From Catajapyx aquilonaris (lineage: Eukaryota), in contig JYFJ02000935.1 in assembly GCA_000934665.2 (NCBI GenBank), forward strand, positions 1-64,000: DNA of 64,000 nt. The letters are read 5' to 3'. Positions 1-64,000 of the stretch are shown here, in pieces. Both the position numbers and the translations under genes were made by a program. The notes under the pieces are model-generated. The model saw only the letters and a program-made list of their open reading frames with translations, did no database searches and was not told the DNA's origin. The first letter of the stretch is position 1. The number at the start of each line of letters is the position of its first letter.

Positions 1-200
1 GTCAGGGGATAGGCGGTAAAACATTTAGGCTGTCAGGGCTTTTGGCTGTCAGGGCTTTTGGCTGTCAGGGGATCGGCGGTAAGAGAGTTTTGCTGGCAGG
101 GCTTTTGGCTGTCAGGGCTTTTGGCTGTCAGGGAATTGGCGGTAAAAGATTTTGGCTGTCAGGGCTTTTGGCTGTCATCGTTTTTGGCTGTCAGGCAGGC
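1..200. repeat. 16-bp tandem repeat (TTTTGGCTGTCAGGGC) with a 63-bp higher-order period; probably the subterminal array of a DNA transposon/MITE cut by the window edge
   Basis: The unit GGCTGTCAGGG recurs, and the variant block GTCAGGG-x-AT-x-GGCGGTAA occurs at 1, 64 and 127. It explains the repetitive ORFs 42..254 and 58..396. Transposon origin is inference. Confidence 0.85.
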
Positions 201-3200
201 GACCCGTTTTGTACCTATAAAGTTCAGCGTCAGTCCGGTAGGGTCGCCAGTTAAACGGAGAGTGAAATGTCTCATGGCGCTCTCAAGTGAGCACCTTCTG
301 CAAAACTCGTCGGCAGGGGGTAGGTGGGAGTGTCCAGACCTTATCTTCTATGGCCGTGATATCGAGAGTGGTGGAAGAGGTGACAGAGCGTTTTGAGAGG
401 TTCCTTGCGATATTTTAAGAAGGAACCTTGGCCATTACAGAGAGTTTTTAAACACACATGTCTTCAATATGGATCATCATGAGGGTTTTCCACCTTTTAT
501 CTACATGGGTTGCCTAAAGCACAGGATATACCCTGCCGTATAACCTTGGAGATAATGTACAATATCCATAAAGTAGTCAAAATATCCAAATTCATCTAGG
601 ATATTTTCTTCTTGGAGCCTACGTGTCAATTTTGAAACAACCTCTGAGGAAAAAAGGCAAAAACCAATTCCAATAATAGCCAGTAAGGTTGCATAACTAT
701 TGTATCTTCTAACATCTACTTCTACTTCTTAACATACGTACTAAAGCCTTTAAAAGAGTTAGTACATCATTTCCGATGCAGTTGGCTTTGTTTCCAATGA
801 GCAGAGTAAATATCCACTTGATTGTCCATCGTTATTGGACCAATCCTCGACTTGCCTTACAGAACCCTCACACTTAATTTCCGGGAGTACCGCTGCTACC
901 TGAGGGTACTTGACCTGGCGTGACCTGCGAGGCTCGACTATTCCCCGAAATGATGCAATCTTGCCGCACTTGAGACTTTCAAGGCAATCGAGAACGAAGC
1001 TATACGTAGTTTGAGCAGGAAGGGAAACTGCGCGTCTCGAAACTTACGAGTACAAAACTCATTGGGGTACAAAATCACCCAAGGACCTTATTACTCTACC
1101 TTGGGGTGTGTAAGTGGCCTGCCATGTTTCAACTTGCCAGAAAGCTGTAATTACTCCGTACGCCAAAGTAAGGGTCTATAATATTTCTGCGCATAATCAG
1201 TTTCCGCGGATCAAGTTGGGAGCTCACTTGATGACTGCAGAATCCAATCTCCAGGTCAGGATATTGTTTCGCACAGGCGAATGAAGACTCATGTATCATC
1301 ACGTTATCTGACAGACTACAGAGAGAAAAAAAGGAAGCTCATAAAATAGACATCAAACATACATCGCCCTGATGTGTTGCCTGTTTGGGCCAGAGGGAGC
1401 TTAGCGCAGTCGAATGTGACAGCTCTTAACGTATTTGGCGTAATATTGCTCACGACAGGTGTGTGTATATAATTTTTGCAATGCAATTGCGCAGCGTTGA
1501 AAAATATTTTTCATCGCCGACCCTCGCTGCTGAGAAAGCATGCCATCATAGTTTATTGGCTTTCTTGGCAGACGGAAAGACGGAAATACTTGAAATCAGA
1601 TTTGAAGGAGCTTCCTTTCTAAGAGGGGCTTCCCAGAGTTCATGTACTATAAATCCCATTTAATCCCGGGAAAGCAAAAAAAAAATAGATATACCGTGCA
1701 GACGAAAAGGGAAATCCGGCCTGTGTTTCTTCCTGCCGACACCGATTTCGTCAAAATCACTTCAGCCCACCCCTTATTTAACGTCCATCCTGGAACGAAC
1801 AGGCAGGAAGATCCTCCTAATTCCTAACACGTACCACCTTCCCCGGATATTCCCACCCCCATTCCGGCCAGAAAGGTGATCTGATCACTTGAAGGTGTAC
1901 AATTGGAACGCAACGAATGTGTGCATGTGGATGGGCGTGTGTGTGTGTCGCTCATCATCCTCCTCTACCTCAGCACCAGTGGCCGATAATCAGTCATTAG
2001 GGATTCCGGAGGGGAATCCCCTGGAGTTGGTGGGCCATGGGAGGTCCAATCGCAGAAAAGCTGCGACGCAATCACCCCCTCCCGGCTCTCCCTCAGCCCC
2101 CTCGTTGTCTGCAGACGTGCGCGGCTCTAATGGAGGCGGATGGCAATCGCAAGAAGATCCGGGAAATGACTACCGGACTGCACTCCTTTCCATTACCACC
2201 CCTGCGCGCATCTCCCCTTGCCCTCCTCTTCAAAAACCTAGTCCTCGTACGTGACGCTCCCACCCACACTCTTACTGTCACTCCAAACTAGTGTTGACGT
2301 GCCCAGGTACTTCAACTATAACAATGCGTAATGGTGTTTTACCCGATCGGGGGTGTTTATCCCCATAGGTCGAACTGTCGTTCGTTCCTTTCATATCGGA
2401 GTGCAAATAAGCTCACTTGATCGTGGGTTATGATTTACATTATGCCTTGTAAATTATTTTTAGCGACTTTTCACTTGAATCTGGTCCAAAAAAATATGGC
2501 ATCTGGAAGTTCATGAGCGATTTCAAATGACGATAAAATTAATTTGATATGCAAAAAAGCGTTATTAACAAAGATATTTTGGCACTCTACAATATTCAGG
2601 ATCGACGCTACGTAAATCGGGGCCCCTGTACAGTGCATCAGAACAGCAAGCCTTTATTATTGCAGGCGGCCTAGACGACAAAATAATTTCAGCAGGCCTC
2701 CCACTACTTCAGAATTTTCATAATAATTATAATATAAAGCAAGGTACTGTACACTAGGTATTTCATTACCTTTATTCTGTCCTATATAACAATCGTGTCG
2801 GAATTGAATGGCCCAGTAGAACAAGGCCGAGATCCAAGGATTTGGAATAGGCATTATTGTTGGAATGCCCTTTATTTCGAGTGGGGAATATCGGTAACTA
2901 CATTATTGAGTTTGCCTCAAAAAATTTCTCTGCATACCCGATACCCCGACCAATTTTATATCATGCTCGATTTCACTTCTTGTTCTTTAACAACAAAATC
3001 TAAATTTATTCGTGAAAATTACGAGTATACTCTATAAAACACCATTAGTGTGACATAAACAAATGGCAGATTTTTCTAAGACTAGTATACTATAAAATTT
3101 CCTTGCATTAAAAAGATTCTGATCCTATAACTCAAGTCTGTTTAAGCCCTGAACTGGGTTGACTCTGTTGTCAGATTGCTGATACTCTGTGGAATAAACC

Positions 3201-4799
3201 AGGAAGCAACCCTGAAAGCTGAGTGCGAGTGTTTGTAGCGGGCTGAATCTGTCGACGAGCCTACCCGCAGATGGACGGGGTTTGAAATTCTAATAGAACC
3301 CTGACTATCCGGCGTCAATTTCAAATTGCGCTTAAACCCGATACATAATAAATCTTTTAAAATGAGTTTAAACTATTCTGGTTCTGATCATATCCTCCTC
3401 TAGACGTATCAGAATATTACAAATTACAATGATATTTTATTTTATTTCCAGTAACAAATGATCTCAATAAATATTCGATATCTTTACAGTACCGGTATTT
3501 CAACGTAACTGTTTGGCATGTAAATCTGTGCCTTCCGAAGCATTACGAATCCTATAAATGATAATCCCTCCCCTTCGAACCAACTCCTTTCATTAACAAT
3601 GAATCAAGTGGCAGCAATTAATTATAAACACATTCACCAGATTCCGCATTAGCCACACAATAGTTATTTTACATGCTGTGACAAAATAGCTGGTGGCTAT
3701 GGTGTTTCAATATTATCGGCTCTGTTCCCACTTCCCGCACCAGTTCTCCCGCGCTTTAAAATTCACTCCATGTATTAAAGAGACACAGTGATTAATTCAT
3801 TCTCCACCTATCCAGGACCCTATGCGTGCTGTTTAAGACCTATATCTGATTGAATTATTTCCGACATCTCATTATACTGGGAGGCATGAGAACGCTTGTT
3901 GCCGCAGAACGGATACATTTAACATCTGAATAATAAATGAAGCCCATTCACTGTTCAACAAACCGAATGCATGTTTTACCGGTGGGCTCTACCTGGCATG
4001 CCGGGAGCCACCCTTCCGGAGGTGCCCTTTGCATTAACTATTTACCACCAGTTTCCACTGACTACAGACAAATTTTTAATCCCTCTCGTTCCTGATAAAC
4101 GCTTGAGCAGTCGCAAAAAAAAATTGCAATCAGCCGACGAAATAAGCAATCGAGAACTCAAACTAAATCCTAAAATCGGTGCCGAATGAATATCTACGGG
4201 AGCTCAAACAGATTCAGAGAAAGTTGCATGCTGATGCTGAGCGCAATTTCCGTTGTTTCAAACTTATTATTCGCGAAAAAAGAAAGAAAACAGAGAAGGA
4301 AAATGCATAAATGGGGGTGGGTAGACAATGAACTAAACATGTTGACTAGAAGTTTCTAACAGATAAAGCCGCTTTATGCTAATCCATCAGCACAAGTTGT
4401 TCAAAAACTGGAATCTACATTCTCTCAAAGAACAAAGTCTCGAGAGATCCTTTGATCACTGAGGTTTCCTGCGCAATACTTTGTATGTACGATCCTACAA
4501 AATCTTAAGTCCTTTCAAAATGTCTAAATTGAAAATCCTAAAAGGCAGCGCAATTTTGTGTGTGACATTAATTCACAAAAAAGTCCAAACGGTGCAAAGT
4601 TACTCGTACTTGGCATTCTTTCCATCAGTCACGGTTATGGGAATGGGAATACACGTCAAATTATGGTTGGGACGACCTTTTTCCCCATCTGAAAAACTGA
4701 CCAATAAATTCTGGCAGTGTATTAACACTTTTTGTCCCCAGTGCTAGTAACTTGTCAGCATGTGTTATAAAATAATGCGAGGGGATTAATCAGTTGACA

Positions 4800-4890
4800 T
4801 CTTACCTGACCAGGTGTCACACACAATATCATGGCTCATAACACAGGACATCACTTACCTAAAAAGAGAGAAAAAATTATTTAGAGTGTG
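4800..4890 (-). other. Recursive splice site candidate C with 53-nt cryptic RS-exon (4858..4806)
   Basis: Minus strand reads CTCTAAATAATTTTTTCTCTCTTTTTAG|GTAAGT (junction 4859/4858) with about 40 nt free of AG upstream. The downstream donor is CAG|GTAAGA at 4806/4805. The exon has stops in all three frames. Confidence 0.75.
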
Positions 4891-5456
4891 GAAATAAACC
4901 TCAAATTATTAATGACACCACCTCACACTCATTTTTACAACACCGTATTATTGGTCAAATAATGCATTCTTTTCAGCAATGTTTTAATACCTCAATTCAG
5001 TGGTTGTGAAGCGAGGCTGTCAAGGAAAGAACTGCAGAACCATATTTGCAAACAGCTCCTCTGTGATAAGCAAAATGCAACACCATATTTGCCAGATTTG
5101 TGGCACCAATTTCCACGAACTCTGGTGCTAACGTATGACCTATTCCCCGTAATTGGTTCCATTACAACCCAAAGCGCGTTGTGATAGTGAACTACTACAG
5201 CTTAACCAATTTCCATCATGCAATTTCGGGAACCCAAGCGTGACCTGCATGCGACCTTTTGTCTTAACCAAATCGCACCTACTTGTCTTCTACACTCTTC
5301 TTATACAATCCCGATAATACCTCATTTTGGTGCAACCATAAATTTTATATCTTCATGTAACAGCGATTACATATATGGTGCAACAAGTGTAGCGATAGCT
5401 TGTAATAATTTATTCACACCTCACTTGGTGTTTGTATTTTTTTACACATATGAAAT

Positions 5457-5744
5457 GGGGGAGGCGTGGCGTGGCGGCCCAAATTGGTAATGACTCGGCT
5501 TGCTGAGCGGAATGTCCCGGGTTCGATCCCAGCCCGGGAGCTCCCTTTCGCCTGCGTCAGGAGGGTCTCTGACCCGCGCCTTGGAGGCGTCTGGGAACCT
5601 AACCTCCAGGGAGACTGCACATGACCCAGTTTCAGACATTGCACCAGCACCCGTGTCTCCTCCCCCAAAATCCCCATCTCTACCTCATGTCCTTTCTTCC
5701 CTGCACGGAGTTAGAAGAAAATACACAGAAAATTGATTAAAAAA
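5457..5744 (+). mobile_element. tRNA-derived SINE (second family)
   Basis: A-box-like GGCCCAAATTGG, anticodon-arm-like TCGGC-TTGCTGA-GCGGA, B box GGTTCGATCC at 5520-5529, GC-rich body and A-rich 3' end. No clear TSD, so ends are approximate. Confidence 0.7.
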
Positions 5745-8700
5745 CAGTGGTGCTCCACCCCCTAAAAGAGCTCTGTTCTCTCTCAACGTGGTAAATTAAA
5801 AAAATAAAATCCATATGATAAAATTAATGACCTGAATGGTTGTCATTTCTGCTACCGGTATTATATGTATTTACCAAGAACGCAAAGCATGGCTTCAAAG
5901 ATATGTGCATTTCCTGAAAACTTCCAGTACACTGCACAATGGAAGTCTAGTCGGATGTGCATTTTAATGGATTCCTGGACCTGTTCATAACAAATAATTC
6001 AATTCCGGCGAGTCTTCCGAACGAACCTTTCTCCTAGTATGAGGAAAGGGCCTCGGGATATAATGACGCTTCTGCGATCGTCCAGCTCAAGTCGTGCATT
6101 CACGTGGAGGATACCGTCCGCCTGCTGCACTTGAAAGGACTCCACCTCAAAATTACTGCAGATCTACGCAATCACGCTCCACATATATAGGTAACCGAAA
6201 GGACCTATTCTATACACGTGTGATAACGCACCTAGGCTATATTCACAACTGTCGTTCAGTTTTCATAGAATATTCCTTCAAAATATATTGTACGTGAATT
6301 TTACCCACACGCACTTACGCACATCTGATGCCGATACCTACCAACAATAAACACGCAGCACAAAAGCAAATAAATTGAGCATCTGAAGAAAAAAAAAAGA
6401 TACAAAGCCCAGTCTTCAAATCTGCCGTCGCTTGCTTTAAGAGGTTCCATTCTCAGTAAAGAGGAAAAGTGCTGGCGCGCGAGAACGGAACTACTGTACA
6501 GCAGTACTTTCAGCACAGCTTTTACGAGCCTAAATTTTGCCTTAAAGAACATTTTGCCCGGGAAATGTAGGTCGGAAGGTGACACAATGCTACACATGCT
6601 ATAAACGGAAATGGAAGGGGTGAAGGGGAGGGTTGTATTATCCTGACTCCCCGGCTTCCAAAGTATTATTTGTAAGCCCGACTACATTTTCCCTGATATA
6701 CTGTAAAATGCGAAAATGTCTGGGTTGCCATTAACGGATCTCATTTTTTTGCATACCTATTCTTACGAAGGAAACCTGTGGCCCTCGAGTTACATTCTTG
6801 CAGCCCAAAATTCAGCCCAAGATCCAGAGTGTGGAAAAATAACGAGGGGAAAAAGGGACAAGGCGTTGAGAATGATTAGATCTGGGAAGATGTGTCACCC
6901 CAAAAGAGATAAAAGTGGAAAAGTATAAAGCCCAACCCTTTTTCTGCCTTGTTTTGCTACTTGAGGCAAGAGGCAGGGAAAAATCCTTTTTTTTCTTCAC
7001 CTTCTTTCTTCTCCATTCGTCAGACACTCCATTTCTCCGCACTCCTTTTCCGGCTTACACTTTGGACTTTCTCGCGCCTGTTATTGCTAGAGTAAACCCA
7101 GGAAAAGATGAGACAAGGGGATTAGGGAGTGCTGTTCATTTCCAGGAGCCTGTAGGGCCTGAGAAATGCTTATTAGCAGACTTTGCCGAGACCCATTTCG
7201 GGTCAGTTTGATCCTGCAGATTCGCCCTCCACCTCTGCCCCTCTTTCCAGCCATCAAGGGAGAGGCTAAGGATTTATACCCCGCCAAGGATAGACTGACG
7301 AGCTTTTCTGCGACCCTGCAAAAACAATAGTCCCCGCTCACAGCTCATCCTATGGGATGGAAGTGGGGGGAAGGTTGGGACGCGGAGGGAGAGGGGAGGA
7401 AGAGGACGGGCTTCCACCGATTTGGCCCCGGGGAAAACTGATAAATGACTTGGTACACTTTGCCCACCACATTGGCTAATTATGATAGAGATTAAATAAC
7501 TAATTAGCGTGTCCAAATTCCTTGGGAAAGAGAAGGCGAAATTACCGCTGGGAGCACAATTTCCTTCCGCTTGCTGCATCAGGCGACGCGCTACTTTGTA
7601 GATAGGGACGCAATTTGTGACTTCCCAAACCATTTAGATCCGACTCAGATTACTCGTATCATATTACTTGAGACATTTCGCAACAACAACGGAGGACCCC
7701 CCAAAAGAATGTTAGCGCGGCTCGTGTGACTTGTTATCAGTTTACTCGGTAGTTGCTGACAGACTATTTGACCCTTAAAAAATAAATATGTGGTTCAACA
7801 TGCAGCCACCAGGGGCGACAATCGACTGCGAATTTATTAAAATATTTACATCCACAGGACCCACCCTGTAGCAATCACTGAATCCGGCCCAAATGGTGGG
7901 CCCTTTCATTAACACATGGCCTGGCCGCAGTATATACCGAATGATAATGAAAAAGCAGGCAGGGTCGTACAGGTGGCGCTCTACCAGAATTGCAACTGGG
8001 TGGCTTCCACGATGGGCCCACAGGGGAAGAAACATAAAATAACAAAAAAAGAGAGAAAAAAATCCGGTGCCAGAAATTCACTCAACTGCTTTAGCGCGCT
8101 CGTAAAGTCTTCCATGTCAATACCGAAAAGCGGTTTCTAGTCTGGCGTCGAAAAGAAAGTCTCGAGAGAGAGAGCTGGCAGTTGAATCTGAAATGAGGAC
8201 ACTTCCTTTCTCATTATTCATGCATCGAATAATGCATATAAAAATTCAATTTCATTCCCTCACGCAACCTATGCGCTCTGGACTACTGTAGGAGGCTGAC
8301 TGTGTCAGTTATTGCGTGTATTATTCATGCAGGACGGAGATACTAATGGAAACTACCTTTATGCGTATAGAACTAATTAAGGGTCCTGGGGATCTCCTGA
8401 AAGTGACTGTTGATATTCACCTTTTCCCATTGGGATTCCACTCGCTGACTGAAAGCTCACTTTTTAAAGGACTGCTGCACTGTCAATTTTAATAAGCGTT
8501 GCTCGTCAAATCAGCATAAAGTTGGGAATGCTTGCCTTGAATAGGAAAATGCTTCTCTTTATGTTGCGCTGTGCATAAATGCATATGCTGCTAAGTCACT
8601 GGATTTATGCCTGTAATTACTGTATCTACTAATTACTGGTCCTATCATTGGGTTAAGGAATATAACTTTCTTTTACTTTGTATCTTCTACACGCTGGCTC

Positions 8701-10941
8701 TATAAAGGTTGGATCAAGTCACAAAGTTTGTCATTTCATAAGTGATATTTGATCACAACGCGTTCCCATCCAGTTGCAGGGGAGGCTGTCGGGAAGTCAC
8801 TGTGATCGTATGCTACCTCATTTTTCATGAGTTTTGCAACGATGTGTAATAAATTACGCTCCTGGACGCACACGTCCAGAGGTACATTACAAACTTGTTT
8901 TCATGTACGTATTATGCGCTATTACCAATTGTTATCTTTCCATTATGCTAGCTGTCGTACGGAGCGAAAAAAGTTAAACCAGTACTGCAATGAGCCAGAT
9001 TACTAATGAATAATGACTTCATTTTGTACCATTACCAACTTTGGCAAGGCCTGACTATTCCCCACCCTTACCCCCCAGCAGCATGCGTTAATTCCAGTTA
9101 ATCTCTTTTGTCACTGGCGTACGTTGCTACTCTGCCGGTACTCCTACAAAGCGCTGTATTTAAATGTAATACAACGCTTTGCAGCCCTACAAATGAAATT
9201 AGTCCACTGGTAGAGTAACTCTTTGTGGAGGGGACCTTCTAATTATCCACAAAGACATACACAGGGTCACATATGGCAAAAAGCCACACATTCACATTTA
9301 CATACTGCATTACAGTATTCTGCTCCAATGATTTAATATCCCCCTTCTCGCACCATATCCCACAGCTTGATGGCAAAGAATCACATTACAATACATGGCC
9401 ATTCTATTGCAGAGATCAAACTCGTTCGAACTAAGTCCAGTGGGACACGGGATAACCAAGTTATGTAATGCACTTGTAGAGATCTACGTATTTCAAAGCT
9501 TCAATCATGTATCGCATTATATGTGATGCATGGAATTATATGGTCGCAGGACTAGTTAATAACAAAATTATTATCAATTTGTGCCAGGAAATTAAAATGA
9601 TCACTGGGAAACACTTGTTTTTCCTTCGGCACTGCCTATGTTCCATTACACGTTGAAGAAATATTTTGTCTAACTACTATTAATCATTGTTTTAAAAATC
9701 TCCGAGTCAGTCATACACTACTTCTAGTTATAATGTATTGAACTAATCTCAATATTATTGTAAAAGTAGGCCCTCCTGCACAAACTAAGTGTAACGAGTG
9801 GACACGTCTTTTGCACATTATTTTCAGGACAACAATTTAATTTCTTTACCATGAAACGAGTCAGAATCATCGATTATATTATATTGTGAATATTGTACAG
9901 TACGTAATATTACAATAAGTTGACGAAAGTATTTCGTTTCAAAAATAATTACTATATTCATGTTACGTCCTTTTCAAACAGTAAAAAATTCTGTGTGCCT
10001 TTTACCTCCGCAGCCTCCAGTGCATTAGTTACAATTTTAATCCGCCGACTGCCATAATACCCACCGGAGTAAAATAAAACCTTCAGGTGGAATAAGTATT
10101 AGTATTTTACATTTTTTATGCCAGTGGGATTATGTAGTTGTAGAAGCCCAGTATATTTCACCAAATGCGAATTACAAATTTTTGATCCAGCATCAAGCAA
10201 AAAGGATACATTTTTTTGTTCAACTTACCCCTCCCCCCCTGACTTGATCTCAAGTGAACAAACGTATGAAATAAAATTCCTCGTCACAAAGCCCATGCCC
10301 GGATTATTTGGCCAGTTAAAATCACACACATGCACACGCTAGAATAACAAATCCCAAAAAGCGGCTGAAACCCGAGAAAAAAAGCCCGTTACAAACGACA
10401 GCCTATACACCAGCAACCTCCGAAAAGAAATGGCCTCAGTTGGCTGGACGTCACCCCTTTCACCAGCGCCCCCAAAGTGAACCATACGGTCCCACACTAG
10501 GCATCTAGATGCCGGAGCAAACTGACCAGAAATCCATCTGTCCTTATCATCCGAGACGAAATAAAGAACCTCCAGGCCCTCTCCACCAAAGGCTTTGAAA
10601 ATGACCTCCTAAAGTGAAGCAACTTGAAGAGTCGTTAGATCGCACCGTGAGGAGGGAGTAGGGAGTAAAGGGGGTAGGGGGGAGGGTGATGCGATAAAAC
10701 GAAATGGTTCTGGGCCGCTTCCACTTTCCCTTCAAAGCCGATGAGTGATTGGCAAGTGCAGACTCGGGTCCATCCTGTGGATGGCTCTTTCCGATCTACG
10801 CCTGATAAGCCTCCAATGGCACTCACAACCAACAGACCTTTCAGTTTATGCACACGGGGGTGAAACCAATAGCTGTGAGCTTCATGTAGGTACGATTGCC
10901 CCTAAAGCATCCCGCTAGGGTGTTATATAAAAAAAAAAGTT

Positions 10942-10961
10942 GGGGGGGGGGGGGGGNGGGG
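10942..10961. repeat. poly-G tract containing an N (10957)
   Basis: Seen directly. Confidence 0.9.
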
Positions 10962-13900
10962 TATAAAAAATGTCCCGACGGCTCCCTTACGTGCACAGAC
11001 ACAAGTCATAAATTAACCTGCCTCTGGCTATCACTGCATTGTGATGAATAGCGGCAATGATAACAGCTTGCCACAACACTCGGCTACCCAAAGGGCACGG
11101 GAATGCAGAGGTCCAAATTTTTAATTCGCGTACTAAAAAAAAAGGTCTGTTTTTGTTCATTGCTTGTTGGGCTCATCGTTCTGAACGTACAAAGTGCAAA
11201 TTGCACAAAGCGCACTGTAGGGTTTTTTTTGTAGTGTAATCACAGAAACGGATACCAACAAGTATACTGCATGTAAGGTTGTTTTGATCACTGGATAACC
11301 TGCACGTAGAGCTAGCTATAGTTTTCACGTAATATATGCTTTGATTTGTATGTATTATCGAGCACCATAAATTTTTTTAAATAAAGCACGTTCGGACTGG
11401 TTAGAAAATATGGCAAAAACTAACAATCCCGTAGCATGCGACATTTTATACAATGCATATTACAAAAGAGGTGTATACAGTACTGTACCTAAGAAAAAGA
11501 GTTCATTTCATAGAGCTTTGAGTATACAATTTAGGACTAATGTATAGAGTTCGAGAGTGTATCAAAATTTCATGGGTACACTTTTGGAATGAAAAATTGT
11601 CCGAATGGTACGGATCGGTTTCCGTTTGAAGTTAATAGGCCCCGCCAAAGCTCTGCAGATGAGAGAATAATGACATCATGACAGAGGGAGTCTAGACTTG
11701 AACGAACCTGACAGTCAAGCAAGTATTCTCAAAGGCTTGCCGGAAGGGGGAAAAATCTCAAATATTCATCTGGTCCTAGTGCATATAATACGATGTTCAT
11801 AAAATATAAATCACCCGGAACTAAAAACTCAAGAGTGCTTGTTTCAGTCAACAACAGAATAGTAAATAATTCATATGCAGAGATGCACCATAGCTGCACC
11901 AGAAAAAAATACTGTATATACAGTATATTCCTATATTTGAAGCCAGCAACAGCACCCAATAACGTCATATATGGTAAAACACATACGGGAATTTGACAAT
12001 CACCATGGCATGATTGAGTAATGCGGTCTCTTTGTTAGCGCCATGAAATGAATTTTATTGCAAAGTGCTGTTATGTGACTGAAGCGCACTGCGCTGACAA
12101 AATGGTAAATAATATTATGTGATAAAGTATATTACGACAAAAACACTACTGGCAGTAGGTTATTTGCTTCCGCCCAAATAGTTGTCCAGAGCCATCATTT
12201 TACCCATACACAATGCACTGTAATTTTAATATAACAACAATCACCCAACGTTTTTAACGAAATGTGCTATGCTATACCGCACACGCATGATACTTGACAT
12301 CCCGGGCCTACGAATTAATTGCCGTGATTAATGTGAATAGAGCTCCAACAAGGGATGTAATACGTTTTGGAAGTCAATAACCCCATTTCTACATTAATCC
12401 TGTTGGAAAGTTCTTTTCAATTAGCTACGGTCGCCCTTTGCAAACTCTGCTGCAATGATTAAAATGTCAAAAATGACGACTGTAGATCTATCTTCAACTC
12501 TCTGAAACTGTATTTTGTACAGATTATCCAATATTGTTCCCGACAACAAAGGGGCACAAAATTCTCTCAAAAGGTACTGTACAGTACCCACTCCATTTAA
12601 TAGTAATGAAAGCAGGCAGGTACGTTAAATTATGTAGATGCCAATCAGATATAACCATTACGTAATACCTGAAGCACAAAACGATGAGAGTCACACTGGA
12701 GTGATTTTAAGACACGAGGGTTCGAAAATTGCATTAGCTCTTTCAAACATGGAACCATTACTTCCCCAGAAAAAAACCAGACTTGACCATCATAAAGCAA
12801 GATTTAGAGCCCATATTCTCCCATGTTCAACTCAATTTTGGCCAAAACGTGTCTCTGATCGCTCATCAAGTCAAGGCTTCAAAAATATACATGAGCAAAA
12901 ATGAACATTCTCAATTATGAGTTACCAGTAACAGAAGAGGGTTTAATCATTAAGTAATGACAACATTTCGATACCAGTGCCAAGATTTTTTCCCCCCTAC
13001 CATTTATGTGCCATGATGGGGAAAGTGTTTTGCTCGGGGCCTCTTTATCACAGCCTGCCACAAAGATATATTGCATCTGTGTAGTAGCACATCCGACTTT
13101 CGTACGTTATATTTCAAATAAGAACAAATGGGCTATGATGCTTGATGCGTTCTTAAGAGCTGAGACTTTTTGCAATGTCCGGCCATGATTCACTGATGGG
13201 AAACATTTTCAGACTATGCACTCCAATCTGTGTAGTGCTTGCTTCCAGATAGTTAAGGCATCCTGATTCCCTTTTAAAATATTTGTAGGTATAAACATAG
13301 CATGTTTTTGGCAGGTTTTACATGGATTTTGGCCTAATTGCAGAGTATCATCATCCCATAATTTTGATATTGGCAAGGGAACATCACTCAAGCTATCGAG
13401 TCAACAGTTTACATTAAAATATCGTGATGCTCTAGTTGATAATAGTCAGCCACACGCTATTTTATTTAATTAACTGTCACCAGTAATCAAAATTTAGTAA
13501 TTAACTGTGACATCATTCAGCTGTGACAAATTAATACAGCAAATAATATGGACAGCCTCATTTTACATATTACGAAGGACAATAGCCCTAATCATTTGTA
13601 TTCTTGACCAACCCACGCCAAAATATAAATACATGTAATATTTTTTAATCTGCATCCTTTCAATCTGGCGATATGTGTGCATATCTTTTCAGATTTGTAC
13701 TAGACTGAATAAATCGGAATAAATCGTATGAAAATTAGTCTAGCGTGCAACAGCACACATTTCCAAAGGTACTTGAAGTTGTCCCAGTCTGATCTCCAAC
13801 ACGCTCCTGTTTCTTTTTTCTCTCTCTATCTCTCTCTTTCCCTACAAGACTCTTTGCAAGAGCTGTCAAGATGCTAGCGCCAGAGGGGAAAGCTTCGATT

Positions 13901-14466
13901 TTCTTCATCCTTAGACACAAAAGCTGCCACAAAAAGCATGCACCACGTTCCCAGCATTGCTTTAAAGCTCTAACAAGTGCTTCAAATCCCCTGCACAACT
14001 CTAGGACCAAGAGATTGCTTGACCATTACTCATTTCCCAGGCCTGTAGAGGAAAAAGGCTTGTACTGGGTGTAGTCAAGGTGACGTAATCCACTTGACAG
14101 TGGCGGGCCAAAACATGTGGCAGTTGTCTTATCTTAATCCCAACCACCATCTCACGGTGTGTAGAATCTACTGGCCCGTACACGATTCCAACCAGTACGA
14201 AATACAGTGTCTAAGAGACGAAGAAGAGCCCATATAATCCATAGAATTTGGTTTGGGTCTGGCTTGTGGGTATACACAGTGTACATGGTGTTTCAAAAGG
14301 TGCTAAATTCCTCTCGGTTGTAGGTTTTTTGATATATTCTAAAACAAAATTGCTCTAGTTGAATTTGGCTATTTCGACTCTATTACAGAAATTATCGCAT
14401 TTTAGTTGGGCAACCCATACGTGATGAGCCTACCTGCCTAGCAACGGTGCTTGGAGGATAATATAA

Positions 14467-14745
14467 TAATATCTTACCCCGTTATCAGCCTTTTTTGGCT
14501 CTTTAGGGGGGATTTGTGTTTTGTCTGGAACTCTTGCGTACATTTTTACTTTGATTTTTGGGATAGGATAGGAAAGGAAGAAGGCGGCTGTGGCCTATTA
14601 ATTTAGGAAACAACTCCGGAATTCTTCTGGAGGGACCGTGGGAAACCACAGAAAACCACGGTTAGAGTTGCCGGCCACGGGGCTCGAACCCAGGACCTCC
14701 CGATTAGCAGTCGGACCCTATAGCCACTCCACCAAACTGCTTCGG
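14467..14745 (-). mobile_element. tRNA-Ser(GCT)-like SINE, copy 1
   Basis: Minus strand has A box TGGTGGAGTGG, anticodon arm TCCGA-CTGCTAA-TCGGG and B box GGTTCGAGCC. The body aligns end to end with 31803-32077. It is flanked by the direct repeat CGGTGCTTGGAG(G/A)ATAATATAA (14445-14466 and 14743-14764). Confidence 0.92.
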
Positions 14746-16058
14746 TGCTTGGAGAATAATATAACTCACAGGATATGTGACAAAATGGAAACTTGGCATC
14801 AGATGACCACCGTCACGAAGTCAAAATCAACTAGAGTGATTTCTTCTTGGAAGTTTGCCCCTTTTATCAAAGATTCTTTACAAACACATCGCCAGGTTCA
14901 ACTCGGCACCACAATTAGACCAATTGGACCTGCGATTTGATTGCGGAATCCTGGCTCCCAGAGTTTTGAACCATCAACCGTCGGTGGCCACTCCTGCGGC
15001 CAAGAACCGCCATTTGCTGAACAATCTTGCAAATTGTCGTTGGCGGAACGATTTTTTTTTTTGGAAGCAGTCTTGCAAAAGGGGTGGGCGTGGAAGTTGG
15101 CCGGCACCAAAAACTGGTCAATTCGCATCGCATCCCAGAATAAGTCAGCCTGCTGATACATGCCCAGAGTGTAAGAGGGCCGTTTGTTGACGGCACTCAA
15201 ACGCTGATGGCGTGGCCTAAATCAAAGTCAGAGGCTCGAGCCAAGAAAAGTCCCCGGAAAAAGACTTGTGGCAGCGGCAATGCCAATTTTATGATTGACC
15301 GAATTTGTGCCCTAAGTGCGTAGTACTAGCAATCGCTATTTTTCTATCCCAGTTCCTTCACTAGAGTTGGGGAGTGGTGGCTACTACCACAGTGGCTGAG
15401 CGAAGGCCTCTGAAAGCGGGCGCCGAGATGGATGGCGACGCGCTCCCTTCTCCCGAATGGCCCTGCAATTTGGCAGCGAGGACAAAGGCTGCTTTTTGCC
15501 TCCGTGCTGGTCGAAAAGGAAAAGGTGGGGGACGGCCGGGGAGGATGGGTTCGGGTGAGCGGTGAGGACACATTCGTTACGAACCAGACAGGCCATCAGT
15601 TTCTGTCGTGGGGGGGAGTCAGGGTGGCACACCCTCCCTTTACCAGCCACTAGCACACCCAAGTCCTACCCGTTGCCAAAAGGCTCTGAAAGACAACGAC
15701 GGAGGGTACAGGAGACATGGCCACACACCCCCAGGTTTTTGGAGGGAAACAAAAAATTTCATTACACCCGTAGTGCACACGACAATATTCGGTCCCATCT
15801 GGAGGCTGTAGGGATACTGTCAGCGGTTTTGGATAGGTTTGAGGAAAGTGGTCACCGGGAGCTGGAAGATTGGACTGCTTTTTACACCTGCAAACACGCG
15901 CGTGTGCCGTTTAGTAGAGCAGGTTGGTGGACATGCTCCCAAACATTGCTATTCTCTAGGTTACTGTAGCCAGCGTACAGGATGTTCATATTCACTGTTT
16001 GTTACTTCAGTTTTGGATACATTAAAAGTACAAAGGTTTGTTATGTGGGTCAGAAAAA

Positions 16059-16560
16059 TGAATAAGTTGTTTCGAAAAGGACTTAAGTCCAGATGGCCGT
16101 ACCATATTGATTTACAATTATTTTGCCACAAATACAGGGCCCTTACAGGTCAGCAGATAATGCATTCGGCTCCAGGAGGATGCTATCCATATGTGTGCCT
16201 AACTGCTGACCTGTAAAGTCACTGTATACGTGGCAAAATAAATAAATTGTAAATCAATATAGTATACGGCTGTGTGGACTTAAGTCATTTTCGAAACAAC
16301 TGATTCAACTGCTGGCAGTTCCGGGAGTGGATGAGACGCATCGCGCCGCACCACAAAAACGTGGTTCCTGGAGAGTCTGCAGGCGTTGGCACACCCATGA
16401 CTCCTGTGCAATTCGTCTCAAGGATGATTCTGTCGATAATGTGTGCCTATCTGCCGACCTGTAAGGGCCTTGTCTTTGTGGCAAAAATAGAAATATATTG
16501 TAAATCAATATGGTACGGCCCTCTGGACTTAAGTCATTTTCGAAACAACTGGTTCAAATA
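16059..16560. mobile_element. Degenerate MITE/foldback with one left arm and two right arms
   Basis: The left arm (~16059-16166, AGTTGTTTCGAAAAGGACTTAAGTCC...CTTACAGGTCAGCAGA) is the reverse complement of both ~16191-16308 and ~16439-16560. Confidence 0.8.
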
Positions 16561-19473
16561 TGGTTCATGCATCAACAACAACAACCGAATCGCAGTTAAA
16601 CTTTCAGATTATAATAATGTACTATTAGCTCGCTGGCCCAGTGACACCAGGGCCCTTACTCAGCGTCAGTGATAATCCACCTACAGAAGTTAGGAACAGT
16701 ACAGTTTGATGAGAAAAATGCTGAATAAATAAGCTTATTTAGACTACTCCCAGTAAAATGCCAACTCGAGTCACTTGGATGACAACCGTAAGGACTACTC
16801 ACCACTTCCAACTCCACCCCGAGCTCCATCCATTCCATCTATGTGCACAATACGGTCTCCGTTATTCCTCACAAACTCAATGCCCTATAGTGTGCTTTGT
16901 TAAGTCTGTATGGTACATGCCAGTGGGTTACTAATTGCCTAATCAGGTCTGGTGGAATTCCTTCTCTTCACGCACTTTGTATTCAACTGTACTACGGATC
17001 CTAACAAATGATTCGAGGGTGCATTGAAAGGAAACAAATTTGGTGCGCACAGCACTTGTTCACCTCTTTGTTTTCCGCCAGAAAAAGCAAATTAACCCGT
17101 TGCAAGCACGAGGACTAGATGATGACAGCTCTATAAATGCTCTATATAAGGATTTATTATCCAGTCGCCACAGTTGGCGTGAGCTCCGCTATAAACGCAC
17201 CTGATGCTTATCGGTTTGTAATATTTCTCCACCCGGTCAACCTCCTCATCCGTTCATTTTTTTTGCACATGGCATTGTTCGAACGCAGGCTGTTTTAATT
17301 ATCTAAGAATAGCTGCGATCTGAATGGTACGAATATAAAAAAGTAAGTGCGCTTTTTTTTGTGAGCAACAAATTTTTGTGCGCTACTCCCCCGGCATTAT
17401 TAAGATGAGATCGCGAATAATTTAGCCCATCACGCAACCTCTTGGCACGTCTGCTAAAACAGTCGTTTACAACAGTGCATTTCAGGGCCCATTATCTGAG
17501 AAAAGCGCTCATTTATAACATTTAGTCTAACGCTGCCGTGAATGTCTCCTCCAGATATTCAGACTTCAAGTCACGGAACAATCTTAAGTTTAGGAGTATT
17601 GTTGGTGATTTTATCGCTAGCAATAAGGAGCACCTTCTCTGGCAGGTTGGCTTTGAAAAGTTAGTTGGTAGGGGTAGCATGATGCACACTTCGCTCAGAC
17701 TTTTCAATTACTTCATGTTATCAAAGTGACAACAATGCATTTTGTTCAATTTAAGTTCAGTCCCATCCATTTCTTGATAGCAATATATATGTTCTGATAT
17801 CTACAACTCTATGGCGCAAACAGCATCGTAACGCAGGGCTATGGACTGATAGACATCTTAACGGTTAGTTCCTTCCTACATTAGGGGAGTATAAGCCATG
17901 ACATTCAATGAGACGAGCCACGAACAAGTCCTACTGAATCTTACGATACTTGAAAACAGGAAATGTAAACAAAGTCCATTCGTCCCTCATTTTGGACTAT
18001 CAGCAACCAAAACAGAAATCCCCCTTCCTACTCTGGACTAACGGTAATATGCAAAAATCTGCTGAAGTTCTGGACTCTTCAGCAATTTCACCCATGAACG
18101 CCTAACTTTTTGGGGTTGCCATGTTTACTTACATTTTCAGGAGAGAAACTCGGTGATGCATTTCCATTCCACTTGAAATTTCCCTTTTTAATCTACGCCC
18201 TTCCTGGAAACGCCTGGAGCAGACGGGAAACGTAATTTAGGTCCGAAATTGCATATGCATACTGATTGATCCAACCAACTGGATTTGTGTCTTGATTTGG
18301 AAATCTGGTTTCCGCACTTGAGAGCAAATTGCTTCGGAATATTACACCTCCAAAGAGAAATGATCCGCACAGGAACTGCCTTGAAACAAACGGAAGGAAA
18401 GGAGGGCACATTGGACGGGACAAAAAAAAAATCAGTTTCAAACCACCGTGTTATAACAATCCGGGAATGAAATTAGTCTCGTCATGCACAATCCTGTGCT
18501 TTTTCTGTCACATCTCCAATTTTCTTTTCAGGAGCGCCCCATTTTTCAATATAGGCCTACCATGATGTCAGACACAGCCGGATATTGTTGTACACACTTT
18601 GAAAAGTTTGGACAAACTGTAGAAATTATTAAATCGTACATGAAGAATTGTTCCAGTCGCAAATTCCCCTCTTAGCGATGCAAATTAACTCGTAACAGTT
18701 ATGTAAGGTTCCTTAGGAGTCATTTTAGGATTTGTTAAGTGGATACCACTGTTCGCGGTGGAAGTTGGCAAGGAAAACATATGAAGCACTGAGGACCACA
18801 AACTATAATGATAGGCGTCCTCTCCTCAGCCAGCGGACATTCATGTTGGGTGGTGGACCCATAAATGGGGCATGTGACTAGCGCTCAACTTGAATAACGG
18901 CCTGGGTAGAAATCACCCCTGATTCTTGTTTACTTCTTGCAGGAACGACTTTGACAGTTTTTATCATGGGCCATGGCTCTCAAGAAATTCTGGGCATAAA
19001 TTCGGTTTTCTTAGCTCAGATCTCATATGCCAATCATTTCTGTGATATGAATTTTCATTTCGGAATAACACTTGTAAATCCAGTACAAATTCGTACTGGA
19101 TTTGGATGTGACATGTTTATACACACCTAACGTCGACTTTTCCCCACATATTTATTTTGAAAAAAGTACGTCTTGCACAATGCTTTCAATATCCTGGAGG
19201 CCAAATACTTCCCAGGTCACCCCGCCACTGGCTGGAAGCAGACGAAGCGTGTCTTTCAATCATCAGAATCCATTTTTCCCAAGGCGTCCCCACCACCACC
19301 ACATACTATAGCTAGGTGCCAAATCCCTTTTTACCCACCCATCCACCCACTCCCCCCCGTTTTTGCATGCCATCTTTTATTTAATGTGGGGTGGGGGTGG
19401 GCGGATGTCCTCCCACTCGGAGCGGGGCTGGAAATCTCAATTCAGTTTCCCGCGGTCGAAATGGGGCAAAGCA

Positions 19474-19481
<8 letters not shown>

Positions 19482-19529
<48 letters not shown>

Positions 19530-19539
19530 NGAGAGAGAG
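19482..19539. repeat. (GA)n microsatellite with N at 19530
   Basis: Seen directly; source of the ERERER ORFs. Confidence 0.95.
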
Positions 19540-20806
19540 GGTGTGTAGGGATGTTGGGAGGTGGAATCGGAGAGGACAAGGGTTTTTCTGAGGGTGGAGA
19601 CTATAGCATGGGGCTCACGTTCCCGTGATATATGCCGGTCTTGAACTTCATTATCTGGGCCGGCGGGTTGACGGCAAGGAGCGAGGTGGGTAGGGTGGGG
19701 TGTGGTGGGAGGATGGAGTCCCACTCTTTGGTGCCTTGCCAGGAAGAAAATAACATCGGCGACTTTGATTCGTACCCTACATCCAGTACCCCCACTCCTT
19801 TTTTCGGTCCCTTTCTTAGGGAGGGTGCACACACACAAAAAAAAATGCTGGAATTGCCGAGGTTTCATCATGGGCGTAGGAACCCCTGCGCCCTATTGTC
19901 AGGGATTTGGGAGAGAAGCTGTCAGGAGATGCTCAGAGACCCTCATCCACCATACTGCTTGATGGACAGGGTGTTGTCACACACCAGGCGTGAATGCATG
20001 TGGCTATCTTCACCCCTCTGGTTTGGGTACAGAGCACATTCGTAGGAAATTTTTCATGCAACTGTGTAAACTAGCACTGATATTTAAAAGTTGAAAATGC
20101 GACGTATATTAAGTACAACCTCCATGGCAGGTCAAAATCAGTCATGCTCCAAGGGGAACTAGTCCGGACGGGTGTAAATTCCCTGAATTTCTGCCACAAT
20201 TTATCATTAGGCATGAAACAACATGAATCATTAGCCGTGCCGTTCGTCTCGCACGCAAACTCAAATCTGGACATTTCGCGATTGATGGCACCGCTTCTGA
20301 GGAGGTCTCAAACGCCGTTCCCCCCACCATCCTCCCACCACCTCATCCCTCTCCCTGTGTTATTTGATCATATCCGATGCTACTGCCACAATACCCAAAT
20401 TAATGGATTCTAATCTCCCAAAGTGCGCGTGATGAAATATACATCTTCATAAGCACCGCTTTTAACTACGATGGTAGACCGATTCCCCCCCACCGTAACG
20501 GTGTGATAAGGAGGACCGGAGTTTAAATATTCCCTTTATGACGGTAATCCATCCCTTTGTAGATTACACTTTCCATCCACCCCCCACCCTCTCCCACCTC
20601 TCTTCCAAAGCATCCTTTCAGCCAAGGGAAACGAACCTTCACCTGATAAAAATGGCATTGATTTTGTGCCGCTTCCGACCCTGGACTACATTCACCATAA
20701 ATTCTGGGTTTCCGACAAGCGGGCCCAGAGATCAAGCCATGTGCAGCCAGCCTATCGGGTGTCACTAGCCACGATTGAGTGCGCCGGAATCCCAAGAAAG
20801 ACCAGG

Positions 20807-20811
<5 letters not shown>

Positions 20812-20870
<59 letters not shown>
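20812..20870. repeat. (GA)n microsatellite
   Basis: Seen directly. Confidence 0.95.
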
Positions 20871-20873
<3 letters not shown>

Positions 20874-21257
20874 TCCAACTTTTTAGCCTGATACACGCCA
20901 TTAAGGATGAGGAGGTGGGTTGGGGGTTTCAAGGAAGGAGGGTTTTCCATGCAATGCATGTTGTTCGACCGGTAAATCTCGCTTTTTTCTTCCGGAGCTC
21001 ATCCAACCACACTTTTCTACAAAAAAGGAGGAAGTGGAGCTCTCAAGAAATCAATCCAGTTCCTTAATGTTACAGTAAGAATCCATTGGCAGAGACTGGG
21101 CTTCAAGTAGTAGGAGGTTGGGTACAATATGGGATTCTATTTAGGAGCTGGCAAAAGGTCAAAAAGGCGAAATACGCAATATAGATGTACATTGTACAAT
21201 AGGGTGGGGTGAATAGTTTCACGTTGTGAATAGAGCTAAGCTAAGGATTTTAGAAAA

Positions 21258-21313
21258 TTGGTATGTTCAAGATGTCGTTATGTTGTTGTTGTTGTTTTGG
21301 TATGTTCAAGATG
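21258..21313 (+). mobile_element. 22-nt (TGT)n-rich insert between perfect 17-bp direct repeats; probable tail-only retroposon insertion
   Basis: TTGGTATGTTCAAGATG at 21258-21274 and 21297-21313 flanks TCGTTATGTTGTTGTTGTTGTT. Confidence 0.65.
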
Positions 21314-24300
21314 AGCTCACATGTTCTGACTATTGCAGGTAAGTAGAAACAGGCCATATAACTAACAAAAGGCCACCTTATAGTTTAAAAAATTCCTCCC
21401 AACCAATATGACTAAAGTTTGTTAAAAAAATAGTTCAATGAAAATTTTCACAGCAGACAAAAACCAACTAATCATCAGGTCGTTTTCACATAGCCCGACG
21501 TGTCGTATCAACGAGTTGAAACTGCCTTGATTATTCTTTCCCTGAAGCTCCGTGTCTCAAGATGGGAAACTTTGGAACAACTGAACACCACCAGAACTTC
21601 CTAGACAATTTCTCTCCGTATTCCAAGAATTAGCAAAGCAGAATCCGCAAAGGCAGGAGCAGAATCTGAACACAACGAGACTTCAGAGAGAGGTTTGCGG
21701 GATGACTTTGAGAGCACAAACTCCTCTTCTTGCAGTTAACTTTGTCCTCCAAGTGTCACTCTAGGAAACTATTGTCTGCAGTGCCGTCCTTACAATATTC
21801 ATGTACAGTACTAAGCCGGATAAGATAAAATTCATGCAGATTTCCCCGGTACAAGATGTACGATTTGTGTACCTGTACCTGATATGGGCCATTAGTATAG
21901 TGGACAAGCAGGGAAATTGTCCTAATTCAGCGAACCTGTCGTAACAAAATTTTTGTTTAGTTCTGGTGTTGTTCGTGTATTTTTGTCATAAATAAATATA
22001 ATTTTTTGGTACGGAAATTTTTTGCAAAACGAATTCACTTTCTGAAAATCAGCAAGGCGGCCATTACATTAGTCAGCTGTAAACTTTTCCTACCTGGGGA
22101 ACTCTCCGATATTAAAATGGAGGGTTCCATTGCTGGTCAGCTGAGTGGGCCTAAAATCTCCCTCCGCTCTATTTTGCCCTTTTCTCCCCGTGTGAACGCA
22201 AAATCCTACAATTCTGGTCTACTTTTTTCCTCCGACTGCGATTAGGAGTAACCATCACAACTTTTGTTGCCCATATTTGCCCCACCTCTAACCCACTTTG
22301 CCCCTGGGTGGTGCCGTCAAGAAAACCGACCTGTGACCTTTCACAGTGGACTCTCCAGCAATGTCACCCTAATAGTCCAACCTGGTAGAATCACATCCCC
22401 CCAACCCCCTTTTTTCAAGGCAAAAAAAGCTCCGTCCCTAGTATCACCTCCGCCATGGGATTACGCCGCCCAGGCGCACTAATTTGTGCCATTTTCCAGC
22501 TCCTCCGGAGAAAATGAGGGCTGGCGCTTAATAGGCGCCGGGTGGGGCAGAAGTGGATGTAGGCGGGGGGGGCTGGGTGTAGTCGTAGAGGGGGGTTGTA
22601 GGAACGGGAGGGGGGCTCTTTCGCTGCGAAGGATTAGGACCCAAGTAGACGACCAGAGCCCATTTCCCCTCATCTCCACCGCGCCTCATGCTTTCCATTT
22701 GCCGGCAGGATCCTCCCAGGGACACAAGAAAGAGTAAGGGGGAGAGGTGGTAGGGGGGGGGGGAAGAGGAGGAGGTAAAAAAATCTAGGCAGCTGGATTA
22801 CGGTTATTCACTTGAAGGTAAATCCAGCTAATTGGGCGGGCACGTTCCTTGCATCAAGGATTGCACGCTTGCGATGGAACCACCCCCTTCCTTCCCCGTC
22901 TCTTACCCACGGTCCCCCTTCCTCCTTCGATGAAATACTGCCCTAATTACTCCGGGAACTCGCCTAGAGTGCTACTGAAGGAGGATCCCCGAGCATGCTA
23001 TTCCCGCTTCCATATCATATATCATGTAATTTTACTCTACGTGTGCCGTTGGCCAAGGAAGACACGGGATTAGAACGACTGTCTCACCAGGCATTGGATC
23101 AGAAGAGAAGGCAACGTGTACTTCATCACAGGCATGCATGGAGAATCAGTTCTGAGAGCAAAGCATACCATCTTATCAGGACTGTGGGAGAGCCTTACCG
23201 CGTGTGGAGTATAGAAAAGAAGGGCAGGTAGGGTAGATGTACTGATAACTTCTCTCTACACATTATATCAGCTGAGGTCAAGCCGTGCCGGTTCGATAAT
23301 AATATTCTGCAGTATTGAAACCATTTTGTAGTGGTAGAAAAAGACGCACAAAAGAATATTCCCCAAAAACGCCTATGATAAACTAAATTGTTTATGAAAT
23401 AATTCAAAGCTTATGGAACCATAGCGATCATTAAATGGGAAATTAACACCAACAGTGCTGTGGCCAACCCGTAGACTATTAGTCTATCAGCCACCCAGAA
23501 TAGAGCGTGTTCCAATTAAGGTGTCTGTTTCAATCAGCATTTTGCGCATGCAATGTCTTATTCTCGGAAAATCAGAACAATTCTTATCAGGGCAATATTA
23601 AATGATAATATGTTCGACGACCAATAAAAGTAAGCATCATAAGGTAACTGCTTAATAATACGCAGCTTAATGCAAAAGGCAGACCCAAACATTTCAATTG
23701 TAACAAACAGTACAACAGCATCCCCATAAGGAGCTGACCTCTCACCGAGCTTGAAGTGCGCATGGTCCACCCCAGACAAAAACCCCGTATCAAATGTCAG
23801 GCAGACCCGAGTCGGTCCACCCTAGATTAATCGCATTTCAGGCAACTGGAGAGCGTCCGCCACATAATCTAGGACCCGCGTCCATTTCCAAGTAATTCAG
23901 AGTTGTAAAGGCTCCGCTCTTCCGCGGAGAATGAAAATAAATCGGAGTACTCGAGTGCCGTCCATTAATCCCGAGGTGTGTTTCTAGCAAGAGGAATGTG
24001 GTGTCGTCCTTGTCGCCACCACAACTAGGCTACTCTTGACACTGGCGTCAAGGCTAGAATAATTCCGAGCAATCTTTCCCTCGCCAACAAAGCCATAAGG
24101 GGAAGAGGGGGAGAAGAAGCCAGCGTTGGGGAGGGGGTGGTGGTGCAAAACACCCGAATTAAGCTTTTGTCGTACACGATAAATTATTATTACCCTTCTT
24201 CCTGGCTCCTCCCTTTTTCACACTAATTCGCACCAACGCCTTCCAGACACAAGGGTAAAAACAGGCGCTAAGCTAACTGATGCGTCTCATTTGGAACGGG

Positions 24301-24870
24301 GGAGACGGGGAGATGGGAAGGAAGGAGGAGGAGAATGGCGATGTCTTCAAGGCTGCAGTTGTAGCAAAGTTGTGTCCCGAGGACCTGCATGAAATCGCAT
24401 CCATCAAAACGCAACGAGATTCCCGCAGGTTGTTGTAGGAAATAATTAAACTGCGCCAGCAAAATTCAATTTCGAGGCGCAACTTTCTTGCTCGGGAAAA
24501 GTGGATTTTTTTGCGCTGCCGGAATTGTAATCACCTGCGGATTTACAGGAAGTGACGAAAACGTCTTGCTCTTTTTGCCATTAATTGCATGCCATAAGCG
24601 AATGTCAACTACTGATGCTATCTCAACCTTATTATAATTAAGGTTTGATTATTATCAGAGTAATGTTTGACCTCAGATCTTTACTCGAAAATAAATGAGT
24701 TAATGGCAATGAATATCATAATATACGGTACATTATTCATTGGCGAATTTGCAGGACCACATGGTTACAATACAACAGCGCAATCTGCATGGCTTTAAAT
24801 AATAGCTTATTAAGATTGCCTTCCGTATCAACATCATTAATGAATATGAAATTATGTAGAGTAAATCCTA

Positions 24871-25804
24871 CTTGCTCTGATCTGAAAATATTGGGACACC
24901 CCCAAAAAATGGAGTGGTGGGGTTATACACAGGATGTGATAAAAAGTTTCCATTAAGATTATCTGGACTTTAGAATGGATAATTATGAATAGTAACAATT
25001 GAGCTAGGAGGATACCAAATTTGAAGTTCATTTGACAGTTAACAACTGAAATAAATACGATTATACCTTGGACAGTGAATTTCTGTGGGGTCTGGTAAAA
25101 ATTGCTGCCACTATGTTAATTTCTTACTTAGCGGGATGTAAATGTTGATAATGAACCTGAGGGGCCGCACAAACCCGAAAACAGTTATGACATTAATTAC
25201 AAAAAATCTAGCACAAAATTAAAAAATATTTATCATGGCTTGCAGATATGCCATTTTCTGTGAATTTTTGAATTAAGGAATATTTAAAGCCATTTTACTT
25301 TAATTGCAATGAAATTTTTTATCATAGCACGTTGGACTGAGTTCTAGATAAACAATACTATCACATTTTAATTTATTAATAAATAACACCGTTAAATGTG
25401 GTACAGCCAAGTGTATCAATTTCTGAAAAAATCCACTTGCGATAAATATTTTTTAATTTTGTGCTAGATTTTTTGTAATTAATGTCATAACTGTTTTTGG
25501 GTTTGTGCGGCCCCTCAGGTTCATTATCAACATTTACATCCCGCTAAGTAAGAAATTAACATAGTGGCAGCAATTTTTACCAGACCCCACAGAAATTCAC
25601 TGTCCAAGGTATAATCGTATTTATTTCAGTTGTTAACTGTCAAATGAACTTCAAATTTGGTATCCTCCTAGCTCAATTGTTACTATTCATAATTATCCAT
25701 TCTAAAGTCCAGATAATCTTAATGGAAACCTTTTATCACATCCTGTGTATAACCCCACCACTCCATTTTTTGGGGGTGTCCCAATATTTTCAGATCAGGG
25801 CAAG
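24871..25804. mobile_element. Non-autonomous foldback DNA transposon (MITE), 364-bp TIRs, TA target duplication (Tc1/mariner-superfamily-like)
   Basis: 24871-25234 is the reverse complement of 25441-25804 with about 3 mismatches seen by eye. The spacer is 206 bp and AT-rich. TA occurs at 24869-70 and 25805-06. No transposase ORF. Confidence 0.93.
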
Positions 25805-27660
25805 TACATCGATAGGTCCCGCATTTAATAATTTTCCCGTATCCATCGTTTTTTCAGCTGTCCCGACAACAATGATGAATCTAGGTTTCATTGTGGAATT
25901 TTCTTAAGTATACTGCAGCGGATCATAGGTTGAATTTTGTTCAGTGACTTCAAAGTGTGAATTTTGTTTCTGACTCCCGCTTCTTTTACGCCGCATTCGC
26001 CTGATGTTAATCAATTTAACGCGGTCTCACCAAATAACGAGGAGGCATTTAAGTAGGTGGCAAAGCTTATATTTACTGGTGGTGTATAGTTTTAATTGCC
26101 GGCGTGTTCTGCAGCGACTAGTAATTCATTTACAGCATAATTCCGTAATTTTATTGCAGATTTTCTCTATTTTACTGCAGCATTAATTACCATCCATTAC
26201 AATACGTGGAACAGTAAAGGCGTAATGTTCTCAATGAAAGACAAATTAAAATGAGCGATATTAACGGCTGCTGCACCCCTGTAAGGACTGTAGTTTCGGG
26301 CTTTAGGGAACCCCACTCCAACAGGGCCTCAGCACAATAGTCCATATTGTTCGATTTGGAACAGCCGTGCAATTGAAATAGTCGCGCCAGATTTGACCCG
26401 AAAATGCCACTGGAAAATTTTAACTAACCAAATGGCTGGCCGAGTCCAGTCCACAAATTCACAGGGATTCAAAAATTTAATACACTAGACCACTGGGCAT
26501 GTCCATGCTAAATATTATACGTACATGTAAGGGTACCGGTCGGTTCGTCGCACCGCTCGGCGCCAATGGGCCGGTTCATTACTACAGCAGAAAATTACAC
26601 ACCTTCCCCCATGCATGAAGACCCGTTCTCTGGCAAACATCTTTATTAATGTGGAATAATGGGAATCCGATAATTAAATATTAGACTCGGCTTGCCTTTC
26701 GCCTGTACTGAATGGTGTGGGGGTGAGGGTGGGTTGAGGGGGTATGAGAGTGGCAGAGGGCGAAACTTTTCCACGGTGGCAGGTTAGCAATTGGCCCCGA
26801 TATGAAACATTCCTCAGCACTGGAGTGGAGGGAGAAAAAAAAATTCAACAAAAAAATGACGGCTAGCGCAAGAAATGGAGAGATTTTGGCGCACCAATCA
26901 CAGGTCTGCCTATTACTTTCCACAAAATATATTCGAAAACTTTCTCAACCGTACCCTTCTAAAAATCAGTAAATAAAATCCAATGGGATAGCCTTGCTGC
27001 AAATCGAAGGTGGTTTTCGCAATATTCCGGTTGAAATTCGGGTCATCATAGTGTATATTCTATTCCCCCCCTTTCCGAAGTAATGTATTTCAAAATTCAG
27101 ATTGACCACTTTCAGCTTACTGAACGCTTCTTGTCAATTTCCCACACGTGTATAAAAAGCAGGTAATCTGCAAGTTCATAGAGACTATGACTGCATCAAT
27201 AAATCCAAATTATTAGCACACCGGATCAATCCACTTGCAAATAACGAGTAGAATACTGATAATATCCTCTCAAATTCATCACGGATGACCAACGATCACA
27301 ACCACAAAAACCCGTGCGAATAATTAAAGCAAATTTTCCGGGCCAAATGCGATTCAACCTCGCGCATCTGCTTCGATCCAGCCACGAAATGGTCACATAT
27401 CCATCGGTGTACACTATCACAAAACCTCATGTCATACACGATCATTCAAGAGCCCCTCGACTCGCAGTATTAATTTTTTTAAATCCTGACTCACCAGGGC
27501 AACCCACATGTCTCTTTTGTGCAACTGGAAGTCTGTCATACAGGGGATATCAGCTTGGAAAGTTTATCCTAGCTCTTCAGGGCAACCCATCAGGCTGTAT
27601 TGCGCAACGGGATGCCTAGTCGGCAGGATGAAATGCGGCTCAGGCTTAACACACTAAACA

Positions 27661-27661
<1 letters not shown>

Positions 27662-27711
<50 letters not shown>
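27662..27711. repeat. (CTA)n microsatellite, left
   Basis: Seen directly. Confidence 0.95.
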
Positions 27712-27715
<4 letters not shown>

Positions 27716-27925
27716 TCTTCTTCTTCTTTAGTGGGGCTTAACGTCGGCCTATTTCTGTCGCTAGGCTCAACACCGACGCCAGGGGGTGGTCCTCCACCTG
27801 GAAATTTGGACACTCTGGGGATCTTTAACGTGCTCTCGCGCAATGTCACAAGCACACGGGACCGACGGCTTTACTTCCCCTCCGAAGGAAGGCGCACTCT
27901 CACTTTTCTACCACCCGGAGAAAAC
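27712..27925 (-). mobile_element. 5'-truncated SINE with Deu/Nin-like conserved central domain and (GAA)n tail
   Basis: Minus strand contains CCTTCGGAGGGGAAGTAAAGCCGTCGGTCCCG...GCACGTTAAAGATCCC, which resembles the Deu/Nin SINE domain as I recall it. It ends GTTAAGCCCCACTAAA(GAA)n and has no tRNA head. Confidence 0.75.
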
Positions 27926-27953
27926 ACTACTACTACTACTACTACTACTACTA

Positions 27954-27987
<34 letters not shown>
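27926..27987. repeat. (CTA)n microsatellite, right
   Basis: Seen directly; source of the poly-T/L/Y/V ORFs. Confidence 0.95.
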
Positions 27988-30900
27988 GCAGCTCAATATC
28001 GGACCGATTACAACCAATTCCGTACGCTTTAAAAGAATACCCTCCTAAAAATACACTTGAGCTACAACGGAACAATAACCCAGAAGTAACATCCCATAAA
28101 CCCCAAAAAGTGAACCTAGACTTCGAGTAGATTCTGTGTAGCGTGACATCGTGATATAAATAAAGAGGAGCAGCAGTTTACACAGGCTAAGATTCCACCA
28201 TAAGTTAGAGAGAGAAAAAAACCGCAACAAAGCTTACTCCTTTGCAAAACCAACGTATTGCTGTGAACACTGGGAAAACCAAAGGCGGTACCAATAATTT
28301 TCAACCTGGCACCAGAAAGCAGAGTTGTACAGTACTTGGAAATGGCAAAATCTCCCACCCCCTAAAATCAGTATTGAACGTTTTCGAGGGAGGCTAGGGA
28401 AAGGGGGAAAGCGATGGAGGAGGAGCACACACAAGTGAAAAGCCATGTTTGGAACTGGGGGATTGTTTGTCATACCGGAAGCCATTCCAACGTTTCATTC
28501 GGTTCGACTGAGCCAGCCTCCCCCAACGGATCTGGCAGCAGAGGGACTTGAAATTTGAATCTACTGCAGGGGGGCTATAGGGAGGTGCACGGGGAGGCTA
28601 CATAAAAGGCCCCGATCGCTCTCACAGGATGTGCTGACCATTGTGTCCTCACCCAGCTCCCCCTTGCTTACATATTCCCGTGTGCCACTCGCGAATACTC
28701 CAAATTTATGGTCTATTTAGAGCGCAATAAATACTTCTCTCAATTTACATGCCCCTACCAGCCTTTTTTTTGGCAGATACCACACTCACCCGCAATGAAC
28801 AGTCATAATCGCACACAAGTCGTGACGTAACGCGAGCCATTCCCTATCTGATACAATAAAGCATTTTGTGGGTCCCGTAAAGTGGGGTTACGACGTACAG
28901 ATTCAACGTAAATGGAAAGGGGTGGCCTGACCATGTTTAAGCAGCGTAACAAATCGGTGTAATGCTGGGCAACTACATACGGATTTAACGAGGACGCACT
29001 CAATGCATTTATAGCAATTGATAACTATATACAGAGCACTCAAGAACTCCATACACCACTTGGGATTTCCGCCTGATAAAACGTCAGGAGCTGTGGGAGA
29101 ATGACTTACAAATGACGGGAAATTTGCTGAATGTAAGTCGTCAGATGAAATAATTATGATCGGAGAAGTGACTTTATAATTTATCGAGTGCTTGGTACGC
29201 AAAGGCAAAAATTTCAATCGCAGTGGAATTAAAAATGTTAATCTCTTGGACAAACTCTCCAGCTTCGTTCTTGCTGAAGTGGAACATCCCTCCACCCTTC
29301 CATAACTCCCTTCCCCCCAGCCAAAATTCAACATTGCAATCATAATTAAAACACTTGAAGGAGAAACTTTATCCAACACGTGCCATTTCTCATCTCTCCT
29401 TATCAGGAAGAGGGGGAAATTCATTTCGAACCATATGACAAAAAGGAAGCGGCATTAACACAATTAGCGTCGAGATTAAAGGCGGGCAATTAAGATGGCA
29501 ACAAAATTGAAAAATAAGGTACACACTGGGAAAAACGGGAGATATGACGATAAGACAGGCGCCAAGATTCCAGGATTTCAGGAAAAAAGGAGGGCTGTGG
29601 GAGTAGAGTATAGAAAAATGCAGGCCTACAGGAAATGGCGTCATTACAAGAGACGACGTAGCAATTTGTCATCACTTGCTCTTTTTTTAGGCCATCCAAG
29701 GCTCTTCCTCTCTTGAAGTAAAAAAGTAGAACTCATAGAGGTGGTCAAGTGAGCATCACTACACCGTAGCCAAGAAGAGAATTACGGTCTACAACTTCCT
29801 CTTCCACTATCAGACCCTAAAAAGTAATCGGAATGTACCTAAAAAATGAGCAGTGCCATTCTCGGAAGCAGAAACCGTGATATTACCACGTCAGGTCGAC
29901 CCACTTTATTCCGGCCCTGTTCAACCTCAAAATTGAATGTGATAATGGCATCATGAGGCAAATCTGGTTCCTAGAGAAAGGAAGAAAAAGAAGGAGGGGA
30001 AGAGGAAGAAGGCTGTCGTGGAACAGTTGACACCTCATCGCTTTCCTCAACTAATTTAAAAACCGACCCCTAGCAACTTCAATTTGGGACCGAAACCCAA
30101 TTTGGGTCGTCGCCATCACGTTTCACTCATAGTCAACCGATTTCCCCTTTTATCAAAACTTATCAGTGGTAAGAAAATGAAGCCAGAAAATTTCTGACAT
30201 CACCTTCAATGATTCATCATTCTTCAAGTGCTTGGTCAACCTGCAAAGGGTCACTGTAAAATTAGCATTCTTTTGGCCAACCATTGTCTCATTCTCATAA
30301 AAGAAAATGGCCATATCCTTGGCTTATGCCCTGTCTTTTCATCTGTATTCCGCCAGAATGCTCCGAGCCACAAGTCGGGCCCGGCTGTAGAACGCCTAGC
30401 TTATTAAAATCATCTCAGGGAACCGGGGTGACGGAATTGTCGAAAAAGGAGCTTTGGATAGGAAGGAAGGAGCGAGAATATTAAAATGGCAGGGGCTCCC
30501 TCTCTCGTTTTTATGTGGTCCTGTCTCCCCAACATTTATGTCCGAAAATTACGTCTTACACCGCCCCAACCGGACGCCATATTTTATTTACAGCCACCCC
30601 TACAATCCGCCTTTACATCCTCACCAAAATCTGTTATTCCCAACAATGTTTCCGGCCTGGGGTTGCAAGTGCCGTTCTGAACCGGAAGCCAATAATCAAT
30701 GCGGCATCACCGGAATAAACACTTAGAAATTCAGGCCGCGTCTATCTCTCCACCACATTGAGTTCTTCCGCCATTATCAAGTGTACATCATCTCCAACTC
30801 CGAGTCCCCAACCGGTCTGCATTTTCTCAGCCTGTTTATTACGCCGCATTAGAACCAGAAAGCACAGCACATTGTACATCTCGACCCAACTCGGCCCCAT

Positions 30901-31802
30901 ATTTTATTTTAACCGCCGATGGAAGTGAAACGGGGGAGTGAGGAAGGCGCCTATAATCAACACTCAGACACCACCTATTAGCCCAGCAAGTGCTACAAAT
31001 CTCCCTCTGAATAGCGGTGTCGCCTTACAAAATGAAGGTAGTCCCCATAATGGGAATTAGTGCAGTGAATGTGAGGGAATTTAATCCAAGACGGCCCCCT
31101 ACCCCCCCCCCTCTCCTGACTTCCCCCCTACTCGACAAGTTATTCCCTTTAATAACGTGAAGGACTTGAAATGGCGCTGGAGTGGGATTAATTCCTGGGG
31201 AAAGTACGGGGATGGGGAGGACAAGAGCTGAGCTGTAAAACGTGCGCGTTCAGCCTGTCAGCAACCTTGTCGTTCACATGCCTCCTCAACTGACAGCATT
31301 AATGCGCAGCGGGATTGCTTGAGTAAGTTCCTTCATTCCGCGATGAAACCTGGTCTTTCTTTTGCTCTCCCCCCCCACCCATCATGCCATCTGCTCTAAC
31401 AAGTCACCTGCTGGATGCCCCATGTGGCCTTTGCAGCGGGATTCACTAGCCTACTCTGCCCTGTGTTGTAAGGCTGCCCATGGGACTCTGATGGACGGGA
31501 CATTTCCGGGCTGATCAGGATTACTGGAGGTTCAGGGACAACCACGACAGTTTCCTGTCATCTTACAGTGGGTGGCAAATCGTTCATTGGCCTCGGATCA
31601 GCGTCGAACCTTTTATTCGCCAGTAACTTTTTGCCATCATGATAAGTGCGATGTGTCATTGGTGTATATCGGAACCAACTTTTGTGGTAGTTTGACCCAC
31701 TGTCTTATCTTAATCTCACCCTCATAAACACGATGACTGAGGGCGATAAGACTATAAAGAAGGCACGGAGATGTTATGTCCTGCATACTATTCAGAATGT
31801 CA

Positions 31803-32077
31803 CAGAAGCAGTTTGGAGTAGGGGATATGGTGTCCGACTGCTAATCGGGAGGTCCTGGGATCAAATCCCGGGGCCGGCAACTCTGACCGTGGTTTTCTGT
31901 GGTTTCCCACGGTCCGTCCAGGAAAATTCCGGAGTTGCTTCCGTAATTAATAGGCCACAGCCGCTTCCTTCCGTCCCTATCCTATCCCAAAGAGCACAGT
32001 AAAAATGAAAAGCAAAGAGTTCCAGGCAAAACAAACTTTCCCCCTAAAGAGCCGATGGCTGATAACGGGGTATGAAT
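31803..32077 (+). mobile_element. tRNA-Ser(GCT)-like SINE, copy 2
   Basis: Same family as 14467-14745, with a decayed B box (GGATCAAATCC). Perfect 17-bp TSD TACTATTCAGAATGTCA at 31786-31802 and 32078-32094. Confidence 0.93.
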
Positions 32078-32141
32078 TACTATTCAGAATGTCAGACATG
32101 GCAACTTCACTCTCTTCGCAAGCCTATTAATGTCCTGTTAT

Positions 32142-32289
32142 TAAGGGGGTAATCACTTCGGTGCTCCGGTGTACACCTGCGAGTGGTACTCCCTGGTACT
32201 CCTCAGGTACCTCACTCTTTATTACTCCTTGGTACTCCTTGAATTTGGTACTCCAGTGTACACTTTTCAGTCGAGTGATTACCCCCTTG
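32142..32289. mobile_element. 148-bp MITE with 8-bp TSD (hAT- or P-superfamily-like), copy 1
   Basis: Perfect 15-bp TIR AAGGGGGTAATCACT (32143-32157 / 32274-32288), TSD CCTGTTAT at 32134-32141 and 32290-32297, and internal GGTACTCC repeats. Confidence 0.9.
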
Positions 32290-33726
32290 CCTGTTATCAT
32301 GTTTGGGTTTGTGAAAGGGGGGGGGTATTCACACATAACGGTTAAATCAAGTGATAACCACCATTAGTTTAACAGTTATACTATTTTTTTCTCCCGCCTG
32401 CTCCAAACCATCTTTTCAGAGGATTGAAGTTCCCACACACAGAGCAGTTTGAATCAGGATGAAATCAATAATAGAATCATTGGGGAATAAGTGACAGTGA
32501 GAATCTCTCGCCAACCGATGAAGGCACCGATTTCATCTCGGCTCCGAAAAAAAGTCCCGCCAAAGCCATCTCAAGATGGACGACGCGCGCATCCGATTTT
32601 CGCCAGAGAGAAAGCTTGGGAGGGGCTGGTAGGGTGAGGTGAGTGTGTAAGATACGATGATGACCTAATCTATAGGGAAAGAGAATCTGGGAAGTAATGG
32701 GTAGACTCCTGAAGAGGCAGGCAAAAGGGGAGGCCGTTTCGCTCTGTTTATGGGTCTCATTTTCGCATAACCGTAGTCTGCAGACAAAACTACCGTGGAT
32801 TTAGCTCCCGGGCAAAGGCAAAAGGGTGCGCCATATCAACTCCATACGCAAAATTAGGCTTTTCTACATATACACGGTGAGTCACAAAGCCCTCCATTTC
32901 CAGCCTCGGGTGGAATATAATAATAACGAGAGATGCCAATGTTGGATGACCTAAACATTTATAAGGTGTTAATTTTTATAATAAGCCCTCGCAAGTAAGA
33001 GGCTTTCTAAACAGAACATAAAAGTAATTACAAACACGGTATTTTATCCTTGATTGTGACTGACTGCACACTGTTTCGATAATTATGTTAATGACATAAA
33101 GTAGGTTTTTGATAAAGTTTATAATTAACTCACACACTAATTAATTTTACGCTTTAGCAGTATGTTAACCAGAAAAAATCGACCGTGCATAATATGGAAA
33201 AAATTGAACGAGGGTGTATCATGGAGAGTAGGTCATTTTGAATGGTTATACTCATATACTATAGTTGTTGTCCAACTGGATCAAAATATTTCAAGAGCCT
33301 TCCGAGAAAGAATAAACACCAATTCTGCTCAGAAAAAAAGTGAATGAAAACACGGCAGGTTATGCAATATTACTTTTTCAAATGTCAGAATGTCAGAATC
33401 GAGCATTTATTTATTTCCAATTTGTATTTCAGAAGCTTGTTATGGCTTTATGTTATGACTTAGATATGTGCTTCAAACAACTCTTTTACTTTTGAAATAA
33501 TTTTTTTTTGCAAGCGAATTCTAAATATTTGAAAGGCAAATGAAATAATACTCTATATTATGTAGTTTTCAACAGGATATGAATGTTCAAAATGTACATA
33601 TAATATCACAATATTACACACTTATACTCTACGAAAAGATACTACTTTTCAGCACAATAGGCATATCATTTTCTGGTTCAGGAGACATCCATCAGACCAT
33701 CACTGACATTCAGTGACGCGTCGTCA

Positions 33727-33869
33727 CAAAGGGTTAACCACTTTGGTATTCCGGTGTATACCTGAAGTGGTACTCCCAGGTACTCCTTTAATAGGTACCT
33801 TACTCTTTGGTATCCATGGTACTCCTTGAATTTGGTACTCCAGAGTACAGTGGAGTGGTTAACCCCTTG
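33727..33869. mobile_element. 143-bp MITE with 8-bp TSD, copy 2
   Basis: 16-bp TIR CAA(A/G)GGGTTAACCACT and TSD CGTCGTCA at 33719-33726 and 33870-33877. The interior aligns with copy 1 (e.g. GGTACTCCTTGAATTTGGTACTCCAG). Confidence 0.9.
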
Positions 33870-36053
33870 CGTCGTCATTTGTATTCGGAAGAGATATACT
33901 ATATGAATGAACTGTAAGTGTTTATTAAAGACACATGGTGTATTCCTTTCAAAGTACTGTAGATAACATTTTCAATACATCATAAGCCTTCTGACATATT
34001 TTGGCACGTTTGACTCCTCTGGAAAACCATAGTACTCAAATTTGACATTCATGGCGACAATTTGACATTTTTTTTTCGTTAATCCACCTCTAACACATTT
34101 TTTCCAACCTTGCAACACGCAAATAGGACATATTCCCCATTGCCCATCTAGCCCCGCACCGTCGCTCCCTTTCAGAATCAAGCTCCAAATCCCGAAAAAA
34201 AAAGCCAGCGCGAGTTATATCACCTGCCCCCACCCTCAACACATGGGTCCGGGGGATAAAGTATCGTGTGGTGACAAATGCGACGGGAAACGCCACAGAC
34301 ACTCCTGGACCAGCCCGCACAGTATCATCTAGGCGTGTTGGAGAGGTCAAATTACGATCCTCACCCGTCCTGGCAGGCGCTCCCCTCTTTTTGTTTATCC
34401 CTGGCCCCATATCCCTTTGAGCTGTCTCGGATGCAACTAACTGCGGTCCGGTCCTTGAAAATCAAGTGCGAAGACTGTCCATTACATGCCAGTGTCATAC
34501 CTTTCGACTCGCGCTGTGTGTCAAAACAATTCCCGGTCTGGCCCGGGGTAGCCTCGCTACCCACAATTACAGTACATTACACGCCGAGCAGAGCAAGATT
34601 CATCCGCTGGGATGCCTCGGCGCAGCAGCCACCAGCACCAGATTTGCACTTGTCGACAGACACTACTTCCAACATATTATTCAAATGGCGAGTCGACAAA
34701 TGAAAGTACTCTTAGTGCGATGCGGAAGCCAACTCAATCTGTCCAAGTGCCTGTACTCAGCCATCATGCCGGTTACACCTTATGCTTACGATTGGTATGC
34801 TTAATTATGCAGATGGTCCATTAACTTTGCACTAGATTTTTTGTGGCTCAAAGCTTACTATCAGCTATAGCTGGCAAAAATACTACTACTTTGTGAGAGG
34901 CTAAAGTTTGGCAATATGCTGGATAGCTTTAAATGAGAGACACTTAAATTGTCTAAAATGTGCTAAATTTGTGAGCAGGCATGCAGCTAGTGTCACGCTG
35001 CTGGCCACTGCAATTCCAGGGGTGCTTGTAAACGCAAGGTACATGGCCTCCCAGGTGGTTTGGTAGAAAGCAGACAAGTTTTACCCTGGCGTGAGCAGTG
35101 TTTTTCGCGCTCATCCAAGAGGCAGACTACAGTAACGAGTTATTTATACAACTCGGAAACCTCCAGGGTATCAGACTCCATGTCAGCAGCATTCCACACA
35201 TTCCAAAAAAAAATGTCGACCGTCACTCACACATAACAGTAGCATTTTAAAGAGCAAACATTACTACACTTCAATATTTCGTCAACATCGAACACTCCAA
35301 AATTTTCCTACTGCCTTACTTTAAAACAACAGTGAAGCACATACACGTATCTTGAACAAGCTAGAGTATATCCCTCGCAAAAGCGCAAAAGCCACGCGAC
35401 TTTCATAAATAAGCCACCAAGATCTGCAATCTTTTCCTCCCTTCCTCTGCAGTTCAAGACAGATATTTCAAACGCCAACCACTACGAAATAATATTCATG
35501 CCAGGACGCAAATTAACCTACCCAGGGAGCGAGAAGAAAACAATATTGTTACCTCAGTAATTAGAGTCGCAATATTTTCCTCCCATCTCCAATACGCCCA
35601 GAGCAGATTTACTCCGAGAGGTCGATTTTTAATGGCGCCCCCTTCAGGCATAATTTGAAACAAATGGCGCTAGGCTATAATATCGCTTCCTTGCCAACTT
35701 CCCAAGTTATGGAAATGTCGATGTCGTTTCACTTATTAAAAGACGAGGGGGGGATTCCCCGGCAAGAACTGGACGGCAAATTAACTCGCGCTCCATCTTG
35801 AACGTTTACCTTTAAACATTTGAGGGGAGGCCGGAAAGGAAAAGACCGACCCTGCCGCCCTCAAAATCCCCTAATAATGCCACTCGATTCGGGGAAGCCA
35901 ATCAACCTGCCCGTTCAGACATTTGTCGTTTCTTCAATTATCGTATAAATTGGCAAAAGGAACGGCCATTATAAACCAACCCGGCCTGAAATGAAGTGAG
36001 AGAACAAAACGGAGGCTGTTTCACGCCGCATTACCCTACCAAGCGGTGGAGCC

Positions 36054-36071
36054 ACACACACACACACACAC
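36054..36071. repeat. (CA)n microsatellite
   Basis: Seen directly. Confidence 0.85.
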
Positions 36072-37668
36072 AAAATCAGTACACTGGATATCCAATATAA
36101 AGATTGAACACTCAAATGGACAATGCTTGAAAAGGAAAAAAAAATATTCCGGAGTATGGGAAAAATTTCCAGACGTTTGCCCAACTTCGGGCGAATAATA
36201 GGGTCAGCTTTTTTTCTCTCTCTCTTTCTTCACTTTCAACTCGCAGCTGACGAGCTAACTCGCTCCACTGGGTCAGCCTGCCCGCAATAAATCCACATCC
36301 ATTACTTACATATTGAACGGGGCATCGTAAAAGTACGCTGGCTTGGAGGTACTTTGGGCTAATGCCGCCACCCAAAGCTCTGGCCACAGCTGTTCACACA
36401 TCTACTGTTAGGCACCATCCGTGGAAAGGGATATCAAAGTGCTTTTCTGACCCCGCTTCATCGATAATACCTGCCGCGAATTTACTTGCGTTCATATATA
36501 TAGAGTTGTATGCAGGAAGTAAGTCTGAGCAAATGGGTATAGAAATGGCTTCCCAGAAATGAAATCTAAAGGCCGAATTCTATCTCTGCCGGAGTTTTTT
36601 TTTTATTCAAAACTGGCCACCTCTGAAATAACCTGCACTACGAGTACTTCTGATTCGTTGGTTTGATGGAGGAAGCCGGACAAGCCGCAGCAACTAATAA
36701 CGGAGAGGATGGGATGTCGTCCTATCTCAGCTTCATCCCGGTTTTAGCTCAACTTTAGGACTGAAATTGCAATCAAATGTACATCAACCGAATGACACAA
36801 TCTTGCTAAATTGCTGGTGACGTTGCAACTGGATTAAGAAATAAACATGGCTAAACAAGTTCTACATACAGGTCCTGCCGAAAAAAACCTAACAAATTTG
36901 ACCCAGCTGAATATTCAACGCAATATTTTGCACAATATTCCGTTATTCTCACAAGAGTAATGAAACTTAATTATGATTTGCAACTTTTACTTTGTTGTTC
37001 GCAACACACGACGTATTATTTGATTTTTTTGGCCACTATTTTAGGGACTGGTCGCGCTTCGATACCCGATCAGCCATTAATCCGACCTCGTTTCGGAAAC
37101 GCTACACAATAATTCACGGTATAAATTACCATGCGAATATTGACAGCATGGACGTTCAGTGACCCACGTCCATCAGAAACTTACCCATGAAAAAAAAATC
37201 CACGTTTCAAACTCACTGTAGCTGCTGGAAATGGCGCACTGAATTTTCCTATTTTTTTCCACAATGCTACATTGAACACCGCAAGATCACAACTAACGGG
37301 TTCAGCTTGTGAGGATATATGTCCTGACAAGCTCTTATTGTATGCATGCAAAATTCAAGCTCGTGCGACATTTTACATCCTTGCCATTATTCACGGGTGG
37401 ACTGATGAAATTTTTGCAACAGACCTGTAACTTCCGCGAAGGGTTTCCGCCAAGAAAGGTTTCGAGTAAAAAAAAAAAAAGTTCTAAATGTCAAATCAGG
37501 AACAGCCGTTCACCTCCCCCCTCTCCCCCTAGACGGCCCTAAACCATAGGGTGCCTCATAAAAACGAGCACAGGGAGAAATAAGAAACACGCTATAGAAA
37601 AATACTATAAAAACTTTTCGCCTCGCGACTATTTTTCGTTAATCAGTCCAGAACCGGATATTGACAAC

Positions 37669-37745
37669 ACTTACCGTTCAATGATTGGAAAGGTTCATCA
37701 ACTCAGAACACACTTACCTAGAACAAGAGAATGTACATGTCAGTT
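37669..37745 (-). other. Recursive splice site candidate B with 43-nt cryptic RS-exon (37717..37675)
   Basis: Minus strand reads AACTGACATGTACATTCTCTTGTTCTAG|GTAAGT (junction 37718/37717, CTGAC branch A at 37740). The downstream donor is ACG|GTAAGT at 37675/37674. The exon has stops in all three frames. Confidence 0.78.
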
Positions 37746-40700
37746 ATGCATGAAGACGTAACATCGTAATTTAATATGACTCGCAGCAGCATTATCGGGT
37801 TTGCCAGGAATATACCCACCATTCCAGAATTCAACGAGTGATGATTAATTCAATCTGACACACAGCTTCGGTCTCATCTTACATTTCACCAACTTATTAA
37901 TTTAGCATCCCAGAGCTGACCTCGACTGTCAACAAGCAAACTGGGTCAGTCCCCTAGTATACATAATAAATTGACCGGGTCTGGTCAAGCCTCGTCTGTC
38001 GTGACCCCTTCCCGCCCAGCAGGCAGAATCAGCAGTTCGGAGCGGGGCCTTTTCTCCCAAAAAATCTGGTGGCCACTGCGTGCCACGACTGTCCAATCAA
38101 AATGCCGCATGCACTTTTTTTTCGCTCTCTTCCTCCCTTTTTTTCTCCCTGTCATTGATCCTAAACTGTTCAATTGTAGTGAGTGAAGAAATGGGAAACG
38201 TGAGCTGCCAAGAGGTTGCTGGCCGGTCGTTTTCTTGCTCCTCTTCCCCTCCTCCCCAGTTCCCATTTCCAGTAATGAGAAATCGTTCAGTGGGCTGGAA
38301 TCTTCCTTCCTTTCCACACAGGGTGAACACAAGGGAGAAAAAATATGTACGGGGGTGGCAGGCTACAAAAAAATATCTTTGGCTGGTAATGGTGCAAGTA
38401 TAGGGTAGCTAGGTTTTGGTGCCTAAAAGTTCAATAATATTTTAAACAATTGACCGATTAATTAATGACATCATGGCCATACATAAGAAATCCATAAAAC
38501 CCCAAAACATAGTTGTGAGACAATCCAAAGCAGATTTGATAGGTTTGCTGGCTCATTATGAATCTTTCCCCAGGCGATCGAGCATAAAAAATTATACTTA
38601 GTAATGTGAATAACTCAAAACAGCCAAAATTGGACTTACGCGTACTTGTTAGACGATTTCTCCTGTATGCCCACGACATATCGGCCTTGCTCCAACTAGT
38701 AATCAATAGCAAGGTTGATGTCTAGTAAATATAATGTAACAGACGTAATTAAATGTGTCAATTCTCTTGGGAAATCGTAAGGTATGACATTTATACAGCT
38801 AGAAGGCGAATTCAATGCGGAGAGCTAATTAAACTCTTGGAGTTATTAATTTGTGGAATTCCTGCCAGCATTTTACCTAATGTATTATAACTTTTTTTTC
38901 TCTCAGTCTTGTTACTCATGCAAAACTCGAGTCAATTTGCATGTCGCGCTTCAAAAAGCAGAAAAAGACTGTAATTTCAGAATTTTTTGCGCTCGAAATC
39001 CTGACAAGTAAAGACTATCATATAGCGGAAAATCTGGCCCATCCGGGAGTGGCGCTTTTACAACTCTTCACACGGCTCCATCATGCCGCCAACAGCATAT
39101 TTCAAAACAAGATTTGGGTGCTTCTTCCATGCATTTTGTAAACCACAATTTATTACGAAGGCTCTCAAGCTGTCATTTAAAACAAACAAGATGCCCAGAC
39201 CAAGGTTAATTTAGGAAGGTATACTACTGAACCGCCACGGAAGGATGGATTTGTCCATAACTGGCTCTGTTTCCAAAAAGTCAAGATTTTGGAACTTCTC
39301 TAGCATATTGTGGCATCTCCTGTTCCAAATTTCAGTTCTATAAACAGTTTGGAAGTGGGTTAGGTAACATGGACATACATACAAACTTTTCCACATTTTA
39401 TAAGTAGCGACTTTAAAACTATAGCACATTTGAACAAAATGCGTTCTGAAGTTTCTGTGCGTATCGCAACTTCTTCAGGCGTACCCATCACACGATAGAA
39501 AATATATCGTATAATTATACATAAAGCTTCGACCCCACGCTGCACGGTCTCCATAATGACGCTTTATGAGTCGCTTCAAATACCCTTTTGCGGGAAAGAC
39601 TATTTGGAAAAGAGCCTTTTTTGTCACTTCCACCATCTTTTCCCTTCGCCATCCCACCCCCTCCTGCCCCGCCTTCCCCTTGTTTGTAGCTCCTCCACCC
39701 GTGCGTGTCTAATTAACGTTTTCTAAAGAAGTGAAACTTGCAAGTGTAATAAAAACTTGGCGCGGGGGCTTCTTATTAGCTCGTCCTCCGAGTGCCTGCA
39801 GAAATTAAGCGGGGGAAGGAGGGGTAGGGTGGGGTGGGGGGGGGGGGTTAGTGGGGTGGGGTCGCTGATTTAAGACGGCTGAACGCAGACGAAGAAACTA
39901 ATCAAAGGCTGCGCACGTCAGCTCGGTCCCTGGAATAATCCACAGTCTCTTTTCTACAGTTGAATCCCTCCCCTAGCGCTTTCCACCTCCCTACCCCGCC
40001 ATACCCTACATGATGACAGGCGCCACTGTGGTCTCCAGTCAAACCAACGTGAATCTCGTGACAAACAAGTTCCGCCATCAAGACGTTCACCTCTCATTTC
40101 CTCCAGATGCAATGTACGACGCCTATCGCTAATGACTTTCTGGCTATCTAGGAATTATTGAAAGGAGCAGGAAATAGTTTCGGGGGACACTATCTGGAAG
40201 TTCGATCCAGTCGGGAGTGAAAATATTATTTCATTTTTTTTAAAGGTGAATTTCAACAAGGCCAATAAAGCGGGATGAATATTTTAGAGAGGAAGAGCTC
40301 GGCGCCAAAATTGCGAGACCTTCTTGTTTTTTGGGTTCGGCTAGGGGGTCTATCGTGCATTATTTTAATATTTTAGTTCCAGTTAGGATAAATATTTCAT
40401 GCGTTTTCCCTAATAGGGGCAGGGAGCGACAAAGAGTGCAGGCTACAAGAAGTAATCAAGACAAACTTGGTATCTCCGTAATTCAGAAGGGAAAGTTCGC
40501 TTGACGGATTCGGCTAACTTTGTTTCGACCCCCCAATTATAAATTACGACTGTCTCACCGCCTTGTCGCTAGCAAAAAGTCAACAAAACGTTAAACACAG
40601 CTTCAATGTTGGACTATACCGCCAGCCTTCTTTTCATCTATTCATTGTGAGAGGTGTGATCCTCCCTCCGAAACATTCAATATTCCCAGCTACCATCGTT

Positions 40701-43700
40701 TTCTCTCCGAAGCCTCAAAACCGCGACCCATAAAGATGGCCCAACAATGCCTCCCCTCCGCAATTGTCGCCGCTTTTACGGCCTCACGCGCCTGGGAACA
40801 ACACCGAGCCCTCCAACTTTTTTCAAACACATACCGGTATATTCCTAAGGTCGAAGCCACCAATGTGCAAAGTATGGTATCGATCTGTGGCGACTTATTA
40901 ATAAGCCGGTCGCGTTCTGAAAGTTAATTTTCAAGCTACAACACAAAGGAATGGAATAAAGTGGTCTTGGAGGCCCCCCNTCATCTAATCTGTTCCTACG
41001 ACAAGAGAACAGTAATTACAATCCGGGGGTCTTGAAACAACACTACTAACCTGTCTCACTGTTTACACTGTTGATTCCACAATACGATTGATCGGTTCGG
41101 CCACTGTGTTGGTTGACCCAGCACTTTTTTGAGCGATTACTGCCAAATAATTCTAAGACATTCCCCTAGAGGGGATGCCAACCGAAATCCATGCGTTCTG
41201 CTTGATGAATAGGAATCCATTAGTCTTCTAACCATAATCGGTGTAGCTTGGCTGATAGAATCGGGCAATAATCCGTCACGGACATCAATCACAATTCGCA
41301 TTCATTTCAATCGTTTCCCACGAGCCCGCTTTTCCCCCCTTCCACTTCGATCTGTGCGTTTAACAGCAATGCGTTGCTGTTTTTTAAAAACATAATACGG
41401 CGAAGTGTATCACAAAAGCCAAATTTTTATGGCGATGAAATTAGCGTAATCCCCTTTGGCACCGTGGGGACTCAATTCCCAATTATCGTTAGACGCAAAA
41501 CATTGCATTGGCACGAGGGAAGGCGGAATATGATGCCTTTCATCATATCCAGCAAACCCATCAATTTATTAAGTCATTGCGTCGCAATTTCATTCCCCCC
41601 AAAATGTAAGAAGCTATTTGGATAATTGTTTCGCAAAGTGCTTTATAGCTCAGGTGCCTTCCACCACAATATTTCGGCGGAAGTCGGACGTTACGGCGTT
41701 TCAAGCTAATCCGCAGAAAAGGTGTCGGCAGATTGCAGTGGCTATAAATCCTGGTTTTTACCCCCCTCCCCCAAAACGCTATTGGTCCAGGTGATAACAA
41801 TCGTTATACCCAACACCCCCTGCTTCTGCTCATTAAAATTGATTTGCATGTTACGGTGCCGGCAGATGCTCCTTTCCTCTTTAAGAATGTTTTCGCAATA
41901 ATGGAAGAAGCTTGGGTTTTCACAATCCCTTTACAGCTCTGTCAATCCTTTAAAAAAAGGGGGAGGAAAAACGGAGAAGGGAAGGGGAAAAAACGGTGAA
42001 AGATGATACCGCCGACCAGTTTAATAACGGGTGCTCTAAGCGAAAAGGGAGGAAATGGCGCCCGTGTAGAGGATTTTATATAGGTGGAGAACCCCCGATT
42101 TATAGCCAAGCAGGGTGGCGAAATGTTCACCCGTGCTTACATTAATGCGGTTACGATGTTCTGAAAAGTTTTCCTTATGCCACCTGCATGACAAGAATGT
42201 ACGGGTTGGATAGGGGGGAAGCATCGTTACACCACCTGCAATCCCTGACACGTGCCAGCACGTTTCAGCACTAAGTAGGTCGTGTAGGGTATGTCAGGTC
42301 GTTTGATTGAACCTCCAAGCTCGAATATGACCGCCAGAAAATTTGTGCGTTCTAAGCCAAAACTTAGGGCTTTGAAAAATCTCCCATGTTTATTCCAGCC
42401 AGTTAGAATAACCCTCATGTCAATACAGGCGTGCATAAGGGCAGAGGTCAGTGCTTTTTGTAGAGTCCAGTTCAGATATAAAGAAGAAAAAAAAGTAGTG
42501 GGTGGAAGGGGGAGGGAGGCCTACATCCCGCATCTACTGTACAGTGCTTTTTAGGAGCAGCACGCACAAAAAACCTTCTTTTGATGAAATCCTGCTCTGG
42601 ATATTTCATGCATGTTCAAAGCAAACCATTTCGCAAGGATGCGCCTACCCCCACCAAAACATAACGCGGTGAAAAAAATGTACCAAAAGGGGAAACACAT
42701 GGTTTAAAAAATGGGCGCTCGACTTTCCAGGTTTGAATAGGACCACGAGAGTGTAAGACGAGTATTTGTAGAATCGCAAGTTATCCACGTATCATTGCGA
42801 ATTTTAGATCTGCCTAGCAACATACAAAAGCGGCATCCGTTCTCCACGGAAACATCATTTAGTATTCGCCATGCTCGGGCTAAAAATGGTGAGGGAGAAA
42901 GAGGGTGGCTAGAGCCGCACTTTCATTATTCATAATGTGACAGGGATTGTGGCAGTTTTTAAGCCTTTTAGTGAGAGAGGGAGAAAGAATTAAAGTGGGG
43001 GGTATAGAAGTCCTAAGGGATGGATAATGCTCCTTCAGCGACAGAAGAACCTCGGCTGGCAGAAATTCTTCCAAGTGATAATGCTGCACCATCCTCCGGC
43101 TTTCTCCCCTTCCCTAGCAACCCCTCCACCAATCCAGCAGCCCCCGGGTGACGAGGCTCCTGATTTAAATTAGGCACACAAATCACACCAGAGTGTAGGA
43201 AAGAAGCGCCATCGGCACAGCGGAGGGAGATTCGCCTCATGGAATATTTAACTATACCTGCCAAAGTTAATGGCGCAGAAACATGGGATGGCCGAGAAAA
43301 ATGCCATGCAGGGGCCTCCCTACTACCCAACCCTTGATTTATTCTGATGTGTCCATTGGGAGTGATTGAAATTCTAGCGTCAATGGACCTCCCCCAGGAA
43401 AATGAGAATGGCTGGGAATGAGAAAAGGTGAGAAGGATCAATCTCACTCCCTTCTTCTCCTCCCACCTTATTTTTTTTTTTCTTTGCACTATCGTGGGAT
43501 CCGTTGTCTTGGACATTTGATCGCTGCTAGAATTTCCGTTCCCCAAAAGCTCCTGCCAGGTGTCCTATGAGAGATGGGCCCCACGTCACAAGGGGAAAGT
43601 GGAGGGGCGGCGTGGAAGTACGGGCTAGACCTAGCCGATAATCCATTGCACACAACAATGAACCGTGTCATCAATCCAGGAACAGATCAAAAATCGGGTA

Positions 43701-46700
43701 CGCTGCAAAATGAGATCCGTCCCCTACCTTCCCCAAAATGGCGTCCCTACAAGGCTGGTGCTAAGGAGCTGCGGCTACACTAACGCAGTGGCCCCCTTCG
43801 TAGATTTATCGCCAATTTCTGAACCGCCGTGTAAAGTTGTAAAGCTCTTTTGTGCGGACCAAACTCCCCGTGGCTCCACGACATGTTTATATTCCTGGAT
43901 GCTGTGTTAGTGGGGGGACCTGCATTCGATTCCAGATAGCAAGGGGGCTTCCGGGTCTGTTGATGACAGCTTCACGCCAATGGACTCCTATTGGCTGGTA
44001 CGCTGGCAGCCCCCGCCCGCCCCTGCTGCATACACAGCCTCCCCTCCACGTCCGGTTAGAATATGTGGACACTACCACTGCCAATTTACAGCGGTCGAAA
44101 AAGAAATGCGAACGCTGTAAACATGGCGGTGTATCGGTTAGTCAACAAATCAGTTGTATGTATCAAGCGGCAGTCATCTCGCTAAAACGAGCATAGGACT
44201 GCTGTTGGAGTGTTGGTTCTCCCTTTAAGCATGTCCACGGATTTTATTTGCACTGCTGCAAGAAAAGGCTACTTTGTGGTCGGTGCCCAGCACCTGATGC
44301 CAAGACCAGACAACGTATGACGTTGGTAGGGGAAAATTTTGCATTTCGAGGTAATTTCATAAGCCCATTTACGTCGGTCCTAATAATGTCGGATTTCGAG
44401 CGTGATGGCCGAGCCTTTTGCTCTCAAAGCGTAACATACTGCAGGGAGGGTTATAGTGTCATATGCACTTTGCCAAGAATCGCACATCTTTGTATTTCCA
44501 CATAGGAAAAGCTGCTTTACAGAAATACCCTCCGCTTCGGCAAACAAAGCCCTTTCTAGTCATCATTAAATTGCTTATCTCTTCCAGGTTCAACTGAGGT
44601 AATGCGTATTGCAACCAAAGTCCTTGAAATCCGTCTCCATTAAAGCCGGCTGAAAATTGCCAAGGATTTTATGACAAACAAAATTCCAAGCTCCTGTTAT
44701 ATGCAAGAGCTGGTGCCAGAAATGGAAATATCCTGATTAGATAGACACCGCCACCCAAGGCAAATGGAAATAAATGACGAAGTGTGCGCTGGAGTGACAT
44801 GCATCAGTCATCCGTCTTGTCATGCAGAGCACGAGTTTGTTTCTTCTCCTGTAGCTCATGCCACATCAGTGCCTCGGGTTGTTTTTGCTAATTACATTTC
44901 TCCAGACCATCAGAGGAACCCACTTTCACACTTGAGCGTCTTGCTGTTGTATTAGACGGTATTTGGAGGCGAATGTAACCTGGTATCATTCGAACTTACG
45001 GGGGTATGTAAAGTAATTACGCCTCTAGCAACCTCAATAAACGGTGGTTCACAACTGAATAAAAACTCGAGCAATCCTCAATTTAATTATCAACCGCGTT
45101 TGTGCGCAAATCCCCCAGAAGGCTTCTACTTACTCGGCGCTTTACATAAGGCTCTCTTTTTTAGCGTAATAATTTCCGGCAACGGAACATGTGATTTCTT
45201 GCCATACTGGCTCGCCCCCAGCGGAGATTTTAATTGGATGTGTAAATTCCGACCCTGCATAGGAGTCATTTTTACCTCGTTTCCGAGAGTGCCAACTTCC
45301 GCGGAAAGAAATCTCTTTTGAGCCCGCTCGCCCTACAATGAATCGTGGACGTCAGTCCATCAGGATGAAACGAGCGATTCACAGCACTGCCCCGCCAAGC
45401 ATGTAATGGAAACTACATGTCTCTCCCACACAGTCCCCGCCACCTTCAATTCTCACAACTGCCATTAAGGCAACGTGGTCCGTAAGCAGATACACTATTA
45501 GGTATAGAGCAGAAAGCCATGGCTGTGTGCGTTACACCTGCTGGACCCCCTCCCAAATCTGCAGTCCAGATCCGCCCACCTCCTCCTGTTCCCCGGAGGC
45601 AAAGGCCATCCAATCCTACCGGGGGCAGAAAATCCAGCTCGCCAAACCACCCCCCCCCCCCCATACCCTTGCGCCTCCAGTCTTTCTACCTAATCGCCAT
45701 TGGTTTCCGCGGGAAACGCTTCTCTCTCCAAAGTTCCGCACGTTCGACAAACACTAGTTCATTCTATCCACTCGTTTACTCTCTCACTCGACTAATGACA
45801 AAGTCCAGAACCGCCCTTTCCATCTTCTCTGCTGGAAGGGAAAACAGATATTGGGGAGGTGGGGCAGGGAGGGGGTGGGGTGGGGGGTGGGTCCCGCGCG
45901 CGCTTCCAAACTCCATTTAACCATGGAAAACTTGGTCCTGTTTCCAGGAAAGGGGCAAGTATGGAAGCTCCTCCCAAGACTAGTATTTGCTTCCCCTCCA
46001 CCGCAGCCCTCTTGTATATGACCTGAATTGTTAACCATACTTGGGCGGAGGATTGGTAGACTACAAAAGCGATTCGCTGGGTGTATCGGTGGCAGCTGAA
46101 CGTGAGTTTCTTCGGCGGGGAGGACAGAAGGTGGTTGATCCGAAGCACTTGGCTGCACCCCGGGGTCGGATGACACAAGCACGCAATTCTGCCTGCCCTT
46201 CAGAGTGATTGTTGGTTGGCAACCCTGTAGCAGCGCACGCCATTATACCTGGCGTGGTGCAGGCGCGGGCCCCCGTGTTGCCAATTTGTTCCATTTTTAA
46301 TTTCTTCAGGGACGTCCTGCGACAGAAGGGATGGTGAACCATGGGCCAACCTCAGCTGTGCTTTACGAGCGTATCCCTCTCGTAATTAGCGAAACGGACA
46401 CTTTCTATCCCCAATGCGTTGCATTATCTCCGCCGCAGTGCAATTTAACTAGTTTAGCAATTCTCAAACATGTAGGCTACACCACCAAGCATTTGACTAA
46501 GTAGCCGTTCATTAATTTGCATTACCTGCGCCGCGGAGAACCGCATGCGGAAGGGAACACAACATGTACTACATTTGCAATTAGGCCTGATGTATAGTAA
46601 ATGCAAGTTAATTCAATCCCTATCTGCGTGGATCAATTCTTTACGTGGTGAGAGTTGCGTTGATATGAAAGGATAACATATATATAATGTAGATGGCTAC

Positions 46701-48559
46701 CAGCAAGGGAATTTGCTCCACAGCAGCTAATGCGGGCTGACTATAAAAGCAGAGGTAAGCACTTCATATGCACCATGTATAGATATATAGCATACTCTGG
46801 ATACTCAAATTTGTATGAATGGTATAGGTAATTATGCTACTACTAGCTTTAAATTGTTGATGTAGACATGTCTCAAAATATTTTGCAAACTTTTAAAACA
46901 GTGGTGATATAATTTTACACTCAAAAATGTACCGACACGAGCAAAAAGGACGAGTCTACAACATCACTATAAAACAGTAAAAACAAACTTCAGTTACCGT
47001 TCTATGGTGCACAATGTGACTGGGGTAGCTCTAGAGGGGTTGCCAGATGATTTCGGTAATTTTGATTCATTTCCCTTGTAATCGCGATTCTAATATTCCT
47101 CAGTATGTTGAATGTGCCGTAGCAAGTAGGCCACAGCCATTAATTAAAAATCTCAAACACTCTGATAATATTAATAATAAATAACAAACTCAGCTTTGTC
47201 AACATTTGATTACATTCATCAACAGGTTGTAATTTTTGCACAGTGTTCAAAGAAGTCATGCTCTGTCAAGTTTGAACTATTCGGCGGAAGGAAAAGTGCC
47301 GAAATGGAGAAGTGATCCCAGTAGTATATTTAGATGAAGGTATAGGCAATTCTACAAGTGTATGGAAACAGATGCTACCAGCCACCCACTGACCGACCTC
47401 CCAACCTCGAAGGCAGCCGTTGACTATTCCATCGGAGGCGAGAGAGGCGCCTAATCCGAGTCTGGTCACGAATCCCGCGGCTGCATGGAAGTTTTCATTG
47501 CGACAATTACTGGCGGCCGTGTCAGCCAGGCCAGGTCCGCTTTCGCCTTCAGACTCACTCCGGACACTGTCTCGCCACGAACACCATTTTCCTTTGCATT
47601 CAGCCCGTATATTCGTACCTTCATTAATAAGTTACCTACAGTAGTGGGCCTACGTACGCATTATTTTCTGCAGTGGGTCACTTCGTTTCCGTGGTTACAC
47701 CGTTGGCTACGCTGGGTTCAGTCCCTATATATACGATCCTGTACTTTTAAAGTGGTCCTGCCCAAGAGTTGCATCACCTACGATGCATGTCCGGAGGTGA
47801 GAAAACTAGTGAAGTGCGTTTTTAAAACAATCACTTAACAATGTTTGGTACCCTCATTCAACATGCTAACTGTATAGCAGCTGATCTGATATAATGTGTG
47901 AGACCTAACGGATAGGCATTCGGCTCCCGTGATTGTATGTATTGATCCATATCCCTGTCATATATCAGGCTACCAAAAAGCGACTTACGGACTTAAAATG
48001 TTTTTTGTGCACATATCCTATATTGCTACTTGATGTGCACTCCAACGAAGTTGAATAGCAAGGTAGAGAGGCAATGCCGCTGCACTCACAGTAAGTGCAA
48101 GTCCGGGAATTCTCTGGGAGTACTTCAGCAGAATTTATAGCATAGCGAAATTTCTGCATTAATTTGTTCAACAAAATGAAGCAATATTAATCCATAATCG
48201 TATTATGCAGAGCAGTAATGAATGGTAACAGTAGTGTATTATCAATATCATTGGCCGCAACAGTTATTGTATAGGAACGTATACCGTCATAACCCATTAC
48301 ATGCCGCACAACCTAAGTTGATAATGCATCATGTCAAGTGAACGCAACTGGTAGTACAGTTGTGGTCGAAAATTTATATTGCATATCTAGTTATACTATT
48401 ATTACTATTTTAAATATAAAATAATGCATAGTCTACTACATCAAATGCTCTTATTACGCTCACAAATTCATTTTAAACGCTTTATTATGCTGAAATACGT
48501 AGTAATAGAATTAGACTAAAACACACCAGTATGTTCAATTTTATGTCAATATATTGTAT

Positions 48560-48631
48560 ATAAATAGTACTACATGTGGTATGGCATTTAAACGGTACAC
48601 ATTGCCATATACCACATGTAGACCTATTTAT
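48560..48631. other. 72-nt near-perfect hairpin
   Basis: ATAAATAGTACTACATGTGGTATGGCA pairs with TGCCATATACCACATGTAGACCTATTTAT around a ~16-nt loop. Confidence 0.75.
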
Positions 48632-49820
48632 CGTAAATACATGCAATAATTAAACTACTTCGATATACTATATTACATAATTATCATGTTATACCCACCC
48701 TACATACCAGCCAAAAAATCACTAAAAATACCCTACTAAGTGTAACCTCCCAGCAGGCTCCCCAAAAAATCGCGTATTCCACCCCCCTCAAAAAATCAGA
48801 TCCATATGGCCGACCATCGGCCATGCCAGATCAGCGGCCCAAGCAAGCTCCCCATCCCGCATAAATCTCCCCGGTCCTCCATCCCTCCCCAGAGCCACCT
48901 GCTCCCGAATAACTCGCATACCCACATTGTCCACGTCACTTGATTTTCAAGTAGTCCTCGACTCTCCACGCCTCCCCACTTCAGGTGTCGCATCCTCGGA
49001 AAACAAAAACACACGGGGAGGTCCCCCTTACCCCCCCTTCCAAACAGTGGTACCCCTGGACCCCTCCACAGCCCTCAGCGCCCTCTCTATTCAACCCGCT
49101 CAAAATACAGGCTTGCAACTAGTGCCTCGCGCGGCCAATCCTCCCTAATTGGCACGACCTGGCCACTAACTGGCGCGGAGAGGCCGACGGGATCCCGGCT
49201 AACAGCTTATCAACTCCATTTACAAGGCCCTTGATGGAGCTCCACAAATACTAAGGCAAGGCTCATGTCTCCGATATATAAGTAGGGGGTGGTGGGCAGA
49301 GAGAAGGGTGGGGAAGGGGGAGATGATGGGGGTTTCATAGCTGGCAATCTGCCATCAAGCTTGCCAGGGTTAATTTGAAACTCATGCGTCCGGATTAAGT
49401 GCGGCAATATTGTTTGCGTTGGCTTCATTGTTTACCAAAACATGGCGCTTCGTCTCATTAACTCGTCAGAATTAGCGCGGATAAACTGGCAAAGGAATCT
49501 GGTGTAAAACGAGTCAAATGTGCGTGATTTTTTTTTTGCTCATTTACACTGCGTGTGTTCATTTAATTGGCCGACCTGGGGATGAAGTGAGTCAAAGGTC
49601 ACTTGATAAGCTTCAATCTCTGGTAATGGCAGCCAGGGTGGGGCAGGCAACAATTTAGGGAACCTATGAAAGTAACAACAATGCCAAATATCCAGTAATA
49701 AAAATTAGTTGCTTTAGTACGAGAATATTAAATTTTTATACAGTATTACAACAAATTTCCGCCCCCAGTCCCCTGTAATGCTATGCCCCCTACCTAAGAT
49801 CACTGGTACTTAATTACATG

Positions 49821-49982
49821 TACTATGGCTGTATGGGGCTCAAATTGTTTTGGCCACTTTATCCTGGTCTTGAAGAAACCCTTCGCACAGGCCCCACGTT
49901 GAGCAGGTGTGTGTGTGTGTGTGTGTGAAGGGTTGCTTCAAGACCAGGATAAAGTGGCCAAAACAATTTGACCCCCATAGTA
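49821..49982. mobile_element. Small palindromic MITE, ~57-bp arms, (GT)n in the spacer, probable TA flanks
   Basis: TATGGGGCTCAAATTGTTTTGGCCACTTTATCCTGGTCTTGAAGAAACCCTTC (from 49832) is matched by its reverse complement ending at 49979. TACTATGG at 49821 mirrors CCATAGTA ending at 49982. Confidence 0.85.
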
Positions 49983-52900
49983 CCTTACCTAAATCGTATC
50001 GAACAGATATTGCGAATTTAAAGGGAGATGTCTCATTTTGAACTAATCTTTGGCCCGAACTGACCCGAGGGTCGTGGGATTACAATTTAAGAGGTAAAAA
50101 AGTACCGGCGGCGGAGGCGATGATTTCACCGCACAGGAGAGAGTGCAAAAAACTTTCCTAATTAACCACGTCTGAAAAATAGTTCGGCTGCAAATTATCG
50201 CTAATTTAAGCTTAATTTCACGTCTGTCTGAGCGCAGCCCAGATGAAGTTTCATCTGCGCGCCAAGATTACCAATAACCGGTGTCAAAATCATCCGGGTC
50301 ACAGGATAAATGCACGGGTATTGCATTCAAGCCTGATTGGTTTATCCGCGCCCTATCTCATGATATTTTCGACTCACGTTATAATAAGCATGCCAACAGA
50401 GCGCGCGATTCCTACGCCCCACCGACTTTACGGCGAATTTAATTTGTAGTCATTAGAGCGCTTTTTTGAGCTCTGACCTGTTCATATACGTTCGATCGCT
50501 ACTTCTGGGCTCTGTGTTGGGAATATCTTTATCGCCCTTTTATTCGCCACAATAAGAAATCTTGCTTGGAGGAGGAGGGGAAAAAATGAAGTTAAGGACT
50601 TTCGGAATCGAACTCGCCCATTTGCAAATCATATTCCGAGGAACGAGGGAAACAGGTTCGTGATGTTCACTCCAATTCTGGAAGGCGTCTATGGCACAGG
50701 CTCGCCTTCAGCTAACTTTTGATACTTACTCTATTGATTCTACTTGGGAGACTGTAAGGGGAGGGGAAAAAATGAAACTAAAAACGCCATCCTTTTCCAG
50801 TACCCATCTTCCTTTTCCATAGCAAGTCGTCGATATGCCTCAAAAGAACGATTATTCGTCAAGTGTTCTGCACAGTATCCGTTTTCAACGGAACAAAATA
50901 TCGATAAAGCCGCACAATGTCACTATCGACAACACTTACTGGGAACAACAAGAAAGATTGAAGGGTGTTCGCTTCTTTTTTATGATAATAGTTACGTGCA
51001 GTAAGCGGTTGCTAAAAGATTTTTTTTACAATTTCTCACAAAGGTTACATGAGAGCATTTTAATGAGTAATTTGTCGATAGGCTCATTTGCTATAGATAC
51101 CAATGTAGGTCTAGATCAAACAACTGATCTTACCTAAGTTCATGCTAATTACAGGCTAAGGATGATGTGCAATTACTTTTGGCCACTTATTTATCCATAT
51201 AATTTTATCACAAAGAGTAAAACTTCATGTTCTGGAGAACAGACATGAGATGCTCCGGAAGAAGGTTGACAACTTCATCCAAAATCAAATTAGAGAGTCG
51301 GTGATTGAAACACGGGAAGAAACTTCATGAAGTCCGCCTTAGGCCGGCATTCCTTACGGGCCAGAAAGAGAAAGAAAACACCAGAGCGGCGAGAAATCCA
51401 ATCGGAACCTGTGGCCCAAGGCACACCAATCTGGCACAGTTATCTTTTAAAAAAATCTCATGAAACAACAAGTGTCTGCAAATCTGTCATACATCTATAC
51501 ATATTCTGCGAGGGCCACATCTCAAATAAATTGTTAAGGCTTTTCCAGATATCATTTCGTATAGAATATTGCAAACCCGTAGGCGAGATCTTTCCAATAT
51601 TGGTGTGCAAACATTCTCGTAATTGTTTTGTTACCTTGAGGCGCATCTCTGTTTTCAGATCTGATTTCCTTCAGATATGGGCTTCAGACAGAACAGCGAA
51701 AGTCAGCCAATGGTTAGAGTTTTGAGGTAATTCCCTTTATACACATTCAAAATTTACTGAGATAACATCAGGTACTAGAAAAGTAAAAGTTTATAACCAT
51801 AATTTTTACAAATATGAGATAGCCGAGAGTTAAATTGCACGCAGCCTGAAGTTAAAAGAACAAGTGTATCAAGAATTAATTACACAATGTGCCTTAAGGT
51901 ATAGCGAAGCAATTAAGAAGTTGTTTATTCCATAGAGAAACCGCAAAATGAAGTTTGCAATATCCTGAGACCAACGAAGCAAGACCACCGCTATTTTCAG
52001 TGATTACCTGACACTAACGTAGGTACTTTGACGATGACATAGTCATTTCTAACACTAACAAGGCACCCATTCTTTACATGAAAATTGACGAATGAGAATT
52101 ATGTTCGTACAAAATTGGTATGCAGTGAGTGACATATTGAATATTGTTCCAATACATTGTTTCCATTTTTGAAATATGTACAAATGTCAACAATCTAATA
52201 TTGTCGGGAAGGAGACAAATATATATACGCAAACCACAGGTTGAAGACCACTGCAGTACTGCATACATACACTGTAGATGGTAGAAATATACTCATGCGG
52301 GAAGCATATTACTCGTACTGAATATGGCATCATGTAAGCTGCTCGGCAGTGAAAATTCTTTCATAGCCTGACCACCTGATGCGAATACAATAACAACAAC
52401 ACACCTACTTCGAATAAAGTGTTGCGAACATTCCGGAGGCTTGTAATGCGCTGGTGTCGTTTTGCACAATAGTCAGAGAGCTACTACTGAGAGTCGTAGG
52501 TTCTTAGAAGAGGTCCCCAGCGTCGAATTGCGGAAACGCGAGGAATTCATATTCCCAAATTTTCCGGAAGAGGGCTAAAACCTCTCGTTATCTATCAGTT
52601 TTTACAGGTCTGAAAAACTTTAGGATATGGGTCCACAGTGGCATATCCGAGTTGAAAACTACCCTCGGATGCCCTTCCGGGGTATGTAATTGATGACCAC
52701 GCTAAAGAAGAATTAGTTTCTATGAGCAGTCACCTTTTCACATTTTATTCACATGCCTTCAGAATCAGTTCCCGAAGAAGTCACCCACAACGAATACTTA
52801 TTATTCTCTGGCATGTCGATGTTTACAGCGGAGTTCCGATCCTATATCTTGAGTCGATCCAAGCACTACAAAGTATCAGGTACTGTACAATGTGCATGAA

Positions 52901-55900
52901 GAGAGTTTTCTGGTTTGATGCCGTATAATTGGCCCCTCAGACATATACCTGTATATACCTTTATGTTGTTGTAGGGCGGTGTGTTAAACTTTTATGGTAT
53001 AGTACAGTACGTCTCGTTATTATTCAGTCGGCTTACATATATCCCAATTAGACCCTGGACATCCCGCTTCAGTGGCTAATACCATAGCTACACAGCGTAC
53101 TTTGAGCTCAACCTACAAATTGGTATAGTCAAACTTTCAAGAAGCACCGTTAGGAGGTGAAAATGTTGCCAGTTGTAATACGAATCCTTCGGCCTGGAAA
53201 TATGTACCCTTTCAAAAATGTAGCATCCATACAACATTGTTGTAAGTTTACAAAACCATAGTTCCCCATCCATGTACTAAAACCGTCCCTCCTGCTCTTC
53301 CTCCTCCCCCTACATCGGATCGATCCGCTGGAAAATGTGGAGGCCATGTAAAGTTGAGTGTATCTATTCTGTTCCCTTCCTCCCCGCTCCCTACCTCCCT
53401 CCCTCCCCTTGCATGATGCGGCGCTTAGATGCACACACAAACCCCGGTGCGTGCTGTGGCGCAGCCAAATTGACTCTAGGATCCTCGGAATTAGCGGATC
53501 TAGGCGCCGCTGGAAGAATCTAAAGCCTTTGACCAAATTCAATTATAGCAGTATGAGCCAGGTTTTGGGTTGGGAGGGAGAAGGATGGGAGGATAGTGGG
53601 TGGGTGGGTGGACTGGGAGGAAAGGCTAGTCCAATGCAAAAGCAATTACAGATTACGATCTTTCATTACCCTGCCACCCGCTCCTACCTTTCCTCCGGAA
53701 AAACGCTCCGTTTTCTACTGTTGGCAGACTAATGAGGGAAGAAGCTACACGGAATCAAGGAGAAAGGGAAAATTCATGGGTGAATTATAGAATCGGAAGA
53801 ACAGCAGGAAAAGGATCGGGTAGGTTAGTTAGGTTAAGTGATGAGCCCTACCGGTACATGTGCTGAGTGACAGGTTTTGATTAGGTTCAGAGACACTGGT
53901 CGGGATACTAGCTTCAAGACTAGATCCCTGCATGTTTTTATAATAAGCTGTGGCGCCGTGATGTAGACACTTGCTCTGAATGCTTATAGGCGTTAAGAAG
54001 GCCAAGCACTTTCTCAGCACCCATGCATCGCACAATGCCAGTTACTCGCCATCAAAATCCGAAACATTCTTATTCAACGGGCAGATTTCGATGGCAAGCA
54101 ATGAGGCGTGAGGGAAATACCGAATCTGGAACGGATGGGTACTGGGGGCCCGGGATCAAAGGGAAAAAGGGGAGGGTGGTAGGGAATCTGGTACGCCCCT
54201 CACGTTCTCCAATGATTCTAGTTATGTACACGTATTTCTTGCTCAAGAACTATAATGACTTGCTAAGCACTACCAAAAAGCCACTCCCATACCCCCTTGG
54301 TACTCTTTACGATCGAACCAAATTGCCTTCCAAAAGTGATGTGGCAAAGTTCATTACGAATAGATCCTCCCGTGGAAGCTAATTAACGTGGTACTTTTCA
54401 GAGTGTCCTTTTTTTGAATCCCATTGGAGCTGTAGTCCAAGTGCTATCCGACCCAGTAGGGCAATATTGCATTCCGCTCTTAAAGACGCCACATTTTGAA
54501 CTTTGGGTCCGGTTCGAATCAGCCAATCGGCGCAGCACAATAATCCAGAGAGTAGTGGGCGGAGGGAGGGGTCCGGAAAGGCTGCTCCAGTGATTTGGAG
54601 TTTCCTTCCTCTACTTCTCTACTGGGACAAAACCTGGTCCAAGTTCCGCCATACCATCCCGAGGTTCTCCGGCGATATGCCTCCCAGCTGGCACCCCCGC
54701 CACCGCCCCTCCCTCCCCCACAAGCTCCCGTAACTTACCCGGACTATATAATCGGAACGTGCTTGCAAAGCCCCCGCAAGTAGCGCTAGATCAAGCGCAA
54801 TTGCCGTCCAGATCAGCAGTTGGGAGAGGGAGAGTTGGGGGTGGGGGGGCCAGCGGCAGGGCCCGGCCCCAATATAACGACCCCGGGGCCGGACCCCCCT
54901 CCTAACTTCAACCCCTCCTACCCCTTTCCTTCTCTTGCCAAGAGATCAATATAGAGTTACCCTGCCGCCGGCGCCTTCTTCTCCTTGGGAAGCACCCACT
55001 TAAAGAGGGGACGAAATTGGGATGAATGCAATGCCGCAGTTTCCCACCTTGGTAGTGTAAGGGACACGGGGATGGGTGGGTGGGCAATGTGAGGGAGGCA
55101 GCGGGTGGGGAGCGCCAACGCCTCTAACTGCGGGTTTAACGGACGTCCCAACTGCAAACAGTTCCGTTTATGACGTTGTAGTCTGCCTGTCACGCTCTCC
55201 ACGTCAAGTGAATCCAAACCGCCCCTTTGGGGAGCATAACCCACCAACGAAGAGCCCCGGCCCGCTCTCCTAACCATCCGTTATTCCTTTCGTGGTGGAA
55301 CCGGAGAGAAATTCAATTTTGCCATTTGGGCCGGTGGCACTTCAAACATAAGCCCCCCCCCCCNCTCTCCAATATAGAGATGATACTAGCTGCCCTTCTC
55401 CCCAATATAGAGGTGCTGCCGGTGTGCCACCTCACTCCGATAAAGGTGATTTTTATCCACCTTACTCGCGGATATGGATACGTCAGCATGAGACGTCGTC
55501 CTGCAATCAAAGTGATGCCTTCCCTTGTAGTCTACGAGCTGCTATCTGATTGTAAGGTAGGTTCTAGGAGAGCAATTACGAGTGCACCATTACAAATGTT
55601 ACTGCGGAACCCTGGCTACTAGAGGTGCTATTAATATGCCAATTTGGGCACCCTTAGGTAGCGGTGAATTTAAGAGATCTGCCTTTGTCTCTGACACGCC
55701 GAATTATGTACGGATGCTAAACTTGGAACCTCACATACAGAGTTAAATTTGATGAGTCTGCTCAACATGTACAGTAGTACAATGCGTTCTCAGCCTCCAG
55801 GCCTTCCTTAACTTAATATTCCGAGCATGTTTCACGGTTAGCTGCCACTTGAACAATATTTGACGGATTCAATTTTCTCATTCCTCTTGAGACCATGGTT

Positions 55901-58900
55901 GTGCTGCGTCCACCCCCGCCCACCTCCCAAGAAGCAACTATCCCTCCTCCCACCCCAACTCTCCGTCCCCCACTCGTTCAAGACCAGGAGCTCAAAGTAA
56001 ACTAAACCGTTTGTTGCAAGTGATTCGAAGCGGAAGCGAGTTCTGCTAGTGCCAGTTGCTGTTTATAAGCGAACCAGCCAACCGGACTTGAGTCCACTCA
56101 CTTTCAAGTGTGTATACGCCTTTAGTTTAGCCTGTCTTTCTTTGACCAAGGGCCCTGTTTGCAACGCAATTTCGCCATGCTGACCAAACACTACCCGGCA
56201 GGTGCGATCTTCTTGCCCACTGTCTTGCAGAGCTTATGAATAATTTAATCTCCTTAACTCCTTTAGAGATCGTGATGGAGGAGCTTGCAACATGACCAGT
56301 TGCAGACACCGACTAGTAATGCAGCAAGCAACAATTCTCGACGTCATTTGGCCAATTATGACAATTCAAGAGCCTCGCCCGTAAGGCTTAATAGGATCTC
56401 ATTATTCAGAACTAAGTTCCTGAGAGAGATCCCAAGGCTCTTGCCGTTTTCGTTCTTCCAAGGCCAGCTAACGTCAGGACGTGGTTGAAGGAGGGGAGGG
56501 GCGGCTGGGGAGGTAAGGATGAAGCGAAATTAAATTCCAGGCAACGAGTGCCACCAGAACGGTGACCGAGCGCCCCATATTATTCATTAATCATCATTAA
56601 CAACGCCTATAACCGCGCCCCGCAATCGCGCTACGAGTAAATGAGCCGAAAAAGTCAACACCATCAGCGTTGCATACAAGTTGAAAATGGCGTTGCCAAG
56701 TTGCCTGCCACCATCCCTATATCCAACACCTCTCTCTTTTTTTCCCCTCATCCCACCTCTGTTATTATTAGTCGGCAAACACAAACTTATCGCGATGGGA
56801 ACGACACTTTTGCATTTTCCCCCTCGGTGATCAACATTGCATGCCACGTTTGTACCTGCACGATATTAGCCCTGCCTGCTGACTATCGTTCCAATTTCAA
56901 TTACTTGATCGCGCTGGGCGATACCTGCGCCACATGGAATGCTCTGGCAGATACGAAGCAAAATTACGTCTTCATATTGCGGTGAATTCAATCTGCATAT
57001 ATGGGCAAGTATTACCACCGCGATGCTAAGTTGGGAAGATGATAATAAAAAGTTCGTGCAACATTACACCGCAAATGTATTCAAAGCCTAGGGCCACAGC
57101 TGGCTAAAAAAAAGAGCGCACATGCTGCTTAGAACGAAATTACCGCTGGAATATCGCAAACTTGGCACGCGTTAACAACTACTGTTATTTCAAACTACAT
57201 AGCCGCTTCATCCTGGCAGTTAGCTAACCTATCCGCCTCTCTTGTCAAACGGGCTGCCCATACGGGAGGGGCTAACACTCCAGCGGTAGCTGGAGGGTTA
57301 GCCCCTGCCGGATACAACCGGACCTAGGTCCGGTTGGATAAAAATGTTCACACACTTCATCAGTAGCGTCCCCTCTAGCAAATTCTAGCAAGAATCGCGC
57401 AGCCATGTATAGCAAAAAAATGAGGCAGCAACATGCAAAAAAAAAAGGCCTGGCCCTTTCCATTCAATCGTTCCCATTTGGCAGCCGCCTGCACGGGCAT
57501 AATAATTAGAGGCTGTGGCACAGTACTGACCCCCTCCGGAGCCCAAAACCCGGATTTCACTCCCCATTCCCTGGCCGCTGCCACTGACATTACGGCCCGA
57601 CTTGCAAATGAGTTACTCTGCTTGCTTATGGATTGTATGCTCGGAACAATTAGTTTGGGATTTTTTAATTACGTCCAGATAATCTTATTAATTTGCTGTA
57701 GTATGAAAAATTCATTACCGTCCCCCCACGTCGGCAAAAAGATTGACAAGACAAATTTTGGTCCATCCCCCTCCACCCCTCTACCAAAAGCCCCAGAGGA
57801 GCCGCCATTATCATAACGGAAAAAGAGGCGGCTGAGTGTAGGGGGCGTAATGCATATTGCCCGACTGCAACGATTTTCGCAACTTATGGATTTATGGAAG
57901 AACGTTTTGATGTATGGCAAGCACATAAATTCAATCCAAGTTGGTCCAGAGTGCGGCAAATTGATGTTACAGTTCCGTGCGCAACGCGATGAATTGGATT
58001 AATCAGAGTAGACTGGACCTAGCCTATGCGTCCCATGACTGTGCCAAGCTGAGAATTATGAAGAGGAAGCTGCATTTACATAACCTGATTTTAAGCTAGT
58101 GTTGGTAAGCACATAAAAAACGAGGGGGCGCCATATGTCCTTCGCAAACGCTGATGACACTATCTGCAAATGTAAAAATGCTCCACAGCTCCACGATTAC
58201 CTTTATCCTCGCATTGCATTAATTTCCTAGACATGAACGTTCGTGCCTAATAAATTAAACTCTTATCTCTCTGGCTGGATCCAAGAATGCAAAAAAATGG
58301 AGGCCATGTTGCGAAATTATTTTCTCCTCTAACTCCTATTTCACTCCCGGAGAAATGGGGGTTGGGTCAACGACCAACTTATATCATGGGTCATACTCCT
58401 CTCGTGCAGGTCGACGAACAATGCGGTAACACTACATTTGCCTACTCTCCTTTTTTGTGCTTTACCTTGTAAGTGCCTACTCGCCGTTAGGTATACCAGT
58501 ATATACATTGGGTGGGAGCCATCCGTTGCATCCACTGCCTGCGGGAGTCAACCTTCATTCGCGAGTGGAACAAACAAGTTCACCAGGATTTTGGTCCCTG
58601 CGGTATTAATATAAGAAAAAAAGGGAGAGGGAGGGGAGAAAAGGTAGAGGGGTGGAGAAGAGAGATAGAAGAGACGGAAGAGAAGTCCGGAGGAGATGTG
58701 TCTTTGGCATTCAAGCGAGGAAAGATGGAATGGCGAAACTCTCGTTCGTCCCTTGAGATAAAAAAATGAAGGAAAAAAATGCTGAGGGACCTGGAAGGGT
58801 GGGGTCCATTCCATAGCTCCGCTGGAATTTTACCCCCCTTCTATTTTTGATCAACTTCCACAGCGCAGTTTGAAACCCTAGTGGCTTTCGTCAGAAAAAA

Positions 58901-59506
58901 AAGTTTCACTTCAACTTGACTTTTGGACTTTAAAAAAAAGCTGGAGCCAGGCGGGTGAATAACACGCGACGTGTAAGTGACGTTGTCACTGTTTCATACC
59001 GCGGCAATGTCAGGCTTTGGTTGGGGCTTAGAGGGAGGTGTTCCAAAGGAGGGTGGGAAAGGTGCCACGACCCCGAAATTATTAAGATACATTCATATCG
59101 AATTTTCCATATGGCTAGTCTGCAGGTACCCCGCGTGCGGCATGTTGCTAATTAGTGCTCCGTTATTGACAGACACAAAGCTTCCGAAAGTGATAACTAT
59201 CAAGAGAAATTAAATGACAGATCATGCAACATGTCAGTTACTTCTAACTCCCGGCTTACCTGCCCATTTACTTAATATGGACTAAGGGGGTGGGATATCT
59301 CTATGAAAGATAATTCCTAGTAACATGGCAGTAATTACCCAAGCAATTAGGCTCGCGGAACACTAAGACTAAAATTGATTTCTATTCAGGATGCACGCTT
59401 CGTTTTACTGTGCGGATAGCAACAGTGGACTATAATTCTATGTGCTTACAAACGCAGGCTTCTACGACGCACTATGCGTTCACGACACCGGAACATTATA
59501 CGTGGG

Positions 59507-59595
59507 ACAAACCTTCATTGAGAATTGCTGCCAATCGCATCAAATTCCTATTCGTTGTGCCCTCACCTGTGAAAGAAGGAAATCACGCATTAGTA
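59507..59595 (-). other. Recursive splice site candidate A with 54-nt cryptic RS-exon (59566..59513)
   Basis: Minus strand reads TACTAATGCGTGATTTCCTTCTTTCACAG|GTGAGG (junction 59567/59566, branch A at 59590). The downstream donor is AAG|GTTTGT at 59513/59512. Confidence 0.68.
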
Positions 59596-62500
59596 CACAC
59601 AGACATTACGTTTTCAACTTCATCAAGCACCGCCATAAAAAAAATCACTCTGATGGCTTTTCTGTTGAGTTCATAAAATCTGAATGGTGTTAGACGGGTA
59701 TTTATTTTCATGCAAGACACGACGAAGAGATTTTTAAAATCGATTCTATAAAGTCGTAGACAAGTCCCGAGTGTAATCTTGGAATTCGGAACTCGTGCGG
59801 AAAAACAAAACTTTCCGGTGCGTCCAATTTTTTCCCATTTTCTTCTCGCCAAAAACTTTTCCCGCCCGCTCGTCAAATTTCCCCTTTAAAAAAGAGAGAA
59901 AGAGAGAGAAGGAAAAAAAACTCCACCTTCCTCTCTTGAATTCGGTGATGCTTAACGGAAGTAGAGAACTCGTCGAGATTCTGTGGACTTTATTCCAAGC
60001 AGTAAAACATCGAGGTCCGTAATGACACAAAGTTTTCACTTACCTACCAAAAGGTGCAAACTTTGAACAGGATCAACTTGTCAACTGAACGCAAATTTCC
60101 ATATCTTTTGTTTTCTTCGCACCTGAGTACTGGTATTATTTATAAATTTTTCGAAATTCTTCACAAAAAGGGCCATAAAAAATTAATGGTCTGGAAAGTA
60201 CTGAAGTAGTTCAGATATTTGCGACGACGAGATTTCATCCGCTTTTTTTGGGGTCGACTGTGACTGATCTGACTTTTTTGCCCCTCTTTGTGCCACCCCT
60301 CACCCTCGGCTGAAACTGAAAGCACCTACGTAGACATCAAGAAACTTGGCCTCGACAGTAACGGGCCATCTGCGTCTTAGGAAACTTGAGTGTTCCTGTC
60401 GGGGATGCGATTAAATATGTATGGGGGAGAAACGGAAGACTAAGGCTTGGAGAGGGAGTGAAGTCGATCACAAAACACTAGATGTGACGCAGGATGAGAG
60501 TGAGAAGAGCTCTATACATTTTACGGCCCACTGGACCCTTTGATTATGTCAGACCCTGATGGTTGCAGTCTCATCTAGGATGTTACATGAGCTTACGACC
60601 GGATTTGCCCGTTTAATGTAGTCATTTTGAATCCGGAATTCAGTTATGCAATAGCACTTGCTCTACTTCTATGGACTTGGGTATGTCATATTCGGACAAA
60701 GCACTGCTTTGTTTACCTACAGCAGCAAGATTGGCAAAATTTTATTCTAGCCATCTTACACTTGTAGCCAAGAGAGGGCTGGACGGTCGTACAGTGTTGC
60801 CAAGGTGCATGTGACTCGCCTAAAGCTGGGACGCGCTACATAGTCGCGTTGATATAGCCGTGGAGGAAAATGAAGTTTGTGATCCGGCAGGGCTTTTCCC
60901 ACCGTCCTCCACCCCCCCCCCCCACGTCCCTAACCACCACCCCAGCAGAAAAGCTGCCTCCGCTTGGGGACATCCGCTTCCCTTCTGACGGAAGCACTTG
61001 GGCGGCACAGCGAAGAAACGCCGCGGGAACTGCTCCAGACACTTGGCTCCCCGAAAGCAACTAACTTGCCGAGACTAAATCGATTCCGCGTATATGCAGT
61101 GTATATACACATGGTAATTTTTTGCACTCCCTGAGACAAGGCAGCGGCATGGACGATAAACTGCCGCCACTATCCTAGCCCCTGTGAGCGGTATTACGTC
61201 CAGCATTTTTCCCTCTTTGTGTACTTGCGGTGAGTTGTGGAGCTGAATTACTCGTGAGTGATGCCCGTGGCATGTGTGCGGCCGTCCGGAATCAGTTTGC
61301 TCTCAAGTGTACGGAAAATGCGCACGCTATGGCTTCACCATAAGGCGATTACTCAGTTCCTATTCCGAATTTCCTGCTTGATTCAACGAACCTGCTCTTC
61401 GCACAACGCTCTTTGACGTAATAAGATCAGATAAACTACTCCAGTAAATCCTCCCTCCCCCCATCGTTTTGAAATGTACCATTTGAAAATACAAGCAGTC
61501 AAGTTCAAGTATACTAAACAACTGCGCACCACAGGATTCGACTTAGAAGTCTGCCTCTTCCTGTTTACATAATCACCAAGCGAAATGTTATGACATTACC
61601 AGGCTACAGACAGATCAGTGTTTCATTTCTGCTGGCTCCCACTTTGATCTACGTTCTATATACATAATTAATCCTAAGTTACATCGCTCTGAAAATAACG
61701 CAGGAGGATCGGCATTAGCCGGCAGAAAATTACACTGCATACCAGCACACTGCACATATTTACAACTATCCAACTGATTGCCAACAACTTGCCTAGAGCT
61801 ATAAAGTACTGTCGGATTGTATGTCCTGCACAAAACGTGGGGAGGGGATTTAAATCGCTTACAGATTAATGAGAACCTTTTGTTTATATACAAACGTATA
61901 GCAATTAATATCGGTAGGAATTTTTCCAGGGAAAATATTACGCTAATCACGACTGACTGCCGGGAAAAAAAGCGATCCGAAAACAGAAAATTTCATTCTC
62001 ACTTCTCTGTCAACGTTAATTACCGCAGTTTTTAATTAATCAGCGTCGAGTTGAGAGCCACGGCCAACTAAAAAGAGGCCACAGGAAAATTTCCGCTCTC
62101 CAAATCAAAATCTATTCACTTTGACTCGTGTAATTGCCACAAAGGACTTGCAGTGTTATATTTACAATTACCGAGTTTCAAACCCCCACTTTTAGGGGCC
62201 TAGAAGAAGCTTTCGTGCCCTCAAGGCAAAGTGGTGGTAGACGTGGGGGCAAAAATACCTCTCTTGCATCCGGGGACGACTTTGAATCGGGGCACCGGAT
62301 TTATTGTGCACTATACGGCAGGGAAGTGAAACGGCCACTTTATAAAGTAAACTAGTCATCCGGAAGCAGCAACAAATACCACTTGAATCGGTGCGAGCCT
62401 CTTCATTTCACTGGAATAGCACAGCCTCAATTCCGTCGCGTTTCAACAGCCCCGCTCTTCTATAACGGAAATTATTTTTGGAACCTTCTCTCGCCACGTT

Positions 62501-64000
62501 TTGGCCATTGCCACTTTCCTCGTTATTAAAATTCGCAATACCATCTCCGTCTTTTTCCGCTTTAAAAAAACTTCAGCTTCTTCCTTTCGCCTTCACCATA
62601 TTTTCCTGCTCGAATACTTCCTTTCATCCTTCTCGGCATTGAAAGCTCCAAGATGTTCATATTTGCCGAACATGCCGTACGTATAAATGGACGGTATAGT
62701 GGGAATAAGCAGGAAAACAAGGGACGAGACGCGTGGCTAACCCAACGCTACCAAATCCCCTTAATTGTTCCGGGAGAATTCCGTGGTATGGCGGGGGGGA
62801 AGAAGGAATGAATGAAGGAAAACCTTAGGGCTCCAGCTTTTCCCTTGAATTCCCCGCGCCTCTAATAAAGTTGCTGCCCGAAAAGGACGCATTGGTTTGG
62901 AAGTGTAACGGATCGTGCGGCTCCGTTTGTGGCTTCTGTCTTCGTGGGGATCTGCATAGATTAGAGCTCGACTAATTGCTGGCCATGTTTCGAGTACGAA
63001 ATGGGCTCCATAACTCAGGCCAGTAGGCCTCGCACGACACTCTGCCGAGAACCTTAAATTATCTCGAAACAAGTCCGCCACCCCCACCCCCTCCAAGCCA
63101 TACAGAAACCCGGAATTTGCTTGTTGAATAAGGAAACAGGTACAACACAGACCAAAACTCATCAAGATTTACCTTCTTGCGATTCCTCCACACCCCTCGG
63201 ACGTCCTGATTAACGGCACTTCCACCACAATCCCGCCGAAGGTCAATTCCAAGTCAGTCTGACACGTTTCTAGGGACTCAGATTGCACCACAATCTTGTC
63301 ACTCATGCATTATGAAAACGCCGTGCTCCGTTTCAATTTCTCATCAGCCCCAGACTTATATATCGCGCCTACAGCCATGTTGATTATGAACCGACATTGT
63401 CTGCAAATATTTGCCCGCATTTACGACTGCGCCTCTAATGTACACAGCCGACTCATCGAAACTGTCAGAGTCTGCCATTCTCCGAGTCCATCTTTGGGAA
63501 GTGTAGTAGAGGAGTAATCAATAGATCTGTGTAAGAAATTGAGGAGCCAATTTCATTTCCTTCCTTCACCCCACTGAGTCGTGCCGGCGGGGGAAGGCAG
63601 CTTCCTTCCTCGCACAACACTATTCCCCAGTTCCCCCCTCCCCCAGCTCTCCTGAGGGACCCTTTAATCCGAACTGATTCAATTCTCATTTCCACTGTGG
63701 ATTCCGAATGGAAATCGAGGTCTGCCACAACACCACCTATCCTACAGGCCAGTCAAAATAAAGAAAGAAATGTTGACTCTCCCAGCACGCACACTAGAGG
63801 GAGAAAGAATAAGCCAACCAGGCCGTCCCCTTCCCCTTGGCCCAACAATAATTAATTGCTAGCCCAATCAATCTTGGATGGATCCGAATGTCGGCTGCCT
63901 GCAGTGCAACAGCGAGTCCACTCAACAGCTGCATCAGGCAAAACCGTGATATACTGGCCCGCGTGTCCATGAATCCTGGGCCAGTAAATTTGATACTACC

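Follow-up and report, generated by a model that had tools for sequence, protein, structure and literature searches.

Candidate recursive splice sites with putative cryptic RS-exons on the minus strand of a 64-kb window

In Drosophila, ratchet points are found on the sense strand of long introns (more than 11 kb, mostly more than 40 kb), with 1-6 sites per intron and recursive segments of 2.6-63.6 kb (mean 18 kb). The ratchet-point matrix reportedly originates with Burnette et al. in 2005. The consensus has been given as (y)nncag/gtaagt (PMC2773006; here and below, a slash marks the splice junction), and in flies 196 of 197 ratchet points have TT at -5/-6 (10.1101/006163). Conservation of the AG/GT core above that of its flanks is the strongest published discriminator of ratchet points, and the bodies of fly RS-exons have been described as poorly conserved and without dedicated elements. 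Examples known from flies, according to Duff et al. (10.1101/006163) and Joseph & Lai (PMC8605326), include kuz, Bx, Ubx-RP and luna.

Recursive splicing has also been described in long neuronal genes of vertebrates (Sibley et al. 2015, as cited by later authors). There, RS-exon definition reportedly leads on to a competition between donors, and premature stops are present in the RS-exons, as they are in the two strongest candidates reported here. By comparison, the large introns of vertebrates show no sense-strand enrichment of the RP motif (ratio at most 1.5). Computational predictions of RP-sites exist for large introns of beetle, bee, mosquito and sea urchin (PMC2773006; Shepard et al. 2009), and one RS site has been predicted in the 230-kb intron of locust NPF1 (PMC8892266). 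In the literature examined, transcript-level proof of recursive splicing comes from flies and vertebrates (mice and humans) only, and other invertebrates are represented only by motif enrichment and the one predicted locust site.

The window analyzed here, a stretch of DNA of 64,000 nucleotides, had been described in an initial annotation as carrying three like compound sites on the minus strand, named here by the coordinate of the G of the acceptor AG. On re-reading, their coordinates and motifs proved exact, their spacings of 21,849 bp (59567 to 37718) and 32,859 bp (37718 to 4859) were correct, and the second donors 54, 43 and 53 nt downstream were found again at 59567, 37718 and 4859, respectively (Table 1). 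Both spacings lie inside the range of fly recursive segments, and with 2-4 sites in 64 kb the window is denser in sites than published averages (0.5-2.2 per 100 kb). In common with the Drosophila ratchet points of Duff et al. (10.1101/006163) and of Joseph & Lai (PMC8605326), the locus has strong 3' and 5' splice sites that abut at AG/GT, a prominent pyrimidine tract, TT at -5/-6 in two of the three sites, a candidate branch-like motif at a distance within range, a putative non-coding RS-exon of about 50 nt with its own donor, several sites in one putative intron, and segments that run to tens of kb, all judged here at the level of sequence. The predictions for other invertebrates (PMC2773006, PMC8892266) resemble ours in being made at the level of motifs, for what would again be a non-drosophilid invertebrate, and in using strand asymmetry as a control; they differ in that the RS-exon donor forms part of the evidence here. 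With moderate confidence, we propose that the window would be mostly the interior of a long minus-strand intron of a gene from a non-vertebrate animal, and that 37718 and 4859 would be recursive splice sites in it; 59567, a fourth site at 60044, or both, may be recursive splice sites as well.

Table 1. Coordinates of the candidate sites and associated features in the window
Feature	Coordinates	Strand	Details	Basis
Candidate ratchet point 4859, graded strongest	4804..4884	minus		sequence, rank, shuffles
4859 branch-like CTAAA	4884-4880	minus	A at 4881	
4859 pyrimidine tract	4879-4861	minus		
4859 acceptor AG	4860-4859	minus	donor GTAAGTGA adjoins from 4858	
4859 RS-exon (candidate)	4858-4806	minus	53 nt	
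4859 second donor cag/GTAAGATG	GT at 4805-4804	minus		
Inferred intron segment, one recursive step	4859..37717	minus	32,859 bp	two strong sites
Candidate ratchet point 37718, second strong site	37673..37743	minus		sequence, rank, shuffles
37718 branch-like CTGAC	37743-37739	minus	A at 37740; pyrimidine tract after	
37718 acceptor AG	37719-37718	minus	donor GTAAGTGT adjoins from 37717	
37718 RS-exon (candidate)	37717-37675	minus	43 nt	
37718 second donor acg/GTAAGTGT	GT at 37674-37673	minus		
Weaker candidate 59567	59511..59593	minus		sequence, rank, score
59567 branch-like CTAAT	59593-59589	minus	A at 59590; pyrimidine tract after	
59567 acceptor AG	59568-59567	minus	donor GTGAGG from 59566	
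59567 exon (candidate)	59566-59513	minus	54 nt, one open frame	
59567 weak second donor aag/GTTTGT	GT at 59512-59511	minus	at +54	
Fourth AG/GT site, TAG/GTAAGTGA	60037..60046	minus	AG 60045-60044, GT 60043-60042	
TATAAATA motif	60137..60144	minus	93 nt upstream of 60044 donor	

The junction at 4859 reads tttag/GTAAGTGA (in longer form ttttttctctctttttag/GTAAGTGA, with the core ttttttctctctttttag/GTAAGT) and that at 37718 reads tctag/GTAAGTGT (in longer form ttctcttgttctag/GTAAGTGT, with the core ttctcttgttctag/GTAAGT). Both sites have TT at -5/-6 when read from the sequence, and both have a TAG acceptor (T at -3), unlike the CAG of the fly consensus. At 37718 and at 4859, a branch-like A in a degenerate motif precedes the G of the AG by 22 nt, and at 59567 by 23 nt; the motifs of the first two sit at about -23, and fly branch points are found from -36 to -21. 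The AG-free zone upstream of the junction is 60 nt long at 37718, 39 nt at 4859 and 49 nt at 59567; the median over all AGGT sites is 9-10 nt. Neither candidate RS-exon has a length that is a multiple of 3, and both contain stops in all three frames. Among the 14 AG/GTRAG sites in the window (8 minus, 6 plus), only 37718 (+43) and 4859 (+53) are followed by a G/GTRAG donor within the interval of 25-100 nt downstream.

The two strands of the window together have 418 AGGT sites, all of which were ranked under 72 scoring variants. In each of these 72, which were ad hoc and built with the sites already in view, 4859 was ranked first and 37718 second. Their continuous scores were 28 and 26, and the expectation per strand from 400 shuffles was 0.0025 sites for scores of at least 28 and 0.0275 sites for scores of at least 26; two sites scoring at least 26 occurred in none of the 400 shuffles. 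A strict filter that was chosen once the sites were known (at least 14 of 20 pyrimidines, AG-free, YAG/GTRAG) retained three sites on the minus strand and none on the plus strand of the 64-kb window. Shuffled minus strands held 0.25-0.29 such sites on average, and three were reached in 0 of 300 whole-sequence shuffles and 0 of 300 block shuffles. Sites 37718 and 4859 thus far exceed what chance would give.

These statistics bear on the reading that the sites are chance or otherwise non-functional pseudo-sites, the DNA being either intergenic or part of a plus-strand transcript, with no splicing here at all. This reading could draw on the post hoc nature of the tests, as the sites were hand-picked by a reader from the 64-kb window, on loose acceptor-donor pseudo-exon pairs, which are common on either strand (28 minus, 25 plus) and do not distinguish the two, and on the plus-strand site 21338, which reaches the score of 59567. 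We nevertheless consider it improbable. Sites of the strength of 37718 and 4859 are expected far below once per strand, both are on one strand, and both have G/GTAAG at the positions given above, whereas GGTAAG starts 35-65 nt downstream of just 0.75% of minus-strand positions. Their AG-free zones and that of 59567 span 39-60 nt, where the median is 10, and the 10-mer TAGGTAAGTG occurs three times in the window, always on the minus strand, against 0.06 expected.

Site 59567 is weaker than the other two, and here the initial annotation, which had treated all three sites as alike and as ratchet sites with cryptic RS-exons, was borne out only for 37718 and 4859, and there at the level of sequence anatomy. 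Its junction reads ttccttctttcacag/GTGAGG, and cacag/GTGAGG fits the fly consensus less well than do 37718 and 4859; it has C at -5, and thus departs from the TT rule of flies, and no G/GTRAG donor was found within 25-100 nt downstream, where its second donor is GTTTGT. It was ranked between 3 and 6 of the 418 AGGT sites across scoring variants. Its continuous score of 24 was equalled by the best plus-strand site, 21338 (ttgcag/GTAAGTAG), a control that also has TT at -5/-6, and the expectation for scores of at least 24 was 0.305 per strand in 400 shuffles; on these grounds 59567 is not beyond chance when taken alone. Scoring of AGGT sites on both strands and in shuffled sequence, which the initial annotation had put forward as a check, hence singled out 37718 and 4859 and did not set 59567 apart from the plus strand.

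If the sites are used, the polymerase would proceed toward lower coordinates. U2AF and U2 would bind the branch site and the pyrimidine tract, and U1 would bind the donor that closes the 43- or 53-nt unit, by which a short cryptic RS-exon would be defined. Once the upstream exon had been spliced to the AG, it would sit directly before GTAAGTG, and a full-strength donor would be rebuilt. The rebuilt donor would then outcompete or match the donor of the RS-exon, and the RS-exon and the following segment of about 33 kb would be removed together, with no trace left in the mature mRNA. From the anatomy of the sites and their statistical rarity we infer transcription, its strand, the use of the sites and the skipping of the RS-exons. 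When consensus matches were counted by eye under the U1 pairing rule, the ratchet donor appeared stronger than the RS-exon donor at 37718 and stronger than the second donor GTTTGT at 59567, and the two donors of 4859 (TAG/GTAAGT for the ratchet donor, CAG/GTAAGA for that of the RS-exon) appeared about equal. The RS-exon of 4859 might therefore be included rather than skipped, and the tie counts against skipping in the recursive-splicing explanation.

This tie also favors a reading in which the 43- and 53-nt units (and the 54-nt unit) are ordinary expressed non-coding exons of a minus-strand transcript, such as 5'-UTR or lncRNA exons or a poison/NMD cassette, of the "expressed RS-exon" class; the mature RNA would retain the units, whose opening GTAAGT would be repressed or seldom used. 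With an acceptor, a body of about 50 nt and a strong donor, the units have all the parts of exon definition, and short exons that open with a donor consensus, and at which either donor is usable, are known in the Ubx mI and mII microexons (51 nt, starting with GTAAGA) and among the EJC-repressed RS-exons of mammals. According to PMC8605326, flies have fewer than 50 expressed RS-exons and mammals potentially thousands, with the recursive donor repressed by the EJC. The same source counts more than 500 cryptic sites in flies against the fewer than 50 expressed ones. Moreover, the Ubx microexons are described as coding and deeply conserved, whereas the units of 37718 and 4859 have stops in all frames, which excludes a role as internal coding exons. 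If the regenerated donor had no function, it would be a remarkable coincidence for two independent exons both to open with the full 8-nt AG/GTAAGT, and we regard the expressed-exon reading as unlikely.

A repeat or TE origin of the sites was considered and rejected, since their flanking sequences are not homologous and the sites are thus not repeat copies. Between 37718 and 4859, a 41-nt match of 80% spans the junctions, and the flanks do not otherwise align. Beyond the consensus of the splice sites, the bodies of the two RS-exons have a 19-nt stretch in common (TGTTCTGAGTTGATGAACC in one and TGTCCTGTGTT-ATGAGCC in the other) with 15 matches (P about 0.014). Exact 22-mers across the junctions of 37718 and 4859 had no matches in metagenome contigs, and a search for windows resembling this one returned none. 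It would be an extension of recursive splicing, and one we think very doubtful, if 37718 and 4859 were related sites and the animal, neither fly nor vertebrate, belonged to a lineage that uses cryptic RS-exons, with the shared 19-nt stretch representing either a dedicated exonic element that defines RS-exons or the trace of a duplication.

The initial annotation had further inferred one intron of more than 55 kb with its upstream exon beyond 64000; the intron could also begin at 60043, inside the window. At this position the fourth AG/GT site, 60044, carries the third copy of TAGGTAAGTG. The site was absent from the list of the earlier reader. It has a weak pyrimidine tract, an AG-free zone of 15 nt and GG at -4/-5, so that with G at -5 it departs from the TT rule of flies; no strong donor was found downstream, and its rank varied between 3 and 20 of the 418 AGGT sites across scoring variants. 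Site 60044 may act weakly as a ratchet point, or it may be the donor that ends an exon lying upstream, possibly the first. As a speculative lead that was arrived at post hoc, the TATAAATA motif at 60137..60144 might be the core promoter of a first exon of about 70-90 nt that ends at 60044; the motif has two copies on the minus strand of the window and five on both strands, where 3.2 are expected.

In such a model, the long intron would begin within the window at 60043, where the donor would close a short first exon driven by a TATA motif, and 59567, 477 nt downstream, would either belong to an ordinary alternative exon or amount to a pseudo-site; two true ratchet points would be left, with segments of 22.3 and 32.9 kb, which is compatible with the explanation by ratchet points. 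The weak acceptor context of 60044 and its missing downstream donor make it more like a plain donor, and one of just two minus-strand TATAAATA motifs is found 93 nt upstream of it (Table 1). The model was, however, conceived post hoc, and the TATA-to-Inr-like spacing near 60044 is not canonical when read from the sequence; it seems to us rather unlikely that the intron begins here.

The remainder of the window appears empty. Among 125 stop-to-stop ORFs of at least 85 aa, a length limit that would pass over shorter exons, none had a Pfam match above the cut-off and three had weak matches below it, and no Pfam-recognisable ORF was found in the segment 4859..37717. Scans of the window returned no Rfam matches and no tRNA-like genes, and within-window repeats cover 2,286 of the 64,000 bases; the SINE content that the initial annotation had taken to suggest a non-drosophilid arthropod was accordingly unsupported. 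The CpG observed/expected ratio of the window, 0.77, argues against a vertebrate genome, and nothing more. Its dinucleotide profile is one that we take not to be fly-like. On the minus strand, G exceeds C and T exceeds A, each in 23 of 32 2-kb bins across the whole window. An excess of T over A has been reported for the sense strand of introns in both human and Drosophila, and G over C is the pattern of human introns, whereas the coding strand of Drosophila has C over G; the inference of strand from composition is weak, since replication could also cause skew. AATAAA occurs 41 times on the minus and 50 times on the plus strand and is uninformative.

Since neither the mechanism nor the motif is new, the gain from these sites would be incremental. 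If 37718 and 4859 are used, they would show the design of a ratchet point with a cryptic RS-exon in a non-vertebrate animal, perhaps one that is not a fly, and they would mark an unannotated long transcription unit on the minus strand of an otherwise empty-looking window.

Re-reading of the minus strand confirmed, exact to the base, the three AG|GT sites at 59567, 37718 and 4859 that the initial annotation had described as ratchet points, i.e., acceptors directly adjoining a donor that permit the stepwise removal of long introns, as well as their spacings of 21,849 and 32,859 bp. The branch-like A precedes the G of the AG by 23 nt in 59567 and by 22 nt in both 37718 and 4859, and the AG-free zones upstream of the AG extend over 49, 60 and 39 nt in 59567, 37718 and 4859, respectively. 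Over all AGGT sites, this zone has a median of 10 nt on the minus and 9 nt on the plus strand, and 40 nt is reached by 11.7% of minus-strand and 4.8% of plus-strand AGGT sites.

A strict filter (at least 14/20 pyrimidines, AG-free, YAG|GTRAG) matched exactly these three sites on the minus strand and none on the plus strand. Dinucleotide-preserving shuffles yielded a mean of 0.29 (whole sequence) or 0.25 (500-nt blocks) matches per minus strand, and a count of 3 was attained in 0/300 shuffles of either type. As this filter had been chosen after the sites were seen, further tests were added. With a continuous score, which is a simple consensus count and not a trained splice-site model, 4859 (28), 37718 (26) and 59567 (24) were the top three sites on the minus strand; the best plus-strand site, 21338, also scored 24. 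The published ratchet-point matrix reportedly goes back to Burnette et al. in 2005. Among 400 minus-strand block shuffles, the per-strand frequency of scores of at least 24, 26 and 28 was 0.305, 0.0275 and 0.0025, respectively, while two sites of at least 26 were found in 0/400 and a third-best site of at least 24 in 1/400. When tract length, T weight, AG penalty and donor weight were altered in 72 score variants, 4859 ranked first and 37718 second among the 418 AGGT sites of both strands in 72/72 variants; 59567 ranged from 3 to 6, and both 21338 and 60044, a fourth minus-strand site missing from the initial annotation, from 3 to 20. Moreover, the fly-literature motif TTNYAGGTRAGT matched three times (4859, 37718 and plus-strand 21338) versus 0.21 expected, and the 10-mer TAGGTAAGTG was present in three copies, all on the minus strand (4859, 37718 and 60044), versus 0.06 expected. 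Measured against the plus strand and the shuffles, 4859 and 37718 thus exceed both controls and are far outside chance, whereas 59567, equalled by 21338, is by itself not; the uneven distribution of the best sites between the strands is well beyond chance.

The window contains 14 AG|GTRAG sites, 8 on the minus and 6 on the plus strand; a G|GTRAG 25-100 nt downstream is confined to two of them, 37718 (+43) and 4859 (+53). The second donor of 59567, GTTTGT, is weak, and no comparable downstream donor was found for 21338. A GGTAAG starts 35-65 nt downstream of 0.75% of minus-strand and 0.24% of plus-strand positions. By hand calculation, the chance of two sites of at least 26 on one strand is roughly 4e-4, which, with a factor of 0.0075 for each of the two second donors, gives a rough, post hoc joint chance near 1e-8; pure chance was therefore dropped for 37718 and 4859. 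That these sites are non-functional is considered improbable. The count of GGTAAGT over the entire window is 7 on the minus strand versus 1 on the plus strand (GGTAAG, 16 versus 6), and strong donor-like motifs, e.g., at 54738, 37184 and 10228, are in excess on the putative sense (minus) strand with the ratchet sites set aside.

At 60044, the acceptor context is poor (AG-free zone of 15 nt, GG at -4/-5), and a downstream donor was not found. Together with the upstream TATAAATA motif, these features raise the possibility, as a lead only and an unlikely one, that a short first exon ends in the donor at 60044, with the long intron opening at 60043 inside the window. In that case, the role of a minor exon or pseudo-site would fall to 59567, which lies 477 nt downstream, and the TATAAATA motif could be the promoter of the putative first exon.

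Features located in the window
Feature	Position	Strand	Description
Site 59567	59567	-	gtaCTAATgcgtgatttccttctttcacag then |GTGAGG; second donor tgaag|GTTTGT at 54 nt downstream
Site 37718	37718	-	taaCTGACatgtacattctcttgttctag then |GTAAGTGT; second donor gaacg|GTAAGTGT at 43 nt downstream
Site 4859	4859	-	actCTAAAtaattttttctctctttttag then |GTAAGTGA; second donor ggtcag|GTAAGATG at 53 nt downstream
Branch-like motif A	59590, 37740, 4881	-	Sites 59567, 37718, 4859 in turn
Fourth AG|GT site (60044)	60037-60046	-	TAG|GTAAGTGA
TATAAATA motif	60137-60144	-	93 nt upstream of 60044; one of only two minus-strand copies
Best plus-strand AGGT site (21338)	21333-21344	+	ttgcag|GTAAGTAG; TT at -5/-6, CTGAC close by, poor pyrimidine tract; served as control
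Similar 19-nt stretch in two RS-exon bodies	37710-37692; 4850-4833	-	15 matches, one gap
Foldback	24869-25806		Arms 366 nt, 99% complementary, 206 nt between; looks like recent hairpin or MITE-like insertion
Two palindromic/inverted-repeat elements	16059-16557; 49832-49979		Inter-arm identity 76-87%
Dispersed 287-nt repeat pair	14463-14747; 31801-32083		Inverted orientation, 85% identity
124-nt direct repeat pair	32143-32262; 33728-33849		
Tandem array	1-195		63-nt unit of 16-nt TTTTGGCTGTCAGGGC sub-repeats, 3.1 copies, runs off window start
Paired (GA)n and (ACT)n microsatellites	19482-19539, 20808-20870; 27662-27712, 27926-27987		About 1.3 kb and 0.26 kb apart
Single N bases	10957, 19530, 40980, 55364		

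No coding content was seen anywhere in the window: none of its 125 stop-to-stop ORFs of at least 85 aa matched Pfam above cut-off. Rfam families and tRNAs were likewise not found in the window, and metagenome scans with exact 22-mers across the 37718 and 4859 junctions gave no relative. A CpG o/e of 0.77, with a GC content of about 44%, makes a vertebrate origin unlikely; neither the SINE content nor the arthropod origin read from it in the initial annotation found support, as within-window repeats, consisting of the 366-nt-arm foldback, a few palindromic elements and the dispersed 287-nt pair, cover only 2,286/64,000 bases. On the plus strand, C (14,835) exceeds G (13,490) and A (18,424) exceeds T (17,247), each in 23/32 2-kb bins, with GC skew in 16/16 4-kb bins. 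Along its entire length, the minus strand is therefore rich in G and T, pointing to one strand-asymmetric process that spans the window. T is reported to exceed A on the sense strand of introns in human (PMC10030826) and in Drosophila (PMC5786239). This favours the minus strand as sense, in which case its excess of G over C would be like human and the reverse of Drosophila. Since replication can also generate strand skews, and since the G excess conflicts between taxa, the skew lends weak support.

Sensitive self-BLAST of the 451-nt regions did not align the flanks, yielding only a 41-nt, 80% match spanning the 37718 and 4859 junctions, and copies of a repeat were rejected. Internal coding exons were rejected for the 43-nt and 53-nt units because every frame of both contains a stop; in the 54-nt unit at 59567, one frame is open. 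The 19-nt similarity between two of the bodies has a shuffle P of about 0.015, and 69/5000 random genomic windows score equally high.

Judged from sequence, recursive splicing is the best available explanation for these predicted sites, and recursive use of at least 37718 and 4859 is somewhat favoured. A minus-strand transcript would traverse the window, and a cryptic RS-exon, the short unit between the AG|GT core and the second donor, would be defined by the acceptor and the donor 43 nt (37718) or 53 nt (4859) downstream. Joining of the upstream exon to the AG would rebuild AG|GTAAGTG, which has 8 contiguous matches to the U1 5' end; the rebuilt donor would then be used, and the RS-exon would leave together with the next segment. 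The two donors of 4859, ratchet and RS-exon, look about equal in strength, so that its unit may be included in part, as a non-coding or poison exon; that the 37718 and 4859 units are ordinary included non-coding exons is rather doubtful.

Duff et al. (10.1101/006163) describe 197 ratchet points in fly, between 1 and 6 to an intron; the introns measure 11-133 kb and their segments 2.6-63.6 kb, on average 18 kb. TT stands at -5/-6 in 196/197, the branch points lie mostly at -36 to -21, and the core is strongly conserved. As a rule, the ratchet donor surpasses the RS-exon donor in strength. In the features open to a clear test by sequence, 37718 and 4859 agree with the fly ratchet points throughout, and their branch-like motifs, though degenerate, lie in the fly range; 59567 departs from the pattern in lacking TT at -5/-6 and in the weakness of its exon donor. 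Shepard et al. (PMC2773006) found that introns of >50 kb carry an excess of ratchet point (RP)-like sites on their sense strand (ratios: fly 21.7, mosquito >>10, sea urchin 8.2, beetle 8.0, bee 4.0), with 0.07-0.12 sites per 100 kb on the complementary strand. Beyond Drosophila, predictions of this kind have therefore already been published. In locust, one RS site was predicted and backed by U2AF65 RIP (PMC8892266), and a 2024 preprint reports recursive splicing as demonstrated in flies, mice and humans. Transcript-level proof in other invertebrates was not found in the literature searched, a scope too narrow to show absence. Recursive splicing and this type of ratchet point are already known, and the two sites reported here would add one case, a modest gain.
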